Part shown: in pieces, positions 1-64,000 of the stretch
How the letters are laid out: every line of letters begins with the position of its first letter
Position numbering within the stretch: the stretch's first letter is position 1
Assembly: GCA_046347625.1 (NCBI GenBank)
Contig: JAXMFU010000001.1
Location: 671,512-735,511 of the forward strand
Direction of reading: 5' to 3'
DNA: 64,000 bases
Source of the DNA: Candidatus Competibacteraceae bacterium
GTDB lineage: Bacteria > Pseudomonadota > Gammaproteobacteria > Competibacterales > Competibacteraceae
Translations under genes and position numbers: made by a program
Notes under the pieces: generated by a model
The model's input: only the letters and a program-made list of their open reading frames with translations
What the model was told of the DNA's origin: nothing
Databases searched by the model: none

Positions 1-66
1 GGGCTCCTCGAAGGCGGGCTTGGGCGGCTCGCCAGGGGCCTCGGCGGCGGTCGTGGCTTCAGGCAT
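1..66 (-). CDS. Partial CDS, N-terminus only; the gene runs off the window start. Hypothetical protein beginning MPEATTAAEAPGEPPKPAFEEP.
   Basis: The reverse complement of positions 64-66 is ATG, and the frame stays open to position 1. Nothing else could be evaluated. Confidence 0.3.
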   Translation of the reverse strand, partial: MPEATTAAEAPGEPPKPAFEEP

Positions 67-258
67 TGGACGGGTGAGATCGTGCATTATGGACTTTCTC
101 CGTGGTTGAGGAACTTGGTCACGTTGGGTGGAGCAAGAGTTTGCCGATAAGGAAAATCCTGACAGCGCCCGGCGCACTGCTTCCCGGCCGAGTTGGGGTA
201 GAGGGGCGGAACGGTTATTATTGACGAATTGACTTGACCTTGCGGAGGACAAACGGCC

Positions 259-954
259 ATGGCCACCGTGATCGAGCAGGTTGACCGGCTGGCGGAGGCG
301 CTGGCGAATTTTGTCACCAGCGTCGGCATTGAATTCAACAAAGTGTACAACTCGCAACTGCGCACCGAGGCGGAACTGCGCGCGTTCCAGGAGGAGATGC
401 GGCTATACCGGGAGCGGGCCGAAGCGGATACCCGCGCGTTCCAGGAGGAGATGCGGGCGTTTAAGGACGAGATGCGCGCTTACAAGGATGAAAACCGTCG
501 GCAGACGCGGGAGATGAACCGCCAGTGGGGGGACCTGGCCAACAAGCTGGGCACGCTGGTGGAAGACCTGGTCTACCCCAGCCTGCCACACATCGTTGCG
601 CAGACCCTGGGGCGGGAGGTCATCCGCTGCGTGCCACGCCTCAAGCAGCGCCTCCCCGACGGCCGGGTGAAGGAATTTGACGCCGTCGCGGTGACCGCGG
701 ACCTGGTGGGGCTGAACAGCACCAAGGCGACGCTGACCAGCGCCGATGTGGATCGGTTCGTTGCCGATATTGCGGCATTTCGGGAATTTCTGCCCGAATA
801 TCGGGAATTGCCGGTGGTGGGGATACTGGCCACGCTGGCGGTGGAGGAGGGCGTGCTGAGCTACGCCGAGAAGGTGGGGTTTCTGGTGCTGGCAGTGGGC
901 GATGAGGTGATGGAGGTCAAGAACCGCCCGGGGTTCGAGCCCAAGCGGTGGTGA
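259..954 (+). CDS. Hypothetical protein. The N-terminus has a coiled-coil repeat (RAFQEEMR appears three times). The C-terminal domain resembles a PD-(D/E)XK / DUF3782-type fold.
   Basis: 231-aa ORF. The repeated heptad-like motif is visible in the translation. The C-terminal stretch EFDAVAV...VGILATLAVEEG looks like a nuclease fold, judged by pattern recall only. Confidence 0.5.
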   Translation: MATVIEQVDRLAEALANFVTSVGIEFNKVYNSQLRTEAELRAFQEEMRLYRERAEADTRAFQEEMRAFKDEMRAYKDENRRQTREMNRQWGDLANKLGTLVEDLVYPSLPHIVAQTLGREVIRCVPRLKQRLPDGRVKEFDAVAVTADLVGLNSTKATLTSADVDRFVADIAAFREFLPEYRELPVVGILATLAVEEGVLSYAEKVGFLVLAVGDEVMEVKNRPGFEPKRW

Positions 955-1829
955 GGGAGCGGCGTATACGCTCTCAGGGTAAACCCGGCGCGCCGGGCCG
1001 ACCGGCTGGTTCATTGAGCAAAGAGTCCTTCATCGATGAACAGTTGCGGGGGCATTACTCGGCGGATATGCTCTATCACCTGAAACGCAAGGACGGCGCA
1101 CCGGTTCAAGTCTATATCCTGCTGGAGCATAAGCGCACCCCGGAACGGTCCGCCCCCTTTCAACTGCTGCGCTACGAGGTCAAAATCGGTGAACGTGCCT
1201 TGAACGAGGGCATCGATCCCGCCGACCTGCCGCCGGTCATCCCGGTGCTGGTCTATCAGGGCGACAGTCCCTGGCCTTATGGGCAGACATTCCAGCAGTC
1301 CTTGCGCCTGCCGGACGCCTTCGCTCGGTATATGCCGGAATTCCGCTATGTACTGTGCGATCTAAGCCGGCTGTCGGATGCCGAGATCAAAGGAATCGTC
1401 TGGTTGCAGGTGGCGCTGCTGCTGATGAAACATATCGCCGATCCCACGCTGGCGGAGCAATTGCCGGCCATCTTCGGTCTGTGCCGGGAATTGGGGTCTA
1501 AACGCACAGCGTTGGGTTATCTGGAAACGATCTTACGGTATCTGAGCGCGGCATCGAAGACGGTCGGTATCCACGACATCCGCCGCGCGATTGCAACGAC
1601 ATTACCCAAGTTGGAGGAAAGACTCATGCCGACGATAGCGGAAGAATGGTTGGAAGAAGGGAAAGTATTGGGAGAAAGACAAATGCTGCTAAACATGTTG
1701 CAGCAGCGCTTTGGCACCGTGCCGGCAAGCTACAAGAAACGGCTCAAAGAGGCGGATTCGGATACGCTGCTGGAATGGGGCCGACGGCTGTTGTCGGCGC
1801 CCAGCCTCAAGGAGGTCTTTAAGCAATAG
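948..1829 (+). CDS. Rpn-family recombination-promoting nuclease / putative transposase (PDDEXK_1, YhgA-like).
   Basis: The core VYILLEHKRTPERSAPFQLLRYEV matches the LLEHQS...RLLRY region of the Rpn/transposase_31 family. Length is about 290 aa. Confidence 0.65.
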   Translation: MVRERRIRSQGKPGAPGRPAGSLSKESFIDEQLRGHYSADMLYHLKRKDGAPVQVYILLEHKRTPERSAPFQLLRYEVKIGERALNEGIDPADLPPVIPVLVYQGDSPWPYGQTFQQSLRLPDAFARYMPEFRYVLCDLSRLSDAEIKGIVWLQVALLLMKHIADPTLAEQLPAIFGLCRELGSKRTALGYLETILRYLSAASKTVGIHDIRRAIATTLPKLEERLMPTIAEEWLEEGKVLGERQMLLNMLQQRFGTVPASYKKRLKEADSDTLLEWGRRLLSAPSLKEVFKQ

Positions 1830-1835
1830 TATGCA

Positions 1836-2510
1836 TCATGACGAATCCCCGCGAGCGGCCTTCGGCTTGAGCAGATAGACCTTTTCCTCCAGCCGGTCGA
1901 GGCGATCGTGGAAACGGGGATTTTCCGCCAGAGCATCGTGGACATACAGCCGTTCGATGGCGTAGGCATTGCCGTACAGCGCCTGCACTTCCGATTCCTC
2001 GACCGAAAACGGCGGACCCTGCATGGCTTCCTGAGGATATTCGAGCGTAACCAGCAGCACGCCGGCCGAAGGCGGCAGGATGGCTGTCAGATGGCGGGCG
2101 TATTGTTGCCGTATGGCGGGAGGCAGGGCGATCAGTGAGGCACGATCGTAGACGCTGGCAATATCGCTCAAGTCCGCAGGGACAAGGGCAAAGAAATCGC
2201 CGAGCAGCAGCGTGAAGGCATCGGCCTGCCAGACCTCGAAACGTTCCGTCCGCCGGATTTGCGGGTTTACATCGTTTTCCTGGAAAAAACTTTCCACCGC
2301 CAGCCGATTGATCTCCACGCCCAACACCGGATGGCCCTGACCGGCCAGCCAGAGCATATCCAGGCTCTTCCCACACAGGGGAACGAAGATGCGCTCGTTG
2401 GGCTTTACCGTCAGACGGCTCCAGAACTGTTGCAGATGGGTGTTGATGTCCTGTTGATGAAAGGCAATCTCGTTCTTGCGCCAGCGGCGATGCCAGAAGT
2501 CGGGTTCCAT
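1836..2510 (-). CDS. tpm: Thiopurine S-methyltransferase.
   Basis: The N-terminus MEPDFWHRRWRKNEIAFHQ and the stretch PLCGKSLDMLWLAGQGHPVLGVE are typical of bacterial Tpm. Confidence 0.85.
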   Translation of the reverse strand: MEPDFWHRRWRKNEIAFHQQDINTHLQQFWSRLTVKPNERIFVPLCGKSLDMLWLAGQGHPVLGVEINRLAVESFFQENDVNPQIRRTERFEVWQADAFTLLLGDFFALVPADLSDIASVYDRASLIALPPAIRQQYARHLTAILPPSAGVLLVTLEYPQEAMQGPPFSVEESEVQALYGNAYAIERLYVHDALAENPRFHDRLDRLEEKVYLLKPKAARGDSS

Positions 2511-2705
2511 CGTGTCGGTTCTCCCGTTAAAGGTTGCTTGCCATTACAAAGATATTTTAACCTGTTCGGCCATGATTGCTGCCGAGTCCGAGGCACGCCG
2601 GCTCGTGCAATTTGCCGGTGATTGCGCTGTCAAAGCGTGCGATAAGCTTTACTTCTTGAAAATGTTAAGTTTTCTTTTTTATTACGAGCGACGTGGAGTG
2701 AATGA

Positions 2706-3692
2706 ATGCGCAAATCGATGTTGACCAAACTCCTGGTCGGCTTTGCCTTGGGGGCGCTGGGAATGCTCACAGGTTTGGCCGCCCGTGCTGAAACATTTGT
2801 ACTGCCGCCCCCGGATGTGGATCTGATCGGTGGCGTAAAAGTCGTCTATGCCAAGAAGGACGATACGCTGATGGATATCGCCCGCCGCTATGACGTGGGC
2901 TACGATCAGATCGTCAAGGCCAATCCTGGCATAAGCCGCTGGACGCCGGGAGAGGGCACACCCATTGTGCTGCCGACCCGTTATATTCTTCCCAATGCGC
3001 CCCGGGAAGGCATTGTGCTGAATATTTCGGAAATGCGCATCTATTATTATCCCAAGCCGGAGGCAGGACAGAAACCGGTGGTCATTACCTATCCGGTCAG
3101 CATCGGTCGGATGGACTGGAAGACGCCGCTGGGTAAGACTTCGGTAATCGATAAGAAGAAGGACCCGGCCTGGTATCCACCGGCTTCGGTCAAACGTGAA
3201 CATGCCGCCGACGGCGAGGAACTGCCGGATATGATACCGGGGGGTGACCCTGAAAATCCGCTAGGGCATTATGCCCTCTATCTGGGAATCCCCGGCTATC
3301 GAATCCATGGCACCGACGAACGCAAGGCCCTGGGTATCGGAATGCGGGTCACCCACGGTTGCGTGCGCTTGTATCCCGAAAATATCGAGCAATTGTTCAG
3401 CATCGTGCCGGTGGGTACCCCGGTGTATATCGTCGATCAACCGGTCAAGGCAGGCTGGCTGGCCGATACCCTGTTTTTAGAAGTGCATTCCCCGCTGGAA
3501 GAAGATGAACTGCCGATGAATGTCAGCGTAGAAGGCGCCCTGAAAGTCGCAAAAGCCAAAGCCAGGGCGGAGACCCCGATCGATATGCAGGCGATTGAAT
3601 TGCTCGTGGAGCAGGGCAGCGGCATCCCGGTGCCGATCGCCAGCGCGATGGAACAGGCCGGTCCCGGCCTGGTATCGACCTCACCTAATTAG
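2706..3692 (+). CDS. L,D-transpeptidase with an N-terminal LysM domain (YkuD catalytic domain).
   Basis: Signal peptide present. LysM motif DTLMDIARRYDVGYDQIVKANP. Catalytic HGT...THGCVRL motif. Confidence 0.85.
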   Translation: MRKSMLTKLLVGFALGALGMLTGLAARAETFVLPPPDVDLIGGVKVVYAKKDDTLMDIARRYDVGYDQIVKANPGISRWTPGEGTPIVLPTRYILPNAPREGIVLNISEMRIYYYPKPEAGQKPVVITYPVSIGRMDWKTPLGKTSVIDKKKDPAWYPPASVKREHAADGEELPDMIPGGDPENPLGHYALYLGIPGYRIHGTDERKALGIGMRVTHGCVRLYPENIEQLFSIVPVGTPVYIVDQPVKAGWLADTLFLEVHSPLEEDELPMNVSVEGALKVAKAKARAETPIDMQAIELLVEQGSGIPVPIASAMEQAGPGLVSTSPN

Positions 3693-3957
3693 GTGAACAC
3701 GGGTGCGCAGGGCGCAGCCTGCTGGTAGGAGCGAGCCGGCTCGCTCCTACAGTCCAACGCTCTAAAAGCCTATACGAAAACTAAGACTTTGCCTGGCAAT
3801 GATGGGTTTCGCTCCGCTGGCGCTGCGCTCTACCCATCCTACCGCATAGCTTCACAACCCCGCCCGCTAGAGACCATAAATTATTGTAGTTATTGTAGGA
3901 TGGGTAGAACCGCGCGTAGCGCCGTGAAACCCATCGGTTGCACTTTAAAACCTGCGG

Positions 3958-3996
3958 ACATAAAAAAACCCCGCGGCCCACAGGGGCCCCGGGGGT
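3958..3996. terminator. Bidirectional Rho-independent terminator between the convergent ldt and lpp-like genes.
   Basis: The sequence aaaaaaaccccgcggcccacaggggccccgggggtttttt is a GC-rich hairpin flanked by A and T runs. Confidence 0.6.
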
Positions 3997-4013
3997 TTTT
4001 TACCGCGAACGGC

Positions 4014-4268
4014 TTATTTGTACATGCTCTTTTTGTAGCCCTTGTTCAAGGCTTGCTCGAGCTGATTGATACGGGCGGCGTTGTCAGCGCAGCACTGATT
4101 CGCGGTCGCCAGGGCATTGTCCGCGGTCTGCTTGGCTTCGTTCGCCGTACCTTGGGCGGCCACAGCCGTCTGCCGTACTTTCTCCAGTTCGCTGGTGCTG
4201 GCGCAACCAACGCTCAGAGCGGCCACCAGGGCTACGGCGGAGACTTTGGTCAGGGTTTTCAAGCTCAT
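4014..4268 (-). CDS. Small alanine-zipper outer-membrane lipoprotein (Lpp/OprI-like).
   Basis: 84 aa. Lipobox LSVGC. Ala- and Gln-rich helical repeats as in OprI/Lpp. Confidence 0.7.
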   Translation of the reverse strand: MSLKTLTKVSAVALVAALSVGCASTSELEKVRQTAVAAQGTANEAKQTADNALATANQCCADNAARINQLEQALNKGYKKSMYK

Positions 4269-4525
4269 TGTTTACACTCCTTTTTTATTTAAGAGAGTTT
4301 AACAAACAGGGTATGACGTTAAAAGTTAACACAAGGGTTAACATAAGATGGGATATTCATCCACGCGGGGATACTGCCTTAAACAGGCGGATTTGTAAAG
4401 TGACGATTCATACCAGTGACCAAAGCTATCCTTATTTCATATACAGTTATCCCTTTCGGTCGCCATAAACAGTAAAGAAATCTTTATGAGGCCCAACATT
4501 TTCAGGTAATCATCCAAATTCAGTC

Positions 4526-5158
4526 CTAGCGAATCTCCACAGTGGTTCCTATATCCACCCATTGAGCAAGGCGATCGATTTGGTCGTTATCCAACGCCAC
4601 ACAACCGCTGGTCCAGTTGTAGCTGGCGTGGACCAGAGGATCGCCGGCGCCGATGCCGTGGATGCCAATGCTGCCGCCCAGTGCGGTATCTTGGGGCGGT
4701 GTCGCCCCCATGTCGATAGCATAGCGGATGTTGGAATAATCCCAATCGCTGATCCGCCCTTCCCGATAGGCTTGCTCGGCATACTCCCGATTGGGGTAAT
4801 CCAGACCGAAGAAAGTTTTGAACCGGCTGTGCCAGTTGATCCAGCCGATACGAAATACGCCTAAGGGAGTGACCTCGTCACCGCGCCAGCGCTTTTGACC
4901 GGCGCCACCACTGCCGATCGCAATATGGTAGAAAACCTCTATCGGACGGTTGCCACTCATGATCGATAAGGTATCCCGCCGGGTATCCACCAGCACCCAG
5001 GGATTGGACCGAGACGGTTTGATAACTTGGGGCCTGATGATGACCGGTTGGGTCTTGGGCGCTTCCTCCACCGGAGCCGGGGTTTCGGCACAGGCGGCCA
5101 GCAGACAGACCAAACCGAAGAGGAGTAGCTGTCTTCTGCTATTGATGAATTGCCACAT
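4526..5158 (-). CDS. L,D-transpeptidase lipoprotein (YkuD family).
   Basis: Lipobox LLAAC. Motif IGIHGIG...TSGCVAL matches the catalytic Cys loop. Confidence 0.8.
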   Translation of the reverse strand: MWQFINSRRQLLLFGLVCLLAACAETPAPVEEAPKTQPVIIRPQVIKPSRSNPWVLVDTRRDTLSIMSGNRPIEVFYHIAIGSGGAGQKRWRGDEVTPLGVFRIGWINWHSRFKTFFGLDYPNREYAEQAYREGRISDWDYSNIRYAIDMGATPPQDTALGGSIGIHGIGAGDPLVHASYNWTSGCVALDNDQIDRLAQWVDIGTTVEIR

Positions 5159-5192
5159 AGGTACTGTTCTCGAGACTTTTTACTGGATAAGA

Positions 5193-5537
5193 TTAGCCAT
5201 GTTCACTTTTCTGAACTTGCGACAGATTCTCGGCATGCTTCTTGCCAAGTGCCAGGAAGCGAGGGGTACGGCCCACGTCCTCGAAGATAGGGTCGCCCAA
5301 TTCATCTTCGGCGATAACGCGGTCACCCTGTTCGTAAGGAAACGATGCCTGCACCAGGTCCAGGGCTACTGTGAGCAGTTCAGTGATAATTTCGGTTTCC
5401 GTTTTTAAGGGATACATTTCCGCCAGGGCGGCCACCCGGGCGGCATCGTGCAAGGGTAGACGAACCCGATACTCGTGAGGAGCCAGGGTTACGCCGGCGG
5501 ATTTTTCCCAGTTTTGAAGCAGTTCTTTAATATCCAT
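5193..5537 (-). CDS. Hypothetical protein. The start was moved to the internal Met (MDIKELLQNW) so that it no longer overlaps osmC.
   Basis: ORF only; no motif recognised. Confidence 0.35.
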   Translation of the reverse strand: MDIKELLQNWEKSAGVTLAPHEYRVRLPLHDAARVAALAEMYPLKTETEIITELLTVALDLVQASFPYEQGDRVIAEDELGDPIFEDVGRTPRFLALGKKHAENLSQVQKSEHG

Positions 5538-5566
5538 CGGCAATTGTCTTGGGCCAGGCCATACCG

Positions 5567-6016
5567 TCAGCGCGGGGCGATGGCCACCTCGGATCGTAGG
5601 GAGTTGGAGACAAAACAATTTTCCTCGGCCTTACGGTATAACTCGGCCAGGGTTTCCGGGTCCGGTTGCCGGCCCGGGCCGAAGCTCACCTTGGGGTGCA
5701 GGATAATCCGGCTAATCATGGTTTTACCGCGTTCATTCTTTCCCAGTTCGCACTCGGCCTCATCCTCGTAGCTGTCTACCACCAAGCGCTTGAGCGCGGC
5801 GATTGACAGAAACGTCAGCATAAAGCAACTGGACAGGGAGGCGATTAGAATCTCTTCAGGGTCGGTCAGTGTCGGATCGCCGAAATAAGCCGGCGATGAC
5901 GAACCCGGTAAGATCTGTCCTCCGGAGAAGTGTAACTCATAGCTGCGATCGAACGTTTGGTATTCGAAATCCGGCGAGCGACGCTGCCAGCGCAGGGTGA
6001 CTCGGTGTGCGGCCAT
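5567..6016 (-). CDS. osmC: OsmC/Ohr-family peroxiredoxin-like protein.
   Basis: Contains ASLSSCFMLTF and a second Cys (ENCFVSNS), as in OsmC. Confidence 0.8.
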   Translation of the reverse strand: MAAHRVTLRWQRRSPDFEYQTFDRSYELHFSGGQILPGSSSPAYFGDPTLTDPEEILIASLSSCFMLTFLSIAALKRLVVDSYEDEAECELGKNERGKTMISRIILHPKVSFGPGRQPDPETLAELYRKAEENCFVSNSLRSEVAIAPR

Positions 6017-6290
6017 AGCCTTCCTTTTGGTTGCAAGCTGGATTGCTTATCCTACCACGTTCGAGCGGGTCGGTGGTTTTGCGTTAGATCAAGGTTTCGG
6101 GTACCTGCTGTGCGAGCATGCTCACGCTTACGGCATGTCGCCATGACAATCCTCGTAGGCCGTGTTATGGTGAATTGTAAACCGCATAAAGCCTTCACAC
6201 GCCGTCTGCGGCCGGCGCTGTTCCCGGTGGGAACAGGTTTCTAACGCCGTTGCGCCGGCAATGAGTCTGATATGGGGAAAAGCAATAGTT

Positions 6291-6920
6291 ATGCCTAGAT
6301 TAACCGTATTTCTGACCGGGCTCTTTTTATTGTTGGGAACGCCGGCCTTGGCCGCGCCCGCCGATTCGCAGGTCCAGGGCTATTTTCGCGACCTGAAATC
6401 CTTGCAGGCGGACTTTACCCAGACGATTCTGGATGAACAATCGCGAACCTTGGAAACGTCCAAGGGGCAGATGTTTATGCAAAAGCCCGGCCGTTTCCGT
6501 TGGGACTACCGCCAGCCCCCTTCCCAGTTGATCGTGGCGGATGGTCAACGGATGTGGCTGTATGATAAGGAATTGCAGCAGGTGACCGTACGCCGGCTGG
6601 ATAAGGCGCTGAGCGCTACCCCGCTGGCCTTATTGAGCGGAGCGGCACCACTCGAGAATGCCTTTGTCGTCAGTGGTTCCGGCGTCCGGGACGGTCTACA
6701 GTGGTACGAGTTGCGTCCGAAGGAAGAACAACCCGAGTTCAAGATGCTGCGAGTGGCCTTCGACGGCAATGTGCTGAAAATCATCGAATTGGAAGATGCC
6801 TTCAACCAGCGCACCCGCCTCAGCTTCGACCGTTTACAGCGCAACGTACCCATCGATCCGGAATTGCTGCGCTTTGTTCCTCCCCAGGGTGTGGATGTCG
6901 TAGGCGATGTGCCCCGTTGA
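6291..6920 (+). CDS. lolA: Outer-membrane lipoprotein carrier protein LolA.
   Basis: Signal peptide followed by FRDLKSLQADFTQ and GRFRWDYRQP, which are LolA signatures. The start was set at MPRLTVF. Confidence 0.85.
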   Translation: MPRLTVFLTGLFLLLGTPALAAPADSQVQGYFRDLKSLQADFTQTILDEQSRTLETSKGQMFMQKPGRFRWDYRQPPSQLIVADGQRMWLYDKELQQVTVRRLDKALSATPLALLSGAAPLENAFVVSGSGVRDGLQWYELRPKEEQPEFKMLRVAFDGNVLKIIELEDAFNQRTRLSFDRLQRNVPIDPELLRFVPPQGVDVVGDVPR

Positions 6921-8241
6921 TGACAGTCCGCCGGCGGCCCGGCTGGAACTGCGGCCGCTGGCCGACCGAATCCGGCCCCGCCGCCTGGAAGAGGTGGCGG
7001 GGCAATCCCATCTGCTGGCACCCGGTAAACCTCTCTACACGGCTATCGTCAGGGGTCAATTGCACTCGCTGGTGCTGTGGGGACCGCCGGGTACGGGTAA
7101 AACCACGTTGGCTCGCCTGGTCGCCGACTACAGCGGTGCGTTGTTTCTCAGTCTGTCGGCGGTACTGGCCGGGGTAAAGGAAGTGCGCGCGGCGGTGGAA
7201 CAGGCCCAGAAGCTTTGGCGGGCGGAGCGGCGACGCACCATTTTGTTTGTCGATGAAGTGCATCGCTTCAATAAAGCCCAGCAGGATGCCTTTCTACCCT
7301 TTGTAGAAGACGGCACTTTGATTTTAATTGGCGCGACCACGGAAAATCCTAGCTTCGCGCTGAATGCGGCGCTGCTGTCGCGGCTGCGGGTTTATGTGCT
7401 GAAACCACTGACCAAGGATGATCTCAGGCAATTGCTCGAACGGGCCTTGCGGGACAGCGAACGGGGTCTGGGCGGACACGGCGTGGAACTGAGCGAGGCA
7501 CAGCGGGACAGCCTGGTTCAGGCCGCCGATGGTGATGCCCGTCGTGCCTTGACGTTGCTGGAACTGACCGTCGAACTGGTGGAATCGGGCCAGGATTTGG
7601 ATGCGGCCGTGGCCGAGGTCGTGACCGGCGGTATCCGACGTTTCGACAAGGGCGGCGATATTTTTTACGAGCAGATTTCCGCGCTGCACAAAGCGGTGCG
7701 GGGCAGTCACCCGGATGCGACCCTGTACTGGTTCGCCCGGATGCTGGATGGTGGTTGCGATCCCCTGTATATCGCCCGGCGGGTGGTGCGGATGGCGTCG
7801 GAAGATATCGGCAATGCCGATCCGCGGGGATTGCGGCTCGCGTTGGACGCCTGGGAAACCTACGAACGCCTGGGCAGTCCCGAGGGCGAATTGGCCATCG
7901 CTCAGGCGTTGGTCTATCTGGCCTGTGCGCCCAAGAGCAATGCGGTTTATCTGGCACTGGGGGCGGCAATGCAGGATGTCCGCGAGTACGGTTCGCTGGA
8001 GGTGCCGCTGCAATTGCGCAATGCGCCCACCCGTCTGCTGAAGGAACTAGGTTACGGCAAGGACTATCGTTATGCTCACGATGAACCCGAAGCCTATGCC
8101 GCCGGCGAGACCTATTTCCCGACCGAACTGGGAGAGCGCCACTATTATCGACCGGTACAGCGGGGGCTTGAAATCAAGATCGCCGCGAAACTGGCTTATT
8201 TACGAGGGTTGGATGCTAAGGCCAAAGAGAACAAGCTATAG
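6907..8241 (+). CDS. rarA: Replication-associated recombination protein A (AAA+ ATPase).
   Basis: Walker A motif [17 protein letters not shown], and the C-terminal MgsA domain. The gene order lolA-rarA is conserved. Confidence 0.9.
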
Positions 8242-8426
8242 CTGTCGCCCAAACTGTTACCCCATGCAGGACCGAAGTGTCTGAACTCACGACCTTGCGA
8301 TCACCTTCGGGGCAACGCTGCCATGCTGCTGTCGGAAGAGACCCAGGAAACCGCCGGCGACACTGCAGAGGCGGGCGCCGCAGTTTTAAGGTAAGTTTCA
8401 GGTGTGCCGGGTCTCGCGCGGACTGA

Positions 8427-8678
8427 TCAATGTGTCCCCAGCCATTCCTCTTTCTTCGGCATCTGCAAATGCCAACCCCGTTCTTGCAGATTCCGCATGA
8501 CTTCCACGACATCCTCCTGGGCCAGCTTGCGCTCCGGCGACAGTTCCAGATCCATCACGTAGACCGGTTGACCCAGCAACCGGAGCAGAGACTCCGGTAC
8601 CCGGCTGAAGTCATCCTTGACGGCCACATACAGATAGGTGTCATATTTCTTGAGGCTCTTGTAAATCGCACAAAACAT
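8427..8678 (-). CDS. ycgL: YcgL-domain protein. The start was moved to the internal Met (MFCAIYKS).
   Basis: MFCAIYKSLKKYDTYLYV...DDFSRVPE matches the E. coli YcgL N-terminus. Confidence 0.75.
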   Translation of the reverse strand: MFCAIYKSLKKYDTYLYVAVKDDFSRVPESLLRLLGQPVYVMDLELSPERKLAQEDVVEVMRNLQERGWHLQMPKKEEWLGTH

Positions 8679-8785
8679 GGAAGTGGCTCCTGGTAACGGT
8701 TCACAGTCAAGGCCATCAGACATTATCATTGACAACTCATCCGCATATTTTTCAGCACCCAGCATAACTGGCGAGGTTTCACTCC

Positions 8786-9430
8786 ATGGCCGAAATAGAA
8801 GCGTTACTCCAGGGTTTCCGTCGTTTCCGCAGTAAAGCCTTTCAGGAAAACCGTCGATTATTCAATGAACTGGCGCAACAAGGCCAATCTCCCAAAACCT
8901 TGATCATCGGCTGCAGCGATTCTCGGGTCGATCCCGGTGCCATCACGGATGCGTCCCCCGGCGATTTGTTCGTCGTCCGCAATGTGGCCAACCTGGTGCC
9001 GCCCTGCGAAACCGACCATGCTCACCATGGGACCAGTGCCGCCCTGGAGTACGCGGTCTGCCACCTCCAGGTCAAAAACATCATCGTATTGGGACATGCC
9101 CATTGCGGCGGCATCAAGGCCCTGATGGAAGGCTATGATGAAAAGGATGACAACTTTATCGGACCCTGGGTCAAAATCGCCGCTTCCGCGCGCGATAAAG
9201 TGCTGGAGCGCTGGCCGGGCGCCGGTAGCGAATTCCAGCAGCGCGCCTGCGAACGCGCCAGTATCCTGGCTTCGCTGACCAACTTGCAGACTTTTCCTTT
9301 TGTTAAGGAGGCGATGGCGGCGGGAAGCCTGCGCCTGTTCGGCTGGTACTTCGATATCGATAACGGCGAACTGCTGCAATACGATCCTGAAAAGCACCAT
9401 TTTCATGATCTTTATTTCGATTGGGAATAA
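8786..9430 (+). CDS. can: Beta-class carbonic anhydrase.
   Basis: Motifs CSDSRV and HGHAHCGG. Confidence 0.85.
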   Translation: MAEIEALLQGFRRFRSKAFQENRRLFNELAQQGQSPKTLIIGCSDSRVDPGAITDASPGDLFVVRNVANLVPPCETDHAHHGTSAALEYAVCHLQVKNIIVLGHAHCGGIKALMEGYDEKDDNFIGPWVKIAASARDKVLERWPGAGSEFQQRACERASILASLTNLQTFPFVKEAMAAGSLRLFGWYFDIDNGELLQYDPEKHHFHDLYFDWE

Positions 9431-9432
9431 CA

Positions 9433-9504
9433 GTAGGAGCGAGCTGGCTCGTGAATTCGGTCGGTTGCCACCGTGCGCCCCTTCGCGAGCCAGCTCGCTC
9501 CTAC
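9433..9504. repeat. REP-like palindrome, family A: GTAGGAGCGAGC ... GCTCGCTCCTAC, with a loop of about 34 nt.
   Basis: A perfect 19-nt inverted repeat. The same arm sequence is seen at 3725-3750 and 31295-31367. Confidence 0.7.
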
Positions 9505-9604
9505 GACTACGGGAGTGAAACGGCCCAACCGTTTTAACGGCACCCGGTGAAGAATATATTATTTAAGGAGTGCCCCAAGCACCGGCCGAGATTGGCAGAA
9601 TCCT

Positions 9605-10255
9605 GTGAACCCTATCGAAACCGCGATTAGCGACGGAATCCACTCGCTGGGTCTACAAGTACCGACTGACGCCCCGGCTCGTCTTTACACTTATATAAGG
9701 CTGCTGGAACGCTGGAATCGGGTCTATAATCTCACCGCCGTGCGCCGTCCCGAGGACATGGTCAGCCGTCATCTCCTGGACAGTCTGTCGATCCTGCCCT
9801 GGGTGCGGGGACCGCGCGTGCTGGACGTGGGCAGCGGCGCCGGTCTGCCGGGGATTCCACTGGCCGTCGCCCGACCCCAATGGGAATTTTACCTGGTAGA
9901 CAGTAACGCCAAGCGCACCCGCTTTATGCAACAGGCGATCGCAGAACTCAAGTTGACACATACCCAGGTGGTGCGTTGCCGGCTTCAGGATTATTATCCT
10001 GACATCAAGTTCGCCAGTCTGGTCACTCGGGCTTATGCTACGCTAACGGAACTCACGGTGGATAGCGCTCGTCTGTGCGCGGCGGACGGCTGCCTGCTGG
10101 TCATGAAAGGCGCCTATCCTCATGCAGAACTCAAGCACGTTTCTCCCGCCTGGCAGGTCGTGGGCGTCCACCGGCTGACGGTGCCGGGATTGGATGCCGA
10201 GCGCCATCTGGTCGAACTTGTGCCGCGGGATACTGATACTCAGGCAAACGGTTAA
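9605..10255 (+). CDS. rsmG: 16S rRNA (guanine527-N7)-methyltransferase.
   Basis: Contains LLERWNRVYNLTAV and the SAM-binding motif LDVGSGAGLPG. Sits upstream of parA. Confidence 0.9.
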   Translation: MNPIETAISDGIHSLGLQVPTDAPARLYTYIRLLERWNRVYNLTAVRRPEDMVSRHLLDSLSILPWVRGPRVLDVGSGAGLPGIPLAVARPQWEFYLVDSNAKRTRFMQQAIAELKLTHTQVVRCRLQDYYPDIKFASLVTRAYATLTELTVDSARLCAADGCLLVMKGAYPHAELKHVSPAWQVVGVHRLTVPGLDAERHLVELVPRDTDTQANG

Positions 10256-11046
10256 TGGCTATTATTCTTGCAATCGCCAATCAAAAGGGTGGGGTGGGAA
10301 AAACGACCACGGCGGTCAATCTTGCCGCCTGTCTGGCGGCTTCTAAACTCAAGCCGCGTGTCCTGCTGATCGACCTGGACCCCCAGGGCAATGCCACCAT
10401 GGGCTGTGGCATCGATAAGCGTGTCGCCAAGGCGACCAGCTATGAAGTCCTGCTGCGGCAGACAGCCGTGCGGGACGCCTTACAGTGTTCGGAATCGGCC
10501 GCTATTCAGGTACTGCCCGCCAATATCGATCTGACCGGCGCGGAAGTGGCCCTGCTGGATGCCGACAAAGGTCAGCACCGGCTGCGCGAAGTGCTCGAGC
10601 CGCTGCACCATGAGTTCGACTATATTCTGATCGATTGCCCGCCATCGCTGAGCATGTTGACGGTGAACGCCTTGACCGCCGCCCAGGGAGTCATCATTCC
10701 CATTCAATGCGAGTACTATGCGCTCGAGGGATTGTCGGCTTTGCTGGATACCATCGAAAAAGTGCGTCGGACCACCAACCCGCGCCTGCGCATCGAGGGC
10801 CTGCTGCGCACCATGTTCGATCCACGCAACCGGCTGGCGAACGAGGTCTCGACCCAATTGCTGGAGCACTTCGGCAGCATCGTCTATAAGACCTTGATTC
10901 CCCGTAATGTCCGCTTGGCCGAAGCGCCCAGCCATGGACAGCCGGTGATTACTTACGATAAAAGCTCCAAGGGTGCCGAGAGTTATCTGGAACTGGCCAG
11001 AGAATTACAACAACGGGTACGCAAGCAACTGCGGGCTGTAAGCTGA
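10255..11046 (+). CDS. parA: Chromosome partitioning ATPase ParA.
   Basis: The N-terminus IANQKGGVGKTTTAVNLAA is the deviant Walker A motif. Confidence 0.9.
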   Translation: MAIILAIANQKGGVGKTTTAVNLAACLAASKLKPRVLLIDLDPQGNATMGCGIDKRVAKATSYEVLLRQTAVRDALQCSESAAIQVLPANIDLTGAEVALLDADKGQHRLREVLEPLHHEFDYILIDCPPSLSMLTVNALTAAQGVIIPIQCEYYALEGLSALLDTIEKVRRTTNPRLRIEGLLRTMFDPRNRLANEVSTQLLEHFGSIVYKTLIPRNVRLAEAPSHGQPVITYDKSSKGAESYLELARELQQRVRKQLRAVS

Positions 11047-11065
11047 GCATTCTGGGGGTACGAAC

Positions 11066-11926
11066 ATGGCGGTAAAAAAGCGCGGTCTGGGGCGTGGCCT
11101 GGATGCCCTGTTAGGTCCTCTCAATGTCAGCGGGGGTGGTCCTGCCGGCGAAGAAGCCCTGCGGCTGCTGCCGGTCGAGCACATCACCCGCAGCCGCTAT
11201 CAACCACGGCTGAATCTCCACCAGGAACACCTGCAGGAATTGGCCGATTCGATTCGTGCCCAGGGTCTGGTTCAGCCTATCGTGGTGCGGGCGGCGGTGG
11301 CGGGGCGTTACGAATTGATTGCCGGCGAACGACGCTGGCGCGCGGCCCAACTGGCGGGACTGCCGGAAGTGCCGGCGCTGGTCCGCGAGGTATCGGATCA
11401 AGTCGCCATGGCGATGGCTTTGATCGAAAATATCCACCGGGAGGATTTGAATCCGCTGGAAGAAGCCCAGGCACTGCAACGCCTGATCGAAGAATTTACG
11501 ATGACCCATCAACAAGTCGCCGAAACCATCGGGCGGTCGCGGGCGGCGGTCACCAACCTGCTGCGGCTGCTCGAACTCAGTGAAGAAGTGCGGCAACTGG
11601 TGCAGGACGAGCAACTGGAGATGGGCCATGCGCGAGCCCTGCTGCCCCTGCCGCCGACGCTGCAGCAGGAACTGGCCCGGCAAGTGGTGCGGCGCGGCTT
11701 ATCGGTCAGGGAGACCGAAGCCTGGGTAAAGCGCCTGCAGGGCGGCCTGGCCACCGCCGTAGCCAACCGCACGCCGGACCCCGATATCCATCGCTTGCAG
11801 GAAGAGCTTTCCACCCGCCTGGGCGCCCGGGTACTATTACAGCACAGCACCTCGGGCAAGGGACGGTTGGTCATCCACTACAACACCCTGGATGAACTCG
11901 ATGGGATCCTCAACCGGGTGAAGTGA
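11066..11926 (+). CDS. parB: Chromosome partitioning protein ParB.
   Basis: N-terminus KRGLGRGLDALL, the ParB box, and a helix-turn-helix. Confidence 0.9.
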   Translation: MAVKKRGLGRGLDALLGPLNVSGGGPAGEEALRLLPVEHITRSRYQPRLNLHQEHLQELADSIRAQGLVQPIVVRAAVAGRYELIAGERRWRAAQLAGLPEVPALVREVSDQVAMAMALIENIHREDLNPLEEAQALQRLIEEFTMTHQQVAETIGRSRAAVTNLLRLLELSEEVRQLVQDEQLEMGHARALLPLPPTLQQELARQVVRRGLSVRETEAWVKRLQGGLATAVANRTPDPDIHRLQEELSTRLGARVLLQHSTSGKGRLVIHYNTLDELDGILNRVK

Positions 11927-12080
11927 GGCATTTTTCGCATTGACCTATGTAGTGTAAGTCTTTATAATATCGAACATACTTTTCAGTGTCAGTGGCATAA
12001 CAGTTCCGGTAGCCGAGCAAAAACAATGGTTGCAAGGCCGTTAATACAAGGGATGGAGCCACCCTTAGAATGGGTAGATA

Positions 12081-13240
<1,160 letters not shown>

Positions 13241-13261
13241 TCCTGTGGCCCTGTGTATTAA

Positions 13262-13576
<315 letters not shown>

Positions 13577-13614
13577 GCAACCACAGTGCTCCTACAGACA
13601 GGAGGGGATAAGAC

Positions 13615-14085
13615 GTGAATTTTAATGCTACCCTGATTGGGCAGATGATCACGTTTATCCTGCTGGTGGCCTTCACCATGAAATATGTATGGCCTCCTTT
13701 GATGCAGGCCATGCAGGATCGCCAGAAGCGCATCGCCGAGGGCTTGGCATCGGCCGAGCGCGGCGTCCGCGAGCAGGAACTGGCGGCCGTCAAGGCGGCG
13801 GAAACGCTCAGAGAGGCCAAAAAGCAGGCAGCGGAAATCATCACCCAGGCGCAGAAACGCGCCAACGAAATCGTCGAGCAGTCCAAGAACGAGGCCCGCG
13901 AAGAGGGGCAGCGGCAGCTGGAAGCGGCCAAAGCCGAAATCGATCAGGAATTCAATCGTGCGCGGGAACAGCTTCGCAAGCAGGTATCCAGCATTGCAGT
14001 CGAAGCGGCGGGCCGGATTCTAGGTCGTGAGGTCGATGCCAAAGCGAATGCCAAGCTGGTCAAAGATCTGGTCGCTCAACTCTGA
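13615..14085 (+). CDS. atpF: F0 ATP synthase subunit b.
   Basis: An N-terminal transmembrane helix followed by a long charged helix. Confidence 0.85.
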
Positions 14086-14100
14086 TAGAGGACGGTAGTT

Positions 14101-14649
14101 ATGGCTGAAACGACAACCGTCGCCCGACCCTATGCCCGCGCCGCCTTCGAACAGGCTTTTGCGACGCAGGAATTAAAACGCTGGTCTGATCTGTTGCAAA
14201 CGGCTACGGTTGTCGCCGCCGATCCGTCCATGCGTAATCTGTTGGCCAGCCCGCAGGTGGGTTACCAGCAAAAAGCGGATTTGCTGCTCGATATTGCCGG
14301 CGGCGTCTGTCCCGAGGGAATTCCGGAGCAGGCGCGCAATTTTATTGTGCTGCTGGCACAAAATCGCCGCCTGGGCTTGTTACCGCCCATTGCCGCGCTA
14401 TTCGAGAGGCTGCGCGCCGAAGCGGAAAAGACGGTCGATGCCGAAGTCGTCAGCGCCTTTCCGGTCGATGATACGCAGCGTGACGAGATCACCCAGGGTC
14501 TGGAAAAACGCCTCAGGCGCTCGATTCTGCTGCATTGCAAAGTGGACGAGTCGCTGATCGGCGGTGCGATTATCCGGGCGGGTGATTTGGTTATTGACGG
14601 TTCCGTGCGTGGGCAGCTGCAACGACTTGGCGCTGTTCTGCAACAGTAA
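14101..14649 (+). CDS. atpH: F1 ATP synthase subunit delta.
   Basis: Operon position. The N-terminus [10 protein letters not shown] fits the OSCP/delta family. Confidence 0.85.
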
Positions 14650-14660
14650 CGGGGAAAACT

Positions 14661-16202
14661 ATGCAACTTAATCCATCTGAAATCAGCGAACTGATTCGAC
14701 AGCGCATCGATAAATTCGAAGTGCGCGCCGAGGCGCGCAACGAAGGCACGATCGTCAGTTTGGCCGATGGTATTGCCCGTATCCATGGCCTGGATGATGC
14801 CATGCAGGGTGAAATGCTGGAGTTTCCCTCCAACATTTTCGGCCTGGCGCTGAACCTGGAGCGTGATTCGGTCGGCGCGGTGATTCTGGGCGATTACGAG
14901 AAGCTGTCCGAAGGTGATACGGTCAAATGCACCGGCCGTATTCTCGAGGTGCCCGTCGGTGATGCCCTGATCGGTCGGGTCGTCAACTCGCTGGGTCAAG
15001 CCATCGACGGCAAGGGGCCGATCGAGACCCCTTACAGCTCCCCGATCGAGAAAATCGCGCCGGGCGTGATCGAGCGGCAATCGGTCAGCCAGCCGGTACA
15101 AACCGGTCTCAAGGCCATCGACTCGATGGTGCCCATCGGGCGCGGTCAGCGCGAATTGATCATCGGTGACCGCCAGACCGGCAAGACCGCCGTCGCCATC
15201 GATACCATTATCAATCAGAAAGGCGGCGACATTATCTGTATCTATGTCGCTATCGGTCAGAAGAATTCTTCCATCGCCGGCGTCGTGCGCAAGCTGGAAG
15301 AATATGGTGCCATGGCGCATACCATCGTCGTGGCCGCCAGTGCATCCGACCATGCCGCCATGCAGTATATCGCTCCCTATTCCGGCTGCGCGATGGGCGA
15401 GTACTTCCGCGACCGGGGCCGGGATGCGCTGATCATCTACGATGACCTGACCAAGCAAGCCTGGGCTTACCGCCAAGTCTCTCTGCTGCTCAAGCGGCCG
15501 CCGGGACGTGAAGCCTATCCGGGCGATGTATTCTATCTCCATTCCCGCCTGCTGGAGCGGGCCTCCCGCATCAACGCCGATGAAGTGGAACGCCTGACCA
15601 ATGGGGAAGTTAAAGGTAGAACCGGGTCGCTGACCGCCTTGCCGATCATCGAAACCCAGGCGGGTGACGTCTCGGCCTTCGTGCCGACCAACGTGATTTC
15701 CATCACCGACGGCCAGATCTATCTGGAAACCGACCTGTTCAATGCCGGTATCCGTCCGGCCATCAACCCCGGCCTGTCGGTATCGCGGGTCGGTGGCGCG
15801 GCCCAGACCAAGATCGTCAAGAAACTTGGTGGTGGTGTCCGCCTGGCTCTGGCGCAATATCGCGAGTTGGCGGCATTCGCCCAGTTCGCCTCGGATTTGG
15901 ACGAAGCCACCCGCAAGCAGTTGGAACGCGGCCAGCGGGTAACCGAACTGCTCAAGCAAAAGCAGTATGCGCCGATGAGCGTCGGTGAAATGGCAATCGA
16001 TCTGTTCGCGGTCGACCGGGGTTATCTGGACGATCTGCCGCTCAACAAGATCGGTGATTTCGAGGCGGCGCTGCTGTCCCACATGCGGGGCAATTACAAG
16101 GACTTGATGGCCAAGATCGACCAGACTGGCGATTTCAACGACGAAATCGAGTCGGCCTTCAAGAAAGCGCTGGACGAGTTCAAAGCCAACTATGTCGGGT
16201 AA
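14661..16202 (+). CDS. atpA: F1 ATP synthase subunit alpha.
   Basis: Walker A motif GDRQTGKT; 513 aa. Confidence 0.95.
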
Positions 16203-16213
16203 GAAGGTGCGCC

Positions 16214-18494
<2,281 letters not shown>

Positions 18495-18541
18495 TGCAAA
18501 CGGACCCCCCGCAAGGGGGGTTCAGCGCTCGAGGTGACGCC

Positions 18542-18964
18542 ATGGCGATGACCATCCATGTAGATATTGTCAGTACCACTCGTGAAATCTTCTCCGGCCC
18601 GGTGACACTGGTGACGGCAACGGGCGAACTGGGTGAGCTGGGTATTCTGCCCCGCCATAGCCAGTTACTGACCCGGCTCAAGCCCGGGTTGGTCAAGCTG
18701 CGGATGCTGGATGGAGAAGAAGAGGTATTTTATGTATCCGGTGGCCTGATGGAGGTACAACCTCATGTGGTCACCATTCTGGCCGACACCGCCGAGAATG
18801 CGGGTAATCTGGACGAAGCGGCGGCCATGGAGGCCAAGCGGCATGCCGAACAGTTGATGGCCGACAAGCGCGGCGATTACGAATATGCCCGGGCCGAGGC
18901 CGAACTGGCGGAAGCCATTGCCCAGCTCAGGGCGATCGAGAAGCTGCGCAAGAAACGTCATTAA
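18542..18964 (+). CDS. atpC: F1 ATP synthase subunit epsilon.
   Basis: The N-terminus MAMTIHVDIVS is typical of epsilon. It is the last gene of the operon. Confidence 0.85.
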   Translation: MAMTIHVDIVSTTREIFSGPVTLVTATGELGELGILPRHSQLLTRLKPGLVKLRMLDGEEEVFYVSGGLMEVQPHVVTILADTAENAGNLDEAAAMEAKRHAEQLMADKRGDYEYARAEAELAEAIAQLRAIEKLRKKRH

Positions 18965-18979
18965 AGAGTCATTGTACTG

Positions 18980-20350
18980 ATGCCGCTAGCGGTCGTTATT
19001 CTTGCCGCCGGCAAGGGCAAGCGGATGGTATCCGACTTGCCCAAGGTGCTCCACCGGGTCGGTGGCAAGCCTATGCTGGTTCACGTCATCGAAACAGCGC
19101 ACAGCCTGGAAGCCGAGCGCTGTTTTGTCGTTTATGGCCATGGCGGTGAAGCGGTCAAGGCTGCCTTTGCCGGGCTGCCGGGAATCGACTGGGTGGAACA
19201 GGCCCAACAGTTAGGGACCGGTCATGCGGTAGGCCAGGCTTTGCCAAGCATCCCCGATCAGGATATCGTGCTGGTGCTCTATGGCGATGTTCCGCTGATC
19301 CAGGCCGAGACGCTGCGACCGCTGCTGGAGAGCGCCCATAAGGGCTATCTGGGCTTGCTGACGGTAGAACTGGACAATCCCACCGGTTATGGCCGGATTA
19401 TTCGTGATGCTACAGGCCAAGTGATTCGGAACGTCGAAGAAAAAGATGCGGCTGCCGAGCAACGGCTGATTCATGAGGTCAACACCGGCATTGTGGCGGT
19501 TCAGGCGCAACACCTGAAGGCCTGGGTGGCCGCACTGAAGAACGATAATTCGCAGGGTGAGTATTACCTGACGGACGTGATCGAACTGGCGGTGGGTGAA
19601 GGTATCGGCGTGGAAGCCTTCAGAGCCTATGCGCCGGAAGAAGTGCAGGGTGTCAACGATCGGCTGCAACTGGCCCAGTTGGAGCGCTATTATCAACGCC
19701 GCCAGGTGGAAGTGCTGATGTTGAGCGGCGTTACGTTGCTGGACCCGGCGCGGGTGGATATCCGCGGTACGGTAGTCGCGGGGCGGGATGTCGTGATCGA
19801 TGTCAATGTGATCCTGGAAGGCGAAATACGCCTGGGAGACCGGGTGATTATCGGTCCGTATTGCGTGCTGCGCGATGCCGTATTAGGCGACGATACCGAA
19901 GTGTTATCCCATTGCCGGATCGAGGAGGCACAGACCGGCAAGGGTGTGCATGTTGGCCCCTTTGCCCGCTTGCGGCCGGGTGCCCGGATTGCCGATGGGG
20001 CCAGAATCGGTAATTTCGTTGAAATAAAACAAGCTCTGATCGGGCAGGATTCCAAGGTCAATCATCTCACCTATATCGGCGATGCTGAAATCGGCGCCGA
20101 TGTCAATGTCGGCGCAGGTACGATTACCTGCAATTACGATGGCGTCAACAAACATAAAACGATAATAGAAGATCGAGTATTCGTCGGTTCCAATACGGCC
20201 CTGGTAGCACCGGTCAAAATAGGGGAGGGGGCGACTCTCGGTGCGGGTTCCACTATTACCAAAGATGTGCCGGCGGACAGTCTATCGCTGACCCGTGCGC
20301 CGCAGAAAACGATTACCGATTGGCAGCGGCCGAGTAAGAAGTCTTCTTGA
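18980..20350 (+). CDS. glmU: Bifunctional UDP-N-acetylglucosamine pyrophosphorylase / glucosamine-1-phosphate N-acetyltransferase.
   Basis: N-terminus LAAGKGKRM, with C-terminal hexapeptide repeats. Sits downstream of the atp operon. Confidence 0.9.
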
Positions 20351-20445
20351 CAAGCGGACAGTCCTTGCCAACCATATTAGCGCTCGGAAGCCAGGCGTTG
20401 GAAGGTTTTACCAGCGTGATCGCATCTGAGATAAAGGGCCAATAA

Positions 20446-21093
20446 GTGCGCGCCTGCCTTCGTGAGCCAATTTCGGAGATCGCCGATGCCGCTCGTTATT
20501 TGGATGCTGCTGTTTCTGCTCACTTAGCCGGCGAAGTAATGTTAGCTGAGCGTTTAATCGTGCTTGCGGATATATCTGTAATACGTGACTGGACAGAATC
20601 CATTTGGGGTAAGAACAGCCCATATGTTCAATACCGTGCGCTAGATGGCTTACCAGGCATTCCATTGGATGAGCGTGTTAAAGCACGTATGCCCAACGCA
20701 TTGGAGAGGCATCAACTGCATGACAGGGATGGCTATCATTGTAGGTTCTGCGGCATTCCTGTTATCCGGCGTGAGATCCGCATACGAATCATGCAGCACT
20801 ATCCAAATGCACTCAGATGGGGTAAGCACAACTCAGAGCAACACGCGGCATTCCAAGCTATGTGGGCGCAATATGATCATGTTGTACCGCATGCTAGGGG
20901 CGGCACTAATTCGCTTGATAACGTAGTGGTTTCCTGCGCTCCATGCAACTTTGGACGCATGAGCTACACGCTGGCTGAGGTCGGGTTAAGCAATCCATTT
21001 GAGCGGGAGCCTGTTAGGTCCTTGTGGGATGGTCTTGAGCGCTTTGCATCAACACCAGCTAACAATTCATTCAAGCCGGCGGAGCTAGCGTAG
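20446..21093 (+). CDS. HNH-endonuclease-domain protein. The N-terminal domain of about 100 aa is of unknown function.
   Basis: Motifs HCRFCG ... DHVVPHARGG ... NVVVSCAPCN. Local GC content looks lower than in the flanking genes. Confidence 0.65.
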   Translation: MRACLREPISEIADAARYLDAAVSAHLAGEVMLAERLIVLADISVIRDWTESIWGKNSPYVQYRALDGLPGIPLDERVKARMPNALERHQLHDRDGYHCRFCGIPVIRREIRIRIMQHYPNALRWGKHNSEQHAAFQAMWAQYDHVVPHARGGTNSLDNVVVSCAPCNFGRMSYTLAEVGLSNPFEREPVRSLWDGLERFASTPANNSFKPAELA

Positions 21094-21097
21094 TCAG

Positions 21098-21162
21098 GTA
21101 GGGTGGGCACGGCCCACCTTGATTCGTCCCCACGGTAAAAATGTGGGCCATGCCCACCCTAC
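21098..21162. repeat. REP-like inverted pair, family B: GTAGGGTGGGCA(C/T)GGCCCACC ... GGTGGGCCATGCCCACCCTAC.
   Basis: Two inverted copies of about 21 nt separated by roughly 25 nt. The same element occurs at 26318-26384. Confidence 0.7.
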
Positions 21163-21180
21163 AACTACGGGTTCTCGTGA

Positions 21181-21669
21181 GTGATAATGAAAGCCTCGGT
21201 TTACATCGAGTCATCGGTAATTAGCTACTGCGTAGCACGTACCAGCCAAAACTTGATAGTAGCCGCTCGCCAAGCGATCACACAGGAGTGGTGGAACTGG
21301 GGTATCAAGCGGTACACATGTTATATTTCAGCGGTAGTAGAGCGGGAAATATCGGCAGGCGATCCAGAAGCGGCCAAACAAAGGCAGAAATTGATTGTTG
21401 AGATACCCAGCTTGCAGGTTAACGAAGACGCTCAATATCTGACCCAAGGTTTATTATCGGCTCAACTTTTACCCATTGGCAGCGTTGATGATGCGCTTCA
21501 TATTGCAATAGCTTCGGTTCATGGCATGGATTACCTATTGACCTGGAATTTTAAGCACATCAACAATGCTGAGACGAAGGGCAAGATTATGACTTTTGTT
21601 GAAGAATCAGGCTATCGCTGCCCGGTGCTGTGTTCACCCGAAGAATTAGGAGGTTCATTCGATGATTGA
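21181..21669 (+). CDS. PIN-domain-like protein; a possible toxin or nuclease with degenerate acidic residues.
   Basis: The C-terminal DDALHIAIA ... LLTWNFKHI resembles the last PIN helices. The first and last acidic positions appear to be E and N instead of D. Confidence 0.4.
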   Translation: MIMKASVYIESSVISYCVARTSQNLIVAARQAITQEWWNWGIKRYTCYISAVVEREISAGDPEAAKQRQKLIVEIPSLQVNEDAQYLTQGLLSAQLLPIGSVDDALHIAIASVHGMDYLLTWNFKHINNAETKGKIMTFVEESGYRCPVLCSPEELGGSFDD

Positions 21670-21838
21670 AGATCCGATTGTAAAAGAGATTCACAAAATC
21701 AGGCAGGAGTACGCTGCGAAGTTTGGCTTCGATGTGGCGGCGATCTGCGCCGATTACAGAGAGCGTGAAAAAAAATCCAAGCTTAAGTTAGTATCCTGCC
21801 CCCCTAAACGTATAGCGGAATCCGCAGAAAGCGCATAA
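21662..21838 (+). CDS. Small overlapping ORF of about 58 aa (MIEDPIVKEIHKIRQEYAAKFGFD...); a possible partner protein of the PIN-like gene.
   Basis: The 8-nt ATGATTGA overlap with the preceding stop suggests translational coupling. It is below the 60-aa threshold of the ORF track. Confidence 0.3.
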   Translation: MIEDPIVKEIHKIRQEYAAKFGFDVAAICADYREREKKSKLKLVSCPPKRIAESAESA

Positions 21839-22113
21839 ACTCGTGTAGCCAGTGTAGCCGTGTGGTTCGTTCCAGCCCGAAAATAGGGTTGTTATAAGGC
21901 TGGCAGATTGGCGAGGTAGCCAACTGAACTGGGATTTTGATGCCGGTTAAAATCCTGCCACCTAGAGGCATGGTGAAGCCTATAACCTGCCCAGTCCGAA
22001 AGGTTGATCACCCCGTAGGATAAGAGCTTGGGTAGAAGGCCCGGTAACGGAAGCGGGAGTCCCAATCAGAGGTCGGCGGTAAAGTTGTACCGATCACCCT
22101 GGGGACTGGTCAA

Positions 22114-22566
22114 GTGACTATGGTAAACAAGCCCGGAAGGGTCAACGTGATCGACTCAGACTATTATTGGAAAAAACAGGGAATATTGCCTTGGGAAAAT
22201 ATCCACGACTGGATAGACAAACCAAATACGCTTTGGAATTTAGGACAAGGAAGCTACTCCGGCCTTAACAACCGTGTGGCGATTGGGCAAGAGAACGGTA
22301 CATCGCTGTATCTTATTTCCGTCGAACGCCTGAACCTGTTGGTCGGTCGTAAAGCACCCGAATACCCTGATTCCAAACGCGCCGTGCGAGGCGAGTTCGT
22401 TTATCGAGGTACGAACTATCGAATGGACGTAACCGACCCGGTAATCGAGCGGAACTATTTATTCCGGGCTGATGGTCAATACGACATTCTTCGTCCTGTA
22501 CTGTGTATTAGCCTTGGCGATCTTTACGAAGGCTATTTCTACAAACTCATAGCGGCGGTCTTGTAG
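22114..22566 (+). CDS. Hypothetical protein, 150 aa.
   Basis: ORF inside the AT-richer insertion; no motif recognised. Confidence 0.4.
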   Translation: MTMVNKPGRVNVIDSDYYWKKQGILPWENIHDWIDKPNTLWNLGQGSYSGLNNRVAIGQENGTSLYLISVERLNLLVGRKAPEYPDSKRAVRGEFVYRGTNYRMDVTDPVIERNYLFRADGQYDILRPVLCISLGDLYEGYFYKLIAAVL

Positions 22567-22580
22567 CCGGAGCGGTTCGC

Positions 22581-22970
22581 TTGAATTCTATGTTATACAC
22601 TATTGGCCATTCAAACCACGAGATAACTGCATTCATCGGGCTACTGCAACAGCACGGTATCACAGCTCTCGGTGATGTGAGGTCGCACCCCTACAGCCGT
22701 TACGTGCCGCATTACTCCCGCGAACCCTTGAAGGCTACATTGGCCAACGCTGGTATTGCCTATGTATTTCTCGGTAAACAGCTAGGCGCTCGGAGTGACA
22801 ATCCTGCTTGCTATAACAAAGGCAGGGTTCAATATGACCGATTGGCGCAAGAAGAAAGTTTCTCAGAAGGAATCATGCGCGTGATGCATGGGATGAATCG
22901 GCACTGTATCGCACTGATGTGCGCCGAGAAAGATCCCATCGCGTGTCATCGAGCAATGTCTCTCAACTAG
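22581..22970 (+). CDS. DUF488-family protein.
   Basis: N-terminal TIGHSNH followed by ...YVFLGKQLG... and a C-terminal CAEKDPIACHR, the pattern of DUF488. Confidence 0.6.
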   Translation: MNSMLYTIGHSNHEITAFIGLLQQHGITALGDVRSHPYSRYVPHYSREPLKATLANAGIAYVFLGKQLGARSDNPACYNKGRVQYDRLAQEESFSEGIMRVMHGMNRHCIALMCAEKDPIACHRAMSLN

Positions 22971-23287
22971 CCGGTTTCACCAAGAAAGATGACTTGGGGT
23001 TTTTTCTCCATGAAATCTGCAAGATCGATTACGTTCATTTGCCAGAGTTGGCGCCAACCCAAGACATCCTTGATACTTATAAAAAGAAAGGCGGTGATTG
23101 GGTAATTTACGAGAAACAGTTTTTAGCGTTATTGGAGGCACGCCGTATAGAGGAGACAATAGATAAAAGCTTAGTCGATGGCTGCTGCCTACTATGCAGT
23201 GAGGCCAATTCTGAGCATTGTCATAGACGGTTGGTAGCAGAGTATCTTCGTGAAAAATGGGGCAATATCGAAATTCAGCACTTATAA
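22919..23287 (+). CDS. Second, N-terminally incomplete DUF488 copy; a possible fragment or frameshifted duplication.
   Basis: YVHLPELAP ... LLCSEANSEHCHRRLVAEYL matches only the C-terminal half of DUF488. It overlaps the previous ORF in a different frame. Confidence 0.4.
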   Translation: MRRERSHRVSSSNVSQLAGFTKKDDLGFFLHEICKIDYVHLPELAPTQDILDTYKKKGGDWVIYEKQFLALLEARRIEETIDKSLVDGCCLLCSEANSEHCHRRLVAEYLREKWGNIEIQHL

Positions 23288-23356
23288 AGCCGGGTAAAGC
23301 GGGCACAGGAGGTGCCCGACATATACCGCCACAAATTGGGAAAGCATCGGGCAACA

Positions 23357-25429
23357 CTAAAGGCCGATTAGCTGATACATAATACTCCGCAGCTTGGCCG
23401 GTGGTACGGGTTTATGCAGCAGAGGATAACCGCTGGCCTGGGCTTCGCGCAGCCGATCGGGTGCGGTATCGCCGGTGATTACCAACACCGGAACCCGCCG
23501 GCCCAGGACAGCCTGCAGGGCCGCCGCCACATTCAGACCGGAGGCCTGACCGCGCAGCCGGTAATCCACAATCAACAGTTCCGGCGGCTGTGTGCTGTTC
23601 CCTGTCTTTTTTCGGGCCTCTTCCAGCGAGCCGGCCGTGGTGACCTGACAACCCCAGCTCTGAAGCAGACTCTTCATGGCCGCCAGGATGGTGGTATCGT
23701 CATCCAGGACCAGTACCCGGCGGTCTTTCAGTTCCAAAGTCGGCAATGTCGATGCCGGCAGTGAGGTCTGGCGAGGCGCCTTTCGGGCCAAAGGAACGGT
23801 AATCGCAAAGCAGGAGCCATGCCCCAGCCGCGAGCGGACCGTAATCTCATGCCCTAACAGTGCGGCTAAGCGCTTGACGATAGCTAGTCCTAACCCCAGT
23901 CCCTGGCGCCGGTCCCGCTCCGGATTACCCAGTTGATAGAATTCCTGAAAGATATCATCGAGCTTACTAGCGGGAATACCGGAGCCGGTATCATAGATCT
24001 CGAGGCGCAGCCGGGTGCCGCGCTGACGGGCGGCCAACAGTACCCGACCTTCGAGAGTATAGCGCAGGGCATTGGCGACTAGATTTCTGAGCATCCGCTC
24101 CAGCATGGCGGCGTCGCTCTGCACGATCGCTTGACAGGGACGCACGCGCAGGCTGTTGCCGTTTTCCTGGGCCATGGGTTGATACTCGGCTTCCAGCCGT
24201 TGGAACAGTCCAGCCATTGCGACCGGCCCTATCTTGGGTTGGACCACGCCGGCATCCAGTTTGGAAATATCCAACAGGGCATTGAGCATGGTATCGACCG
24301 CGTCGATCGCATCCTCGATCGGTTTGATCAGCGGTTCCGTCTCGGCACTACGCACCTTTGCCGCCAGGGCGGCGAAGAATAAACCGAGGGCATGAGTGGG
24401 TTGACGCAGATCGTGACTGGCGGTGGCCAGAAACCGGGTCTTGGCCGTATTGGCCTGCTCCGCCACCTGACGGGCCGCCTCCAGCGCTTGTTCCCGGCGC
24501 TTCCGGTCGCTGATATTGGCATAAGTCAATACCCGACCGCCGTCCGGCATGGCATTTTGCAAAATTTCGATGACGACGCCGTCCGAGCGTCGATACTCGA
24601 GCTGTTTTCCCGAAATGCCGGACAGCGGGGGGTCAGCGCTCCGCAATACGGTGTCCAGGGATTGACGACCGTCCGGTTGGAGGTTGTCAAGACCGAGCAG
24701 GTCCAGAAAATGTTGATTCCACATCCGCAGCCGGCCTTCTCGATCGACTACGCTGATGCCCTGCTGCATATTTTGCAGCGTAGTCTCCAACAGGGCGGAT
24801 TTTTCCTCGGTCTCCCGGCGCAGAGCGATATTCTCGAATCGAAGTCGCAGCGATTCGTTGAGCACCCGGTGTACGTTGCTGAGATAAATCAAATTGATCA
24901 CCAGATTGAGAGCGACCAGAATGGCCAGCGCCATGCCCACTTTGCCGCCGCGTAACCACAATATTGCAGTCAGAGATGTCAGGATCGGTACGGCAAACGT
25001 GATAAAGGCCGGCGGATAGGATGCAAAAGCTACGGTGCCACCGGCACAGATCACATTCAAAATAAGGGTAATCGCAATCAGGCTTGCCGGTTGAGCCGGA
25101 TCCAGGAACAGGATGGGCGCTACCCCCCAGATAAGGCCAAAGATCCCCGTCAGGACCGCGGTTATCAAGCCCCACCGGGGCGCCGCTTCGGGAGAGGGCG
25201 GCTGTTGCCGATAGGCCCGGATGAGAAGCATGCGAATAAGCGCCGTACTATAGAGGGCGGCAAGCCAGCCAAGCAGACTGTCATGGGGCGCGGTGTCCCA
25301 CAGGATGAAAAACAACACGGCGCCGGTAATGATATGGGCGATAAAGATGGCGATATAAGCCGGGCGAAACAGGGTACGGATATGCTCGGCCTGAATTTCG
25401 GCCTGGGGAATCCGGTGGTCTGGGGTCAT
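23357..25429 (-). CDS. Hybrid sensor histidine kinase / response regulator: a membrane N-terminal domain, then PAS, HisKA, HATPase and REC domains.
   Basis: Multiple transmembrane helices. H-box SHDLRQP. HATPase motif DTGSGIP. C-terminal receiver domain with VLVLDDD. Confidence 0.85.
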   Translation of the reverse strand: MTPDHRIPQAEIQAEHIRTLFRPAYIAIFIAHIITGAVLFFILWDTAPHDSLLGWLAALYSTALIRMLLIRAYRQQPPSPEAAPRWGLITAVLTGIFGLIWGVAPILFLDPAQPASLIAITLILNVICAGGTVAFASYPPAFITFAVPILTSLTAILWLRGGKVGMALAILVALNLVINLIYLSNVHRVLNESLRLRFENIALRRETEEKSALLETTLQNMQQGISVVDREGRLRMWNQHFLDLLGLDNLQPDGRQSLDTVLRSADPPLSGISGKQLEYRRSDGVVIEILQNAMPDGGRVLTYANISDRKRREQALEAARQVAEQANTAKTRFLATASHDLRQPTHALGLFFAALAAKVRSAETEPLIKPIEDAIDAVDTMLNALLDISKLDAGVVQPKIGPVAMAGLFQRLEAEYQPMAQENGNSLRVRPCQAIVQSDAAMLERMLRNLVANALRYTLEGRVLLAARQRGTRLRLEIYDTGSGIPASKLDDIFQEFYQLGNPERDRRQGLGLGLAIVKRLAALLGHEITVRSRLGHGSCFAITVPLARKAPRQTSLPASTLPTLELKDRRVLVLDDDTTILAAMKSLLQSWGCQVTTAGSLEEARKKTGNSTQPPELLIVDYRLRGQASGLNVAAALQAVLGRRVPVLVITGDTAPDRLREAQASGYPLLHKPVPPAKLRSIMYQLIGL

Positions 25430-25537
25430 GAGGGTTTTACCTTATGCCAGGGGTGATCTCGTTATTGTTTTAGCTTAACGCATACGGTCGACAAATTAAA
25501 AATATCGATTCCGTCAGGTAGGGGTGCCAAGACAAAA

Positions 25538-25578
25538 AAACCACCCGGTAGTACTCTGTCGGTACTACCGGGCGGCTG
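25538..25578 (-). terminator. Rho-independent terminator downstream of the phasin gene.
   Basis: Read on the minus strand, cccggtagtaccgacagagtactaccggg is followed by a T run. Confidence 0.5.
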
Positions 25579-25605
25579 CTTATCAAACCGGTGAAAAGGT
25601 TAAGT

Positions 25606-26055
25606 TCAGGCGGCTTCGCCGATGCTGCGGATATTGGCCTTCCGGGGCGCCATTCTGGCTTCCTCAGCCTTGATCATTTCCTTGATGCTCTCTTGCAGTA
25701 CATTGACCTGCCGGGCAAGGTCCTGAATGTCATCACGACTAGGCACCCCCAGACGGTGCAGGGCGCGCGTAACCCGCTTCTGGAATGCTTTCTCCAGCTT
25801 GTTCAGGTTGTCGACAGCGCTTTCCCGGGCTTCGTCCAAGCGATCTTTCAATTCCTCGACCGCATCTTCGGCCTTTTGCATTGCCTGTGCCTCCAGTTCC
25901 TCGCCACGCTTGACCAGGGTATCGAACAGTTTGTTGCCTTCCTTTTCTGCTTTAGCGAGCGCGCCCAGACCGGCCAGCCAGACCTGCCGGGCATATTCTA
26001 TGGCGTTGTCGGCCATCGGATTATCGATCAGGGTAGTAGTCACGGTGGCGACCAT
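25606..26055 (-). CDS. Phasin-family PHA-granule-associated protein.
   Basis: VWLAGLGALAKAEKEGNKLFDTLVKRGEE resembles the PhaF/PhaI N-terminal phasin domain. Helical and charged. Confidence 0.65.
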   Translation of the reverse strand: MVATVTTTLIDNPMADNAIEYARQVWLAGLGALAKAEKEGNKLFDTLVKRGEELEAQAMQKAEDAVEELKDRLDEARESAVDNLNKLEKAFQKRVTRALHRLGVPSRDDIQDLARQVNVLQESIKEMIKAEEARMAPRKANIRSIGEAA

Positions 26056-26317
26056 TTTACCTCCTTAACTTAAGCAAGAGTGCGGATAGACTAACCGGGT
26101 GGGGACGATAACAGTACTGTCAAACCGTTGACTGTCGATTCCCAATTACCCTGAACTTTAATCAAAAAAATTAGAATAAACACCCTATTAGCCTGTTCGT
26201 GACGGTTCTCGGTGCGGGTGCCTGGAACCGTGAGCCGGCGGGAAACCAAGCCGCTGGTGGTGCGTCAAAGAATAACGAACAGCTAATACCAATTTGGTTG
26301 GAGTTTCAACGTAAACC

Positions 26318-26384
26318 GTAGGGTGGGCATGGCCCACCTTCGGTAGCGAAATCAAAAGGATAAGGTGGGCCATGCCCACCCTAC
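26318..26384. repeat. REP-like inverted pair, family B (second copy).
   Basis: Same arm sequences as at 21098-21162. Confidence 0.7.
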
Positions 26385-26777
26385 CTGGTGCTTTTAAACC
26401 CGAAACTTATTAAGATTTGGTATAAGGTCCCGGCTGGGCCGGTTGAACCCATCTGGCGGCCTCTGCATTATGATCGAGTGTTAGCTGGGAGTGCAGGCGT
26501 CCTTACCGGTTTGAGGGTGGCAAGGCTGCTGCGATGTTGGGTTACGGCGCGCCGGCCCGTTCCTGCTATCTCCAACCGTTCAGCGAGCGGCGCGCCTAAC
26601 CCAACCTACCGTACCGGTTTTAATTACACGCTGCTGTGAATTTAACTGGATTACCTGGCATGGTCCTAATACAATTGACCGTTTAATGTAGATCGGCCGG
26701 GTAGGATGCCAGGTCTATGATTCCCCTCTGATGACTCCCTGCATCACTGCAATCTCTAACTCAAAGAGAGGTAAAAA

Positions 26778-28463
26778 ATGGTGGATACGGTGGAACGTGA
26801 AAGTATGGAGTACGATGTCGTTATCGTCGGCGCCGGTCCTGCCGGTCTGTCGGCGGCGATTCGCCTCAAGCAACTGGCGGCTGCGAAAGAACAAGAAATC
26901 GGCGTCTGCGTACTCGAAAAAGGGTCTGCGGTAGGCTCTCATATTCTGTCCGGCGCGGTCCTGGAACCGCGTGCCCTTAATGAACTGCTGCCCGATTGGA
27001 AGGAACGTGGCGCCCCGCTGAATGTGCCGGCGACGGATGACAGCTTCCTGCTGTTGACCAGCCAGACTTCGTATAAGTTGCCCACGCCGCCGCAGATGCA
27101 TAATCACGGCAACTATATCATCAGCGAGGCCAACTTCTGTCGCTGGCTGGCAACACAGGCGGAAGAACTGGGCGTGGAAATCTATCCCGGTTTTCCGGCG
27201 GCGCAGCTCATCTATGGAGATGATGGCAGCGTCCAAGGTGTGATTACCGGCGATAAAGGGCTGAGCAAAGATTGGCAGCCGACCGAAAACTTTGAGCCGG
27301 GCATGGAACTGCGCGCTAAATATACGATGATCGCCGAGGGTTGTCGCGGTTCGCTGACCCGGCAACTGGAGACCCGCTTCAAGCTGCGGGAAAATCTGGA
27401 CCCGGCGATTTACGGCAAGACCAAAGCCGACCCACAGACCTACGGTATCGGTGTCAAGGAAATCTGGGAAGTCGATCCCGCCAAGCATCAGCCGGGTAAG
27501 ATCGTCCATACCGTCGGCTGGCCACTGGATCTGAATACTTATGGGGGATCTTTCCTCTATCACATCGAGAACAATCAGGTGGCGGTCGGCTTCGTGGTCG
27601 GGTTGGATTACACCAATCCCTTCTTAAGTCCGTTCGAGGAGTTCCAGCGCTTCAAGACCCATCCGGATATCCGCCCCTTGTTCGAGGGCGGAACCCGCAA
27701 AGCTTACGGCGCCCGCGCGTTGAACGAGGGTGGCTGGCAATCGATTCCCAAGCTGACCTTCCCCGGCGGCATGTTGATCGGCTGCTCGGCGGGTTTCCTC
27801 AATACCCCCAAGATCAAGGGTATTCACAACGCTATGAAGTCGGCGATGACGGCGGCGGAGGTGGTCTTCGAAGCCGTGGGGCAGGGCGCCAGCGTCAAGG
27901 AACTGGTCGAGTATCCCCGGCGGTTGCTGGATCGGAAGACGAGTTGGCTGGCGGATGAATTGTTCCGGGCGCGCAATATCCGGCCCTCGTTCCAGTACGG
28001 TACTCTGTTTGCCTTCGCTTATTCCGGTCTGGATACCTACGTCTTCCGGGGGAAGGCGCCGTGGACGATGCATTTCCATCATGCCGACAACCAGACGCTG
28101 AAGAAGGCCGGCGAATCCCGGCGGATCGAGTATCCCAAGCCGGATGGCAAGATCAGCTTCGACCGCTTGTCGTCGGTATTCCTGTCCAACACCCATCACG
28201 GCGAACATCAGCCGGCCCATCTGACGCTCAAGGATGCTGCGGTGCCGGTCAAGATCAATCTCAAGGAATACGATGCACCGGAAGAGCGCTATTGCCCGGC
28301 GGGGGTCTATGAGATTGTCGGCAGAGATACCGGCGATGCACGCTTGCAGATCAACTTCTCCAACTGCGTGCACTGCAAGACCTGCGATATCAAGGATCCC
28401 ACCCAGAATATCGTCTGGGTGCCGCCGGAAGGTGGCGACGGACCGGAATATCCGAATATGTAA
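26778..28463 (+). CDS. Electron-transferring-flavoprotein:ubiquinone oxidoreductase.
   Basis: FAD fingerprint VVIVGAGPAGLSAA. C-terminal 4Fe-4S motif CVHCKTCDIKDP. Confidence 0.9.
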   Translation: MVDTVERESMEYDVVIVGAGPAGLSAAIRLKQLAAAKEQEIGVCVLEKGSAVGSHILSGAVLEPRALNELLPDWKERGAPLNVPATDDSFLLLTSQTSYKLPTPPQMHNHGNYIISEANFCRWLATQAEELGVEIYPGFPAAQLIYGDDGSVQGVITGDKGLSKDWQPTENFEPGMELRAKYTMIAEGCRGSLTRQLETRFKLRENLDPAIYGKTKADPQTYGIGVKEIWEVDPAKHQPGKIVHTVGWPLDLNTYGGSFLYHIENNQVAVGFVVGLDYTNPFLSPFEEFQRFKTHPDIRPLFEGGTRKAYGARALNEGGWQSIPKLTFPGGMLIGCSAGFLNTPKIKGIHNAMKSAMTAAEVVFEAVGQGASVKELVEYPRRLLDRKTSWLADELFRARNIRPSFQYGTLFAFAYSGLDTYVFRGKAPWTMHFHHADNQTLKKAGESRRIEYPKPDGKISFDRLSSVFLSNTHHGEHQPAHLTLKDAAVPVKINLKEYDAPEERYCPAGVYEIVGRDTGDARLQINFSNCVHCKTCDIKDPTQNIVWVPPEGGDGPEYPNM

Positions 28464-28489
28464 TCCTGTAAGCTTCCTGTAAGCTTGGT

Positions 28490-28535
28490 ACCATACCGCC
28501 GGCGTCCCGATCGGGAGGTCGGCGGTTTTTTATTG
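28490..28535 (+). terminator. Rho-independent terminator after the ETF-QO gene.
   Basis: ccgccggcgtcccgatcgggaggtcggcgg followed by tttttt. Confidence 0.5.
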
Positions 28536-28617
28536 CCGAATCCGGATGTAGGGCACTATTCCTTGCTTTCATGGTCTATGTTTCCTGAACTTTACACCAT
28601 AAGCCCGGAGGTTTTTA

Positions 28618-29286
28618 ATGGCGGAAAGAAATTACGCGGTACTGAGTCCTGTGCAAGGGGTGCTGAGCACCAATAAGGTACTGCGCAATACCTATGCGCT
28701 ACTGTCCATGACCTTGCTGTTCAGTGCGCTGACGGCCGGTTTGGCGATGGTCAGCAACGCCCCACCGTTACCTTGGTTTATTGTCCTGGCAGGCTATTTC
28801 GGCCTGTTCTTTCTGACGGCCAGGCTGAGTAACAGTGCCTGGGGATTGGCGGCGGTATTCGCGCTGACCGGCTTTATGGGTTATACCCTGGGGCCGATTC
28901 TCAATCTTTATCTATCGCTGCCTAACGGTCCACAGATTGTGATGACCGCGCTGGGTGGAACCGGCGCTATCTTCCTGGGATTGTCGGCCTATGCCTTGGT
29001 TACCCGTAAAGATTTCAACTTTATGGGTGGCTTCCTGATGGTCGGTATGCTGGTGGTCGTTCTGGCCATGCTCGCCAATATTTTTCTGGCGATTCCGGCT
29101 TTGACGATGACGCTGTCGGCCGTGGTTATCCTGCTGATGGCCGGTTTTATCCTGTACGATACCAGCCGGATTATCAACGGCGGCGAGACCAACTACATCA
29201 TGGCTACCGTCGCCCTGTACATCGATATTTATAACCTGTTTATCAACCTGCTGCAGCTTTTAGGCATCTTCAGCGGCGACGACTGA
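28618..29286 (+). CDS. yccA: Bax-inhibitor-1 / YccA-family membrane protein.
   Basis: Seven-transmembrane profile. The N-terminus MAERNYAVLSPVQGVLSTNKVLRNTYALLSMTL is typical. Confidence 0.85.
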   Translation: MAERNYAVLSPVQGVLSTNKVLRNTYALLSMTLLFSALTAGLAMVSNAPPLPWFIVLAGYFGLFFLTARLSNSAWGLAAVFALTGFMGYTLGPILNLYLSLPNGPQIVMTALGGTGAIFLGLSAYALVTRKDFNFMGGFLMVGMLVVVLAMLANIFLAIPALTMTLSAVVILLMAGFILYDTSRIINGGETNYIMATVALYIDIYNLFINLLQLLGIFSGDD

Positions 29287-29317
29287 GACCTTCTCTTCGG
29301 TGGCAGTCCGGCAGAAC

Positions 29318-29350
29318 TCCAAGCCCCGCACAGCGGGGCTTTTTTATGTT
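29318..29350. terminator. Bidirectional terminator between yccA and the convergent 581-aa gene.
   Basis: aagccccgcacagcggggctttttt. Confidence 0.6.
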
Positions 29351-29440
29351 CGAGTGCTGCGTTTCATCGTACGGCTGCCGGGCTCGAAGCCCGCCGGTTT
29401 GCGGCTGATCCAGTCGATAAAGCGGCGGATATCGGCCGGA

Positions 29441-31186
29441 TTAGAGCATCCCTTTTCCCGAAGCGGCGCTCAGTTCTTTGAGAAAAGCCCGGTGGCGGGG
29501 GAAACGGTTGCGGATTTCCGCCAGCAGCAGGCTGCCATCCTGGCGGTTCCCGCGCAACCGAAGCACCTCCGCGCAGGCACTGATCAAAACGGCGGCTTTG
29601 TCGTAACTGTCCCGATGCTGGCCGCTGACGATGGCTTCCACCCGCTGCCTGGCGGTTTCCAGACACCAGGCCAACACCTGTTCCTGGGCGGCGATATCGA
29701 GCGTTACCCGTGGGAACAGGGTGGTGTAAATCCGCTCCAGACGTTCGGTGGGAGAGACCTCTTCGGGCGTTAGCTTCCAGTCGCTGAAGCTGACACTGTT
29801 GTGCAGGTTCCACAGCCAGATCTGGCGGACATTATCCGGCAGGGCGCCGGACGGTTTGCCGGAAAGCAACACCAGGAGGAATGCCACCACCAGTCCCTGT
29901 GGATTCGTGCTGCTGCTCCAGCCCAGGACCTTCGCCGGCAGGCTGAGTTCATAGGCGGCCTGCCAGTCACCGGCCAGCAGATAGGCATGTGCCAGGGCAG
30001 ATTCATGCACCCGGATCGGCGTTTCCAGGTCATCCGTTTGCCGGTACAGTGACTCCAGATAGCTCGATGGCTGGGCCAGGCAGTTCCGTAAATAATCGGC
30101 GGCAGCCCGCATGGTCTGCGGCTGTTGCGGTGCCGGCGTTGCATCCCACAGTTCCAGCAGGCGTCGCAAGGCGGGCTTGGCCTGGAATGCCTCCCAGCGG
30201 GCTACCTGAAGCAGTTCCGGCTGTTGCAACGTGGTGGCGGCCTGATAGACATAATCGGCGATGGCCGCCCGGATGGGCAGGGCAGGGGGCAGTGCCCGCA
30301 AGGCTTCCTGAGCGGCCTCCAGCAACTGTCGAGGTTGTGCCTCCTGTGCCAGGACGGCACACCAGTCCAGATAGGCGCGGGGTCGCTGTAAGCCCTGGTT
30401 GCGCGCCAGTTCCGCCAGTCCGGCGGCGCCGTAGGCAAGACGGATCGCCTCCCGTAACCAGGTGTCGGCTTCGTAGCCCTCCCGGGTCCGCAGCCAGGCT
30501 ATCCAGGCGCTCAGGAATGACGCCTGATCGGATAATGGCTGTGGGGATACGTCCAGTAAATCGCTCAGTATGGGTAGATGGCCGCTGCCCCAGGGATGCA
30601 CTTCCAGCAATTGCTCGAACAGGATAGCGGGCCGCTGCGGGAGCGGTTCAGTCTCGTAAACGGCGCGCAGATAACGGGCGATAGCCGCATCGATATCGAC
30701 GTCTTCCAGATCGGCGGCTCTCACCCCACGGCCATAGTCGTCTTCCAGGTTCAAGACGGCGAACAGTTTCCGATAGGCCCCGCGAGCCAGGGTCAGATTG
30801 CCCTGATCGAATACCGCCTCGGTGCGGTCGAATAGAATGCTCAAGGGATCCACGAACACGACATAAGGTCCCAGCCGGTCCTCATCGTCCCATTCCTGCC
30901 AGCCGTAACGATCCTCGTCGCAATTGTCCATTTCGTTTTGCAACTCCAGCACCAGATCGTCGATATCGGCCAGCAGATCTTCCTGCTGCACGGCTTGCAA
31001 AATGCCGGCATCGGTGCCAGCCGGTGGTGGTTGCAGTCTATCCAGAAATGCCTGCCGTTCGCTGGGCAGCGTTTCCCGCGCGATGAGCCGCAGAATGGTG
31101 CGCAGTTCCTCGGCGGAACAGGTCGTCAACCGCTGTTCGACGGCATCCCAGAAAGTTTTGAACGGCAGCTTGGCGCTGGAGGACAT
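29441..31186 (-). CDS. Large acidic hypothetical protein, 581 aa, with no recognisable domain.
   Basis: Long uninterrupted ORF. Flanked by a terminator and sitting upstream of an SPFH gene on the same strand. Confidence 0.6.
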   Translation of the reverse strand: MSSSAKLPFKTFWDAVEQRLTTCSAEELRTILRLIARETLPSERQAFLDRLQPPPAGTDAGILQAVQQEDLLADIDDLVLELQNEMDNCDEDRYGWQEWDDEDRLGPYVVFVDPLSILFDRTEAVFDQGNLTLARGAYRKLFAVLNLEDDYGRGVRAADLEDVDIDAAIARYLRAVYETEPLPQRPAILFEQLLEVHPWGSGHLPILSDLLDVSPQPLSDQASFLSAWIAWLRTREGYEADTWLREAIRLAYGAAGLAELARNQGLQRPRAYLDWCAVLAQEAQPRQLLEAAQEALRALPPALPIRAAIADYVYQAATTLQQPELLQVARWEAFQAKPALRRLLELWDATPAPQQPQTMRAAADYLRNCLAQPSSYLESLYRQTDDLETPIRVHESALAHAYLLAGDWQAAYELSLPAKVLGWSSSTNPQGLVVAFLLVLLSGKPSGALPDNVRQIWLWNLHNSVSFSDWKLTPEEVSPTERLERIYTTLFPRVTLDIAAQEQVLAWCLETARQRVEAIVSGQHRDSYDKAAVLISACAEVLRLRGNRQDGSLLLAEIRNRFPRHRAFLKELSAASGKGML

Positions 31187-31294
31187 GGATTTCGGACCTC
31201 GGAACGATCAGGTAGGCAATACGGCTTTGAGTTTACTACTTTTCCGAGATTTGGGTTACCTGTGGACCGATTGCCTGCACATCATTCCCTGGCT

Positions 31295-31367
31295 GTAGGA
31301 GCGAGCTTGCTCGCGAAGGGAACGGGCAATGCCAACCCGGCCGGTTCACAAGCAAGCTCGCTCCTAC
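31295..31367. repeat. REP-like palindrome, family A.
   Basis: gtaggagcgagcttgctcg ... caagctcgctcctac. Confidence 0.7.
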
Positions 31368-31432
31368 CGCTGATAGAATCCCGCCGCCGTCTCGATATAA
31401 CTGTTCAGGACGGCGGCAAGGATGATGGCTGC

Positions 31433-32569
31433 TTATGCCCGGATCTTCACCAGATCCTTAAGCACCCCGTCGAGACCACCGAAAACGGAAATCCTATCGA
31501 TCTTTTCGGTAACCTTTTCCAGGGTTTCCAGTTCCTTCAGCCGCAAGGCGACCGGGTTGTCTTCCATGACCTTGGCGGTGTTGAGCAGCGAGCGGGTCGC
31601 CGCCGTTTCTTCACGACGACGGATCACGTTCGCCTGGGCGGATTTTTCCGCTTCCACCACCTTGGCCAGGATGGTCTTCATGTCGCCCGGCAGGATGATA
31701 TCCTTCACCCCGACCGATTCGATCGTCAGACCGAAACCTTCCACCACCCGCCGGATGTGGGCCGATACGACCTCATCGATCACCCCCTTGTTCTCCAGCA
31801 ACTCATCGAGGGTGCGGGTACCGACCGCGGCGCGCAGACCGAACTGCAATTCCTTGTACAGATAATCGACCGGCTTGGCCTGGCGGGCGAAAGCCAGCTT
31901 GACATCGCTGATGCGGTAACCGGCGGTGAGGTTCACGCGCAGCGCGACCTTATCCCGGGTCAGAATCTCCTGACCGGATACTTCGAGCGCCTGCAATCTC
32001 AGGTCCACCGTCTCCGCGCGCAACTCACGGTTGAACCGGAAGTAGGCGTGCAGCCCTGGTTCGAGTATCCGCTCGATCCTGCCGTCGACGTAGAACACGC
32101 CGACATGGTACTCCGGAACCTGGAGCGCGTAGACACCTTCGACACCCGCCACCCGGAAGCCACCGCGACCGCCGTGGGCCAGCAACGGCACGAGCGCGGG
32201 CGGTACCTCGAATTGCTCGCCGATAGCAATCACCTCATGGCGAATATCGATAAAACCCTTCCAGTACAGCCGGCGCGTGTTCGGCGCGAGCAGTTCCACC
32301 AGCACCTCGTTCTCGTAACGCAGGGCGATGTCGGTCGCGCCGAGTTCGATCACGTGGAAGTGCTCGGCGGCCAGCGCCGGTTCTTCCTTGAGCAGATACT
32401 CCGCCAGCCGATGCTCGAACCGGGGCTGTTGCAATGCGTACACTTCGACCGCCAGCCGCGCCAGTGGGTCGAAAAAGCGGTGCTCACCCGGACCCAGAAT
32501 GGTGACGAAGTCGCCCTTGCGGAACAGCAGCGCGCGCTCGTCCTTCTTGATCAAAAACGTTCTTAACAT
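31433..32569 (-). CDS. SPFH/band-7-domain protein with an extra N-terminal domain and no obvious membrane anchor.
   Basis: C-terminal KDIILPGDMKTILAKVVEAEKSAQANVIRRREETAA is the SPFH signature. The start was set at MLRTFLIKK. Confidence 0.7.
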   Translation of the reverse strand: MLRTFLIKKDERALLFRKGDFVTILGPGEHRFFDPLARLAVEVYALQQPRFEHRLAEYLLKEEPALAAEHFHVIELGATDIALRYENEVLVELLAPNTRRLYWKGFIDIRHEVIAIGEQFEVPPALVPLLAHGGRGGFRVAGVEGVYALQVPEYHVGVFYVDGRIERILEPGLHAYFRFNRELRAETVDLRLQALEVSGQEILTRDKVALRVNLTAGYRISDVKLAFARQAKPVDYLYKELQFGLRAAVGTRTLDELLENKGVIDEVVSAHIRRVVEGFGLTIESVGVKDIILPGDMKTILAKVVEAEKSAQANVIRRREETAATRSLLNTAKVMEDNPVALRLKELETLEKVTEKIDRISVFGGLDGVLKDLVKIRA

Positions 32570-32898
32570 GGTATTCACCTTCCAATAGAGGTCGTTACAC
32601 TTCCACGCAGGGAATAGCAGGGGTCCCCACACCACCCTTGGGAGCAGAGTCTCCCAACGTAAACTGGAGGGCCGGCCGCCCGCCGTCGCGACGGGCCTCC
32701 GCTCGAACGCGGCGGGGAAGTCAGTCGCGCCTTGTCGACCGGTGGCCCTCGGTTCCCACCCTCCCGGCGGAAACGTCGGGCCGCCAAGTCCACTTGGCGG
32801 GTACTGCTTCGCTCACCGCGCTGAAGCGGCGCGCAGGTGCGGCGGTCGGTGCGGATAAGGCATTCGCCTTACCCGCCGAGGCCGGCCCGGGTACTACT

Positions 32899-32921
32899 GA
32901 AAACCTCTTTTCAGGAGGTTT
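32899..32921 (-). terminator. Hairpin plus T-run immediately downstream of the tRNA-like pair.
   Basis: Read on the minus strand: aaacctcctgaaaagaggttttc. Confidence 0.4.
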
Positions 32922-32988
32922 GGAGCGGGAATCGAACCCGCGTACATCGATTTGCAGTCGATTGCTCAACCAACTGAGCTATCCAAGG
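32917..32988 (-). tRNA. tRNA-like sequence with a GCA anticodon (Cys?). D-, anticodon and T-arms are canonical, but the first two acceptor pairs are mismatched and no CCA is encoded.
   Basis: GGATAGCTCAGTTGGTTGAGCA ATCGA CTGCAAA TCGAT GTAC GCGGGTTCGATTCCCGC. The acceptor pairs 5 of 7 positions. Confidence 0.4.
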
Positions 32989-33059
32989 AGATGAACATGG
33001 GAATCGAACCCATGACCCCGGGAGCTTCGTCCCGTGCTCTACCACTGAGCTAGATCACA
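32989..33059 (-). tRNA. tRNA-like sequence (Phe-like, GAA?). It has a 6-nt anticodon loop and an imperfect acceptor stem; it is probably a pseudo-tRNA.
   Basis: TAGCTCAGTGGTAGAGCA CGGGA CGAAGC TCCCG GGGTC ATGGGTTCGATTCCCAT. It abuts the next tRNA-like sequence with no spacer. Confidence 0.3.
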
Positions 33060-33597
33060 TGTGGCATCCACCGCTTCCCAGACCACGGTATACGTCCGTT
33101 CGATTCGCAGAGCGGACGCACCAGCCAGGACTCACGAGCCTGTACCGCTGCGGGCTGTTGGTCGATGAATTCGTTGGGCACCAAGGGCGCCGAAAACCGT
33201 AAAACGAAAAGCCCGGATCACACTGCGTGCAATCCGGGCTTCTGGAGAAAACCGTGCGTGGATTCGCTTAAGCGATAAACCTCCACGCATGCCCGGATTG
33301 TTCGCACGGCCGATCACAGCCGATAGCAGAATTCAGATAAACGCTGCCGACAAACCATGGCTGTTGCCACCATGCCGGGGTCCGGCCTGTAAAGCCATGA
33401 CCGCGGACGAGCGCACTCGCGGCTATGCCTTGGCACAGCGCGTGCAGCGACTCGATCATCAAGGAGGGCGACAACAACATGAGTGCGAATACCAGAAATA
33501 TTGATAAGTTAAAGTGGGCAGGTATCATAGTCGCCTGGATTTGCACTGTCAAGCTCAAAAGTTGTTTCCTATATCAAAATCGATATAATGCCGATCT

Positions 33598-33921
33598 ATG
33601 AAACCTATCGTCTTTCTCGGTGATTCATTGGACGTAATCCGATCCTTTCCTGAAAGTGCTCGTCAGCAGGCGGGTTATCAGCTAGACAAGGTGCAACGGG
33701 GGAGGGAACCTGACGACTGGAAACCGATGAAATCGATCGGGCCGGGTGTTAACGAGATCCGGATTCGAGAAGAGAGCGGAGCATTCCGGGTAATTTATGT
33801 AGCCAAACTGGACGATGCCATCTATGTGTTACACGCTTTCCAGAAAAAAAGCCAGAGGACCAGTAGAACTGACCTGAATCTGGCAAAGATGAGATTGCAA
33901 ACTCTGAGGAACAAGCGATGA
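33598..33921 (+). CDS. Type II toxin of the RelE/ParE superfamily (HigB-like; toxin-first arrangement).
   Basis: 107 aa. Overlaps a downstream XRE-family antitoxin by 4 nt. Motif GAFRVIYV...IYVLHAFQKK. Confidence 0.7.
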   Translation: MKPIVFLGDSLDVIRSFPESARQQAGYQLDKVQRGREPDDWKPMKSIGPGVNEIRIREESGAFRVIYVAKLDDAIYVLHAFQKKSQRTSRTDLNLAKMRLQTLRNKR

Positions 33922-34199
33922 ATGAACCAAGATACAGTAGTGTATGGGATGCTTTGGAGGATACTCCTGAAGCGGCTGAAAACATGAAGATCCGAGCAAC
34001 CCTCTTTTTGGTGTTGCAGGATTATGTGTCCGACTTGGGTGTAACTCAGGTAGAAGCTGCACAGCGATTGGGTATTACCCAACCACGTCTTAACGATCTA
34101 TTGCAAGGCCGGATTGACAAATTCAGCCTCGATGCGCTGGTTAACCTCCTTTACAAAGCCGGTATGCGGCTGGCTATTGAGGTCAAGCGAGCCGCTTGA
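33918..34199 (+). CDS. HigA-like XRE-family helix-turn-helix antitoxin.
   Basis: VTQVEAAQRLGITQPRLNDLLQGR is a helix-turn-helix. Coupled to the upstream toxin. Confidence 0.7.
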   Translation: MNEPRYSSVWDALEDTPEAAENMKIRATLFLVLQDYVSDLGVTQVEAAQRLGITQPRLNDLLQGRIDKFSLDALVNLLYKAGMRLAIEVKRAA

Positions 34200-34287
34200 T
34201 TGGAAGCGAGTTCCTACGAACTAAACTTATTTACTAATTCAAAAGTATTCAAATTTAAGAGCTCGTAGGTTGCTGTGAAAATCCGCC

Positions 34288-34380
34288 CGTAGGTCGGGGT
34301 AGACGCGCCCGCCACCCAGGGAGCCCCTCGCCACGAGATGACGGGCGCGTCGTAACCCGACAGGGAGCCGAGTTTCATCG
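34288..34380. repeat. REP-like element, family C: GTAGGTCGGGGTAGACGCGCCCGC ... GGGCGCGTCGTAACCCGACA.
   Basis: Imperfect palindrome. It recurs two to three times at 35730-35925, and in inverted orientation at 44935-45125. Confidence 0.6.
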
Positions 34381-34674
34381 CCAAGGGTGCATGTTTCTAA
34401 AAAGTAGGACGCAATGAACCAAGAATGGAAAGAGGGTAACCAGCCGAGCGCACCAGGAGAATTCAATAGTGACTCACTATTGAGCCGGCAGCAGATTTTA
34501 AGAATAAATTTGCATTACGTTATAACCGGCTTTTATATAACCTGTATTTGTCGGTCCTTAAATCATCCTACGTCATAAGCAATCCACTTTTTCTTTGTTC
34601 ACGCCGGACTGGTAGGCACTGTATGGTATTTTCAAATGAGTTACCGTTATCAATCCTACCTGACTGAGAATAAA

Positions 34675-35685
34675 ATGAAGGCGAAGCAATTCCTTCCTAT
34701 CCTGCTGGCCGCCGGGCTGGCTGTCGGCACGAGCGCAGCGGCGCCGGCGGAGGTGAATCTACTCAATGTGTCCTACGATCCGACCCGTGAGCTGTATAAG
34801 GATTACAATTCGGCGTTCGTGCAATACTGGCAAAACAAGACCGGAGAAAAGGTTAGCATCCAGCAATCCCACGGCGGTTCGGGCAAGCAGGCGCGAGCGG
34901 TCATCGACGGCCTGGAGGCCGATGTCGTGACGCTGGCGCTGGCCTACGATATCGACGCCATCGCCGCCAAGGGGTTACTCCCGGTTACCTGGCAGCAGCG
35001 GCTGCCGCATAATTCCTCGCCTTATACCTCGACCATCGTGTTCCTGGTTCGCAAGGGTAATCCCAAGCAAATCCATGACTGGTCGGACCTGGTGAAACCG
35101 GGCGTCGAGGTCATCACGCCCAGCCCCAAGACTTCCGGCGGGGCGCGTTGGAATTATCTTGCGGCCTGGGGCTTTGCCCTCGAGCAGCCGGGTAGCAACG
35201 ACGCCAAGGCGCGGGAATTCGTCAGTAAACTCTATAGCAATGTGAAAGTGCTGGATTCAGGCGCACGGGGGTCGACCACCACCTTTACCGAACGGGGCAT
35301 TGGTGATGTACTGATCACCTGGGAAAACGAAGCCTACCTGGCGCTGAAGGAGTTTGGTCCTGATAAATTCGAGATCGTGACACCGCCGCTGTCGATTCTG
35401 GCCGAGCCGCCGGTCAGTGTAGTCGACCGGGTGGCCGATAAACATGGCACGCGCCAGATCGCCCAGGCATATCTGGAGTATCTCTATTCTCCGACCGGGC
35501 AGGAAATTGTGGCCAGAAACTTTTATCGACCGACCGATCCGCAGGTGGCGGCGAAATATGCCAAGCAGTTTGCCTCGATCAAGCTGTTCACCGTAGACGA
35601 ACTGTTCGGCGGCTGGCAACAGGCTCAGAAGACCCACTTTAACGACGGCGGTGTATTCGACCAAATTTATCAGGCCGGCCGCTAA
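34675..35685 (+). CDS. sbp: Sulfate/thiosulfate ABC transporter periplasmic binding protein.
   Basis: Signal peptide. [30 protein letters not shown] matches Sbp/CysP. Confidence 0.85.
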
Positions 35686-35729
35686 AACTGATGGTTTGGT
35701 TATTGCCCGCTTGTATTATCGTGAAACTC

Positions 35730-35925
35730 CCGTAGGTCGGGTTAGACGCGCCCGCCACCCCGTTAGCCAGTGGCAGAAACGTTACAGGCGCGTCGTAACC
35801 CGACAGCGAGCCGAGTTTCATCGTCGAAGGTGCTCTTTTCGCTGCGCATGACCAGTTAGACGCGCCCGCTCCCAAACGGGCCACGGGCAGCAACGTGATG
35901 GGCGCGTCATAACCCGACAAGGATC
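35730..35925. repeat. Cluster of family-C REP elements between sbp and cysB.
   Basis: Repeated ttagacgcgcccgc / ggcgcgtcgtaacccgaca units. Confidence 0.6.
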
Positions 35926-35928
35926 TAC

Positions 35929-36861
35929 ATGAATTTTCAACAGCTACGCATCATTCGTGAAACGATCAAGCACAACTTCAATTTGACCGAGGTGGCGAAC
36001 GCCCTCTTCACTTCCCAGTCTGGGGTGAGTAAGCATATCAAGGACTTGGAGGACGAGCTTGGGGTCGAGCTGTTCGTTCGCCGTGGCAAGCGCTTTCTCG
36101 GTCTGACCGAACCGGGTAAGGAATTGCTGATCATCGTGGAACGGATGCTGATCGATGCCGGCAACCTGCGCCGACTCGCCGAACAGTTTGCCAATCGGGA
36201 TCAGGGCAATCTGTGCATTGCCACCACCCATACCCAGGCGCGTTATGCCCTGCCTCGAGTGGTACAGGCGTTCAAGAGCGCCTTTCCCAAGGTACATTTA
36301 GTATTGCATCAAGGCAGCCCCAGCGAGATTGCCGGCATGCTGCAAAGCGGGGAAGCCGATGTCGGGATTGCGACCGAAGTGCTGCATCAAGTGTCGGAAC
36401 TGCTGCCGTTTCCTTTCTATAGCTGGCATCATGCGGTCATCGTGCCGGATGGACACCCGCTGACGACGGTTTCCAAGCTGAGCCTGGAAGCCATTGCTGA
36501 GTACCCAATTATTACCTATCACGAAGGTTTTACCGGCAGAACCCAGATCGATTCGACCTTTGCCGAAGCCGGGCTGGCGCCCGATATTGTGCTTTCGGCG
36601 CTGGACGCCGATGTGATTAAAACGTATGTGGAACTGGGGTTGGGCATCGGCGTTATCGCGTCGATGGCGTTCGATCCGGCCAGGGATACTAATTTACGGT
36701 TGTTGGATTGCGCCCATTTATTCCCGTTCAATACCACTTGGCTTGCGCTCCGCCGCGGCCACTATCTGCGCGGTTTCGCCTATCGGTTTATCGAGCAATG
36801 CTCGCCGCAACTCAGCGAATCTTATATTAAAAGTGCCCTTGCGCCGCTCCAGGGAGAATAG
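35929..36861 (+). CDS. cysB: LysR-family regulator of the CysB/Cbl type.
   Basis: N-terminus MNFQQLRIIRETIKHNFNLTEVANALFTSQSGVSKHIKDLEDELGVELF. IATTHTQARYALP is close to E. coli CysB. Confidence 0.8.
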   Translation: MNFQQLRIIRETIKHNFNLTEVANALFTSQSGVSKHIKDLEDELGVELFVRRGKRFLGLTEPGKELLIIVERMLIDAGNLRRLAEQFANRDQGNLCIATTHTQARYALPRVVQAFKSAFPKVHLVLHQGSPSEIAGMLQSGEADVGIATEVLHQVSELLPFPFYSWHHAVIVPDGHPLTTVSKLSLEAIAEYPIITYHEGFTGRTQIDSTFAEAGLAPDIVLSALDADVIKTYVELGLGIGVIASMAFDPARDTNLRLLDCAHLFPFNTTWLALRRGHYLRGFAYRFIEQCSPQLSESYIKSALAPLQGE

Positions 36862-37028
36862 ACGAGCGTCGTAGGGTGCGTCCTACGCACCTTAACTTTC
36901 CCCCGGCTGGAGCCCGTAGGATAAGTAGAACGAAGTGAGACTCACCGTATGATCGAAGCTTTGGAATGATGGGTTTCGCTACGCTCTACTCATCCTACGC
37001 GAGCTACGCTGGCTGGATAGAAATCCGG

Positions 37029-37322
37029 CTATAACCGTTTGCGCCAGTACCCAGGCCGACGACTATGATGTGCTACCGCAATGACCAGGACAACATCAGA
37101 ATCAATCATATACACAACACTGAAAGGAAAACGTCGCAGTAACACCCGTCGCGTATCTGCCAAGTAAGGGCTTCCATGTATTGGGAAGGCCGTGATACGT
37201 TCAACCGCACGTTCGACCTCAGTGAGGAAAGCTGCTCCCAGCCTTGGGGTTCCAGCGTCATACCGCTCGGCTACGGCAAGGAGTTCCTCGCGGGCGGCAG
37301 GTAGAAACTCAACCGTAATCAC
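37029..37322 (-). CDS. ParE/RelE-family toxin.
   Basis: 97 aa. Overlaps the upstream small antitoxin by 4 nt. Confidence 0.65.
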   Translation of the reverse strand: MITVEFLPAAREELLAVAERYDAGTPRLGAAFLTEVERAVERITAFPIHGSPYLADTRRVLLRRFPFSVVYMIDSDVVLVIAVAHHSRRPGYWRKRL

Positions 37323-37561
37323 TGCGGCTGCCGAGAGCGGGCTTCAGCCATAACTTGCGAGGCTGGAATCGGCTGAGCCTTGCCGCTGCGGTACTCTTTC
37401 AAACGGCGCTGGATTTCGGCTTCCCATTCGCGCTCTACTTCAATCAGGTCTTCGGTTACGTCCGTATCGAGGCTCTCAATAAGCCGACGAGCAAGGTGTG
37501 CCCGTTCGCGGACGGGTAGCTCCAGTGCTTCAACTTCTAACTTCTCTAGAGGCATGCTCAC
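37319..37561 (-). CDS. Putative addiction-module antitoxin, 80 aa.
   Basis: Acidic helical protein ...EVEREWEAEIQRRL..., coupled to the ParE-like gene. Confidence 0.6.
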   Translation of the reverse strand: MSMPLEKLEVEALELPVRERAHLARRLIESLDTDVTEDLIEVEREWEAEIQRRLKEYRSGKAQPIPASQVMAEARSRQPQ

Positions 37562-37576
37562 GGTTCAATACTCCGG

Positions 37577-37867
37577 TTACGACTGTCCAAGAATATAACA
37601 TTCGCTACGGAAAATTGCCCTTGTTTCCATCTGAAGAGCAGAATCCCCACGAGCGTTCAGAGCCTCTATAAGGGTACGCGCAATCTGGTACTTATTCACC
37701 AACTTTGGATCCGAGCGCAGCTGGGTCATGATCGGTGCTAAGTCTCGCTCCGGTGTCCCTGCGCCCCTGAAGAAGACGACTACGTCGTTCTTGCTCCGGC
37801 AGAGCAAAGGAATAGTGTCTACGAGCAGAGAGAGAAGCTCAGGGGGAAAGTGGTATGAATCAGCCAT
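37577..37867 (-). CDS. Hypothetical protein, 96 aa.
   Basis: ORF only. Confidence 0.35.
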   Translation of the reverse strand: MADSYHFPPELLSLLVDTIPLLCRSKNDVVVFFRGAGTPERDLAPIMTQLRSDPKLVNKYQIARTLIEALNARGDSALQMETRAIFRSECYILGQS

Positions 37868-38070
37868 ATTCCAGTGTACGAATGCGGCTGGAGCCGATGT
37901 CTTTCGAGCGGCCTAGCCAGTAATTGAACTGTTTTGTTTATCTGTACCACCGCCCCCTATCATCCGTCAAGAAAAAATTCTTGGTTAACGGTAGCAGTCG
38001 GGTGAGTCGGGCAACGCGCCGCTTTCGCTTCCCTTTTGCCCGACCTACGCAGGCTATCCACCCGTGAGAA

Positions 38071-38625
38071 TTAAGCCAAGAATAATTGCTCCAGTCCAAT
38101 CCGGTAACCGATGCTGGCAAGTTCCAGGTTATCCTTAATCCCCAATTCGTAGCGCATCCAAGCATCACCCGTGCGCCGGTACAGCACGGCGGTGTGCCCA
38201 GTTGGATCGAGTAATAGGTACTCTTGCAGTGAACCCAGGGTCTGGTAATTGATGCGTTTTTCACCATCGTCATTAGCGGCAGTGCGGGGCGAAAGCACCT
38301 CGATAATCAGGCACGGTGAAGTCTCGTAGTATTCATCGGGTTCTTCCGCCACCGGGTTGCAACACACCATCACATCCGGATAGTAGAAGCGATTGGCGGC
38401 ATCGATCCGCACCTTCATATCGGCTTGATAAACCCGACAGGGAGTCCCCGCCAGATGGTTCCCCAGCAGCCGGCCGCTGCGCGAGACAAGCAGATTGTGA
38501 GCGCGCGAACCGCCGGCCATTGCCACGAGCTCGCCATTCAGGTATTCATGGCGAATGTTAGCATCGCGTTCGGCGGCCAGATATTCATCTACGGTCAGCG
38601 GCTTCAATACTCTCGCAGTAGTCAT
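38071..38625 (-). CDS. Uma2-family (DUF820) restriction-endonuclease-like protein.
   Basis: LTVDEYLAAERDANIRHEYLNGELVAMAG is the hallmark of Uma2. Confidence 0.8.
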   Translation of the reverse strand: MTTARVLKPLTVDEYLAAERDANIRHEYLNGELVAMAGGSRAHNLLVSRSGRLLGNHLAGTPCRVYQADMKVRIDAANRFYYPDVMVCCNPVAEEPDEYYETSPCLIIEVLSPRTAANDDGEKRINYQTLGSLQEYLLLDPTGHTAVLYRRTGDAWMRYELGIKDNLELASIGYRIGLEQLFLA

Positions 38626-38637
38626 CTTGTGCTATTT

Positions 38638-39207
38638 TCAGCTATTCAGATCGCTATAACGAAAACAATCGACAACGTGATCATTGACCATGCCGGCGGC
38701 CTGCATAAAGGCGTAACAGATGGTCGAACCGACAAAACTGAAGCCCAGACGTTTCAATTCCTTGCTCATGGCGTCCGATTCCGGCTTGCGGGTCGGAATT
38801 TCGGCCAGAGACTTCCAGGCATTCTGTCGCGGCTTGAATTCTACAAAGCGCCAGAGAAACGCATCCAGTGAATCGAATTGTTCCTGAACCCTGAGAACCG
38901 CTTGCGCGTTTTTTACCGCCGATTCGATCTTCAGCCGATTCCTGACAATGCCTGGATCCAGGAGTAATTGATTCACCCGGCCGGCGTCGTAATTAGCGAC
39001 TTTCTGCGGATCGAAATTGTCGAACGCCCGGCGGTAATACTCTCGTTTTCTAAGAATGGTCAGCCAACTAAGCCCGGCCTGGGCACCATCGAGTACGAGC
39101 ATCTCGAAGAGTTTACTATCATCGTGCACCGGTACGCCCCATTCCTCGTCATGATAGGCGATATACAAGGGATCATTCCCGCTCCAGGCACAACGTTTAT
39201 GATTCAT
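38638..39207 (-). CDS. tag: DNA-3-methyladenine glycosylase I.
   Basis: RCAWSGNDPLYIAYHDEEWGVP and Zn-binding Cys residues. The start was set at MNHKRC. Confidence 0.85.
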   Translation of the reverse strand: MNHKRCAWSGNDPLYIAYHDEEWGVPVHDDSKLFEMLVLDGAQAGLSWLTILRKREYYRRAFDNFDPQKVANYDAGRVNQLLLDPGIVRNRLKIESAVKNAQAVLRVQEQFDSLDAFLWRFVEFKPRQNAWKSLAEIPTRKPESDAMSKELKRLGFSFVGSTICYAFMQAAGMVNDHVVDCFRYSDLNS

Positions 39208-40925
39208 CAAGCCGCCTCGCTCAACGCCGGCATCAAGCCGCTCTCCGCTTCCAAGGCGTGCTCTTGTTGCCGTCGCATCCATTCATAGACGACTTGCTCG
39301 TCGATTCCATAATCCAGCAGCACCGCCGCCGCCAGGTCCAGTCCTCGCGGAATACTCCGGGTAACCACCGCTTTCATCCCTAACGCATCGAATCTGGCTT
39401 TCTCCTCCACCGTATCGACCGCCACGAAACGTTTCAAATGAGGATACCGATCTTTCAGGATCGGGGTCAGTTCCTGGGAAATCTCGTAGCGGGCCAGGGT
39501 AATGACCGCGGTCATCCGGTGCTCGATTTGCAGGGTTTCCATCAGCCGCAGATCGGCCAGATCGCCAAAGGCTACGACATAGCCATCGGCGTTGGCCCGG
39601 ACGAAGCGGTCATGAGCCATCTCCAGCGCCGTATAGGCAATATGGTGCGATTCCAGGGCATCGGCCACGCGGCGTCCGATCTCGCCCATGCCGAAGACCA
39701 CCACGGGCGGTATTTCCTGTGGGATCGACGATCTGATGCCCTGCTGACAGGCGACCATTTCCTGATTCGCCAACCGCTTGGCAAAGCGGTAGCCCCACTC
39801 GGTCAACAGTGGGGTCAATGCCAGACTGGCGGCGACACCCGTCATGATGATCGCAACCCATTCCGGGCCGAGCACATTATGCAGGGCCGGCATCCCCAGA
39901 ATTACAAAGGCGAACTCGCTGCCCTGTGATAGCAGAAAGCCGAGTTGCATGGCACCCTGCAAGGGCACCTGTAACAATCGCGCGGTCAGAAAGATCAGTA
40001 CGGTCTTGAGGCTCAGCAGCAACAGTAGAAATAGCAGAATCTGCCACCAGGCGCGCAGCAATACGGTAGTGTCCAGCGCCATCCCCACGGTGATAAAGAA
40101 AAAGCCGAGCAACAATCCGCGAAAGGGCTTGACCTCGGTGCGAATCACATGCCGGTAAGGGGTCTCGGAGATAATCATGCCGCCCAGAAAGGCGCCGAGC
40201 GTCAGCGAGAGATTCCAGATACCGGTGGCGCCCGCCGTGACCAGCACGATCAGCAGCGCGGTGGCGGTAAAGACCTCGGCGTCATTGGCCTTTGCCAGCA
40301 CTTTGAAGAGCGGCCCGATCAGCAAGCGCCCGATCAGAATCGCCGCCGCAAAAGCCAATACCGCCTTCAGCGCCGCCAGTGCCAATGCACCGCCCAGGGG
40401 TATCGCCTGATTCTCCAGAGAACTGGCCAGAATCAGCAGAAAGATGGCGCAGATATCCTGAAAAATCAGCACGGCGGTGGCAGTCATCCCGATCGGGCAA
40501 TTCTGCTGCCCATGTTCCGTCAGGGTCTGCACGGCGACCGCTGTGGACGACAGCGCCAGGGTGGCGCCGAGCAGAAGCGCATGGGTAAAACCCAGCCCAA
40601 AAAGCAGGGCCAGACTTCCCAGGCCGAACGCGCACAGACCGACCTGCAAAGGTCCGAACCCCAGAATGGCGCGGCGGGCCTCCCACAGATGACCCAAGGA
40701 GAAATGGACCCCGATATCGAACAGCAGAAAGACCACGCCCAGTTCCGCTAGCAGATGGGTCGTCTCGTTTTCGGCGACGACCCCAAGACCATGCGGACCG
40801 ATCAGGATGCCGGCAAGCAGATAGCCGACAATAGGGCTTAAGCCGAGCGGTCGGGTCAACAGAATCGCCAGGGTACCGATGACCAGCAGGATAATGGCGG
40901 GTTGCAGGGCAGCGACTTGTTCCAT
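39207..40925 (-). CDS. CPA2-family K+/H+ antiporter with a C-terminal RCK/TrkA-N domain (KefB/KefC-like).
   Basis: About 12 transmembrane helices, then the Rossmann motif VVFGMGEIGRRVA. Confidence 0.85.
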   Translation of the reverse strand: MEQVAALQPAIILLVIGTLAILLTRPLGLSPIVGYLLAGILIGPHGLGVVAENETTHLLAELGVVFLLFDIGVHFSLGHLWEARRAILGFGPLQVGLCAFGLGSLALLFGLGFTHALLLGATLALSSTAVAVQTLTEHGQQNCPIGMTATAVLIFQDICAIFLLILASSLENQAIPLGGALALAALKAVLAFAAAILIGRLLIGPLFKVLAKANDAEVFTATALLIVLVTAGATGIWNLSLTLGAFLGGMIISETPYRHVIRTEVKPFRGLLLGFFFITVGMALDTTVLLRAWWQILLFLLLLLSLKTVLIFLTARLLQVPLQGAMQLGFLLSQGSEFAFVILGMPALHNVLGPEWVAIIMTGVAASLALTPLLTEWGYRFAKRLANQEMVACQQGIRSSIPQEIPPVVVFGMGEIGRRVADALESHHIAYTALEMAHDRFVRANADGYVVAFGDLADLRLMETLQIEHRMTAVITLARYEISQELTPILKDRYPHLKRFVAVDTVEEKARFDALGMKAVVTRSIPRGLDLAAAVLLDYGIDEQVVYEWMRRQQEHALEAESGLMPALSEAA

Positions 40926-40957
40926 ATTAAAAACTCTTTAACCTTTAACCTTTAACC

Positions 40958-42574
40958 TCACCCGACACCACTGGCCAGGTAATGGGAAACCCGGGGACCG
41001 CCCGGTTTCAGCAGACATTGGTCGATCTGTTCCTGCAAGGCACGATCGGTCACTGTGAACCGTTCGTGCTGGCGCAGATGCTCGAGCCAGGAATCGACCA
41101 GAAAGCATTCCAGAAAACGATCGGCGTCGGCGGCGTCATGGAACAATCGCCAGCGAATGGCACCATCCCGTCGCCGGGTCCTGCCCAGTTGCCGCATCAG
41201 CGTCAGAAACTCCTGCCGTCTGTAAGGATCGATCTGATATTCCAAGGTGACCAATACCGGCCCATGATCCGGTTCGGGTTCCTGTTCGACCATGGGCGGC
41301 GGCCAATGCAACGACGGCGTGAAATCGAGTAGTTCGCCACCGCCCAGGCGCAGCCGCCAGGCCAGCAAAAGGCCGATCAGCGCGCCCAGCGCCGCCAGCA
41401 TCAGTGCGGCAGGAATACCGGCCAGTTTGGCCACCTGCCCCCAAAGTGTGCTGCCACCCGCCATACAGGCCATGAACGTTACCATAAAGAGCGCCAGCCC
41501 GCGCGCCCGTACCCATTCCGGTAATGCCAGTTGCACCGTTACTTGCAGCGCGGACAGGATCGTAAGCCAGGCGGCCCCGCTCAAGAGCATGGCGATACCC
41601 AATAGATAAATGTTTTGTATCGTAGCCAAGGCCAGCAGCGCAACGGCATAGAGCAGGGTAGCGAGGCGCACCAGCCCATCCCGCGACAGCAGGGAACGTA
41701 ATCGAGGCAGCCATACAGCGGCGGCAACCGCACCGATGCCGATACAGGTCGTCAGACCACCGTAGACCTGAGGACCGGCACCCAGTTCACGGCGGACGAC
41801 CAGAGGGAGCAATGCCCACAGCGCGCTGGCGAATACAAAAAAGGCGCCCCCCCTGAGCAGTACGACCTGCAAACGCGGCGCATGGCGGGCGTAACGTAGG
41901 CCGATTCTGAGCGCGCTGAAAAAGCGCTCGGCAGGCAAGCTGCTCTCGCGCGGCTTGCGGCGCCAGCGCTGGAGCACGATGATGATCCCCAGGAAAGATA
42001 CCGCATTGAGCAGGAAGACGCTGCCCGGTCCGACAGCCGCCACGATCAGACCGGCCAACGCCGGACCAATAGCGCGGGCCACATTGATACCCATGCTGTT
42101 CAAGGCAATGGCGCTGTGCAATTGTGCCCGTGGCACCAGTTCCGGAACAATCGCCGCCCAGGCCGGGAAGGTCAAGGCCGTACCACAACCCAAGGCGAAT
42201 GTGAGCGCCAGCAAGGTCCAGGCGGTCGTTAGTCCGGCCACGGTCAGGACGCCCAACAACCCGGCCATCAGCAGCATCCAGGTCTGAGCGCCGATCGACA
42301 GCCGGCGGCGATCCAGGATATCGGCCAGTGCCCCACCCGGTAGCGCCAGCAGCACCGTCGGTAAAGTGGTCGCCGCCTGCACCAGGGACACCATCACCGG
42401 CGAGGGCGCCAATGAAGTCATCAGCCAGCCGGCGCCGACATCGTGCATCCAGGTACCGATATTGGAAACCACGGCGGCGATCCACAGCCCTCGAAACAGA
42501 GGTTGGCGGAGTGGTTCCCAGGCGGAGGTTTTGTCCGGCGGGCCGGTAGTAGCCGATTGCGGTGGGTTAGTCAT
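40958..42574 (-). CDS. MFS transporter with a soluble C-terminal extension of about 110 aa.
   Basis: 12-transmembrane profile. The start was set at MTNPPQ. Confidence 0.75.
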   Translation of the reverse strand: MTNPPQSATTGPPDKTSAWEPLRQPLFRGLWIAAVVSNIGTWMHDVGAGWLMTSLAPSPVMVSLVQAATTLPTVLLALPGGALADILDRRRLSIGAQTWMLLMAGLLGVLTVAGLTTAWTLLALTFALGCGTALTFPAWAAIVPELVPRAQLHSAIALNSMGINVARAIGPALAGLIVAAVGPGSVFLLNAVSFLGIIIVLQRWRRKPRESSLPAERFFSALRIGLRYARHAPRLQVVLLRGGAFFVFASALWALLPLVVRRELGAGPQVYGGLTTCIGIGAVAAAVWLPRLRSLLSRDGLVRLATLLYAVALLALATIQNIYLLGIAMLLSGAAWLTILSALQVTVQLALPEWVRARGLALFMVTFMACMAGGSTLWGQVAKLAGIPAALMLAALGALIGLLLAWRLRLGGGELLDFTPSLHWPPPMVEQEPEPDHGPVLVTLEYQIDPYRRQEFLTLMRQLGRTRRRDGAIRWRLFHDAADADRFLECFLVDSWLEHLRQHERFTVTDRALQEQIDQCLLKPGGPRVSHYLASGVG

Positions 42575-42692
42575 TACTTGGCGGTAGGCTCCAGGGATAT
42601 AGAGGCCGTAGGATTGTACAACAGCATAGGCGTAGCCTGGATGCAGCGGAGCTTGCGGAGCGCAATCCAGGTTGCCGCCCAAATCCTATAAT

Positions 42693-42869
42693 AGGCTACC
42701 TTTCATGATCCGAGTAATCGGACCCAAATAAGGCGCGGTTCGACGACAGCAATACGCTCGAAGTCGCGGTCGCTGTGCAGAAGTGGGACTCGATTTTCAA
42801 CGGCGATCAGGGCAATCAGACAGCAACACGAATATAGTCGATCCAAACGGAGGTATCGACCAAAAGCAT
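42693..42869 (-). pseudogene. vapC: vapC (PIN toxin) remnant. The N-terminus MLLVDTSVWIDYIR and the C-terminus ...IALIAVENRVPLLHSDRDFERIA survive, but the central ~80 codons are missing.
   Basis: Start ATG lies 6 nt after the vapB stop. An in-frame TGA falls after codon 17. The PIN C-terminal motif reappears in the +1 frame. Confidence 0.55.
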
Positions 42870-42875
42870 GGCGCT

Positions 42876-43106
42876 CTAATCCTCTGCCGTCCGCTCCGTA
42901 AACGAGCGCCCGGCACGAGCCTGCTTGTAATCGTAATCGGGGGCAATGAGGTCACTGCCGAAGAGATCCCGCAAGTCCGGCCGCTTGCGGCTTGCCACCA
43001 GTTCACGCAGCGCAAGGTCTACCACTTCACGCTTGGTCTTGACCTGCGTCAGTTGCATGGTCTCGGTAACGAGTTGGTCATCGAGCACGATATTAGTACG
43101 CATCAT
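42876..43106 (-). CDS. vapB: VapB-family antitoxin.
   Basis: MRTNIVLDDQLV...TKREVVDLALRELV is the classic VapB N-terminus. Confidence 0.7.
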   Translation of the reverse strand: MMRTNIVLDDQLVTETMQLTQVKTKREVVDLALRELVASRKRPDLRDLFGSDLIAPDYDYKQARAGRSFTERTAED

Positions 43107-43479
43107 ACACCTCCTATATGTATTCTAGTAGGCAAGAGCGCTATGGATTTGCCCAAGGCTCAAGTAGGGGTGCTGCCGTTGAATTTTTTCTGCATCCCAA
43201 TGGTAAGCCAGCCGATCGAACACAACTTCTATGACCGTCGTCCGAGTACCGGTGAGATAAGGTACACCATCACTTGTCACGTCAATATGAGGATAGGCTG
43301 TTACGTGCGACTACATCCTCGTAGTTATGGCGATAGATGGTGCCCGCGCCGGCCATATCTTTCCATGCAATCGATGTATACCGTGCTTTCGAATCGCCGG
43401 GCAACAGGCGGCCGGAAAGAGCGATGCTTGCATTTTTTGTCATGGCTGGCTATCAATATATAGCGTCGGATAGCCAGGC

Positions 43480-44190
43480 GTGAATTCGGACAATCACCGA
43501 AGAGAGTCAACCCAACTGAAGAATCTCAAGAGAACAATGCAACAGCAACTGCAAATCCTGTGTCCCGAAGACGTGAACACTATTCCCCATGCAGTGGGCA
43601 CCCAGTACCGCATGATCGTCCCCGGCGGCTTTGTTCCCGGTCACTTGCAGATGATCTATGTCTATCTGCTGTCGAAGAAAATCGGCAAGGTCAGTATCTA
43701 TCGGCATCAGGGATGCCGGTACCCGGTCGTGGGGCGACTCGCCGCGCTGACGGTAGGATTGTTTCGGGCCTTGCCGAAACTGCCGGTCGAAGTCATCTGG
43801 ACTCGACCTGCCGCCACTCCCGTGAACCCGATCGAAGTGGTCGTCATCCAGTGCGTCGATTGCCGCTATCAGGACCTGGGCCGTTTATCATCGACCCTGC
43901 ATGATCCGCTCGAAGAAGGCAGGGCGCTGTTGGTCAGAGTGCCGGGCGCTCGTGCTCCCCGAACCTTGTTGACGACCTTACACAGGATAGCGCCTTCACC
44001 AAAGAAGGTCATCGTGCTCGCTCATCCGGACTGTGCCTACGAAAAATACTTTTTTATACCCTCGTGGGCGCGGTGGTGGTGGCGCGGTAAGCGTCCGGCG
44101 GAGTGGACCTTCGCGGCGGCTAAAAAGACATGGTCCAATGCAGAGGTCGTCCTGGTGGAGGATGATCACCCGGCGGGTGTCCCGCATTAG
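43480..44190 (+). CDS. Hypothetical protein with several Cys pairs (CPEDV, CRYPV, CVDCRY, HPDC).
   Basis: ORF only. The start may be the internal Met MQQQLQIL. Confidence 0.4.
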   Translation: MNSDNHRRESTQLKNLKRTMQQQLQILCPEDVNTIPHAVGTQYRMIVPGGFVPGHLQMIYVYLLSKKIGKVSIYRHQGCRYPVVGRLAALTVGLFRALPKLPVEVIWTRPAATPVNPIEVVVIQCVDCRYQDLGRLSSTLHDPLEEGRALLVRVPGARAPRTLLTTLHRIAPSPKKVIVLAHPDCAYEKYFFIPSWARWWWRGKRPAEWTFAAAKKTWSNAEVVLVEDDHPAGVPH

Positions 44191-44242
44191 CGGGCCGGCG
44201 GCGAATCTCCAGAGAGGCGGTGCCGGCCGGCGCTGAACCGCC

Positions 44243-44662
44243 TCACTCGCCGATGATTTTAACCAGTGCCCGTTTTCTCCGCCGGCCGTCGAATTCGCCG
44301 TAGAAAATCTGCTCCCAGGGACCGAAATCCAGACGACCCTCGGTAACGGCGACCACCACCTCCCGTCCCATTACCTGGCGTTTGAGATGGGCATCGGCGT
44401 TATCCTCCCCGGTCAGATTATGGCGATACCGGCTGGTCGGTTCATGCGGCGCCAGCTTTTCCAGCCAGACATCGTAATCGTGATGCAGGCCGCTCTCGTC
44501 GTCGTTGATAAACACCGAAGCGGTAATATGCATGGCGTTCACCAGTACCAACCCTTCCTTGATACCGCTCTCCCGCAGGTATTCCTGTACCTGCGGGGTA
44601 ATGTTGATAAACCCGCGTCGGCTGGGAACGTTGAACCAGAGTTCTTTACGATAGCTTTTCAT
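44243..44662 (-). CDS. yjbQ: YjbQ-family (UPF0047) secondary thiamine-phosphate synthase.
   Basis: Contains [19 protein letters not shown] and [22 protein letters not shown]. Confidence 0.85.
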
Positions 44663-44934
44663 AAATCCTCCAAGGTAATTCGGAGTACGTGAACATCGCG
44701 TCGCTTAGATTCGCTTCCTACCGAGCCGATCGTAGGCCGGAATAAGCGGAGCGTTTCCGGCGTTCCCGGGCTGACCACCGATGGGTGGGAAATGGCAGGA
44801 ACGGGCCGGCGTGCCGTAACCCGACGCTGCGAACGAACGTAGACAAAGTATAGCGTGCAAGGCAGGCGTGGCTAAGCCGGAACCATGGCGCGGCGGTAGT
44901 GTAAACTATCTATTTTTGGGGGTGCCAGCTGCGC

Positions 44935-45125
44935 AGGTTCCCCTGTCGGGTTACGGCGCACCCGTAATGCTTCTGCTGTTTGCTTACTCGGTAGTGAGCG
45001 CGCCTAACCCGACCTATAGGATTTTTACAGCTCCTGGTTAGTTCCCCTGTCGGGTTACGGTGCGCCCGTAATGCTTCTGCTGTTGGCTTACTCGGTAGTG
45101 AGCGCACCTAACCCGACCTACAGCA
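44935..45125. repeat. Two tandem copies of an ~85-nt REP-like unit (cccctgtcgggttacgg(c/t)gc(a/g)cccgtaatgcttctgctgtt(t/g)gcttactcggtagtgagcgc(g/a)cctaacccgacc).
   Basis: Near-identical direct repeats whose ends contain the family-C core, gtcgggttacgg / taacccgac. Confidence 0.65.
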
Positions 45126-45152
45126 TTTTCACGGTAACGACGACACCAGCCC

Positions 45153-46244
45153 ATGCCAACCCTGACCGTAGATCTTGGCGAACGCAGTTATCCCATCTAT
45201 ATCGGCGCCGGCCTGTTGGCGCGGGCCGATTTATTGCAGCCCCATATTCCCGGCCGCCAAGTGCTGGTGGTCAGCAACGAGACCGTCGCGCCCCTGTATT
45301 TGCAGCAGACGGAAGCGGCACTGGCAGGCTTGCAACACGCCGCCGTGATTCTGCCGGACGGCGAACAGTACAAAACGCTGGAGGTGCTTAACCGGGTTTT
45401 CGACGCCCTGCTGGAACGGCGCTTTGGTCGTAATTGCACCCTGATCGCCCTGGGCGGCGGGGTGATCGGCGATATGGCCGGCTTTGCCGCCGCCTGCTAT
45501 CAGCGCGGAGTCCATTTCATCCAGATTCCCACCACCCTGCTGGCTCAGGTGGATTCTTCGGTGGGCGGCAAGACCGGGGTCAACCATCCGCTGGGGAAGA
45601 ATATGATCGGGGCTTTCTATCAACCCCGCTGTGTCCTGGCCGATACCGATACCTTGAATACCTTGCCCGACCGCGAACTTAGCGCCGGTCTGGCGGAAGT
45701 GATCAAATACGGTCTGATCCGCGATCTGCCCTTTCTGGAATGGCTGGAAGCGCATCTGGAAGCCCTGCTGGAGCGGCAACCGGCGGCGCTTAGCTATGCT
45801 ATCGAACAATCCTGCCGCAATAAAGCCGAGATTGTCGCCGCCGATGAGCGGGAGAGCGGTCTGCGGGCACTGCTCAATCTAGGGCATACCTTCGGTCACG
45901 CCATCGAAACCGGCATGGGCTATGGTCTCTGGCTGCATGGTGAGGCAGTGGCGGCCGGTATGCGGATAGCGGCCGATTTATCGTCCCGGTTGGGTTGGTT
46001 GCAACCGAACGAAGTGGAGCGGGTGATCGGGCTGCTGCGCCGTGCCCGTTTGCCGGTACGATCACCGGCGGAACTGGGTAATGATAAGTTCCTCGAGTTG
46101 ATGGCGGTGGATAAAAAGGTTCAGGATGGTCGCCTGCGCTTGATTCTGCTGCAAAAACTCGGCTACGGCATTATTGCCGAGCAGGTCGATCCAGTTCTGT
46201 TGCGAGCGACCCTGGAGGTCTGCCGTCAGTCGAGCGGCGACTGA
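45153..46244 (+). CDS. aroB: 3-dehydroquinate synthase.
   Basis: Contains [14 protein letters not shown] and HGEAVAAG. 363 aa. Confidence 0.9.
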
Positions 46245-46348
46245 GAGTTCGCTTAGAACACTGGTAAAAGCGAGCCATGCTGGCGACCGCACCGGCGTGC
46301 CGGTGCCTGCTCGATTCGCGAGCAAACTCTTCATTGAAACCGCTGCCG

Positions 46349-47329
46349 TCAGGTCCGTCGCTTCAGCCGTGTTGTGACGGCAATTACCGCGAAGGTGGCA
46401 CTGCTGTAAAGCAGGTAAAGGACATGCAGGCCGGCGGCGCCGAACATAAACCGTGGGCCTCCACAGCGCGCGAAAAAGCGATACAAGCCGGCGTTGAGTC
46501 CCGCGATCAGAGCGAGTGCCAGCAGCGCGCCGACAGCGGCCCAGGGTCGGAACAGGCCGACCACCAGGCAACTCAGCGCGATCCAGGCGGCCAGGGCGCT
46601 CAAGCGACTTTTGCTGTCCAGATTCAAGTCATTGGGCAAGGTCCGGTCGCGCATAATCAACTCCGTCCAGGGAATGGCCCGGTCCCGAATATCGGCGCGC
46701 AACAGTCCGGTAAACGTCCATTCCTTCAGATGGGTCGCCTGTACGTCGGGACATAGGCGAATCCGATAGCCCGCCCGGCGCAGGCGCACGCCCAGTTCGA
46801 TATCCTCGATGGAAGGACGGAGATAGCTTTCATCGAAGCCGCCGACGACCATGAAAGCCTCGCGGCGGATGGCGCCGCAACCGGTCCAGAAGGTGCCGGC
46901 TTCGCGGCGGGCGTGCTGGTGGACATAGTGATGCATCAGGTTCTTATAGCGGGCTGTCAGGCTGCGCCCGGGTGGCACGGTGTCATAGGAACCCATCAGC
47001 GCGGCGACCTCCGGTTCGGCACTCAGATAATGCTCCATGAGAGCGACGGTATCCGGGTGAACCACCACATCGGCATCGAAGAAAAGCAGAATATCCCCTT
47101 GGGCGGCGGCGGCGCCGTGATTACGTGCCACGGCCGGTCCATGGGGAGCGCCGGGCAGGGAAATGACCCTGGCGCCCAGATTGCGCGCCACCTCCGCCGA
47201 GGTATCGGTGGAGGCGTCGTCGACCACGATAATCTCGTCCGGTTGCCGTCGTCCCGAACGCAAGCCCTGCAGACAGCGGTGCAGGTGGTCGGGATCGTTG
47301 TGAACGGGAACAATAGCGGACAATAGCAT
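46349..47329 (-). CDS. Family 2 glycosyltransferase.
   Basis: SAIVPVHNDPDHLHRCL ... IIVVDDASTD (DXD motif). Confidence 0.8.
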   Translation of the reverse strand: MLLSAIVPVHNDPDHLHRCLQGLRSGRRQPDEIIVVDDASTDTSAEVARNLGARVISLPGAPHGPAVARNHGAAAAQGDILLFFDADVVVHPDTVALMEHYLSAEPEVAALMGSYDTVPPGRSLTARYKNLMHHYVHQHARREAGTFWTGCGAIRREAFMVVGGFDESYLRPSIEDIELGVRLRRAGYRIRLCPDVQATHLKEWTFTGLLRADIRDRAIPWTELIMRDRTLPNDLNLDSKSRLSALAAWIALSCLVVGLFRPWAAVGALLALALIAGLNAGLYRFFARCGGPRFMFGAAGLHVLYLLYSSATFAVIAVTTRLKRRT

Positions 47330-47554
47330 TAATTTTTTCTCGTCAGTACTTTAAGGTTGCTAATTCTTCCGGTGAAATCAGGCGTAGTAACCATAGCAAA
47401 GCAAAGCCGGGTAAGCGGCGATAAGCAGCCGTACAGTAGCCCGTCGGTCCGACTGGAATACCGCAGTTGGAGTAATGATAAAAACAGGTAAACGGATGTT
47501 AGTGAACCGTTATAATAATAACCTGAAATCAGATTTACTGAGAGATAAGACGAT

Positions 47555-48412
47555 ATGAACAATATCAAGCTGTCACTGTTGCGCGGCATCTGCCAGATGC
47601 CGGCCTATGTGGCCTATGAGAAGGGGTTCCTGAAGGATGAAGGATTGGAAGCGACATTGGAAATTGTGGCTACGGCCTGGCTGGTGCCCGAGAAGCTGGC
47701 CAGCGGTGATTGTCAGTTTGCCGTAATGCCGTGGACGCGAGTTGCAGCGGCCGAACTGGAAGGACTGCCGTTGGTATTACTGGCCGGTTCGGGATATGAG
47801 GAGGCGGCGATTGTCCTGCGCAATGGGATTTCCCCGGCGGAGGTCAGTAAGGTGGCCATTCCGCTGCGCGGCGGCATCAAGGACCTGACGGCAATGGGCC
47901 TGATCAAGTCGCTTGGCTGGGAAAACGTCCAGCAGATTCGGCAGCCGTCCGGCGACGGCGCAATCATCGCGTTGTTCGGGCAGGGAGCGGATGCCGCCTC
48001 AATGGTGGAACCGTACGCGACGATGATGGAAGGGTTAGGCGTGGGCAAAGTGATCCGGCGCACGGGCGATTTGTGGAAGGGGGCGCCAGGATGTTCGTTG
48101 GCAACGACAAAACCGTTCAGAGATCGCACGCCCGATGTGGTGGAAGGTGTGGTGCGGGCGTTCGCGCGCGGGGTCCAGTTTGTGAAGGAGAACCCACAGG
48201 AGGCTGCGGAGATGGCGTCCCGTTACATCGGTGTCAACAGCCGGTTCATCTGCGCGGCGTTGAAGAACAACCAGCCCAACGTGGATGCTATCCGTAACTC
48301 TCGAGCGATGGCGGAAATTCTCGGGCTGATGCAGCAACTCGGATACATCCACACGCTCCCGACCGACTACGTGGATTTAAGTTTTCTCGACAAAGTCGGC
48401 GCCATTCAATGA
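47555..48412 (+). CDS. NMT1/THI5-like substrate-binding-fold protein (SsuA/TauA-like) with no obvious signal peptide.
   Basis: GYLKDEGLE ... LASGDCQFAVMPW pattern of the NMT1/ABC substrate-binding-protein fold. Confidence 0.55.
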   Translation: MNNIKLSLLRGICQMPAYVAYEKGFLKDEGLEATLEIVATAWLVPEKLASGDCQFAVMPWTRVAAAELEGLPLVLLAGSGYEEAAIVLRNGISPAEVSKVAIPLRGGIKDLTAMGLIKSLGWENVQQIRQPSGDGAIIALFGQGADAASMVEPYATMMEGLGVGKVIRRTGDLWKGAPGCSLATTKPFRDRTPDVVEGVVRAFARGVQFVKENPQEAAEMASRYIGVNSRFICAALKNNQPNVDAIRNSRAMAEILGLMQQLGYIHTLPTDYVDLSFLDKVGAIQ

Positions 48413-49941
48413 GGCTGGGACGGATCAGGCAACTGGTGCACTTGGCGGGCGGCTTCCGCCGGTTTCTGCAAACGCCGGTCAGCTACGATCAAGCTGTCGG
48501 CGATATTCGCCGGCGGCTGGAAAACCGTGACCGCGATTTCAGCGCACTCGCCCAGCGACTGATCTACGACATTCCGTCCAGCCCATACCGCAAGCTGCTG
48601 TTGTGGGCCGGCTGTGACTGGGCCGATCTGTGCGCGAACGTGAAAACGCACGGTCTGGAGAAGACACTGAAACAGCTTTGGGATGCCGGGGTGTACCTGA
48701 CGTTGGAGGAATTTAAGTCGGGTATTCCCATCAGTCGTCCTGGGTTGAACATCGAGACAGGCGAGAGCGACTTCGATAATCCGTTTCTGGGCAGTCACCG
48801 CCTCGAAGGCGCCACCAGCGGCAGCCGGGGGCGGAGCACGCGGGTAGCTTACGACTGGGAGTTCATCACCGAGGAGAGCGCGCACGAGCTGTTGTTATAC
48901 ACCATGCACGGTGTGCTGAACGCGCCGACCGCACTTTGGTTTCCCGTCCCGCCCGGCATCGCCGGCATCCATAACCTGCTGATGAACCTCAAAATGGGAA
49001 GCGTACCTGAAAAATGGTACTCACACACACCGACCGACGCCATGCTGTTGGAAGCGCGGCTGGCACTCCGGTTCATTCACTGGATGAGCAGTTCACCGCG
49101 CCCCGAATTCGTCGACCTCTCCCAGGTAGACCAGGTTGTTGCCTGGCTCGCCGGCGCCTGCGCGAAGCGCGGCATCGCTGTGGTACGGACGTACGGCAGT
49201 TCGGCCGTTCGCCTCGCTCAAACCGCATTGGCGTCCGGCGTTGACATCAGCGGCAGCATCCTGTTCGCCGGGGGTGAACCACTCACTGAACATCGCCGGT
49301 GCTTTATAGCGTCCACTGGCGCGAAGGTATTCCCGCGTTACATCACCACCGAAAGCGGTCTTGTCGGCGCCGCCTGCCCCCATCACAACGGGACCGACGA
49401 CATGCATTTATACAAGGATCGGCTTGCTGTGATCGAACGGGAGGAACGGTTGTTCTATACATCTTTGACCGCGCACGCCGGCAAGATCATGCTCAATACC
49501 GATTTGGGTGATTGCGGGGAACTCACCACCAAGCCTTGCAATTGCCTGTTCGGTGAGTTGGGATTTGACCAGCATCTGTCAAACGTGCGCAGTAACCAGA
49601 AACTGACGGTGGAAGGGATGACGCTGTTGGCTTCCGAGTTGTACCGCGCCATCAGTGTTGCCGTCGAGACCGCCGGGGGCGGGCCGGATTCGTACCAGAT
49701 CCGGCAGAAGCAGGATGAGAGTGGATTGAGCAAATTGGTGATCACCCTCAGCCCTGATGTCAGCGGCGTGGAGGAGGCGAAGCTGGTTGAAGCCGTACTC
49801 GCTCACCTCCAGCGGGGCCGGCCGGCCAGTGCGCTGGCGGCGGATGTCTGGCGGCAGGCGGCGACATTGCAGATCGTGCGCGAGCGGCCGCAGTTGAGCC
49901 GGGGGCACAAGCTGTTGCCGGCGATCGAGAAAGGAACGTAA
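48409..49941 (+). CDS. PaaK / F390-synthetase / CapK-like adenylate-forming enzyme (ANL superfamily).
   Basis: A P-loop-like ATSGSRGRST and ...YITTESGLVGAACPHHNGTDDMHLYKDRLAVIE. It is a paralog of the ORF at 53025-54566. Confidence 0.6.
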   Translation: MRLGRIRQLVHLAGGFRRFLQTPVSYDQAVGDIRRRLENRDRDFSALAQRLIYDIPSSPYRKLLLWAGCDWADLCANVKTHGLEKTLKQLWDAGVYLTLEEFKSGIPISRPGLNIETGESDFDNPFLGSHRLEGATSGSRGRSTRVAYDWEFITEESAHELLLYTMHGVLNAPTALWFPVPPGIAGIHNLLMNLKMGSVPEKWYSHTPTDAMLLEARLALRFIHWMSSSPRPEFVDLSQVDQVVAWLAGACAKRGIAVVRTYGSSAVRLAQTALASGVDISGSILFAGGEPLTEHRRCFIASTGAKVFPRYITTESGLVGAACPHHNGTDDMHLYKDRLAVIEREERLFYTSLTAHAGKIMLNTDLGDCGELTTKPCNCLFGELGFDQHLSNVRSNQKLTVEGMTLLASELYRAISVAVETAGGGPDSYQIRQKQDESGLSKLVITLSPDVSGVEEAKLVEAVLAHLQRGRPASALAADVWRQAATLQIVRERPQLSRGHKLLPAIEKGT

Positions 49942-50648
49942 TGGCGGTAACGTTTGATCCTGAATCGTGGAACCGTGTGTACGACAATCCGCACGATATC
50001 AAGGATTTCGTATTCCGGCGCGGCGCGGAACTGGCGCGTGACAGCTGTCGGGAACTCATCCGGTCCGGTCACCGCTGGTTGGACCTCGGGTGCGGAACCG
50101 GCCAGTTGATGCAGTGGCTGAGTGAAGCCGGCGCCTGCGTAGTGGGGGTTGATCATGACCTGCGGATGATCGAGTTCACCCGCCGGAAAGCGGGGGGAGA
50201 ACTGCGCGGGGTGGTCGCACAGGGCGAACGACTTCCCTTTGGCGATGCCACGCTGGATGGTGTGGTCGCCACCTCCGTGATGGGCTGCATCCCGGAGGCG
50301 AAGTGCATTTACGCCGAAATGTACCGCGTGTTGCGCCCGCACGGTTGTGCGGTACTGACCTTTACCAATCGGGCCAGTTGGTTGCTGAAACTCAACTACC
50401 TCGCCACCCGGCCCGGCGGCACGAAGTATTACCTTTATGATGCGGCTGGTGTGACCCGGGAATTGGAGGGACTCGGTTTCCAGGTCCTCCAAACGCGATT
50501 CTATAACTTCGTGCTCCGTGCAGGTGGTATGTTATTGCCGCCTCCGTCGCTGGCTCGGCGGCTCGATGGCCTGGGTCGGCACCTGTTCAGCAGACATTGG
50601 GCAAGAAACTTCATCGTCGTGGCGCAGAAACGCTCTGCGGTCAGGTGA
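49941..50648 (+). CDS. Class I SAM-dependent methyltransferase.
   Basis: Contains LDLGCGTGQL and RLPFGDATLDGVV (Methyltransf_11 motifs). Confidence 0.8.
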   Translation: MAVTFDPESWNRVYDNPHDIKDFVFRRGAELARDSCRELIRSGHRWLDLGCGTGQLMQWLSEAGACVVGVDHDLRMIEFTRRKAGGELRGVVAQGERLPFGDATLDGVVATSVMGCIPEAKCIYAEMYRVLRPHGCAVLTFTNRASWLLKLNYLATRPGGTKYYLYDAAGVTRELEGLGFQVLQTRFYNFVLRAGGMLLPPPSLARRLDGLGRHLFSRHWARNFIVVAQKRSAVR

Positions 50649-50796
50649 GTGGGAGCGTGCCTTCCCAGCCGCGCTCCAACAGTGGGCATCGAGCCTGGGA
50701 AGTGGCTTCGACTCGGCAGCGTTCGATTTGCAACATCGGCTTGTTCGCCTGCCGGACCGTATTATGCAAGGTAATGCCGGCGATCCCGCACAGGCG

Positions 50797-53028
50797 TCAA
50801 CCTCCCTTCGGGCGGACTGCCCGGACCGCTACGAAATAACCCGTCAACCAGCGCGTCGGCCAGCGTGCCAGCCGCTCCCACTGCATCAGTCCTTCCAGAA
50901 ATCGCTGCTGCCGCGCCGCGTCGCCACGCCGCTGCACTGCGGCGGCCCGTTTCACGGCCAACACCCGTGGACAGTGCAACAATGCGCCCATTCTTCCGAC
51001 CTCGAACCCGGTTTCATGCAACAGCCGCCGCAGTCGTCTCGGTCCGCAGGTGACACCCACCTGGTACGGCATCAGCCCGAGCCGGTGCAGTAGCGCAAAC
51101 GGCAGCAGGTTGCGGATGGCGACCAATGGATTCGCCGCATTGTCCAGGGTCAACAGCAGTTCTCCACCCGGTCGCAACACCCGCCGCAACTCCCGCAGGC
51201 TGCCGATCAATTCCTCCTCGGTCTGAAAATGATCCAACGTCGAGTTCGATACGATGACGTCGAATACGCCATCGGTGAACGGTAACTGACGGACATCCGC
51301 GCCGATGCCCGTTCGGGCGGCCTGCACGGTGGTCAATGCGATATCGATGCCGACCACGAACCGGGCGCGGGAGACGAGTTCCCCGTATAGACCTCCGCCC
51401 ACCGCTTCGTCGAACAGGTCCGTCTTCAACACCCGTTCCACCGGCCGTTGCGGCCACCATGACGCCAGCCATTGTCGGTTCACCGCGTCGCTGTGCGCGC
51501 GCCAGAGCTTATCGGGTTGCGCCTGTCGCCAGTCAGCACCGACCTTGTCCCAATAAAGGAGATCGTCCGATACCGACGGTTTCGTCCCCGTTACCAGCGA
51601 CCAGGCCAATGCAATCTCGCGCCGACTGAACTCGCCCAGTACCAGATATCCGACCAGTACCAACAGCGAGAGGGCTACCAGCTTCACCACCAGCATTATC
51701 CCGCTCGCCGGCCAGAGCGTCGCCAGCGCAAAGGTACCAGTACACAACAGTACGCTGCGCCCTAAAGAGGCCGCTGGCGGCGCCACGCGCCATAACCGCC
51801 GGACCGCTCCCACGGCCAATGCCGCGCCGCACACCGTCAGGCCGGTCGTCACTACCGCCGCTCCCATGGCGCCAAAGGGTGGAATCAGCAACAGATGCCC
51901 GACCAGTCCCAGTGGTACCAGTGGCCCGGCAATGATGAAGGTCCAGTTTGCCTTTCCTCCCGCCGTCAGGATGCCATTCGTCACCCCCAACAAAACTCCC
52001 GCCACCGCACCGAAAATCAATACCGCCAGCAGCGGTCCGGCCGCGGCGAACTGCACCCCGGCGATCAGCCGCACGATCTCACCGGCCGCCCCGGCGCTCA
52101 ATCCCGCCAACGGCAGCAGCAGTAACACTAACCGCATCGCATCGCGCGCCATGAGGTGGGCGTGTTGTTCCCGGCCATCGCGCAACAGCCGCGTCAGCGT
52201 CGACAGCAGCAGCGGCGAGAGTGACGCCGCAAAAATCCCAAACACCACCGTCAAGTTCTGCGCCATGCCATAGATACCGGCCTGTGCGGCAGTCGCACCG
52301 AGCGCTTTCAACATCAACAAATCCAACTTGTCGAACACGCGCAGCGCCATCGCACACAGAAACAACGGTACTACCGCCTCCCACAACCGCCGTACCGGAA
52401 AATCCGCCGGGCCGAACAGCGCAGGACGGATGAACCGGCGGGCGATGGCCAACTCGATTACCGACGTGCCGATGCTGGCGACAATCGCGCCATTGACGGA
52501 GAACCCTGCCAGCCCGACCAGCGCCAGGACCAACACCAGCCGCACCGTCCAGCGGACGGCACTCAGCCAGGCGCGTTGACGGAATCCGCCGGTGCCGATC
52601 AAGATATTGCGGTGGGCGTGCGCGAGGCTGAAGAGCGGAATATCGATAGCGAACAAGCGCAGATACCCGGCCAGGGTCGGTTCGTCCAACAGGGCGGCAA
52701 TCGGCCCGGCCAGCGCCACCAGCAGCACGGCGCACGCGACGCTGACGCCCAGGTGCAGCCGCACCACCAGCGTGCCCACGGGCCGCCAGTCCGACACTTC
52801 GGCGATACACTTATACGTGGCGCGCGCGAATATCGCCGTGATGGTCCATTCGATCCAGGTGACCAGCGTTATCGCCAGCGTGAACAAGCCGTACCCGTCT
52901 GCACCGAGCCGCCGTGTCAACACTACCGTCGCGATCAGACCGGCTGGCAGGATCAATGCTTCGGCGAGGAACACGCGGACCGTGCCGTCCAGAATACGGT
53001 GGCCTGCGGCTGAAGGTCTAGGCTTCAT
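50797..53028 (-). CDS. Fusion protein: an N-terminal Wzx-like polysaccharide flippase (MOP/PST family, about 480 aa, roughly 12-14 transmembrane helices) joined to a C-terminal class I SAM methyltransferase domain.
   Basis: Long hydrophobic N-terminal portion. The C-terminal VVGIDIALT ... LPFTDGVFDVIVSNSTLDH ... LRPGGELLLT are methyltransferase motifs. Confidence 0.7.
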   Translation of the reverse strand: MKPRPSAAGHRILDGTVRVFLAEALILPAGLIATVVLTRRLGADGYGLFTLAITLVTWIEWTITAIFARATYKCIAEVSDWRPVGTLVVRLHLGVSVACAVLLVALAGPIAALLDEPTLAGYLRLFAIDIPLFSLAHAHRNILIGTGGFRQRAWLSAVRWTVRLVLVLALVGLAGFSVNGAIVASIGTSVIELAIARRFIRPALFGPADFPVRRLWEAVVPLFLCAMALRVFDKLDLLMLKALGATAAQAGIYGMAQNLTVVFGIFAASLSPLLLSTLTRLLRDGREQHAHLMARDAMRLVLLLLPLAGLSAGAAGEIVRLIAGVQFAAAGPLLAVLIFGAVAGVLLGVTNGILTAGGKANWTFIIAGPLVPLGLVGHLLLIPPFGAMGAAVVTTGLTVCGAALAVGAVRRLWRVAPPAASLGRSVLLCTGTFALATLWPASGIMLVVKLVALSLLVLVGYLVLGEFSRREIALAWSLVTGTKPSVSDDLLYWDKVGADWRQAQPDKLWRAHSDAVNRQWLASWWPQRPVERVLKTDLFDEAVGGGLYGELVSRARFVVGIDIALTTVQAARTGIGADVRQLPFTDGVFDVIVSNSTLDHFQTEEELIGSLRELRRVLRPGGELLLTLDNAANPLVAIRNLLPFALLHRLGLMPYQVGVTCGPRRLRRLLHETGFEVGRMGALLHCPRVLAVKRAAAVQRRGDAARQQRFLEGLMQWERLARWPTRWLTGYFVAVRAVRPKGG

Positions 53029-54566
53029 CCTGGCGCCGGGATGATTGGAAGATGTTTGCCGCGCTTGGTCAGTTGCGGTTCGGCGCGAATGACTTCGAGC
53101 AACCCGCTCTGTTTCCAGATCTGTGCCGAGAACTTGCCAGAGCCGTGTGCACGGCTAAGCGTGTCGAGCACGGCGCGGATAAACTGCGCTTCGTCCAGGT
53201 TTTCGAGACGGGGATGAATCGCCACCTTGAGGCGGGTCAGTTCACCTTGACCGTCGGTTTCCCAGAACTGGTAATCGTCAGGGCTGCCCCCCAGTTGCTC
53301 GATGAGCGCACCGATGATCTCGTCGAGATCGGTGGCGAGGATCGCCATCCCTTCACCGGTCAGCTTGTCCCGGCTACGAACGTTGACGACGTGGGTTTCC
53401 ATGCCCAAATCACCAAACGCGCAACTGCACCGGCGCGTCACCAGCGCACCGGTATCGCCGATGTCGGTGTTGAAAAGAACCTTACCGGTGTGTGGCGACA
53501 ATGATGTGAACAGGAAGCTTTCCGCCCGCTGAATCACCGCCAAGCGGTCGACGTAGATGTGCATGTCGTCGGCGCCGGTCCGGTACGGGCAAGCCGCGCC
53601 GATCAAGCCGGCCTCCGTTGCCGAGTAGCGTGGAAATACCCGCGCGCCGGTCGCTTCGATGAAGCGGCACCGGCGTTCGGTCAATGGTTCTCCAGCGCTT
53701 AAGATCACGCTGCCGCTAATGTCGAGCCCACGTTCATGCGCAGCTTGGGCCAGGCGCACGGCGGAACTGACATAGGTTCTGAGCAGCGGTGGTCCGACTT
53801 TTCTTTTTGTCGTCGCAATCCATTCAGCAACCCGACCGGCGTGGCTGAAATCCGCAAATTCGGGCCGGGGAAGCGGCTGCCCCAGCAGCCGGCAGCAGCC
53901 AAGCAGGTACTCCATTGCCAGCCGGTGCCTTGACAGCAAACCGCCAGCCTTCCAGTCGGTCTGCGAAAACCATTGCAGCGGCACGCGCCGAAACCGGACA
54001 TTCATCATCGCGCTGCTAACGCCGGCAATCGCCGGCAGCGTCGGTAACCACAACACCAGCGGTGCCGTGCGGACGCCGTGCAGTTCATTGAGAATCAATT
54101 CGTTGGCCGCCTGCTCGTGGAACAACGCCCAGTCATATACCACCCGCGAACCGTGCGAGCGGCTACCACTGGTTGTCGCTTCGAGACCGGTGGCCGTGAA
54201 AAATGGGTTATCGAAATTATCCTCACGCGGTTGCAGCCACAGCCCGGAACGCTGGATGGGCGTGCGCGCCTTGAATTCGGCCAACGACACGTATACGCCG
54301 GCATCGCGCAACTGCGCCAGCGTTGGCTCCAGCCCGTGTCGGCGGACGTTTTGTGCCAAATCACCGTACTCGCACCCGGCCCACGCCAACAAGGCGCGAT
54401 ACGGACTCGAGGGGTTGCCGTAGATATGCGTCTGCGCCAGGCGTAGAAACCGGCCGGCTCGGTCGGCCAGCCGCAGTTTAAGCGCCGCGACGGCTTCGGC
54501 ATAATTCAGCGGCCGGCGGATGAAGGCCGGCAATCCCCATGCCAGGCGCGCCAGTTGCCCAATCAC
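53025..54566 (-). CDS. Second PaaK/CapK-like adenylate-forming enzyme. The start was re-set to a GTG that overlaps the upstream stop (GTGA).
   Basis: Aligns along its whole length with the 48409-49941 protein (SSPYR.LL.WAGC, ATSGSRS.GSRV.YDW, FPRY..TE.GL.GAACP). The 589-aa ORF as listed would overlap the ALDH gene by 230 nt. Confidence 0.6.
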   Translation of the reverse strand: MIGQLARLAWGLPAFIRRPLNYAEAVAALKLRLADRAGRFLRLAQTHIYGNPSSPYRALLAWAGCEYGDLAQNVRRHGLEPTLAQLRDAGVYVSLAEFKARTPIQRSGLWLQPREDNFDNPFFTATGLEATTSGSRSHGSRVVYDWALFHEQAANELILNELHGVRTAPLVLWLPTLPAIAGVSSAMMNVRFRRVPLQWFSQTDWKAGGLLSRHRLAMEYLLGCCRLLGQPLPRPEFADFSHAGRVAEWIATTKRKVGPPLLRTYVSSAVRLAQAAHERGLDISGSVILSAGEPLTERRCRFIEATGARVFPRYSATEAGLIGAACPYRTGADDMHIYVDRLAVIQRAESFLFTSLSPHTGKVLFNTDIGDTGALVTRRCSCAFGDLGMETHVVNVRSRDKLTGEGMAILATDLDEIIGALIEQLGGSPDDYQFWETDGQGELTRLKVAIHPRLENLDEAQFIRAVLDTLSRAHGSGKFSAQIWKQSGLLEVIRAEPQLTKRGKHLPIIPAPG

Positions 54567-56374
54567 TGGTAAATCGCCTGAATGCGGGTGTACACCGCGC
54601 GATTGCTGCGGCCATGTTCGGGAGGGCCGATGCCGGACGCTTTCCAGCCACCGAACGGCGCTTCCGCATCCGCATCGGCGGTGGCGCGATCGAGCTTCAG
54701 GATACCGGCCTGGGCCGTTTCGAGAAATCGCGCCTGCCGCTCCGCCGACCGGCTGAACAGTGCCGCCACCAGACCGTGGCGCACCCCGTTGCACAAGCGC
54801 AAGGCGTCCTCGAAGTCGCGCGCCGGTTGCACGACCAGCACGGGGCCAAACGTTTCTTCCTGTACGATCTCGGCGGCCGGATTGTCACATTGAATGACCG
54901 TCGGCGGAAAATACCCCGGCATCGGGTCCGCCGGGCCTTGCAAGAGCAGTCCACCGGTACGCGCCACCAAGGCGGCCACTTGATCGCGTTTGGCCGTCGA
55001 GATCAATGTGCCGACATCGGTCCGCGGATCCAGCGTGGCCACCGCCCGGTGCAGATGTTCGAGAAACGCATCCCGGCAGGCCGTGTCGAGGATTACCCGC
55101 CGGTTCGCCGTGCAGCGCTGCCCGGCAAAACCGAACGCCGCTTCGGCCACCGCCGTGGCGGCGGCCGCCAAGTCCGTATCCGACCAGACGATGGCGGCGT
55201 TATTGCCGCCCAGTTCGGCCTGCAACGGTACGCGGCGTTGCGCACAGATCACCTGTGCCGTCCAACCGGCCGCCTCCGAGCCGGTCAAGACCACGGCGTC
55301 GACGGCAGGGTCGGCCATCAACCGTTCGGCAACCGTAGCGTCGCCGTTCACCAGGTTCACCACGTCCGGCGGTATACCGGCTGTTTCGAGCAAAGCCATC
55401 AGCCGGACGGCAATACCCGCCGCGGCTGGAGCCGGTTTCCAGACCACCGTGTTGCCATAGAGCAGCGCCGGTGCGAGCCGGCCGACGGGGATGGCGACCG
55501 GGTTATTCCACGGCGTGATGACGGCGATCACCCCGCGCGGACACCGGCGCTCGCGGGAGTGCTCGCCGCACGGTGCTTCCCACGGCTCGCGCGCATACCG
55601 AATCGCGGCGTCGATGAGTGCCACGCTGCGTTCGAGTTCGGCATTACCGTACCGGAGCGGTTTATGAATCTCCGCCACCATCTGTCTGGCTAAGGCCGGC
55701 GACTCCGCCTCGATCAGCGCCGCCAGCCGGATGAGCATCTCGGCGCGATCGTTCAGCGACAGCTTGCACCAGGCGTACCCGGCATGTCGTGCCTTGGCTG
55801 TAGCGCATGCCACGTCCACCCGTTCATCGGCAATGGCGCCGCCGGGTAATCGATCCGCCGGGACAAACTGGACCGCGCGGGCTTCCAGGTACCGGTGCGT
55901 CACGGCGGCATGCAACGGGTCTTCACTGCCGACGGCATCGGCGACAATCCAGACTGTCCACCCACGTTGATAGGCGTCGAGCGCGGTGGCGCGTATGCAG
56001 CTTTGAAGTTGCACGCCCGCCAGCCAGAGGGTGTCGATTCCGCCAGCGCGCAGCACCGTGTCCAATGAGCCATCGACGAACGCACTGAAGCCGGTTTTGT
56101 GCAGCACGGTTTCGGACGGCCAGGGCGGCAACGGCGAGGCATGTCCGGCCGTGCCGTCGACACATATCCATTTACCGTCGCGTTGCCAGTGCGGCATCCG
56201 GTCGTCCGGCTCACGGTGTACCGTGGTCCGGACATGAATGACCGGGATGGCCGCCGCGCGGCAGCGCTCGAGCAGTTTTGCCACCCGGGCGATCAATTCA
56301 CCCGTCGTCGGTTGGAGTGCGGGTGAGTCCAGGTAATCCTGCTGCAGATCGACGAGCACCAGCGCTGGTTTCAT
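54563..56374 (-). CDS. Fusion of an N-terminal isochorismatase-like cysteine hydrolase domain with a C-terminal aldehyde dehydrogenase domain.
   Basis: N-terminal ALVLVDLQQDY and ...CIRATALDAYQRGW. C-terminal ELGGNNAAIV and the catalytic FAGQRCTANRR. Confidence 0.75.
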   Translation of the reverse strand: MKPALVLVDLQQDYLDSPALQPTTGELIARVAKLLERCRAAAIPVIHVRTTVHREPDDRMPHWQRDGKWICVDGTAGHASPLPPWPSETVLHKTGFSAFVDGSLDTVLRAGGIDTLWLAGVQLQSCIRATALDAYQRGWTVWIVADAVGSEDPLHAAVTHRYLEARAVQFVPADRLPGGAIADERVDVACATAKARHAGYAWCKLSLNDRAEMLIRLAALIEAESPALARQMVAEIHKPLRYGNAELERSVALIDAAIRYAREPWEAPCGEHSRERRCPRGVIAVITPWNNPVAIPVGRLAPALLYGNTVVWKPAPAAAGIAVRLMALLETAGIPPDVVNLVNGDATVAERLMADPAVDAVVLTGSEAAGWTAQVICAQRRVPLQAELGGNNAAIVWSDTDLAAAATAVAEAAFGFAGQRCTANRRVILDTACRDAFLEHLHRAVATLDPRTDVGTLISTAKRDQVAALVARTGGLLLQGPADPMPGYFPPTVIQCDNPAAEIVQEETFGPVLVVQPARDFEDALRLCNGVRHGLVAALFSRSAERQARFLETAQAGILKLDRATADADAEAPFGGWKASGIGPPEHGRSNRAVYTRIQAIYQ

Positions 56375-57516
56375 GCAGGGTTCGATTCCCGGTAAAGCGC
56401 GAACACGATGTCCGCGACCAACTCACCCATTTCACGGGTTCCGACCAGGCGTCCACCCAACTCCATCAAATCAGCCGTCCGCCAGCCTTGACGCCAGACT
56501 TGGTGCACGGCCCGTTCGATCGCATCGGCGGCATCGCTGAGACCGAAGCTTTCACGCAGCAACATCGCCACGGAAAGGATCTGGCCGGCCGGGTTTGCCA
56601 CATTCTTGCCGGCCAGGTCGTAGGCGGCGCCATGGTTGGTTTGATACGCCGCCGCGGCGCCGGGGGCAAAGTTGCCGGAGTAGGCCAATGCCCGCGACCC
56701 GAGTAATACCGCGCTTAGGTCGGCCAGCACATCGCCGAAAAGATTCGGCGCCACGATGACATCGAAGTCCCGGGCATGCTGAATCACACAATACGCGGCA
56801 TAATCGACGTTCAGCAACTGTAACTCGATACCCGCCGCGGCGGTAATTTCCAGCGCGCAGTCACGCCATAATTCGCTGATGGTCGGGATGCCGGCGTCTT
56901 TGTAGATGACCGTTAACCGGCCCCGGCGCCGACGGGCGATGCCGGCGGCGGCTTCGAGGATACGCCGCACGTCGGTTTCGGCGTAGGAAAAGTTGTGATT
57001 GGCCACGCGCGTTCCATCGGCTCGAGTGGTTTCGCTCCATTGGCCTTGGTAAATCCCACCGGCATTGTCGCGGATGATGATCAAATCCACGTTATCGCAG
57101 TATTCCGGTTTGAGCCGCGCCGTCAGGCGCAGTGCCGGGTCGGTTCGGACCGGGACAATTTTACAAAACAGATCGAACCGCCGGCGGAGGTCGTAGACGA
57201 AGCGGCCGCCGCCGGCGCCGTGCAACAGGGCGCCCCCATCGGCAAACACGTGACGGCAAAAATTCTCCACTTCAGCCGTCAGAGCGGCACCATGGGCCTG
57301 CTCGGCGGCGGTACCGATCAAGCCGCCGCGGCGAATAATAAAGCTGTATGGGCTGATGGTCTCCAGCGCCTGCAACACGGTGAGACCGGCACCGACGACT
57401 TCCGAGCCGACGCCTTCGCCGTCGAGCACGCCCACCAGATAGTGGCCATTGGAAGGCGACGGTTGGCGCTGACGACCGGGGATACAATCACTCCAGGTTT
57501 TGGCTTCAGGGTACAT
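56371..57516 (-). CDS. Isocitrate/isopropylmalate-dehydrogenase-family beta-decarboxylating dehydrogenase.
   Basis: NLFGDVLADLSAVLLGS is the signature of the IDH/IMDH family. Confidence 0.7.
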   Translation of the reverse strand: MYPEAKTWSDCIPGRQRQPSPSNGHYLVGVLDGEGVGSEVVGAGLTVLQALETISPYSFIIRRGGLIGTAAEQAHGAALTAEVENFCRHVFADGGALLHGAGGGRFVYDLRRRFDLFCKIVPVRTDPALRLTARLKPEYCDNVDLIIIRDNAGGIYQGQWSETTRADGTRVANHNFSYAETDVRRILEAAAGIARRRRGRLTVIYKDAGIPTISELWRDCALEITAAAGIELQLLNVDYAAYCVIQHARDFDVIVAPNLFGDVLADLSAVLLGSRALAYSGNFAPGAAAAYQTNHGAAYDLAGKNVANPAGQILSVAMLLRESFGLSDAADAIERAVHQVWRQGWRTADLMELGGRLVGTREMGELVADIVFALYRESNPA

Positions 57517-57562
57517 GCTGGCTTGTAGGTAATGTTATCTGGATGGCGTTATCTGGATGGCG

Positions 57563-59125
57563 CTATGCCTGGTGCGGATAGACGCCGGTCCATTGGGCCA
57601 ACTTCACTTCAAGGGGAAACTGGTGGAAACGTTTTTTCACCCGCAGGTAGGCAAGCGGATAATAAATCGAGGCAAGCAGACGAACGAGCCAATGAGTTTT
57701 CTTGTACGGCGTGACGAAGTTATTACGGATGGCCAGCGCCGAGGTGAAATGCAACATCCGAATGAGACTTTTCTGGTCGGCCGATAACCAGGGCGCGTAA
57801 CGATTGACGGTGCTGAAGTTGAAACTCACCCATTCTTCCAGCGCGGCGGGGACTTTCAATCCGTGCTGCACGGCGAGATCGAAATCGGCCATACCAGGGA
57901 ACGGGGTGAAGACGTTAAGGCGGGGGACCGCCGCCGGGTTGTCGGCGGCGAGTTGGAGGAAGAGATCGACGGTCTGGGCCAGTTCCTCCTGGGTCTCGGT
58001 GGGAATGCCCATCATGAAGAAATAATGCGGTCGGATATCGAAGCGGGCGAGGCGCCGATTGAAGCGTACGATGGCCGGGATGTCCTGCGGTTTGTTCAAT
58101 AACCCCAGGATGCGCGGGGACGCGGATTCGATCCCGATCATTAACCGCGTACAGCCGCCGTCGCGCAGGATTTGCAGTTCGGCGTCGGACAAGGCAGTCA
58201 GCACGGCGCTGTGGCCGTCGACTTTGGCACAATCGATGCCGAGGTTGAGTTCCTTGAGTTGCCGGAAAATGGCGAGAGCGCGTTCTTTCTTCCCGAAGAA
58301 GTTGTCGTCGGTGAAGATAAAATGCCGAATGCCGTACTCGTTGACGATGCGCTGGAGCCGCCGCACGGTCTCTTCGACGGAGAGCGCGCGCCAGGTGCTA
58401 TGGTAGGCGGCGGTGTTGTAACAGTACTGACAGTGGAACGGGCAACCCCGACTGGTTTCCAGGCTCAGGTGCGGTATGCCGGAAATCAACGGCATATAGT
58501 TGCGGATATCCACCAGATGATAGGCCGGAAACGGTTGTACGTTCAGGTCGATCAATGGCCTCGGCCCGGTCGAACGTGGAGTTCCGTCCGGTTTGTACCA
58601 GACTCCGCGTACCCCGCCCAGCGGCGCGCCGGTCTCCAGGGCCTGCACCAGTTCGAAGAATGTTTCCTCGCCTTCACCTTGTACCACAAGGTCGATGTGC
58701 TCATGGCGCAGCGTCTGTTCCGGCATCAAGGTGGGATGGATACCGCCCCAGACTACCGGTACGGAACTGTGTTGTTTCACCAGGCGGGAGGCTTCCAGCG
58801 CCGAGCGAATCTGCGGTCCGGTCATGGAGGTGACGCCAACACAAACCGGCTCGCGGCGCAGCTCCTCCAGGAGCAACTCGCGCCAGCGGCTTTCCAGCCG
58901 CTGATCGATAATGCGCACGTCGTAACCCGCCCGGTCCAACGGAGTTCCAATCGCCAGCAGACCTTGCGGCAACTCGACACGCGGCTGGACCGCACCGCCA
59001 AATCGATGGGCCGGCTGGAATAATACGATTCGTCGTGAAGTACGTTGATTCATGGTCGTCGGATTCATCGCCAATGCAGCGGTATCGCCCAGGCACGTGT
59101 GGAGCTGGTATACATAGTCACCCAC
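57563..59125 (-). CDS. B12-binding radical SAM protein. The true start is probably the internal Met near 59068.
   Basis: An N-terminal B12-binding region, then the CPFHCQYC radical-SAM cysteine triad. Confidence 0.8.
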   Translation of the reverse strand: MGDYVYQLHTCLGDTAALAMNPTTMNQRTSRRIVLFQPAHRFGGAVQPRVELPQGLLAIGTPLDRAGYDVRIIDQRLESRWRELLLEELRREPVCVGVTSMTGPQIRSALEASRLVKQHSSVPVVWGGIHPTLMPEQTLRHEHIDLVVQGEGEETFFELVQALETGAPLGGVRGVWYKPDGTPRSTGPRPLIDLNVQPFPAYHLVDIRNYMPLISGIPHLSLETSRGCPFHCQYCYNTAAYHSTWRALSVEETVRRLQRIVNEYGIRHFIFTDDNFFGKKERALAIFRQLKELNLGIDCAKVDGHSAVLTALSDAELQILRDGGCTRLMIGIESASPRILGLLNKPQDIPAIVRFNRRLARFDIRPHYFFMMGIPTETQEELAQTVDLFLQLAADNPAAVPRLNVFTPFPGMADFDLAVQHGLKVPAALEEWVSFNFSTVNRYAPWLSADQKSLIRMLHFTSALAIRNNFVTPYKKTHWLVRLLASIYYPLAYLRVKKRFHQFPLEVKLAQWTGVYPHQA

Positions 59126-59271
59126 GCTGCAGCGGGCGGTGTGGAGTTCGAATTCGGGTGCAGGCGGTGGTTCATAGCGATCGAGTCATCGTCTGAGCCG
59201 CAGTGTCGGGTCGGCCTGGATCGGCTGGGCGCCAATTTTAGTTTAAAGCGGAAACGGGTGGAAACGTTTTT

Positions 59272-60507
59272 TTACCTGCGGTGAGCGGCTGAAGTCGCCC
59301 TGATTTTCTCGATTAGCGTGAGGTAATGTTGCAGATGGACTTCCGCCGTCCATTTCGCCTGATAAGCCCGGTATGCAGCGTAACCCAGATCATCCCGGAG
59401 CGCCTTGTTCTCCAGCAATCGCTCCATCGCAGTCAGCAGTTCCGACTCGTTCGTATAGCTGAAACCACCGCCGCTCTCTGCGATCAGCTCCGGCATCGCC
59501 CCTAAATTTCTGACAATCACCGGCGTTCCTTGTTGAAAGGCTTCCAGAATTACCAGCGGGCAAACTTCGAACCATAGGGAGGGCACGATCAGTGCCATCG
59601 CCTGCTGATAGCAGGCTTGCAACCGGCCGGCCGATAGATGACCCAGAAAGCGGATGTTAGTGCTGCCGTCGGCCAACCGCCGTAAGAAGGGTTCGTAATC
59701 ACCGGTACCGGCAATCAGCAGGCGCGCCCGCGAATAATTCCGGAAAAGAGGAATAAGCGTTTGCACTCCTTTGATTTTTTCCAAACGCCCTACATAGAGA
59801 AAATAGGGCACTTCCATGCTATCCCCCACCCATTCCGTTCCTGGTACTGCCGGTTCTTCGGAAATGAAATTGGGCAGATGTACGCCTGGCAGCTCGAGTC
59901 CTCTTTGCCGCAGAGTCTGTGCGCTGAAAAGGCTGGGTGCAATCAGGGTATCCACATGCGCCAGCATTCTCTCTAAAAGTCTGCCATAGCGCCACCATTG
60001 CGGCGGGCGCTTATGGACCAGTGTGCAGGGCAGACAAGTGGGATGCGCGCAGACCGCTCGGTTGAATTTGAACAGCACATGGGCAGGGCAGACCAGCCAG
60101 TAATCATGCGTTGTCAGGAGCTTGATACCCTGGCCATAGGCCAGTATCCCTGGACCACCGACTAAAGAAATGTTGTGATAATGGATGACGTCGAAACCTT
60201 TTTGCAGGATCGACTGGATACGGGCCCGCTTGAAAAAGGGGAGTCCGGTCTGTTGCGTGGCCAGAGGAGACAGTGGACCGAAGCGGCTCCTGAGTCCATG
60301 GATTGTTACATTGGGGTGGTCGTCATAGGTACCTGCCGGCTCCCGTCCCGCCAGCAGTAAATAGGAATCGATACAGTGGATTACCTCCACCTGATGCCCG
60401 CGCCGCGCCAGTTCGTTGCTCAGGCGGCGCACGAAAATCCCGTCTCCACCGAAGTTATAGGGAGGATAGAAGGTAGTAATCATGCAGAAGCGCAGTGACG
60501 TTCTCAT
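59272..60507 (-). CDS. Family 4 glycosyltransferase.
   Basis: The N-terminus MITTFYPPYNFGG and the C-terminal EVCPLVILEAFQQGTPVI form the GT4 fold. Confidence 0.8.
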   Translation of the reverse strand: MRTSLRFCMITTFYPPYNFGGDGIFVRRLSNELARRGHQVEVIHCIDSYLLLAGREPAGTYDDHPNVTIHGLRSRFGPLSPLATQQTGLPFFKRARIQSILQKGFDVIHYHNISLVGGPGILAYGQGIKLLTTHDYWLVCPAHVLFKFNRAVCAHPTCLPCTLVHKRPPQWWRYGRLLERMLAHVDTLIAPSLFSAQTLRQRGLELPGVHLPNFISEEPAVPGTEWVGDSMEVPYFLYVGRLEKIKGVQTLIPLFRNYSRARLLIAGTGDYEPFLRRLADGSTNIRFLGHLSAGRLQACYQQAMALIVPSLWFEVCPLVILEAFQQGTPVIVRNLGAMPELIAESGGGFSYTNESELLTAMERLLENKALRDDLGYAAYRAYQAKWTAEVHLQHYLTLIEKIRATSAAHRR

Positions 60508-61115
60508 GTTATTGCAGCTGCCGTTATATAGAAAACCTGTAATATAATGACTGATAGTTATCGGTAAAACCCCTGAAAAGCTGCGTCGCGGTCGCCGGTT
60601 ATGATGTTCGGCAAGCAGCTAACAGATTTCAAGAACTACTACTGTTGAGTCCCCGACTCGCGAGGGGTTGAAGTGACTTCCTGTCCCTCCAACCCCATCG
60701 CGTTGGCTGGCACTTCGGTGTTAGCGACTCAACCAGCTCACCGGGGCAACCCGGTAACCGTTACCCGTGAATCTGCTCTAGGGACGGTTGACCCTAGCGC
60801 GGTGTGTAGTCACTCCGGGATGCTTCACCAGTCCCGGACTCTGAGGCTGGCGGTTAAACAGTACGCGATCGGGAGACGACAGTGCCGCCACCAGGGATGG
60901 CCCTACGGGGGCAAAAACCACGGGCTAACTGAGCGAGGTGACCGTTACCGGCTTCGACCGGGCTGGGGAGTAATCCCTACCCTGACCCCGACCAGGGGGC
61001 CTCACGGCCACACGTCGGGGACAAACTTTTTCAGCCGCGGGACGCCCAGGCTAACGCCTATGGCTTAAACCCGTGGGGTCGTCACTCATCCCTGAGTTCC
61101 TTCGAGGATAATAGC

Positions 61116-62012
61116 ATGGATATGATCCTGAATTTTGCGCCGACCGGCATGATTCCAACCAAACAGATGACGCCTTATGCAGCTGTCGGCATTCAGGAAA
61201 TTATCGAAGATGTGCATGCCGCCTATGAACTGGGCATCACCCTCGTCCACCTCCATGCCCGGGACGAGGTGACCGAAGAGCCAACGTATAGGGCCGACGT
61301 GTACGCGAAGCTCATCGAGGGTATCCGCGAATTTTCCAAGGATCTCATCGTCTGCGTTTCCCTCAGTGGGCGCACCTTTCAGGAATTCGAAAAACGAGCC
61401 GCGCCGCTTCAACTTGATGGCGATCTCAAGCCGGACATGGGAAGCCTGACGCTCAGTTCGGTCAATTTTCCCCAGGTAGCCAGTGTGAATTCCCCGCAAA
61501 TGATTCAAGCCCTGGCCACCGAGATGCAACGACGCGGCATTCTGGCGGAATTGGAGGTCTTCGACGTGGGCATGATCAATTATGCAAAGTATCTGGAAAG
61601 CAAGGGCTTATTGCAACCGCCGCATTATTTCAATCTGCTGCTGGGCAGTATCGCCGGTGCCCAGGCCGATCTACTGCCTGCCGGCCTCATGATTCGCGAT
61701 CTACCACCGGGTTCCCTGTGGAGTTTTGCCGGCATCGGTGACGATCAACTGACAATGAACGCACTGGCCGTCGCCGCCAGCGGCGGCGTGCGCGTCGGCC
61801 TCGAGGACAATATCTGGTATGACCGCGGCCGCACTCGGCTGGCGCGCAATATCGACCTGGTGCGTCGTATCCACCAGTTGGCGGAGGTCTTGGAACGACG
61901 GATCATGCCACCCCAGGAACTCAGGCGATGCTTGCAACTCGAGGCAGGCAACGGTCGTTATGGCCGCCGCAGCGCCATGGCAGCGAATGCGAAGGCGCCG
62001 GCGATCGCTTGA
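61116..62012 (+). CDS. BKACE-family (DUF849) beta-keto-acid cleavage enzyme; 3-keto-5-aminohexanoate-cleavage-enzyme-like.
   Basis: N-terminus MILNFAPTGMIPTK, TIM-barrel length, and a GLEDN motif. Confidence 0.75.
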   Translation: MDMILNFAPTGMIPTKQMTPYAAVGIQEIIEDVHAAYELGITLVHLHARDEVTEEPTYRADVYAKLIEGIREFSKDLIVCVSLSGRTFQEFEKRAAPLQLDGDLKPDMGSLTLSSVNFPQVASVNSPQMIQALATEMQRRGILAELEVFDVGMINYAKYLESKGLLQPPHYFNLLLGSIAGAQADLLPAGLMIRDLPPGSLWSFAGIGDDQLTMNALAVAASGGVRVGLEDNIWYDRGRTRLARNIDLVRRIHQLAEVLERRIMPPQELRRCLQLEAGNGRYGRRSAMAANAKAPAIA

Positions 62013-62066
62013 CATCCGCTGGATCGCCCCGGTCATCAATCAACCGGACCGATCCAATTACTGTCC

Positions 62067-63431
62067 CTAGCGATTCTCCGCCACCAATCGGCGCAATAAA
62101 CTGTTATAAGCCTGCCCCATTCGATCCGGTGAGAATTCGTTCCGGACCAGCCGTTGGGCGTTCTGCGCAAGTTGTGTTTGCAAGGAGACGTCGGTCAACA
62201 GAGTCACAACGGCTGACGCTAGAGACCGGCGATCGCCCGGTCGATAACACAGACAGGTTTTGTGATCCTGTACCAGTCTGGCGTCGGGATGTGCCGCAGA
62301 GGCAACAACCGGCAGGCCGGCGGCGAAAGCTTCCATGAGAACCAGCGCTACCGGGTCGGTGAAAGGCGAGTAGAAGAACAATAGATCGTGCTCGGCGTAA
62401 GCGGTTTGGAGTGCCGCCCGCTCTACCGGCGGACGCAAGGTTACGATATCGTTCAGGCCGTTACGCCGGATAGTCGCAAGGATGTTGTCGCGATAACCCG
62501 CCGGGCCTTGGGCAGCGATCACCGTCAAAGTGAGTTCTCCGACCGCCTGACGAATCGTGGGAAGCGCATCCAACAGTAAGTGGAGCCCTTTTTCCCGCGA
62601 CAGCCGTCCGACCCATAACAGGCGATTGCGCCCGCTGGCAAGACGGGGCAATGGTTTGGGCAAAGGGACGCTAAAGTAGATAATGTGCGCTCTTTCCTTG
62701 GCTAAGCCGGCCTGGATGGCTTCTTCATACCACTGCCGATTGGCAAACACGGCCAGCTTGATAGCGTGCGGCGAGACCCGCTGCAAGAGAAAAGGATGGA
62801 ACGAGCGGCGCAGACGTCGCCGCACCAGCACCTGCAACCCTGACCACCACCAGGCCCGGAGTTCCATGGCTAAGGCATTGAGACCGATGAGCATCACCCG
62901 TGGATGTCGCCGGGTAGCCAGCGCCATGAGGCCCGGCGCATCGATGGTCGTGGTGCTTAGCAGAACGGCATCATGGCGTTTGCTGTCGGCCAGCAGCTGT
63001 TCCATGCGGTAGAGGTTATCCGAAGCATGCTTCCAGAACGAACCCGGCATAAACAGAGTTTCGACAAGATAGCGAATCTGCACAGGCAACCTTTGCCCCA
63101 GCCACGCAGCCCATGTCCAGCGGCTCAGTACCGCCAGCTTGTTGGAAAAATTGGTTGGCTGCAACGCCAAGACTGAATCCGGTTTTTCTCCCACCGTGGC
63201 AGTCGAGTATACGGGGACATCGACTTCCCATCCCCGGCTCCTCAGTTGGGCGGCCAGATCATCCAGCGCGATCGTCAAGCCTCCTTTTTCTCCCGGGGAA
63301 AGCGCTTGCCCGATGAGCAAGGCTCGCAACGGTCTTCTTGCCGAGACAGCCGGATCGAGACCGGTCATCGTGCCGGTTCCGTTATCCCTGTCAGGGCTAT
63401 CGATGATCGGAGGCGTAGCAGGGCTGGTCAT
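62067..63431 (-). CDS. Family 4 glycosyltransferase, 454 aa.
   Basis: C-terminal LMEAFAAGLPVVASA ... motif of the GT4 fold. Confidence 0.75.
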   Translation of the reverse strand: MTSPATPPIIDSPDRDNGTGTMTGLDPAVSARRPLRALLIGQALSPGEKGGLTIALDDLAAQLRSRGWEVDVPVYSTATVGEKPDSVLALQPTNFSNKLAVLSRWTWAAWLGQRLPVQIRYLVETLFMPGSFWKHASDNLYRMEQLLADSKRHDAVLLSTTTIDAPGLMALATRRHPRVMLIGLNALAMELRAWWWSGLQVLVRRRLRRSFHPFLLQRVSPHAIKLAVFANRQWYEEAIQAGLAKERAHIIYFSVPLPKPLPRLASGRNRLLWVGRLSREKGLHLLLDALPTIRQAVGELTLTVIAAQGPAGYRDNILATIRRNGLNDIVTLRPPVERAALQTAYAEHDLLFFYSPFTDPVALVLMEAFAAGLPVVASAAHPDARLVQDHKTCLCYRPGDRRSLASAVVTLLTDVSLQTQLAQNAQRLVRNEFSPDRMGQAYNSLLRRLVAENR

Positions 63432-63433
63432 GG

Positions 63434-64000
63434 CTACAAGCCCTTCACACCCGTTTTAACCACACTGGCGGGAACACCGGCCACCATGACATTCGCCGGC
63501 ACGGATTTGACGACGACGGCACCGGCACCGACCACGGCTTCCGCTCCAACCGTGAGATGATCGCGGATGACGGCGCCTACGCCGATGTAGGCACCTTCGC
63601 CGATCTCCAGCGCACCGGCCAGGTTGGCACCCGGCCCCAGCGTGCAGAAGGGATGGATGTGATTATCATGCCCTATCAGGCAACCGCGATTGACGATGAC
63701 GTGCGCGTCGATGGTCGTATTGGGTGAAACGACGACACCGGCGTTTACCACGCAGCCGGGGGCGATAGTGGCACGGCGCGAAATCACTGCCGAGGGGTGA
63801 ATGACCGCCGTGAACCGATAGCCCCGCGCCTGCATGATCTCGATGAAACCCCGCCGGCGGGTGCTGACGATGCCGGCCACCAGGTGGCACTCAGTCGGCG
63901 TGAACGGCAAATCATCTGCCCTAAAGACGGGCAGACCATCAAGCGTCGTTCCCGCCGGCGGCGGATCGAGGTTAACGACAAAGCCCAGGGGTTGAAAGCC
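63434..64000 (-). CDS. NeuD/PglD-like sugar N-acetyltransferase (left-handed beta-helix). Partial: the frame stays open to the window end.
   Basis: Hexapeptide repeats (IAPGCVVNAGVVV...IGHDNHI...). Upstream in the same frame, ...VVNLDPPPAGTTLDGLPVFRADDL matches the NeuD N-terminal domain. Coordinates in this stretch may be off by one. Confidence 0.7.
   Translation of the reverse strand, partial: GFQPLGFVVNLDPPPAGTTLDGLPVFRADDLPFTPTECHLVAGIVSTRRRGFIEIMQARGYRFTAVIHPSAVISRRATIAPGCVVNAGVVVSPNTTIDAHVIVNRGCLIGHDNHIHPFCTLGPGANLAGALEIGEGAYIGVGAVIRDHLTVGAEAVVGAGAVVVKSVPANVMVAGVPASVVKTGVKGL

Follow-up and report, generated by a model that had tools for sequence, protein, structure and literature searches.

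Composition and borders of the segment

The segment described here (20351–23356) fills the interval between the stop of glmU and the stop of a histidine kinase gene within a 64-kb stretch of DNA from a Candidatus Competibacteraceae MAG, hereafter the window. It is delimited as a variable, low-GC stretch by its composition and by synteny with relatives, which inside it is confined to a PIN module. On the left lies glmU (18980–20350, plus strand; Pfam NTP_transf_3 and Hexapep), the last gene of the conserved atp–glmU block, in which it is preceded by atpAGDC. The right flank is a hybrid sensor histidine kinase (23357–25429, minus strand; Pfam PAS, HisKA, HATPase_c and Response_reg), which is host-like in composition (GC3 of 0.67) and convergent with the segment, the latter ending at the kinase stop codon. 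All ORFs of the segment lie on one strand. The first-pass annotation had listed an HNH-domain protein, a PIN-like protein with an overlapping small ORF, a 150-aa protein and two DUF488 ORFs, and all of these are present.

The GC content of 20351–23356 is 49.3%, against 58.4% in the rest of the window, and this is the lowest-GC 3-kb stretch of the 64 kb (the 3-kb windows average 57.8% with an sd of 3.0, and the second-lowest has 53.1%). The same holds for codon composition, as GC3 is 0.46–0.54 in the six segment ORFs vs 0.64–0.74 in host-like genes, for which atpA, atpG, atpD, atpC, glmU, the histidine kinase, phasin and ETF-QO served as references. The low-GC segment of about 3 kb initially noticed after glmU is therefore confirmed, in GC3 as well as in overall GC. 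Promoter and terminator predictions were no more frequent than in shuffled sequences, and an Rfam scan of 20200–23500 at E ≤ 1 returned matches at chance level only.

A solitary HNH gene and a REP-type palindrome

The first gene of the segment (20446–21093, plus strand) encodes a full-length HNH endonuclease of 215 aa, recognized by the Pfam HNH/HNH_5 models (HNH score 27.6 bits vs a cutoff of 21.4) and 100% identical to a protein of one Competibacteraceae MAG at NCBI. The beta-beta-alpha-metal motif is present, with its catalytic His and Asn and its Zn-binding CxxC pairs; the columns of the CxxC...DH...N...CxxC pattern are invariant, and C99, C102, D144, H145, N159, C164, C167 and N168 are invariant or nearly so in 25 HNH homologs. 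The structure model (pLDDT 83) has fold matches confined to HNH domains, and PDB sequence searches with the HNH profile found nothing close. The family comprises 1882 homologous clusters, whose members JGI labels McrA. None of the five genomic contexts that we looked at revealed a conserved partner, and PADLOC assigned no system either to this protein or to the neighbours of its homologs, the best match being a marginal PtuB (E 0.05). The gene is intact and solitary and belongs to a large, promiscuous, very widespread and highly conserved family. Most likely, its McrA-like product would act on its own as a DNA nuclease, in a selfish or a restriction-like role. To judge from the loci compared, the HNH gene is specific to the lineage of the window.

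Downstream of it lies a palindrome (21098–21162; GTAGGGTGGGCAyGGCCCACCTT and its inverted copy) with 23-nt arms that are 91% complementary. A second copy is found outside the segment at 26318–26387, and two Logan contigs (L001 and L002) break at this element, which is genome-native and of the REP type. An Rfam match to "mir-1889" corresponded to the palindrome and was rejected as being at chance level.

A PIN gene followed by a small partner

No ORF was found between the REP element and the start of the next gene, which encodes a VapC-type PIN-domain protein of 160 aa (21187–21669, plus strand; alternative start GTG at 21181). The Pfam PIN match is weak and below threshold for the window copy (E 0.056), and above it for a paralog in L003. 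The AlphaFold model has a pLDDT of 90.7, and its top Foldseek matches are M. tuberculosis VapC11 and a Shigella VapC (E 2e-5, probability 1.0, TM 0.6–0.7); PDB sequence searches with the PIN profile found nothing close. E8, E54 and D102 are invariant, the first acidic residue being Glu rather than Asp, and the place of the usual fourth Asp is taken by a nearly invariant Asn, N121. More than 1640 homologs were found, labelled VapC family toxin at NCBI, and PADLOC matched the PIN protein to no system.

The 3′ end of the PIN gene is overlapped by an ORF of 58 aa (21662–21838, plus strand), whose start ATG lies on the PIN stop (ATGA). In all the loci inspected (two modules each of L085 and L003, together with L086 and L087), the PIN gene is followed by a small ORF. 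Homologs of the 58-aa ORF, 56–61 aa long, stand directly after the PIN gene in L085, L003, L086 and L087, and also after the PIN paralog of L003; after the L085 paralog, this place is taken by a 61-aa ORF with only 19% identity. At E ≤ 1e-3 the 58-aa ORF has homologs in 984 clusters (50% identity), and it has no match to Pfam, NCBIfam or PADLOC models and no recognizable DNA-binding domain. The two genes form an apparently intact addiction-type module, in which the small partner would neutralize the PIN nuclease and the loss of a labile partner would free the toxin.

The module occupies the same site in L085 (92% identity over 699 bp) and in L003 (94% over 379 bp), and its divergence from both is close to that of the core DNA, which is 90% identical to the window genome in L085 and 88.5% in L003. 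The module had probably reached the glmU site before the three genomes diverged from their common ancestor. Between the module and the next feature lies a spacer of about 287 bp (21860–22146) without similarity to any compared locus. It has no Rfam match, and a structured RNA in it is not supported (RNA fold z-score of −1.6).

The remnant of a DuOB/DUF488/DUF488-N3a operon

The last part of the segment contains three plus-strand gene fragments, each matched by a component model of the PADLOC candidate system PDC-M45. The first, at 22147–22566 (listed as an ORF at 22114–22566), is what the first-pass annotation took for an unknown 150-aa protein; it is a 5′-truncated DuOB gene, covering positions 76–210 of 210 in Pfam DuOB and 83–223 of 230 in PDC-M45A (E 6e-43). 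Homology to L083, L084 and L091 begins at 22144–22147, and the first ~93 codons are missing (in the numbering of the 239-aa homolog of L083); a search of all frames upstream of 22147 did not find the N-terminus. At its other end, the gene has a premature TAG at 22564, where TAC/TAT became TAG. A scan of IMG/VR for DuOB relatives returned none.

The two DUF488 ORFs (listed at 22581–22970 and 22919–23287) are indeed present, as initially described, but they represent two different PDC-M45 genes fused by a deletion. The first fragment (22581–22954) corresponds to codons 1–126 of the 204 of a DUF488 gene, as defined by PADLOC and by comparison with L083 and L084 using tblastn and DNA alignments, and matches PDC-M45B at positions 4–127 of 204 (E 1e-59); its start codon is TTG here and ATG in intact copies. 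The second (22955–23287) corresponds to codons 34–144 of a DUF488-N3a gene (PADLOC and Pfam DUF488-N3a; PDC-M45C positions 33–144 of 145, E 1e-54), of which codons 1–33, start codon included, are deleted. The deletion, of 339 bp relative to L083 and 333 bp relative to L091, joins the two genes out of frame at 22954|22955, and the frame of the DUF488 gene ends 4 codons past this junction, with a stop at 22970. Homology to L091 runs on to 23322.

The A-B-C gene order on one strand is that of the intact operons in L083, in L084 (beside BREX genes) and on the Allochromatium plasmid pAt1 (among CRISPR accessory genes), and the same order is found in L092; the A/B overlap is also kept, as TTGA here and ATGA elsewhere. 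The 150-aa ORF and both DUF488 ORFs are thus, as read from their sequence, the non-functional wreck of a single three-gene operon. Since its fragments of 112–150 codons are still open and ~74% identical in amino acids to intact homologs, the decay is recent, and the fragments may retain some activity. This remnant too appears specific to the lineage of the window. DUF488 reportedly falls within the rhodanese-phosphatase superfamily, with a role in nucleic-acid end processing said to be predicted. In an intact PDC-M45, two Cys-His-Arg DUF488 enzymes of this superfamily are predicted to cooperate with a nucleic-acid binder of the OB-fold type; the operon here has lost the end nearest the promoter together with its first OB domain. 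PADLOC PDCs are candidate systems proposed from guilt by embedding, and phage defence by PDC-M45 is accordingly a candidate function.

Variability of the glmU 3′ end

The first-pass annotation placed the segment in a slot normally taken by glmS. Of the 70 gammaproteobacterial loci with 3 kb or more of flanking sequence, 45 have glmS no further than 1.2 kb beyond glmU, and therefore the general statement that glmS usually follows glmU in Gammaproteobacteria is right. Nevertheless, it does not apply here: the four close relatives whose flanks are long enough all lack glmS after glmU. These are L003 and L085 (~89–90% DNA identity), L055 (78%) and L004, a Competibacteraceae MAG whose glmU protein is 67% identical. 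From this comparison, the absence of glmS after glmU is older than the segment.

Five relatives could be compared at the glmU junction, and in all of them synteny stops at the glmU stop or within ~11 bp past it. In the four for which the end of DNA synteny was mapped (L003, L085, L055 and L093), the DNA 3′ of glmU differs each time, and none of the relatives' genes located there was found anywhere in the window. The PIN module is the only match at the site. The synteny check proposed at the outset thus located the left border at the glmU stop; an empty site, with glmU adjoining the kinase, was not found among the 160 loci compared, leaving the right border without such confirmation. Within this Competibacteraceae lineage, the glmU 3′ end is a hypervariable junction.

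Origin of the segment

The anatomy of the segment, its homologies, its lesions and the break in synteny are direct observations; in which direction and in what order the parts were acquired is inferred. The stretch 20351–23356 is a mosaic of parts of different ages. We consider it highly probable that the interval between glmU and the kinase is a hypervariable junction in which small, low-GC, horizontally transferred cassettes have gathered and decayed, and that it represents neither one island nor a working new system. The segment is horizontally acquired addiction and defence debris of known and ordinary kinds. Accordingly, the proposal of a horizontally acquired defence or addiction island holds as regards the foreign composition, the absence from relatives and the nuclease- and addiction-type genes, but not as regards a single insertion: the PIN module is common to L085 and L003, and the HNH gene and the DuOB/DUF488 remnant are lineage-specific. 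In the same way, of the suggested "new or degraded system", one system is degraded and none is new, as PDC-M45 is already a known candidate and the PIN and HNH families exceed 1600 and 1800 clusters, respectively. The defence-profile scan that had been recommended gave partial PDC-M45A/B/C matches with PADLOC and no system for the HNH, PIN and small ORFs.

A bolder idea is that the site 3′ of glmU is a dedicated cassette-exchange hotspot of the Competibacteraceae clade, where the gain and loss of small defence or addiction cassettes would depend on REP-type palindromes instead of integrases. A toxin-first PIN module would anchor this hotspot, and the 58-aa partner in it would represent an undescribed antitoxin family. 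We regard this as speculative and rather unlikely.

It is very improbable that all six ORFs arrived together as a single recent genomic island that functions in defence or addiction. Such an event would agree with the uniformly low GC over the whole 3 kb, with the single coding strand and with the intact DuOB/DUF488 triads found in defence islands elsewhere. However, the segment contains no integrase or recombinase (all its ORFs are assigned to other families) and no tRNA, the nearest being at 32.9 kb, and no direct or inverted repeats bound it apart from the REP element, a host sequence that lies within it. Furthermore, the relatives share only the PIN module, at core-like divergence, and at least four lesions disrupt the triad.

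Still less probable is that the truncated DuOB and the fused DUF488 genes form a derived minimal system, with a single-OB protein and a short DUF488 enzyme that remain functional. The fragments do lack internal stops and keep the C-x(n)-CHR motifs, and a 99% identical product of 139 aa is annotated in an NCBI MAG. In contrast, the C-type gene has neither a start codon nor a continuous frame across the junction, and the B-type protein terminates almost immediately after it. The DuOB remnant is also devoid of the N-terminal CFANSRK...C.AGKEW region, conserved in 14 of the 14 full-length homologs aligned, and full-length homologs are almost all 225–233 aa long (typically 227 aa). Moreover, the nearest copy, in L091, is 89–92% identical and degraded differently, by a MITE-like insertion and a frameshift, which suggests neutral decay.

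A displacement of glmS from its ancestral position by insertion or deletion, the segment having entered a Tn7-type glmS-linked attachment site, is a remoter prospect again. The majority arrangement in Gammaproteobacteria and the absence of glmS throughout the 64-kb window would be in line with it; but the four close relatives, with unrelated genes after glmU, also lack glmS there, and therefore glmS was not displaced by the segment, in which every ORF is accounted for and none is left as a transposition gene. Finally, the most remote reading, ancient core genes of atypical composition, would explain why three related genomes have the PIN module in the same place, but the HNH and DuOB/DUF488 genes are absent from all the relatives' loci, their closest homologs are scattered over phyla, plasmids and ICEs, and GC3 is 0.15–0.25 lower in the segment genes than in the flanking ones.

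The mosaic of decaying cassettes opens no long-standing question, and its practical value is mainly one of annotation hygiene. We recommend annotating the "hypothetical" protein of 139–150 aa and both DUF488 ORFs as pseudogene fragments that derive from a single DuOB/DUF488/DUF488-N3a operon, and defence-system scanners should not count the locus as a system. Two observations extend further. Two near-identical PDC-M45 copies in related wastewater bacteria are undergoing independent decay, which hints that the candidate system is dispensable or costly there. In addition, the pair of a PIN gene and a downstream small protein is widespread, and the partner is covered by no curated model.

Comparison with known systems

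The remnant resembles PDC-M45 (Pfam PF22557, PF04343 and PF22751) in that all three genes are matched by the PDC-M45A, B and C HMMs, and it differs in that every gene is incomplete here. The HNH protein shares with McrA-like/COG1403 stand-alone endonucleases the beta-beta-alpha-metal motif and two CxxC pairs, and its structural similarity to the HNH domains of EcoKMcrA, Cas9 and Cap5 is weak. Unlike the McrA-like/COG1403 enzymes, it has its own helical N-terminal region of ~100 residues without a PDB match, and its lack of conserved partner genes is a further difference.

The PIN module is similar to VapBC in its predicted fold, with VapC toxins as best structural matches, and in having a small overlapping partner gene; its acidic residues agree only in part, E8, E54 and D102 being conserved. 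In contrast to VapBC, the partner is located 3′ of the toxin, VapB being normally upstream, and it shows none of the DNA-binding domains (AbrB, RHH, PhD or HTH) of classical VapB; the first and fourth acidic positions of the PIN domain are Glu and Asn instead of Asp, and the window copy stays under the Pfam PIN threshold.

At the level of the whole locus, the glmU 3′ end is comparable to the defence and accessory hotspots at core-gene junctions, as it bears different low-GC cargo in five related genomes. It departs from them in that the segment has neither an integrase nor a recognizable attachment site, in that its cargo amounts to a mere 3 kb, some of it dead, and in that the cassettes are flanked by REP-type palindromes rather than by the ends of mobile elements.

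Genomic context and composition

The segment at 20351-23356 is bounded on the left by the atpA-atpG-atpD-atpC-glmU block (plus strand, up to 20350) and on the right by a convergent hybrid histidine kinase gene ending at 23357. Its 3006 bp have a GC content of 49.3% versus 58.4% elsewhere in the window, the lowest value among all 3-kb windows of the 64 kb, which average 57.8% (sd 3.0) and of which the second lowest has 53.1%, and the GC3 of its ORFs is 0.46-0.54 versus 0.64-0.74 in the flanking genes. The windowed GC run thus bears out the lower-GC stretch directly after glmU described in the first-pass annotation, whose listed ORFs are all present and whose reading as horizontally acquired, nuclease-rich DNA was upheld. 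No tRNA lies within 9 kb of the segment, no integrase or transposase was found in it and no repeats bounding it; the Rfam scan of the segment matched no family, and the promoter/terminator scan gave no excess there. The 287-bp spacer at 21860-22146 has no match, and its predicted RNA structure is not significant. Further along the window, at 32917-33059, a tRNA-Cys abuts a second ARAGORN call with undetermined anticodon, and the second-lowest-GC 3-kb stretch (53.1%, from ~33450) adjoins this pair.

The glmU 3' junction

In a glmU scan using one genome per species, 45 of the 70 loci having at least 3 kb of flank, to which the count was restricted, carry glmS no more than 1.2 kb past glmU; glmS is absent from the entire 64-kb window. 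The general glmU-glmS order therefore holds, but in this lineage the segment does not sit in a glmS slot, as the gene is also missing after glmU in all four closest relatives with enough flank: L003 and L055 from the genome scan (88.5% and 78% DNA identity to the window), L085, found via the PIN protein (90%), and the Competibacteraceae MAG locus L004 (67% glmU protein identity). The absence of glmS from this position is older than the present content of the segment.

DNA synteny with L003, L085, L055 and L093, a JGI contig with only ~400 bp of flank, extends over 9-11 kb and ends 0-11 bp past the glmU stop codon, beyond which each locus carries different sequence. L055 continues with an ABC transporter and a methylcrotonyl-CoA carboxylase operon; L003 with small ORFs and PIN modules, then HIRAN, ADH, GNAT and ferrochelatase genes; L085 with a 162-aa ORF and two PIN modules; and L093 with another, distinct AT-rich ORF. 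Since these post-glmU genes differ between relatives and none of them was found anywhere in the window, the glmU 3' end is a point of rearrangement within the clade and a hypervariable junction. The segment is a mosaic at this junction rather than a single insertion displacing glmS.

REP-like and other repeats

A REP-like palindrome with 23-nt arms (GTAGGGTGGGCAyGGCCCACCTT, a spacer and the inverted copy) lies inside the segment at 21098-21162 and accounts for the breaks of the short-read contigs L001 and L002 at this place. A second copy lies outside, at 26318-26387, between phasin-like and ETF-QO genes, and L085 has a different palindrome at the equivalent place, upstream of its PIN module. 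REP elements may contribute to the turnover of cassettes at the glmU 3' site, which would be mildly novel.

Two other repeat families were observed. The GCGTAGCCTGGATGCAGCGGAGCTTGCGGAGCGCAATCCAGG repeat is found in the window (42630-42673), in L085 (10688-10731) and in L003 (12980-13023, 15485-15533 and 20568-20617), lying directly 3' of the PIN and small-ORF module in the two relatives. In L085, tandem CAGCGTAGC units precede it, and in the window the homology of the module stops within degenerate CAGCGTAGC units (~21845-21859). A third REP-type family, GTAGGAGCGAGCTTGCTCGCGAA, occurs in the window at 9433-9504 and 31294-31367 and at 61-137 of L091, the locus with the closest copy of the DuOB/DUF488 operon; this shared family suggests that L091 comes from an organism related to that of the window.

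A DuOB/DUF488 remnant

The stretch at 22147-23322 is homologous to PDC-M45 operons. The supposedly unknown 150-aa ORF covers positions 76-210 of 210 of Pfam DuOB and matches PADLOC PDC-M45A, while the two DUF488 ORFs match separate models, PDC-M45B (positions 4-127 of 204) and PDC-M45C (33-144 of 145). DUF488 has reportedly been placed by Burroughs and Aravind (in 2023) in the rhodanese-phosphatase superfamily, with a predicted function in nucleic-acid end processing.

Intact operons encode DuOB (227-239 aa), DUF488 (204 aa) and DUF488-N3a (125-144 aa) in overlapping genes. That of a relative (L083) adjoins an IS481 element, that of Nitrosococcus wardiae (L084, 1-3386) lies beside the BREX genes BrxB and BrxC, and that of the Allochromatium tepidum plasmid pAt1 (L092, 1-6897) is located between csx16/cas1 and csm6, type III CRISPR accessory genes. 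The BREX and CRISPR settings fit a role of the intact operon in defence. The PDC systems were predicted by "guilt-by-embedding" and are untested candidates (bioRxiv 10.1101/2024.01.29.577857).

The degraded system suspected earlier is indeed present, its lesions being mapped by alignment. DuOB homology starts only at 22147, so that the first ~93 codons (239-aa L083 numbering; ~81 on the 227-aa form) are missing, including the conserved CFANSRK...AGKEW region and everything upstream; TAG stands in place of a Tyr codon at 22564, and gene B starts with TTG instead of ATG. At 22954|22955, a deletion of 339 bp relative to L083 (333 bp relative to L091) joins codon 126 of gene B to codon 34 of gene C out of frame. 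The L091 operon, 89-92% identical in DNA to the window copy and from a metagenome also holding relatives of the window genome, has other lesions: its DuOB contains a ~130-bp MITE-like insertion and its C is frameshifted, with B intact. The different lesions of the two copies point to a system that is decaying neutrally in this lineage. The L091 insertion (~375-505) is AT-rich, interrupts DuOB and has terminal inverted repeats CAGCAATTCCCGG ... CCGGGAATCGCTG; the frameshift in the DUF488-N3a gene lies near codon 80.

A solitary HNH gene

The HNH gene (20446-21093) passes the Pfam HNH threshold. Its product and the 150-aa ORF are 100% and 99% identical, respectively, to MAG proteins from NCBI "Candidatus Competibacteraceae bacterium". 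The HNH protein is full length compared with 24 homologs, in which the CxxC...DH...N...CxxC motif columns are invariant. The family comprises 1882 clusters, with 63-73% identity across cyanobacteria, Ralstonia, Dadabacteria, Thalassospira and others, a distribution that fits a gene often transferred yet strongly constrained. The neighbours vary from one examined context to the next: the gene lies in an ICE that also carries integrase and TraI genes, in the accessory region of a plasmid, or next to an Mrr-like nuclease. The family is not represented in PADLOC. The predicted structure is confident (pLDDT 83) and has a helical N-terminal region and an HNH domain; its only matches are weak ones, to the HNH domains of McrA, Cas9 and Cap5. 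We take the gene to be a solitary McrA-like nuclease, its activity being predicted.

A predicted toxin-first PIN module

The module at 21165-21859 encodes a 160-aa PIN protein and a 58-aa ORF. The former matches Pfam PIN marginally (E 0.056), its L003 paralog being above threshold, and its AlphaFold model (pLDDT 90.7) best matches VapC11 of M. tuberculosis and Shigella VapC (E 2e-5, prob 1.0, TM 0.6-0.7). Among its homologs (>1640 clusters, named VapC family toxins by NCBI), E8, E54 and D102 are invariant and the fourth acidic position is Asn.

The PIN stop codon and the start of the 58-aa ORF overlap (ATGA), and a small ORF lies directly 3' of the PIN gene in all contexts inspected (two each in L085 and L003, and the Thiothrix loci L086 and L087), although that of the L085 paralog (61 aa) is merely 19% identical to the 58-aa ORF. 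The 58-aa family comprises 984 clusters (50% identity, E<=1e-3), and no Pfam, NCBIfam or PADLOC model matched the protein. Some relatives (P0363-P0370, P0375, P0398) have 113-181 aa, of which two stretches match the query, and are tandem duplications of the small domain.

The module is found at the same genomic site in L085 (92% identity) and L003 (94%), near the core divergence, and was therefore probably already in place in the common ancestor of the three genomes. At L003 11942-12965, modules stand in tandem. A PIN paralog (43% identity) comes first, with a small partner ORF of its own after it, and a deletion has joined the 3' end of this ORF to a window-type PIN gene that lacks its 5' part and is accompanied by its small ORF; this fusion is a further decay event at the glmU 3' hotspot.

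In the defence-profile scan suggested earlier, the DuOB/DUF488 pieces match PDC-M45A/B/C, and the HNH gene and the small ORF belong to no PADLOC system. The possibility of a new system was not borne out, each component being of a known kind; mildly novel is the toxin-first PIN pair with a partner from a family that has no curated model. The pair may function as a VapC-type addiction module, differing from classical VapBC in two respects, its gene order, with the toxin first, and the kind of partner.

Follow-up and report, generated by a model that had tools for sequence, protein, structure and literature searches.

What might a locus make that sets glycosyltransferases and a flippase beside two adenylating enzymes, a cysteine hydrolase fused to an aldehyde dehydrogenase (ALDH) and a cytoplasmic binding-fold protein? 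The question arises from a metagenome-assembled genome (MAG) of an uncultured wastewater bacterium, Candidatus Competibacteraceae, in which positions 46349-64000 of the 64,000-nucleotide stretch analysed here (the window) hold a candidate surface-glycoconjugate gene cluster of 13 tightly packed genes. The initial annotation had counted 14, but the sole extra ORF (60673-61068, 131 aa) lies in a divergent promoter gap and has no family match; the domain calls of that annotation were all borne out by profile-HMM searches (Pfam/NCBIfam) and, for the ligases, by structure and profile comparison. The genes are as follows.

46349-47329, minus strand: GT2 glycosyltransferase (PF00535, 98.6 bits)
47555-48412, plus strand: NMT1-like protein, cassette A (PF13379/PF09084, NMT1_2/NMT1)
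48409-49941, plus strand: PaaK-like ligase 1, cassette A, 510 aa (profile-versus-PDB; AF2 and Foldseek)
49941-50648, plus strand: class I SAM methyltransferase MT-I, cassette A (Methyltransf_11, 67.9 bits)
50797-53028, minus strand: Wzx-MT-II fusion (Polysacc_synt, 40.6 bits; Methyltransf_11, 50.1 bits)
53025-54566, minus strand: PaaK-like ligase 2, cassette B, 513 aa (basis as for ligase 1)
54563-56374, minus strand: isochorismatase-ALDH fusion, cassette B (Pfam, 117 and 345 bits)
56371-57516, minus strand: IMDH-like dehydrogenase, cassette B (Iso_dh, 229.5 bits)
57563-59125, minus strand: B12-binding radical SAM enzyme (Pfam B12-binding and Radical_SAM)
59272-60507, minus strand: GT4a glycosyltransferase (Glycos_transf_1, Glyco_transf_4)
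61116-62012, plus strand: BKACE enzyme (Pfam BKACE, 255 bits)
62067-63431, minus strand: GT4b glycosyltransferase (Glyco_trans_1_4, Glycos_transf_1)
63434 to the window end (64000), minus strand: NeuD-like acetyltransferase (full copy on contig L001, TIGR03570)

The left boundary of the cluster is aroB (45153-46244). At the other side the last gene, NeuD-like, runs past the window end, so the locus is cut there as well; a further 1.5 kb recovered on contig L001 gives the full gene (212 aa; 192 bits on TIGR03570, a NeuD/PglB/VioB family model with a cutoff of 160.8) and, following it just beyond the window, a sulfotransferase gene. The genes listed above make up the left-hand portion of the locus. 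Genes overlap by 4 bp at 48409 (where the stop of the NMT1-like gene overlaps the start of ligase 1), 53025, 54563 and 56371, and GT4a is the first gene of a long minus-strand operon, the same overlapping one that carries cassette B. An initiating phosphoglycosyl transferase, a Wzy polymerase and a chain-length/export gene were found neither in 46-64 kb nor in the recovered part, and no ORF encoding a carrier-protein domain can be placed in the gaps between genes.

Two ligases and their cassettes

The locus is a mosaic. Cassette A comprises a cytoplasmic NMT1/TauA-fold protein, a PaaK-like ligase and MT-I; cassette B comprises an IMDH-like dehydrogenase, a cysteine-hydrolase/ALDH fusion and a PaaK-like ligase; and to these are added generic glycan genes, namely the GT2, the two GT4s, the NeuD-family N-acetyltransferase and the sulfotransferase past the window.

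Ligases 1 and 2, which are 47% identical to each other in alignment, have no Pfam or NCBIfam match. The AF2 model of ligase 1 (pLDDT 87.4) found PaaK1/2 as its nearest solved structures (Foldseek E 1e-16), and profile searches against the PDB returned the phenylacetate-CoA ligase 9s3l (E 1.2e-10 for ligase 1) and AjiA1 (E ~1e-10). The fold and core motifs are common to PaaK-type ligases at large (PaaK1/2, ClxA, AjiA1 and the capsule ligases annotated as 'CapK', including that of Staphylococcus aureus cap1, which we take to be of the PaaK type), but identity to the solved structures is only 14-16%, and the window enzymes differ from them by an N-terminal helical extension of ~130 residues. TSG, GGEPL, RY..E and a C-terminal Lys are invariant in the alignment of the ligases, and both are divergent PaaK-type adenylate-forming enzymes in which the nucleotide-binding loop and catalytic lysine are intact. 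For ligase 2, the ORF 53025-54794 was rejected as too long, the alignment and the gene call in L094 placing the start at ~54566 (513 aa); when the ligases are grouped, this enzyme falls among those whose genes are linked to an IMDH-like gene and an isochorismatase-ALDH fusion.

In cassette A, the NMT1-like protein has the NMT1/TauA/SsuA fold, carries no signal peptide, lacks ABC partner genes and is 63-81% identical across phyla. Its AF2 model (pLDDT 89.7) had TauA, 3un6, NrtA and also Thi5 among the top Foldseek matches, with TM-scores of 0.84 for 3un6 (an unnamed binding protein), 0.77-0.80 for TauA and 0.69-0.76 for SsuA, NrtA and Thi5; judged from the model, the similarity to TauA, SsuA, NrtA and Thi5 is generic for this fold and does not identify the ligand. 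In cassette B, D9/K93/C126 and N290/E387/C421 are invariant in the fusion's family, and the protein keeps both catalytic sets, the Asp-Lys-Cys triad of an isochorismatase-family cysteine hydrolase and the Cys/Glu of ALDH, and its architecture is kept in all of the best 120 homologues. The dehydrogenase belongs to the isocitrate/isopropylmalate dehydrogenase family (LeuB model, 215.8 bits, under the 353 cutoff); its gene precedes the fusion in L088, L089, L091, L092 and L094, usually with overlapping stop and start, and L088, L089 and L094 preserve the gene order of cassette B.

Outside the cassettes, the B12 radical SAM enzyme is probably a C-methylase or rearrangement enzyme, the BchE and HpnJ models matching below cutoff; homologues with 49-59% identity adjoin ligases in L038 and L025, and the copies of the L002 type (L002, L018, L032) are more distant from it. 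The BKACE enzyme scored 212.8 bits on the Kce equivalog, under its cutoff of 382.

Recurrence across genomes

Species-representative genomes were scanned and 80 loci were kept, every one of them (80/80) from a MAG and together covering about ten phyla; co-conservation was counted over 86 related ligase loci. The expectation that the 13 genes would form one co-conserved unit failed in this gene-neighbourhood comparison, in which sub-blocks alone recur. The NMT1-like gene adjoins the ligase in 38/86 loci, and the trio of NMT1-like gene, ligase and MT-I is likewise found in 38/86; Wzx and/or MT-II, queried with the window fusion, are present in 23. BKACE, GT4b and NeuD essentially never accompany the ligases in these 86 loci (BKACE in 0/86, a 41-aa fragment in L092 excepted), and elsewhere GT4b has weak relatives only. 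Locally built profiles placed a GT2 or GT4 within 10 kb in 35/86 ligase loci, a modest excess over a rough, uncomputed expectation of 20-30%, and each cassette occurs also in loci that have no glycosyltransferase.

Several arrangements bring the cassettes and glycan genes together. MT-II, the usual companion of cassette A, is fused to a MOP/PST-type Wzx flippase domain in the window, joined to a GT2 in L093, the closest relative (the two MT-II domains are 83% identical over 260 aa), and free-standing in 10 loci. A GT4 gene directly follows the ligase in L055, L058, L062, L077 and L079. In L023, a compact version, MT-I, the NMT1-like gene, the ligase, MT-II, a GT2 and Wzx form one single-strand operon. 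L092, from a member of the Thermodesulfovibrionia (Nitrospirota), holds five orthologues together, GT4a (59.5% identity), GT2 (41.6%; 44% in L038), IMDH-like (54%), fusion (50%) and ligase (37%), plus Wzx, and its GT4a adjoins the ligase, IMDH-like and fusion genes.

What the locus may make

We consider it somewhat better than an even chance that the locus directs a lipid-linked surface glycoconjugate, either the repeat unit of a polysaccharide or the head group of a glycolipid, which is acylated or amidated by the ligases, methylated and flipped. The cassettes are linked to glycan synthesis because of the MT-II fusions (to Wzx, and to GT2 in L093), the direct ligase-GT4 adjacency and the Nitrospirota locus L092, and the same observations uphold the earlier proposal that a glycoconjugate is exported or flipped. 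The further suggestion, that the cluster makes an acyl or amino-acid-like group and attaches it, is plausible. The combination, which the initial annotation did not recognise as a described locus, matched no curated family or paper in the databases and literature searched, and NCBIfam matches inside the window were all below cutoff, the full-length NeuD copy on L001 alone passing a subfamily cutoff.

In the mechanism that we propose, GT2, GT4a and GT4b would build sugars on a lipid carrier, and the NeuD-family enzyme would N-acetylate an amino sugar. The dehydrogenase and the hydrolase/ALDH fusion of cassette B would convert a precursor into a free carboxylic acid, to be adenylated by ligase 2 and coupled as an amide or ester, directly onto the glycan or via CoA. 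The highly conserved, cytoplasmic binding-fold protein of cassette A may keep a small and probably anionic ligand ready for ligase 1, which would form a second amide or ester bond. MT-I, MT-II and the B12 radical SAM enzyme would methylate the product, and the Wzx domain would flip the finished unit; since this domain is fused to MT-II, modification and export are proposed to be coupled. Several observations weigh against this reading: the missing phosphoglycosyl transferase, Wzy and chain-length/export genes (in a locus that is cut), the modest share of ligase loci with a GT2 or GT4 nearby, the occurrence of both cassettes in loci lacking glycosyltransferases, and the failure of BKACE, GT4b and NeuD to recur with the ligases.

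It is unlikely, yet deserves to be weighed, that cassettes A and B instead make a free small molecule (an NRPS-independent amide/ester natural product or osmolyte) exported by the MOP-family protein; the neighbouring glycosyltransferases would then be a separate pathway or glycosylate that molecule only. A large Acidobacteriota/Thermoanaerobaculia subclade is consistent with this, where cassette A stands in the order AsnB-like, Mur-ligase-like, NMT1-like, ligase, methyltransferase and P450, flanked by MacB-type ABC exporters and with no glycosyltransferase within 10 kb; so are one Acidobacteriia locus consisting of the three cassette A genes and a hydrolase only, and a Myxococcales MAG with cassette B on its own and no glycosyltransferase. 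In L002 and L032 there are also HMGL-like, PLP-dependent, ELFV dehydrogenase, flavin reductase and radical SAM genes, a set typical of pathways to unusual amino acids, and the closest solved ligases, ClxA, AjiA1 and McbA, serve small-molecule pathways. However, the fusion of MT-II to Wzx or GT2, the ligase-GT4 pairs of several loci, the interleaving of glycosyltransferases with cassette genes in the L023 and L092 operons, and the position of GT4a at the opening of the operon of cassette B all speak against a free product.

Rather improbable is a membrane glycolipid in place of a polymer, with a decorated sugar head group on a lipid acceptor (of the hopanoid, carotenoid, ceramide or diacylglycerol type, for example), which the Wzx-like protein would flip. 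GT4 enzymes frequently make glycolipids, and the MGlcDAG and GlcN-PG synthase models gave weak matches. The GT2 has a C-terminal membrane segment and also matches lipid-glycosylating GT2 models, the GT21 ceramide-glucosyltransferase model PF13506 above its cutoff (40.6 bits against 21.7) and HpnI, HpnB and CruG weakly; for the B12 radical SAM enzyme, HpnJ and a family associated with lipids are among the best models, neither reaching its cutoff. With the generic GT21 Pfam model excepted, though, the lipid-related matches lie far under family cutoffs, NeuD-family acetyltransferases, like sulfotransferases, are usual in polysaccharide loci, and the lack of Wzy, phosphoglycosyl transferase and Wzz in the recovered part, which would suit a glycolipid, is uninformative as regards Wzy and the phosphoglycosyl transferase because the locus is truncated. 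A chance juxtaposition of metabolic genes (IMDH-like, ALDH, BKACE, ABC-type binding protein) and a few glycosyltransferases with no functional unity is very improbable: BKACE, GT4b and NeuD do not recur with the rest, the NMT1-like gene is annotated at source as an 'ABC transporter substrate-binding protein' and aroB, abutting the cluster, is a housekeeping gene, but that protein lacks a signal peptide and ABC partners, 4-bp overlaps run through two operons, domain fusions join the parts, and the co-occurrence data, with same-order cassettes recurring over about ten phyla, contradict it.

Parallels in described systems

Read as a glycoconjugate locus, the cluster resembles Wzx/Wzy-dependent O-antigen, capsule and EPS loci in its GT2, GT4, Wzx-type (Polysacc_synt) and NeuD/PglD/VioB-family N-acetyltransferase genes, and in its methyltransferases, sulfotransferase and cassette-like mosaic. 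It differs from them in that its flippase is fused to a methyltransferase and the recovered part holds no phosphoglycosyl transferase, Wzy or Wzz/Wza; among the described loci found, none includes the pair of unmodelled PaaK-like ligases, the cytoplasmic binding-fold protein or the IMDH/hydrolase-ALDH module.

In the RfbK-O system of Vibrio cholerae O1, which acylates perosamine with tetronate, dehydrogenases build the acid, an AMP-forming ligase activates it and it is attached to the O-antigen amino sugar, by way of an acyl carrier protein and LuxC/LuxE-like enzymes. The likeness to the window is one of concept only, and the window encodes no carrier protein. The type 1 capsule of S. aureus (CP1) carries a taurine amide on GalNAcA (PMC12043029), and an ATP-dependent ligase in a glycan locus, such as those of the window, could make such an amide. 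The taurine-binding TauA tops the structural matches of the NMT1-like protein, but this likeness is generic to the fold, and no uronic-acid dehydrogenase gene was seen in the locus. TacF-type 'gatekeeper' MOP flippases make the export of lipid-linked glycans depend on how these are decorated (PMC13385700), and the fusion of methyltransferase and flippase would give such coupling a physical form, again a conceptual likeness only; TacF senses phosphocholine and has no enzyme domain.

The ligase clade as a whole contains ~980 clusters at 50% identity, and 17 members compared with the Pfam and NCBIfam models gave no match. These enzymes are a new branch of ATP-using ligases, around which two conserved, hitherto uncharacterised "decoration" cassettes are built.

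Gene content and borders of the locus

The initial annotation described 46349-64000 as fourteen consecutive genes with an unusual set of enzymes. Gene calls and domain matches bore out the cluster and its enzyme set, although we counted 13 genes, the 131-aa ORF at 60673-61068 having no family match. Pfam agreed with the domains named for all of them except the two PaaK-like proteins, which had no Pfam match. The window belongs to a MAG of Candidatus Competibacteraceae. The 13 genes form four transcription blocks.

Genes of the locus (coordinates, strand, product and position)
46349-47329, minus: GT2 glycosyltransferase, diverging from the plus-strand operon
47555-48412, plus: NMT1-like protein, gene 1 of the plus-strand operon
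48409-49941, plus: ligase 1 (PaaK-like), gene 2 of the plus-strand operon
49941-50648, plus: free SAM methyltransferase MT-I, gene 3 of the plus-strand operon
60507-59272, minus: GT4a glycosyltransferase, first in the long operon in transcription order
59125-57563, minus: B12 radical SAM enzyme, second in the long operon
57516-56371, minus: IMDH-like dehydrogenase, third in the long operon
56374-54563, minus: isochorismatase-ALDH fusion, fourth in the long operon
54566-53025, minus: ligase 2 (PaaK-like), fifth in the long operon
53028-50797, minus: Wzx-methyltransferase fusion, last in the long operon
61116-62012, plus: BKACE-family protein, diverging from GT4a
63431-62067, minus: GT4b glycosyltransferase, paired with the NeuD-like gene
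window end to 63434, minus: NeuD-like acetyltransferase, paired with GT4b

The plus-strand operon and the long minus-strand operon are convergent, with overlaps of 1-4 bp at both junctions of the former and, in the latter, at those from the IMDH-like gene to the Wzx fusion. aroB marks the left border of the locus; to the right, the locus runs past the window end. An exact-protein look-up found an identical GT4b gene on L001, a 4.5-kb metagenome contig where the NeuD-like gene is complete (212 aa) and scores 192 bits against TIGR03570 (cutoff 160.8); this copy gave the sole NCBIfam match above cutoff, the matches of the window proteins all falling below the curated cutoffs. Just beyond the window end, after the NeuD-like gene, the same contig carries a Sulfotransfer_1 gene (393-1319, about 64175-65101 in window coordinates). 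Distant sulfotransferase homologues also lie near the ligase in the related loci L013 (between Wzx and MT-II, the methyltransferase fused to the flippase in the window), L082 and L078, a recurrence that hints at a sulfated product.

Exact look-up of the BKACE protein gave no database record, and a metagenome scan for GT4b returned only one weak relative. Promoter and terminator scans found sites no more numerous than in shuffled sequence, and Rfam found two tRNAs only, both far from the cluster. At 32917-33059 on the minus strand, a tRNA-Cys (gca) is immediately adjacent to another tRNA-like element of 44.4 bits in Rfam, which ARAGORN was unable to assign (two-base anticodon). Between an MFS_3 transporter and a UPF0047 gene (42783-44190, plus strand) there are two putatively coding ORFs of 226 and 236 aa, with odd-looking translations and no Rfam match.

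A divergent ligase clade and two conserved cassettes

Ligases 1 and 2 share 47% identity in an alignment of 17 sequences, in which the T136-S137-G138 nucleotide-binding loop, GGEPLT, R310-Y311..E315, a CxC pair and the C-terminal K501 are invariant. Against the PDB, the ligase profile gave matches at E ~1e-10, confined to the core, with phenylacetate-CoA ligase, AjiA1 and another ligase of PaaK-like type. The AlphaFold model (pLDDT 87.4) has PaaK1/PaaK2 as its best structural match (Foldseek, E 1e-16), and next come ClxA, acetyl-CoA synthetases and McbA, an amide-bond synthetase. The proteins have an additional N-terminal helical region of ~130 residues. Fold, nucleotide-binding loop, YxxTE-type motif and C-terminal lysine are those of the PaaK-like branch of the adenylate-forming ANL superfamily. 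Given the invariant motifs and the profile and structural matches, both ligases are genuine, if divergent, adenylate-forming enzymes of the PaaK type. We rejected PaaK proper for both, as the curated PaaK/AMP-binding models were unmatched: at E <= 0.01 there was no Pfam or NCBIfam match except BagE/FevW (E 0.0019, 17 bits), and the AMP-binding model was touched by only 2 of the 17 aligned members (E 0.016).

An exhaustive profile search of 1.84 billion proteins revealed 980 representatives of 50%-identity clusters in this clade (E <= 1e-30), and every named member is labelled 'hypothetical protein'. A separate scan, in which each species was represented by a single genome, kept 80 loci, every one of them from a MAG, of phyla including Acidobacteriota, Verrucomicrobiota, Nitrospirota, Planctomycetota, Chloroflexota, Myxococcota, Actinomycetota and Methylomirabilota. 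Some clade members (P0101, P0108; 757-779 aa) themselves carry a class I SAM methyltransferase as a fused domain, which reinforces the coupling of ligase and methyltransferase. A more canonical PaaK/CapK-like ligase (~466 aa, weak CapK_C match, TSGTTGKP loop) stands alongside the new clade in 6-8 loci, e.g., L006 12917-14317 and L032 12430-13836.

For 86 loci, the window proteins served as queries against all six-frame ORFs lying up to 10 kb from the ligase.

Loci, among 86, with each family near the ligase (counts by six-frame phmmer and tblastn; greedy ORF picking under-counts families)
NMT1-like: 38
MT-I: 38, in loci largely shared with the NMT1-like gene
Wzx and/or MT-II: 23
GT2: 13
GT4a: 11, mostly weak
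B12 radical SAM: 10
Isochorismatase-ALDH fusion: 5
IMDH-like: 3
NeuD: 1, weak
BKACE: 0

The initial annotation had treated the genes as one set and proposed a neighbourhood comparison; the 13-gene block is intact in none of the 86 loci. The gene set is a mosaic whose conserved units are two cassettes: A (NMT1-like protein, a ligase, in the window ligase 1, and MT-I) and B (IMDH-like protein, isochorismatase-ALDH fusion and a ligase, in the window ligase 2, in this gene order), while BKACE, GT4b and NeuD are local additions. In a neighbour-joining ordering, ligase 1 groups with the NMT1-linked ligases of L093, L002, L009 and L013; ligase 2 falls among the ligases of L021, L028 and L033, which are linked to the fusion, and the ligases of a third group, which branches deeper, lack both partners. 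A 41-aa BKACE fragment with a weak Pfam match, directly upstream of the GT4a orthologue in the Thermodesulfovibrionia locus L092 (5670-5795), may be what is left there of an arrangement like that of BKACE and GT4a in the window.

Partners and predicted chemistry of the cassettes

Cassette A is usually accompanied by MT-II, a free gene in 10 loci and the C-terminal domain of the Wzx fusion in the window. In the closest relative, L093, whose ligase and NMT1-like protein are 72% and 81% identical to the window copies, MT-II is fused to a GT2 instead (83% identity to the window copy over 260 residues). AsnB-like and Mur-ligase-like genes join cassette A in about half its loci, and further ones carry B12 radical SAM, ELFV dehydrogenase, HMGL-like and PLP-dependent enzymes; homologue searches found no AsnB, Mur ligase or ELFV dehydrogenase in the window. 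Beside cassette A-linked amino-acid-type biosynthetic genes, a 106-aa protein without Pfam match is encoded in L002 (21127-21447), L009, L018 and L025. A carrier-protein or precursor-peptide role was rejected for it, since its sequence suggests a two-helix membrane protein, and for a 79-aa ORF that recurs only in near-identical loci.

The NMT1-like protein (homologues P0241-P0360) is 63-81% identical across phyla, compared with 37-72% for the adjoining ligase. The source annotation calls it an ABC transporter substrate-binding protein. This was ruled out, as there is neither signal peptide nor lipobox, the N-terminus MNNIKLSLLRGICQMPAY being followed at once by beta-strand 1 of the fold, and no ABC permease or ATPase gene adjoins it in the window, L002, L004, L006, L090 or L093. 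The model (pLDDT 89.7) matches TauA, the staphylococcal binding protein 3un6, NrtA, Thi5, SsuA and PqqT, and also the cytoplasmic regulatory domain of CmpC. Because of these matches and the lack of signal peptide and ABC partners, the protein is a cytoplasmic binder, or possibly an enzyme, for a small, probably anionic ligand. The adjoining aroB, the isochorismatase domain and a PDB match to 1zbm had prompted us to consider MqnA/MqnD-like chorismate chemistry. We rejected it because 7an9 and 7ahr, annotated as enzymes of a biosynthetic pathway and which we take to be MqnA, rank below TauA, SsuA and NrtA (TM 0.66-0.68 vs 0.80), because the hydrolase domain retains an amidase-type cysteine, and because aroB is not co-conserved.

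Cassette B was found in L094, a close relative that shares 86% identity with the window in the fusion protein, and also in an Acidobacteria contig and a MAG of Myxococcales. In L094 the partial 589-aa gene that comes next, as in the window, is probably the Wzx fusion. The IMDH-fusion pair occurs without the ligase too. The fusion had 2131 matches, and the architecture was the same in all of the best 120 of these. Across 16 fusion proteins the hydrolase triad Asp9-Lys93-Cys126 is invariant, presumably of the amidase/cysteine-hydrolase type and not that of the cysteine-less isochorismatases. Cys126 thus rules out an isochorismatase sensu stricto, a vinyl-ether hydrolase with no nucleophilic Cys. 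The IMDH-like gene is not LeuB (TIGR00169 215.8 bits, cutoff 353.2) and can be called a member of the Iso_dh superfamily only. Since the ALDH domain retains Asn290, Glu387 and Cys421, and its best models, all below cutoff, are semialdehyde dehydrogenases for acidic substrates, the end product of cassette B is probably a free carboxylic acid, which the ligase encoded next would naturally accept as substrate. Carboxylates are the shared theme, as substrates of the ligases and of the Mur-ligase-like and AsnB-like enzymes and as product of the ALDH, which suggests a carboxylate-centred decoration. The locus encodes no carrier protein; therefore, the ligases would couple their substrates directly or form CoA thioesters. 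The latter could serve as substrates of the NeuD-family transferase, yet NeuD is not co-conserved with the ligases.

Glycan link and proposed role

The initial annotation had proposed an exported glycoconjugate, and several findings support this link. In the compact operon of L023 (Planctomycetia), MT-I, NMT1-like, ligase, MT-II, GT2 and Wzx lie on one strand. L092 carries Wzx and orthologues of GT4a (59.5% identity), GT2 (41.6%), the IMDH-like protein (54%), the fusion (50%) and the ligase (37%). A Nitrospirae locus has the NMT1-ligase pair amid GT2, GT4 and ABC-2 transporter genes, and in the partner-less ligase group a GT4 directly follows the ligase in at least five loci. The fusions of MT-II to Wzx or GT2 are further evidence for the link.

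Other findings speak against a universal link: with locally iterated profiles, a GT2 or GT4 was found within 10 kb of the ligase in only 35 of the 86 loci. A subclade of Acidobacteriota/Thermoanaerobaculia (L090 6033-13601, L042-L050, L074, L087) has AsnB-like, Mur-ligase-like, NMT1-like, ligase and MT-I genes in this order, with a P450 alongside in several loci; MacB-type ABC exporters flank its cassette A and there is no glycosyltransferase within 10 kb. This cluster looks like small-molecule or peptide-like biosynthesis. No glycosyltransferase lies near the Myxococcales cassette B either. A small molecule as product of the window locus is unlikely. We take each cassette to be a portable module for tailoring that, in the window and many other loci, is wired into glycoconjugate synthesis.

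Among known systems, the locus resembles Wzx/Wzy-dependent loci in its GT2, GT4a, GT4b and Polysacc_synt domains, all above the Pfam cutoffs. No phosphoglycosyl transferase, Wzy or chain-length/export gene occurs in 46349-64000 or the 1.5 kb added by L001; the locus extends beyond. It appears to work in the manner of Wzx-dependent glycan loci that include tailoring genes. A glycolipid instead of a polymer seems less likely still than a small molecule. The hopanoid side-chain pathway (HpnI, HpnJ, HpnK) was rejected on its scores (HpnJ 120.8 vs 577.6; HpnI 25 vs 310). Nonulosonic acid pathways (neuraminic, pseudaminic, legionaminic) were also rejected, as the NeuD-family acetyltransferase is their only component in the window and the other 12 genes encode no NeuB/PseI-type synthase, dehydratase, aminotransferase or CMP-transferase domain. 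The BKACE protein belongs to its family (Pfam BKACE 255 bits) and scores below the cutoff for the 3-keto-5-aminohexanoate cleavage enzyme (Kce equivalog 212.8 bits, cutoff 382). Chance juxtaposition of the genes is very improbable given the recurring cassettes.

The interpretation first offered is partly supported: a glycoconjugate locus with ATP-dependent decoration is the best reading, and one that we hold with modest confidence. 'CapK' ligases probably serve amide-linked uronic-acid substituents. The nearest functional analogies are such substituents, as in the S. aureus type 1 capsule, where taurine is amide-linked to GalNAcA (PMC12043029), and the dedicated acyl-substituent pathways of O-antigens. 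TacF, a flippase responsive to decoration (PMC13385700), offers a conceptual parallel to the methyltransferase-flippase fusion. Literature searches on CapK/PaaK-like ligases in EPS or O-antigen, isochorismatase-ALDH-IMDH sets and Wzx-methyltransferase fusions gave nothing relevant. As a tentative and more speculative extension, the ligase clade, the TauA/NMT1-fold protein and the two methyltransferases, of which one occurs fused to flippases or glycosyltransferases, might constitute an undescribed modification system: the binder would present a small anionic amine or acid for attachment to a lipid-linked sugar by the CapK-like ligase, there would be a physical coupling between methylation and flipping, and with Mur-ligase-like and AsnB-like enzymes the cassette would serve again for peptide-like decorations. 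Such a system would be widespread and known so far from uncultured bacteria only.

In wastewater granules, Competibacteraceae are abundant as glycogen-accumulating organisms. The properties of granules are set by matrix polysaccharides such as granulan, found in Competibacteraceae-dominated granules (PMC3707108), and we found no description of a gene cluster for such polymers. More interesting than the locus itself are three unannotated families isolated here, which co-travel across ~10 phyla and in the genome scan were found only in MAGs: the ligase clade of ~980 clusters at 50% identity, the NMT1-fold protein, wrongly annotated as part of an ABC transporter, and the hydrolase-ALDH fusion, which has more than 2000 relatives. 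Assigning a chemistry to them would annotate thousands of genes, and might uncover glycan or lipid decoration of a new class in Acidobacteriota, Verrucomicrobiota, Nitrospirota and Planctomycetota.

Follow-up and report, generated by a model that had tools for sequence, protein, structure and literature searches.

Four minus-strand genes joined by three 4-nt start-stop overlaps (ATGA, GTGA and ATGA) in a 64,000-nucleotide stretch of DNA from a Candidatus Competibacteraceae bacterium (the window) form, as we think rather probable, an ordinary polycistronic unit of a Wzx-type glycan locus, in which the first three genes would make up a cassette feeding an acyl modification, while the overlaps probably couple their translation. 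In the order of transcription, the genes encode a divergent dehydrogenase of the isocitrate/isopropylmalate family (gene 1; 56371..57516, 381 aa), a fusion of an isochorismatase-like cysteine amidohydrolase with an aldehyde dehydrogenase (gene 2; 54563..56374, 603 aa), a PaaK-like adenylate-forming enzyme (gene 3; 53025..54566, 513 aa from a GTG start) and a Wzx-type flippase carrying a class I SAM methyltransferase (gene 4; 50797..53028, 743 aa). All four identities given in the initial annotation are borne out by Pfam or, for the PaaK-like protein, where Pfam gave no match, by fold. The overlaps represent the ordinary and commonest junction type of compact bacterial operons: about 15% of prokaryotic gene pairs overlap, most frequently by 4 nt (Huber et al., 2019, PMC6728339). 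Within the window, judging from crude codon-usage gene calls, a 4-nt overlap is possible at 6 of the 31 same-strand junctions and a 1-nt overlap at 3 of them, and atpI and atpB also overlap by 4 nt.

The three overlaps join the stop of gene 1 to the start of gene 2 (56371..56374, reading cctgcATGAaacc on the minus strand), that of gene 2 to gene 3 (54563..54566, minus strand, accaGTGAttgg) and that of gene 3 to gene 4 (53025..53028, minus strand, ccaggATGAagcc). The tetranucleotide alone carries little weight, because A or G often stands before a TGA stop, and the assignment is provided for by the positions of the starts, which are true starts located at the stop codons. An independent gene caller placed the same four boundaries in two separate Logan assemblies, and the product of the third gene is 513 aa long in NCBI. 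In gene 1, six orthologues share a conserved N-terminal W-S/E-D motif, which precedes the catalytic core. The N-terminus M1-K-P of gene 2 is invariant in 13 homologues and aligns with residue 1 of PDB 3eef. The homologues of gene 3 that we examined begin 0-5 residues ahead of the conserved QLARxAWG motif, and alignments of gene 4 with its homologues begin at residue 1-3. That the overlaps are annotation artefacts, which corrected starts would abolish (the outcome that the initial annotation named as its refutation), could be argued from the GTG start of gene 3, whose reading frame is open as far as 54794, and from alternative in-frame starts located 15-54 nt downstream. However, 54794 is the sole upstream in-frame start and would add 76 residues that find no support in any homologue, the downstream alternatives would remove conserved residues, and a relative with 87% identity has ATG in place of GTG at the same position. 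Start-codon misannotation was rejected on the grounds of homologue N-termini, this ATG and the agreement between the gene callers; the starts hold for all four genes, and we regard the artefact as exceedingly improbable.

It is almost certain that the genes are transcribed together and serve a single pathway. They lie on one strand with short or negative spacers and no internal promoter or terminator signals, and their order is conserved elsewhere; GT2, GT4, GT1, hexapeptide acyltransferase and Wzx genes give the locus its glycan context. As to the "four-gene operon" of the initial annotation, the operon stands, whereas the number four is an arbitrary cut. A B12-binding radical SAM enzyme, probably of the methyltransferase class (57563..59125, minus strand; Pfam B12-binding and Radical_SAM, below all NCBIfam equivalog cut-offs), is encoded 46 nt upstream of the start of gene 1 (18 nt in the relative L136), and a sequence scan found no promoter-like or terminator-like site in this gap, so that this gene is likely co-transcribed with the four. 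The spacer is filled by 2.4 copies of a tandem 14-mer (GCCATCCAGATAAC; 57534..57566, TRF score 59), which occurs once in the window and is missing from the close relative. A further 146 nt upstream of the radical SAM gene lies a GT4-family glycosyltransferase gene (59272..60507, minus strand; Pfam Glycos_transf_1 and Glyco_transf_4), which may be the first of the transcription unit. Promoter-like sites were seen at 60568-60541 and 59264-59235, in a scan that returned no more promoter or terminator matches than shuffled sequence and none after the last gene; inside the genes, terminator-like matches likewise did not outnumber those in shuffled sequence. The fold of the 3' spacer is not better than that of its shuffles (z = -0.9), and an Rfam scan of the locus found no riboswitch or leader, just two tRNAs elsewhere. 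The unit is probably longer than four genes and most likely runs from the radical SAM or the GT4 gene to the Wzx-methyltransferase gene.

Gene 1 belongs to the Iso_dh family (PF00180; 229.5 bits at a Pfam gathering cut-off of 27), and its GGIYQG, YKDAG, VDYAA and NLFGDVLAD segments align with the motifs of isopropylmalate dehydrogenases. It shares with the LeuB family (PDB 3u1h, 1v5b) the fold, the Pfam family and the catalytic Tyr/Lys and metal-binding Asp motifs. Nevertheless, we rejected its assignment as LeuB, the 3-isopropylmalate dehydrogenase. The score against the LeuB model TIGR00169 (215.8 bits) is far under the cut-off of 353.2, and the canonical "ANLRP" is replaced by "DLFCKIVP", with Val in place of the substrate-binding Arg. 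A matching DLFCK..P or DLFFK..P motif was found in 105 of 120 homologues, none of these 105 having Arg at that position. Gene 1 also differs from LeuB in about 27 additional residues at the N-terminus, where seven aligned orthologues have the W-S/E-D motif, and in a genomic context other than leucine biosynthesis.

In gene 2, the hydrolase domain occupies residues 1-175 and the aldehyde dehydrogenase domain residues 185-603. In the former, 13 fusions all have D9, K93 and C126, which match in position the Asp-Lys-Cys triad of isochorismatase-like cysteine hydrolases of the PncA/CSHase type (PncA 1im5, N-carbamoylsarcosine amidase 1nba, RutB), from which gene 2 differs in the fusion itself. In the latter (345 bits against PF00171), the catalytic C421 (QRCTANR), the general-base E387 (ELGGNN) and the oxyanion N290 (WNNP) are invariant. 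The same fusion occurs in at least 120 protein clusters, under generic names throughout, and a literature search on the enzyme combination found, in the library covered, no paper describing the fusion or its cassette.

As for gene 3, neither it nor its paralogue at 48409-49941 (47% identity) matches any Pfam or NCBIfam model, even at E=10, and the only PDB match of gene 3 by sequence is 9s3l (E 8.5e-4). Its AF2 model (pLDDT 91), compared with the PDB by Foldseek, finds PaaK1 2y27 as the best match (E 1.3e-17, probability 1.00), and also BT_0428 and NatL2. On this model we confidently assign to the protein the PaaK fold and membership in the two-domain ANL/PaaK group. The conserved P-loop TSGSRS, YxxTE, hinge RSxDK and C-terminal K504 make carboxylate adenylation its predicted activity. 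The PaaK-family AMP ligases (PaaK1 2y27, BT_0428 4rvn, NatL2 6siw) have the same two-domain fold (TM 0.59/0.69, E 1e-17) and the P-loop, hinge and C-terminal Lys motifs; gene 3, in contrast, is only about 15% identical to them, is about 80 residues longer, contains an invariant Cys326 and a C380-x-C382 pair and falls outside all Pfam and NCBIfam models. The paralogue belongs to a convergent module (47555..50648, plus strand) that encodes an NMT1-like binding protein, a PaaK-like ANL1 and a methyltransferase, has 4-nt and 1-nt overlaps of its own and shows an order (SBP, then ANL) conserved in L003, L008, L012 and L013.

The Polysacc_synt domain of gene 4 (40.6 bits against PF01943, cut-off 28.2), together with the GT2, GT4 and GT1 genes nearby, relates it to the Wzx flippases (MOP superfamily) of O-antigen and EPS loci. 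It differs from them in the fused C-terminal SAM-methyltransferase, a minority architecture among homologues, which in its length of about 740 aa is found in at least six representatives at 36-80% identity. Homologues of the methyltransferase domain adjoin ANL-family genes in L012, L023, L025, L029, L041 and L091; in the last of these the order is fusion, ANL, methyltransferase, and the gene of the stand-alone methyltransferase homologue shares 4 nt with the ANL gene. Gene 4 is a membrane flippase fusion outside the conserved cassette.

Genes 1-3, judging from their distribution, are a mobile, widely conserved enzyme cassette. It is spread over at least ten phylum-level lineages, all from MAGs or metagenomes and under generic database names. 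One metagenome scan gave 435 relatives, and every source named so far is a MAG or an uncultured bacterium; the genome scan was based on a 9-sequence alignment, a 28-sequence one being too diverse. The three genes occur together in L004, L005, L007, L010 and L136, and genes 2 and 3 on the shorter contigs L006 and L043, while all four genes in the window order were found only in the close relative L136. Where enough sequence was available, the fusion is immediately preceded by the Iso_dh gene in 65 of 72 loci. An adenylate-forming enzyme directly follows the fusion in 36 of 71 loci (an NRPS-like A-T-TE protein in 22, a PaaK-like one in 14) and is encoded elsewhere in the locus in about 20 more. 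The A-T-TE proteins, which hold the position of gene 3 behind the Iso_dh-fusion pair, are probably its functional analogues, to judge from this placement, although they are built differently, containing a carrier protein and a thioesterase, and are absent from the window. The A-domain has "FGAS" instead of FDxS; because the protein passes the amino-acid-adenylation model and a reference alignment was lacking, we did not rely on a specificity code for this domain.

The junctions within the cassette differ in their constancy. Among 62 clusters at 90% identity, genes 1 and 2 are joined by -4 nt in 35, by another overlap in 14 and by spacers of 0 to +19 nt in 13, which gives an overlap of some length in 49 (79%), whereas the distance from the fusion to the ANL gene lies, in other loci, between -19 and about +95 nt. 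In these tallies the starts were projected from alignments (tblastn), and the metagenome loci are possibly not phylogenetically independent beyond the 90% clustering. Of the three junctions, only that of genes 1 and 2 is, from this comparison, evolutionarily conserved, and only it appears to be under long-term selection. The relative L136 (86% identity) has the same gene order and retains two of the three overlaps: the one between genes 3 and 4 is kept as ATGA, and the one between genes 2 and 3 reads ATGA in place of the GTGA of the window. Between genes 1 and 2, a 96-nt insertion removes the overlap, which must therefore be dispensable at least in the short term; the inserted palindromic element was not found in the window.

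The initial annotation took the overlaps to imply translational coupling. Such coupling is the textbook expectation for -4 overlaps; tight coupling was the outcome for -4 and -1 overlaps in the tested cases, and the 14 overlapping pairs tested experimentally proved to be tightly coupled (Huber et al., 2019, PMC6728339). Under this mechanism, downstream translation would probably depend on upstream termination (termination-reinitiation). The present genes resemble co-directional pairs coupled in this way (Huber et al., 2019, PMC6728339; 2023, PMC10666635) in their 4-nt ATGA/GTGA overlaps, single strand and start embedded in the upstream coding sequence, and differ from them in that most surveyed overlapping pairs possess an SD motif, whereas the internal starts here have weak ones. 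The best SD:anti-SD duplexes at these starts, calculated with an assumed anti-SD rather than one taken from this genome, amount to -4.3, -2.9 and -1.7 kcal/mol against a threshold of -8.4 for "strong" (PMC6728339). An SD motif near the close of the upstream reading frame is typical of such pairs, if not obligatory; it was not observed at these starts, and weak SD sequences are consistent with reinitiation. One could instead suppose that the overlaps arose neutrally as the genome became compact and start and stop codons drifted, that each gene is initiated independently and that the arrangement has no regulatory meaning. The frequency of such overlaps in the window and in general, the variability of the second and third junctions across loci and the insertion tolerated in the relative would agree with this; however, genes 1 and 2 overlap in 79% of the 62 clusters, diverged as these are and drawn from many phyla, which exceeds the expectation from drift alone, and the lack of strong SD motifs and the tight coupling of the tested pairs are against it as well. 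We regard neutrality as unlikely and, by analogy with the studied pairs, translational coupling as plausible in this operon, most of all for genes 1 and 2, the later junctions being variable.

The step from balanced protein ratios to a multi-enzyme assembly, also made in the initial annotation, finds no support, as overlaps do not imply complexes: some 70% of the E. coli pairs with spacings of -8 to +10 nt encode no subunits of a complex (Huber et al., 2023, PMC10666635). A stoichiometric assembly of the four proteins, with overlaps balancing their ratios, would suit the strong conservation of the gene 1/gene 2 overlap and the fusion within gene 2, a sign that an unstable intermediate may be channelled. 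Yet the gene 2/gene 3 junction is variable, a protein of unrelated architecture (A-T-TE) replaces gene 3 in 22 loci, gene 4, which encodes a polytopic membrane protein, is not a conserved companion of the cassette, and even the gene 1/gene 2 overlap is lost in a relative, all of which makes such an assembly distinctly unlikely. A complex of the gene 1 and gene 2 proteins alone is conceivable, if still somewhat doubtful.

Returning to the favoured reading of the unit as part of a locus for the biosynthesis of a Wzx-type glycan (EPS or O-antigen), we propose the following sequence of steps. Gene 1 would be a 2-hydroxyacid dehydrogenase of the Iso_dh type whose substrate pocket is altered and which, together with the putative bifunctional Cys-amidohydrolase/aldehyde dehydrogenase encoded by gene 2, would convert a small precursor to a carboxylic acid. 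Gene 3 would turn this acid into an acyl-adenylate, from which the acyl group could pass to an acceptor, in the window locus probably one of the sugars in the lipid-linked repeat unit. That unit would also be modified by the methyltransferase domain of gene 4 and flipped across the membrane by its Wzx domain. From the gene neighbourhood we infer the carboxylate-then-adenylate logic of genes 1-3; attachment to a sugar would be specific to this context, because the cassette is also found outside glycan loci. Thus, genes 1-3 form a stand-alone operon in a Myxococcales genome, and in a Verrucomicrobia genome the cassette adjoins a Rieske oxygenase and a two-component system. Both occurrences would also fit a catabolic or salvage module for an amide or aldehyde, parked by unrelated glycan genes, as would the closest named models for the aldehyde dehydrogenase domain, which are catabolic semialdehyde dehydrogenases, all scoring well under their cut-offs. 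Nevertheless, we find a module of this kind very unlikely, given the steady linkage of the cassette to adenylate-forming enzymes, including NRPS-type A-T-TE proteins, its recurrence within glycan loci (among GT, Wzx, Wza and Wzc genes in L053 and L055) and its overlap with the Wzx-methyltransferase gene in the window. Beyond the window, we put forward, as a tentative proposal, that the Iso_dh-like enzyme, the fusion and an adenylate-forming enzyme may constitute an undescribed, widespread pathway to a new small acyl building block, which, depending on the genome, would go to glycans (through the PaaK-like family) or to NRPS-like A-T-TE proteins, with the conserved 4-nt overlap marking an obligate pair of gene 1 and gene 2 enzymes.

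The overlaps themselves, being the default junction of compact operons, teach nothing new. The value of the operon is in its content, that is, a widespread, unstudied three-enzyme cassette in a locus of sugar-polymer biosynthesis and a family of PaaK-fold ligases of about 515 residues outside every Pfam and NCBIfam model. If the same precursor pathway does feed NRPS-like enzymes elsewhere, this would indicate a natural-product building block not yet recognised. Competibacteraceae are glycogen-accumulating bacteria, abundant in wastewater sludge, and should the cassette supply an exopolysaccharide of theirs with a non-sugar acyl substituent, this would bear on the polymer chemistry of the family.

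The initial annotation described four genes of the minus strand as linked by start-stop overlaps, and the sequence bears this out. Gene 1 (56371-57516, 381 aa), coding for an Iso_dh-like dehydrogenase, gene 2 (54563-56374, 603 aa), coding for a fusion of an isochorismatase-like amidohydrolase with an ALDH, gene 3 (53025-54566, 513 aa), coding for a PaaK-like adenylate-forming enzyme (ANL), and gene 4 (50797-53028, 743 aa), coding for a flippase-methyltransferase (Wzx-MT), share 4 nt at each junction: cctgcATGAaacc at junction 1 (56374-56371), accaGTGAttgg at junction 2 (54566-54563) and ccaggATGAagcc at junction 3 (53028-53025). A gene caller run on two Logan assemblies of this organism, independent of each other, arrived at exactly these four ORF boundaries, and the 513-aa product of gene 3 is present in the NCBI annotation of a Candidatus Competibacteraceae bacterium MAG. 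A check for corrected starts, run on all four genes, left the overlaps standing, because the N-termini of homologues support each start. Gene 1 has a 27-residue N-terminal extension with a W-S/E-D motif common to six orthologues from other phyla; seven aligned orthologues carry the motif, and 64 of 120 homologues a looser pattern. The 'MKPAL...' N-terminus of gene 2 is invariant across 13 diverse homologues, and its alignment reaches residue 1 of PDB 3eef. The in-frame ORF of gene 3 is open as far as 54794; the homologues inspected have 0-5 residues ahead of the conserved QLARxAWG motif, the alignment with the window's own paralogue runs from residue 2, and an 87%-identity relative has ATGA at the exact position of the window's GTGA. 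Homologue alignments of gene 4 begin at residues 1-3.

As a finding on start-stop overlaps, this is ordinary. An ATGA or GTGA tetranucleotide alone is cheap, since any TGA after A or G yields one. By crude codon-usage gene calls, a 4-nt overlap is possible at 6 of the 31 same-strand junctions of the window and a 1-nt overlap at 3, other examples being atpI/atpB (4 nt) and gidB/parA (1 nt). A survey covering 720 genomes put the share of overlapping co-directional pairs at about 15%, with 4 nt as the most frequent length (PMC6728339). In a genome with several thousand genes, an operon with three consecutive junctions of this kind would be no surprise. The operon is biosynthetic in content, uncharacterised and conventional-looking.

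Across loci, the overlap of genes 1 and 2 is the only one to persist over large evolutionary distances. A search of metagenomes with the fusion family gave 435 relatives, and 80 loci were analysed; the fusion is directly preceded by Iso_dh in 65 of the 72 with enough upstream sequence. When the 86 fusion proteins from these loci were grouped into 72 clusters at 90% identity, 62 had Iso_dh directly upstream; the two genes overlap in 49 of these (by 4 nt in 35, by 26 or 22 nt in 11 and by 1 nt in 3), and the spacing is 0 to +19 nt in the other 13. Genes 2 and 3 are spaced anywhere between -19 and about +95 nt in other loci, and gene 4 is lineage-specific. A close relative (L136, 86% identity) has the same gene order and ATGA at both junctions 2 and 3; its junction 1 is split by a 96-nt palindromic insertion (at about 1249-1344, corresponding to window position ~56392), which lies in the final Iso_dh codons, costs the protein 5 residues and puts 107 nt between the two genes. 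This element, not found in the window, consists of nested inverted repeats, is MITE- or REP-like, and folds at -35 kcal/mol (z = -2.6). The overlap at junction 1 is therefore ancestral but dispensable. With an assumed anti-SD, pairing before the three internal starts is weak (-4.3, -2.9 and -1.7 kcal/mol), which fits reinitiation rather than independent initiation; it is equally weak for many other genes of the window. We consider termination-reinitiation coupling reasonably likely at junction 1 and less so at junctions 2 and 3.

The limit of four genes does not hold as a description of the operon. A B12-binding radical-SAM gene (57563-59125, minus strand) precedes gene 1 at a distance of 46 nt (18 nt in L136), no promoter-like or terminator-like consensus is present in the 46-nt spacer, and a GT4 gene (59272-60507, minus strand) lies 146 nt further upstream. 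The proximity of the radical-SAM gene, the signal-free spacer and the spacing in L136 indicate that the limit was set by the overlaps, not by biology, and the transcription unit more likely comprises five or six genes. Most of the spacer is occupied by a tandem 14-mer, GCCATCCAGATAAC (57534-57566, 2.4 copies), found nowhere else in the window and absent from L136; it may have arisen by recent slippage duplication or serve as a binding site.

As to the enzymes, gene 1 encodes a divergent dehydrogenase of the Iso_dh family. Its scores are 229 bits with Pfam Iso_dh and only 216 with the LeuB model (cut-off 353), and the motifs holding the catalytic Tyr, Lys and Asp residues are alignable with IPMDH. 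In place of the IPMDH 'DLFANLRP' it has 'DLFCKIVP'; the subfamily signature is 'DLFCK(L/I/F)xP', and a matching DLFCK..P or DLFFK..P motif was found in 105 of 120 homologues, none of the 105 with Arg at that position. Replacement of this substrate-binding Arg implies a different substrate, and the name '3-isopropylmalate dehydrogenase', often given to the subfamily in databases, is probably wrong. In gene 2, the Asp9-Lys93-Cys126 triad of the isochorismatase-like domain and Asn290, Glu387 and Cys421 of the ALDH domain are invariant. A true isochorismatase was rejected for the former domain, as the Asp-Lys-Cys triad marks a cysteine amidohydrolase. No Pfam or NCBIfam model matches gene 3 even at E=10; the best matches of its AlphaFold2 model (pLDDT 91) are PaaK1, BT_0428 and NatL2 (E 1e-17 to 1e-14), and the P-loop, YxxTE, hinge and C-terminal Lys motifs are kept, so the label 'PaaK-like' is correct at the fold level. 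In the family alignment (A3; 53025-54566), Cys326 and the Cys380-x-Cys382 pair are invariant; the pair aligns to 'CSCG' of PDB 9s3l and could be a metal site. Gene 4 is, by Pfam, a fusion of a Polysacc_synt (Wzx) flippase with a class I SAM methyltransferase, which recurs in a minority of its homologues.

Genes 1-3 form a cassette that recurs in distant bacteria. With the PaaK-like family as query, species-representative genomes yielded 46 loci, all from MAGs, in many phyla; the order Iso_dh, fusion, ANL is seen in Myxococcales and Phycisphaerae/Anaerohalosphaeraceae MAGs, and fusion followed by ANL on shorter Deltaproteobacteria and Thermoanaerobaculia contigs. One Myxococcales MAG has the three genes alone, flanked by opposite-strand genes, and another locus (L091) has the order Iso_dh, membrane protein, fusion, ANL, methyltransferase. 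An adenylate-forming enzyme directly follows the fusion in 36 of 71 loci; it is PaaK-like in 14 and in 22 an A-T-TE protein, an NRPS-like protein of ~910 aa (Pfam AMP-binding, PP-binding, Thioesterase), which lies elsewhere in the locus in about 20 more. In 22 loci, L060 (3927-6677) among them, the A-T-TE protein takes the place of the PaaK-like ligase after the Iso_dh-fusion pair and frequently overlaps that pair by 4 nt; many of these loci come from soil and peat metagenomes. 

The surrounding locus is a glycan-biosynthesis locus, with GT2, GT4, GT1, hexapeptide acyltransferase, BKACE and further methyltransferase genes. The BKACE (beta-keto acid cleavage enzyme) gene lies at 61116-62012 (plus strand). 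Elsewhere, the cassette lies amid Wza, Wzc and Bac_transf genes (L053), and a Thermodesulfovibrionia MAG (L055) has the order GT4, ANL, Iso_dh, fusion, GT2, with a Wzx gene near and a BKACE fragment (3670-3795) adjoining the cassette. Homologues of the gene 4 methyltransferase domain adjoin ANL-family genes in at least six loci. The G+C content is 0.63-0.66 over genes 2-4 (50001-56000) and roughly 0.50-0.61 elsewhere in the window, which is consistent with the cassette having been acquired horizontally.

Convergent to the operon lie, on the plus strand (47555-50648), genes of an NMT1/THI5-like binding protein with no evident signal peptide, another PaaK-like ligase (47% identity with gene 3) and a methyltransferase, linked by ATGA and 1-nt overlaps. 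The pair of binding protein and ANL is kept in Nitrospirae, Phycisphaerae and Desulfobacteraceae MAGs, and more distant NMT1-like genes adjoin ANL genes in six other loci; the second ANL copy belongs to a different conserved module. Other features of the window are a 104-nt unit repeated 1.9 times with 93% identity (44937-45129), immediately upstream of an aroB-like gene at 45153; two abutting tRNA genes with zero spacer (32917-33059, minus strand); and gidB (rsmG), parA and parB followed by F-type ATP synthase genes (atpI, a, c, b, delta) at 9605-20350, an arrangement typical of the origin-proximal chromosome region.

The suggestion that the four proteins form a multi-enzyme assembly is unsupported: only 30% of E. 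coli pairs spaced -8 to +10 nt encode subunits of a complex (PMC10666635). Alongside the observed domain content, conserved neighbourhood and overlaps, we moderately favour the following pathway. Genes 1 and 2 would turn a small precursor into a carboxylic acid by oxidising a hydroxyacid (with or without decarboxylation), hydrolysing an amide and oxidising an aldehyde, and gene 3 would adenylate this acid for transfer. The acceptor in this locus would be a sugar of the glycan repeat unit, methylated by the methyltransferase domain of gene 4 and flipped by its Wzx domain. A literature search on the Iso_dh-fusion-adenylase cassette found no paper, and all named sources of its relatives are MAGs or uncultured bacteria. 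We tentatively propose, at slightly less than even chances, that this cassette constitutes a widespread pathway, as yet undescribed, that makes a new acyl building block.

Follow-up and report, generated by a model that had tools for sequence, protein, structure and literature searches.

In a 64,000-nucleotide stretch of DNA (the window) from a Candidatus Competibacteraceae bacterium, we found a single genuine gene that encodes a MOP/PST-type flippase joined to a class I SAM-dependent methyltransferase (MT), and its domains are what they appear to be. Joining of this kind is rare but recurrent; it unites two neighbouring genes of a sugar-polymer cluster and does not create a new type of machine. 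The product is probably a bifunctional inner-membrane protein, created by stop-codon loss, in which the MT methylates a lipid-linked glycan at the cytoplasmic face and the flippase then exports it. Each half is of a familiar type, fused genes are frequent in glycan loci, and the protein is a variant of known parts; a literature search turned up no report of a MOP flippase joined to a methyltransferase.

Structure of the fusion gene

The fusion gene occupies positions 50797..53028 on the (-) strand and encodes 743 aa followed by a stop codon. The ORF listing showed one reading frame with an ATG start and zero internal stops, and the ATG overlaps the stop codon of the upstream gene (GGATGA). GC3 was evenly high (0.72-0.90) across the entire ORF, junction included. 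The gene call is further supported by two types of Pfam domain, by ten further fused homologues (64-80% identity) and by an identical NCBI protein, which is labelled 'methyltransferase domain-containing protein [Candidatus Competibacteraceae bacterium]'. A search of NCBIfam yielded no name of a flippase family for the protein, and a scan for promoters and terminators detected no signal exceeding the shuffled expectation.

Pfam searches identified Polysacc_synt (PF01943) at residues 14-268 (40.6 bits, cut-off 28.2), Polysacc_synt_3 (PF13440) at residues 36-329 (36.9 bits, cut-off 23) and Methyltransf_11 at residues 543-625 (E 4.6e-13, 50.1 bits, cut-off 21.2). The AlphaFold2 (AF2) model, built from a 124-sequence alignment (mean pLDDT 92.9, pTM 0.76), shows about 14 membrane helices and, after them, an alpha/beta domain; pLDDT is mostly >90 in the flippase helices and drops to 55 in the block 481-490. 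The initial annotation, which had described one 743-aa ORF joining a transporter of about 480 aa to a soluble class I MT domain, was thus accurate on both the reading frame and the domain sizes.

The flippase domain comprises residues 1-465 (51634..53028), with about 14 TM helices and a predicted cytoplasmic N-terminus. In the AF2 model its last two helices, TM13 and TM14 (residues 419-438 and 444-463; the pair at 51640..51774), are an addition absent from the classical 12-TM Wzx, and the MT follows directly after them. The junction (residues 466-486, 51571..51633) consists of the native cytoplasmic flippase tail GEFSRREIALAWSLVTGTKP, which contains a helix at residues 469-479, and about 5-8 linker residues. 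The remaining residues, 487-743 (50797..51570), form the MT domain, which is supported by Pfam, AF2 and structural neighbours and is predicted to be cytoplasmic.

The flippase half has a 14-helix MOP fold

The N-terminus and alternate loops are rich in lysine and arginine. Based on the positive-inside rule and homology to WzxE, the flippase is predicted to have both termini inside the cell, which would place the MT in the cytoplasm, directly off TM14. Topology prediction had been proposed in the initial annotation as the way to decide between the cytoplasmic and the periplasmic side, and the charged loops and the 14 AF2 helices both pointed to the cytoplasm. A membrane prediction at odds with a transporter fold had been named as grounds for rejecting the fusion; the modelled helices instead support that fold.

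Foldseek returned WzxE as the best match (PDB 9G9P and related entries; E 3.4e-10, TM-score 0.80, 21% identity), and in structural alignment MurJ covered the largest number of residues (436-457 aligned), TM13-14 included. Sequence identity of the flippase half to MurJ and TacF is only 12-18%, and a sequence search of this half against PDB chains gave zero matches even at E up to 10. MOP flippases bind the diphosphate through cationic residues at the lateral entrance or in the central cavity, such as the TM1/TM8 arginines of TacF and MurJ. Across the family of the fused flippase, five arginines (R39, R69, R163, R280 and R424) never vary; judged by sequence position, R18 and R280 would fall at the cytoplasmic ends of TM1 and TM8.

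PST-type MOP flippases have 12-14 TM helices in two six-helix lobes, with cytoplasmic termini. Profile scores above threshold, the predicted helices and topology, and structural similarity together identify the protein as one of them. The term 'Wzx-like' used previously fits loosely. The Polysacc_synt family, the top fold match to WzxE and a setting rich in glycosyltransferase genes are shared with classical Wzx, but WzxE has 12 helices, both termini cytoplasmic (PMC11706664), and no fused enzyme domain. The fusion protein, in contrast, carries an MT and two extra helices, giving the count of 14 found in MurJ and TacF, and the Wzy, chain-length regulator and initiating transferase of a classical Wzx locus were not seen among the genes examined. 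MurJ (lipid II) and TacF (teichoic acid) are likewise 14-TM MOP flippases, in which TM13-14 make a groove that holds the undecaprenyl tail (PMC13385700); as described in the papers, they lack a C-terminal enzyme domain, unlike the fusion protein.

The earlier statement that flippases normally stand alone holds for most members of this family, but only loosely, because the family is repeatedly fused to cytoplasmic enzymes: besides the MT, these include GT2 and GT4 glycosyltransferases, a GFO/IDH/MocA oxidoreductase and an N-terminal phosphodiesterase-type domain. Repeated fusion to cytoplasmic glycan-building enzymes suggests an advantage in co-localisation. A MOP flippase with a cytoplasmic C-terminal domain also has a precedent in mycobacterial MviN (Rv3910), a MurJ-type flippase with a pseudokinase domain that is bound by FhaA, although that domain is regulatory and not a tailoring enzyme.

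The methyltransferase half retains its family motifs

The MT domain has the Methyltransf_11 profile, a Rossmann-type sheet (AF2 strands at residues 530-535, 555-562, 589-595, 618-629, 676-683 and 732-738), motif I and the acidic ribose-binding residue of class I SAM-dependent MTs. Its structural neighbours are class I MTs, and Foldseek placed RebM and AtmM, two sugar O-methyltransferases, at the top.

A variant of SAM-binding motif I is located at residues 534-546 (51391..51429), LKTDLFDEAVGGG, with the pattern D540-x-A-x-G-x-G546. It aligns with LDLACGVG of PH0226 (1ve3), and in both proteins (D540-E-A-V-G-G-G546 versus D-L-A-C-G-V-G) the first glycine is replaced by alanine. The stretch 'VLKTDLFDEAVGGG' had at first resembled a degenerate SAM site that had lost GxGxG, a reading we discarded given the PH0226 alignment and the family conservation. 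Residues K535, T536, D537, F539, E541 and G546 do not differ among 11 fused and 54 free MTs; D540 is near-invariant (52 of the 54 free MTs), and the acidic D562, which follows beta-2, is invariant. A second motif, SNSTLDHF (residues 594-601, 51226..51249), lies at the end of beta-4, and S594, S596, T597, L598, D599, H600 and F601 are identical in all 65 MTs (11 fused and 54 free), marking it as a candidate acceptor or catalytic site. Compared with RebM, AtmM and the generic Methyltransf_11 proteins TM1389 and PH0226, the family of the fused MT has a distinctive motif I context (LKTDxFDEAxGxG), the additional invariant motifs WRAHSDAVN and SNSTLDHF, and N- and C-terminal helical additions. Because all family-invariant motifs are intact, the fused MT is probably catalytic.

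The fusion is recurrent and probably arose at a gene boundary

The database search suggested earlier for the same architecture was productive. Eleven proteins, 64-100% identical and drawn from independent assemblies, share the frame and the conserved junction, and six full-length fused representatives were present among the best 150 matches in 1.84 billion 50%-identity cluster representatives; in the five divergent 50%-identity fused clusters both domains were confirmed by Pfam. A second fused lineage has 36-42% identity, and single fused ORFs also occur in three metagenome loci and in MAGs assigned to Verrucomicrobiota and Acidobacteriota. False joining of two genes by a sequencing frameshift was considered, given that the source is a metagenome-assembled genome and that one related protein (P0359) resembles a frameshifted copy. 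Such an artefact is extremely unlikely, and we rejected it: the fused frame is shared by the 11 close proteins and the 5 divergent clusters, which come from different samples and different assemblers, the junction is conserved at the amino-acid level, and GC3 is even across it. In P0359 itself, the C-terminus past the junction is unrecognisable; it is more probably a frameshifted MT than a new domain.

Unfused flippases (72-78% identity) terminate in ...SLVPGRK*, and free MTs start with ...YWEQVG. The fusion is a direct concatenation of these two ends, with no evolved linker. At two loci (L014 and L084), flippase and MT are neighbouring, separate ORFs on the same strand. Since the halves meet where the separate genes end and start, and since unfused neighbours exist, the fusion looks like simple stop-codon loss; a stop codon would have been lost between adjoining flippase and MT genes in a variable glycan-biosynthesis cluster. 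In neighbour-joining trees, which carry no support values, fused and unfused forms interleave in the closest clade.

The fusion gene lies in a cluster rich in glycosyltransferases and small-molecule enzymes

Upstream of the fusion gene, in the same operon on the (-) strand, is a divergent PaaK-like adenylate-forming enzyme (53025..54566) with no Pfam match and a weak NCBIfam match to BagE/FevW. Its stop codon overlaps the fusion ATG (ATGA), and it probably begins with a GTG at 54566 that overlaps the stop codon of the next gene, an isochorismatase-aldehyde dehydrogenase fusion protein identified by Pfam (54563..56374). An isocitrate/isopropylmalate dehydrogenase-family enzyme (56371..57516, Pfam) belongs to the same operon. 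Farther upstream on this strand are a B12-binding radical SAM enzyme (57563..59125, Pfam), 41% identical to that of the related cluster L001, and two GT4 glycosyltransferases (59272..60507 and 62067..63431). Between the latter, on the (+) strand, is a beta-keto acid cleavage enzyme (BKACE, 61116..62012) also found in the related clusters L042 and L077. Past the window end, a hexapeptide acetyltransferase and a sulfotransferase follow, also on the (-) strand (L087).

On the other side, convergent with the fusion gene, a second, stand-alone class I MT of 235 aa is encoded on the (+) strand (49941..50648). It belongs to another subfamily and shares only about 31% identity with the fused MT, against 52% with its L001 orthologue. 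It is preceded on the same strand by a 510-aa PaaK-like adenylate-forming paralogue (48409..49941), which has no Pfam match and a weak match to phenylacetate-CoA ligase 9s3l, and by an NMT1/THI5-like binding-protein-fold protein (47555..48412) that overlaps the start of the PaaK-like gene. This NMT1/PaaK-like/MT trio is conserved in L001, L005, L008, L013 and L107. A GT2 glycosyltransferase (46349..47329, (-) strand), assigned by Pfam, appears from hydropathy to be membrane-anchored through hydrophobic C-terminal segments (residues 241-319).

We detected no Wzy, chain-length regulator (Wzz/Wzc) or initiating phosphoglycosyl transferase among the genes at 34.6-44.2 and 46-64 kb and about 2 kb beyond the window; the cluster extends past the window end, and this absence applies to the genes examined. 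Nor was any seen among the genes examined within 10 kb on either side in loci L001-L006, although L004 encodes an unannotated 550-aa polytopic membrane protein. What the lipid-linked cargo is has been assumed.

The same absence, together with the abundance of small-molecule enzymes in the cluster, would fit a MATE-like transporter that exports a small methylated metabolite, the product of the cluster's adenylate-forming, radical SAM and dehydrogenase enzymes. This explanation is very unlikely. Pfam gave Polysacc_synt and Polysacc_synt_3, not MatE; the best Foldseek match was WzxE at 21% identity, with MurJ giving the longest alignment, TM13-14 included. Glycosyltransferases are the most constant neighbours and fusion partners of the flippase, and the window itself holds a GT2 and two GT4s, with the sulfotransferase and acetyltransferase just past its end.

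The methyltransferase is a shuffled module

The MT family is carried by 383 genomes, and the MT is a module that occurs with changing pathway partners. At 75-82% identity, the same MT is free in L003 and fused to a GT2 glycosyltransferase in L006. In L003, the flippase is two genes upstream of the free MT and the GT2 overlaps the MT by 4 bp; in L012 and L013, the MT, GT2 and flippase occur together in varying orders. Elsewhere, a membrane GT2 is the commonest neighbour of the MT family (38 of the 80 MT loci), a flippase homologue lies within 10 kb in only 10 of the 79 MT-anchored genome loci, and only 12 of the 80 flippase-anchored loci contain the MT. An obligate partnership was therefore rejected, as most MT loci lack the flippase and vice versa. 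Because the MT family mostly occurs without the flippase, its substrate need not be the flippase cargo.

Methylation is probably co-localised with export

The protein would work as follows. The N-terminal 465 residues would form a 14-helix MOP/PST flippase with both termini in the cytoplasm, and a catalytically competent MT would be held on a tether of about 20 residues from TM14. Acting at the inner membrane face, beside the TM13-14 groove presumed to dock the polyprenyl tail, the MT may methylate the lipid-linked glycan or its last-added sugar, and right after methylation the MOP domain would flip the finished unit to the periplasmic side. A late tailoring step would therefore be co-localised with export through the fusion. 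The suggestion in the initial annotation that the exported unit is methylated at the membrane is the best reading, given the predicted cytoplasmic topology, the very short tether and the fusion of the same MT to a GT2 elsewhere, and it stays an inference. As a Rosetta-stone argument, the natural flippase-MT fusion points to methylation on the cytoplasmic face, at the exporter, and the argument is stronger because the same MT also occurs free and fused to GT2.

Alternatively, the stop-codon loss may have been neutral, with the MT acting on a soluble intermediate (such as a nucleotide sugar, or the small-molecule substituent that the PaaK-like, radical SAM and dehydrogenase enzymes produce) and the tether providing neither channelling nor specificity. 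The scarcity of this flippase at MT-family loci, the bare concatenation at the junction and the interleaving of fused and unfused forms in the closest clade, a pattern expected of nearly neutral fusion and fission, are in its favour. However, the fusion has been kept over a range of 64-100% identity and also by a second lineage (36-42%), the same MT was independently fused to GT2, another membrane-proximal pathway enzyme, and members of the flippase family have repeatedly acquired cytoplasmic glycan-building enzymes as fusion partners. We regard an uncoupled fusion as a realistic possibility, if not a probable one.

Methylation before export has a precedent in WsaE of Geobacillus stearothermophilus, which combines a 2-O-methyltransferase with two rhamnosyltransferase domains and methylates the lipid-linked glycan at the cytoplasmic side before export (PMC2943079). 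Like the GT2-MT fusion of L006, which it closely parallels, WsaE joins a SAM MT to the glycan-assembly machinery; its MT is attached to glycosyltransferases, not to an exporter, the methyl group is a chain-terminating cap, and export is by the Wzm/Wzt ABC transporter.

Terminal methylation is also coupled to exporter recognition by WbdD and Wzt of E. coli O8/O9a, where the cap is read by the carbohydrate-binding module of Wzt. That system shares the concept with the fusion protein but uses separate proteins and an ABC transporter. The genes examined in our cluster include neither an ABC transporter nor a carbohydrate-binding module; the exporter of the cluster is a MOP protein, and the resemblance to the WbdD/Wzt and WsaE/Wzt systems is functional at most.

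The initial annotation had also raised the possibility that the MT gates export. Methylation would then be a completion mark read by the flippase cavity, or the MT would block the cytoplasmic entrance until its reaction is done, such that only methylated units leave, much as with the TacF 'gatekeeper' or the WbdD cap that Wzt reads. TacF shows that MOP flippases can monitor substrate decoration (PMC13385700), in the WsaE/Wzt system a methyl cap licenses export by the ABC transporter (PMC2943079), and the tether is very short, with the MT on TM14 beside the presumed lipid-tail groove. Against this, flippases of 72-78% identity function without a fused MT, some clusters have no such MT within reach, and a comparison of fused and unfused flippases, which was not in depth, found no residues that differ systematically. 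The sequence offers nothing that separates gating from plain co-localisation, none of the family-invariant catalytic-type motifs is missing from the MT, and the fusion resembles simple stop-codon loss. Gating of this kind found no support and is quite improbable. A 'finish-then-flip' device, in which methylation must come last among the cytoplasmic steps and either the methyl group or release of the substrate by the MT licenses passage through the TM13-14 groove into the MOP cavity, is improbable as well; if true, it would be the first completion-coupled export in a MOP-flippase pathway, within a widespread glycoconjugate cluster.

Which features of lipid-linked glycans MOP flippases check, and where late decorations are added, are questions in envelope biogenesis. 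For decoration-coupled export the fusion is a compact, genetically tractable construct, with one gene, clear SAM-site residues and natural split versions. Competibacteraceae are abundant in wastewater sludge, where extracellular polymers matter.

A related gene cluster is widespread

The widespread surrounding gene cluster is a more intriguing lead than the fusion itself. The related cluster contains a GT2, a PRK07208-type flavoprotein, two small membrane proteins, an MT, PaaK-like ligases, AsnB, a MurF-like ligase and radical SAM enzymes, and it is common to Nitrospirota, Acidobacteriota, Verrucomicrobiota and Competibacteraceae. It is frequent in Nitrospira and in soil phyla, which would give the identity of its product ecological reach. 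When the window was searched for genes of the related clusters (FAD oxidoreductase, small membrane proteins, HMGL, PALP, ELFV, AsnB and Mur ligase), only the B12-radical SAM enzyme was found. The flavoprotein and the two small membrane proteins were considered as a carotenoid cyclase/desaturase set, an assignment that proved unsupported: NCBIfam gave a weak 'holin_4' match and PRK07208 'hypothetical protein'.

Identification of a single-ORF flippase-methyltransferase fusion

The initial annotation described a single 743-aa ORF joining a transporter to a class I methyltransferase (MT), and this description was accurate. The ORF, at window 50797-53028 (-), starts with ATG. Pfam placed Polysacc_synt at residues 14-268 and Polysacc_synt_3 at residues 36-329, both above the curated cut-offs, and Methyltransf_11 at residues 543-625 (E 4.6e-13), overlapped by four related MT models. 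GC3 was uniformly high (0.72-0.90) throughout the ORF, also where the two domains meet. Its start codon shares bases with the stop of the gene upstream (GGATGA), suggesting translational coupling of the two genes.

An identical NCBI entry, named 'methyltransferase domain-containing protein [Candidatus Competibacteraceae bacterium]', lies on a 1.6-Mb contig. The same architecture was found elsewhere: among 5.8 billion protein clusters, ten more full-length fused homologues were recovered (724-768 aa, 64-80% identity) from NCBI, JGI, ENA and Logan assemblies, and HMMER against 1.84 billion 50%-identity representatives gave six end-to-end matches (P0002, P0241, P0259, P0262, P0265 and P0302), the divergent ones at 36-42% identity. 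Both domains were confirmed by Pfam in these five divergent proteins. Stop-to-stop frame checks detected single fused ORFs in Verrucomicrobiota MAGs (L007, L008), in Acidobacteriota MAGs (L011, L047) and on three metagenome contigs (L092, L093, L098). Since the fused frame recurs in independent homologues, MAGs and metagenome contigs, with a conserved junction, a frameshift artefact is ruled out for practical purposes. The protein is a real bifunctional polypeptide. One homologue, P0359 (745 aa), is 61% identical to the fused P0262 up to residue 496; the rest is Arg/Gly-rich, has no domain match and probably derives from an MT region by frameshift or decay.

Predicted structure and topology

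An AlphaFold2 model built on a 124-sequence alignment (mean pLDDT 92.9, pTM 0.76) shows helices that fit 14 transmembrane segments up to residue 463, in a MOP flippase fold, followed by a short helix (469-479), a low-confidence block (481-490, pLDDT 55) and an alpha/beta domain. MurJ, TacF and RFT1 likewise have 14 helices, whereas classical Wzx has 12. Lysine and arginine are concentrated at the N-terminus and in alternate loops of the transporter half, and both termini of WzxE are cytoplasmic (PMC11706664). Since the helix count is even, the K/R pattern and WzxE homology place the MT, on its ~20-residue tether, in the cytoplasm, where SAM is available.

In the model the MT is attached directly to TM14. 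In TacF and MurJ the undecaprenyl tail binds in a groove formed by TM13-14, at the side of the TM1/TM8 lateral entrance (PMC13385700), and by analogy the MT active site may lie near that entrance.

Conservation of the methyltransferase domain

The motif I region of the fused MT (LKTDLFDEAVGGG) appeared aberrant at first look. HMMER aligned its FDEAVGGG with LDLACGVG of PH0226 (1ve3), i.e., D-x-A-x-G-x-G. All family-invariant positions (K535-T536-D537, F539, E541, G546, D562, S594, S596-T597-L598-D599-H600-F601, T627 and D629-N630) agree across the 11 fused and 54 free MTs compared, and D540 and D578 are near-invariant. By sequence comparison the MT motifs are intact, and their identity in fused and free enzymes speaks against decay to a purely structural role. 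Most members of this large family stand free; a word-indexed search gave 2,294 matches, of typical length ~262 aa. A genome scan found 383 matching stretches in many phyla, and Nitrospirales were prominent among the best 80 of these.

Origin of the fusion

The junction is kept in the alignment of fused homologues (GEFSRREI-LAWSLVPG-KP...YWE-VG). The nearest flippase-only relatives (P0012-P0017; 484-503 aa, 72-78% identity over the transporter) end in ...GEFSRREIALAWSLVPGRK followed by the stop, and free MTs of the same family start with ...(K/R)YWEQVG...; the fusion joins the one directly to the other, adding just ~5-8 residues. Locus L003 encodes an unfused flippase (484 aa), then a sulfotransferase, a free 245-aa MT and a GT2; along its whole length this MT shares 78% identity with the fused domain, and the GT2 gene overlaps that of the MT by 4 bp. 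Sulfotransferase genes also lie near both the flippase and the MT in L012 and L102. In L006 the flippase is unfused and the MT (77% identical over 257 residues) forms the C-terminus of a GT2 (12716-14326; P0245). The MT module is thus alternately fused to GT2 or free inside the same cluster type. L014 (Gemmatimonadales) and L084 (Acidobacteriota) encode flippase and MT in neighbouring but separate ORFs on one strand, presumably the precursor state of the fusion.

In neighbour-joining trees of each domain, computed without support values, the fused proteins fall in at least two lineages. One is a young clade (P0001-P0011) in which the fused forms are interspersed with unfused flippases (P0012, P0015), free MTs (P0121, P0124) and a GT2-MT fusion (P0245). 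A deep second lineage comprises P0241, P0259, P0262, P0265 and P0302, four of which have a different MT N-terminal segment without WRAHSDAVN. As the trees carry no support values, we provisionally read them as at least two fusion origins, with fissions or re-fusions.

The initial annotation held that flippases normally stand alone. Unfused relatives do exist, but the family is also fused to GT2 (P0081, P0095, P0250), to GT4 (P0067, Coleofasciculus), to a GFO/IDH/MocA oxidoreductase (P0252) and to an N-terminal type I phosphodiesterase-like domain (P0062). The MT fusion is therefore one case of a repeated joining of this family to cytoplasmic pathway enzymes.

Proposed role in glycan export

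We propose that the MT would methylate a lipid-linked glycan at the inner leaflet, close to the entrance of the flippase, and that the MOP domain would then flip the finished unit; the simplest acceptor would be a hydroxyl on the sugar added last. The methylation at the membrane suggested in the initial annotation fits the tethered cytoplasmic MT, while its lipid-linked substrate is inferred. A precedent is WsaE, in which a 2-O-methyltransferase domain that caps a lipid-linked glycan before export is fused to rhamnosyltransferases (PMC2943079) rather than to the exporter. The main rival explanation, a near-neutral fusion of adjacent genes with an MT working on a soluble intermediate, stays alive because fused and unfused forms interleave and the MT is frequently found without a flippase. 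Gating of export by the MT, the other suggestion of the initial annotation, found no direct evidence and draws on analogies only, namely the monitoring of phosphocholine by TacF (PMC13385700) and the reading of methyl caps by Wzt.

Both domain families are well known, and the protein's automatic JGI name already gives flippase plus methylase; no description of a MOP flippase-methyltransferase fusion was found in the literature searched. The architecture is rare (6 of the best 150 50%-identity representatives by HMMER; four fused ORFs among the best 80 of 383 matching genome stretches), yet recurs across phyla. Because neighbouring genes are often fused in glycan loci, the fusion will not greatly surprise a specialist. 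As a natural experiment, it is of use for studying how export is coupled to decoration.

Gene neighbourhood in the window

The fusion gene closes a minus-strand operon with 4-bp overlaps between its genes, which encode, from first to last transcribed, a B12-radical SAM enzyme (57563-59125), an isocitrate/isopropylmalate-dehydrogenase-like enzyme (56371-57516), an isochorismatase-aldehyde dehydrogenase fusion (54563-56374), a divergent PaaK-like adenylate-forming enzyme (53025-54566) and the flippase-MT fusion (50797-53028), all (-). The operon's other fusion protein (603 aa) has an N-terminal isochorismatase domain and a full aldehyde dehydrogenase. Upstream, two same-strand GT4 glycosyltransferase genes flank an opposite-strand BKACE gene, and a hexapeptide acetyltransferase and a sulfotransferase lie directly past the window end (L087 393-2060, beyond position 64000). 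A trio of plus-strand genes (47555-50648) converges on the fusion gene and encodes an NMT1-like protein, a PaaK-like paralogue and another MT, which belongs to a different subfamily; a membrane-anchored GT2 is at 46349-47329. The remaining genes are housekeeping (ATP synthase, GlmU, AroB and others). As the window genes examined included no initiating phosphoglycosyl transferase, Wzy or Wzz/Wzc, the label 'Wzx/Wzy pathway' is not earned.

The trio is kept in L001, L005, L008, L013 and L107. Its NMT1/THI5-like member (47555-48412 (+)) has a periplasmic-binding-protein fold and an N-terminus unlike a signal peptide, as judged by eye, and overlaps the PaaK-like gene start. The paralogous ~510-aa PaaK-like proteins (48409-49941 (+), 53025-54566 (-)) have no Pfam match, are weakly similar to phenylacetate-CoA ligase (PDB 9s3l, E 7.7e-4) and BagE/FevW, and have homologues recurring in related clusters; they probably represent a divergent, undescribed branch of adenylate-forming enzymes. 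GC content is 0.63-0.66 at 50000-56000 versus about 0.50-0.61 in other window parts, and the fusion protein has its closest homologues, at 80% identity, in Verrucomicrobiota MAGs (L007, L008), suggesting horizontal transfer of the cluster or mis-binning.

Related clusters in other genomes

A flippase homologue lies within 10 kb of the MT in only 10 of 79 MT-anchored genome loci. Among the best 80 of the 383 MT-matching stretches, the commonest neighbour is a GT2 of the window's 326-aa type (38 loci), followed by a PRK07208-type FAD oxidoreductase (32), an AsnB-like amidotransferase (27), a MurF-like ligase (19) and two small two-helix membrane proteins (18 each). The order in Nitrospira is GT2, flavoprotein, two small proteins, MT, unannotated genes (one weakly AMP-binding-like) and AsnB. 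Conversely, the MT is present in 12 of 80 flippase-anchored metagenome loci; by our reading, roughly 35 of these 80 have a GT2 gene starting within ~50-200 bp after the flippase.

A widespread gene set spanning Nitrospirota, Acidobacteriota, Verrucomicrobiota, Planctomycetota and Proteobacteria (L001, L005, L006, L008, L032 and many others) comprises the GT2, the PRK07208-type oxidoreductase, the two small two-helix proteins and then the MT; the flippase-GT2 pair and an AsnB-like and MurF-like ligase pair; and Glu-dehydrogenase-like, PALP, homocitrate-synthase-like and B12-radical SAM enzymes. The set is apparently uncharacterised. Judging from the sulfotransferases and the acetyltransferase, the cluster of the window may make a glycan that is sulfated, acetylated and methylated. 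Directly after a GT2 in a related cluster, L004 encodes a 550-aa polytopic protein (16268-17920; ~8-10 hydrophobic segments, no Pfam match), a candidate polymerase or ligase of a type absent from the window's visible cluster.

Other features of the window

A low-GC stretch (0.50-0.52) at 20000-24000, directly after a GlmU-like gene, contains an HNH endonuclease ORF (20446-21093 (+)) and may be a small mobile insertion. AT skew is unusually high (0.26) at 40000-42000, over the MFS_3 transporter gene region. Three ORFs have no Pfam match: 42783-43463 (+) (226 aa), 43480-44190 (+) (236 aa) and 29441-31186 (-) (581 aa), the last with one hydrophobic segment near residue 440.
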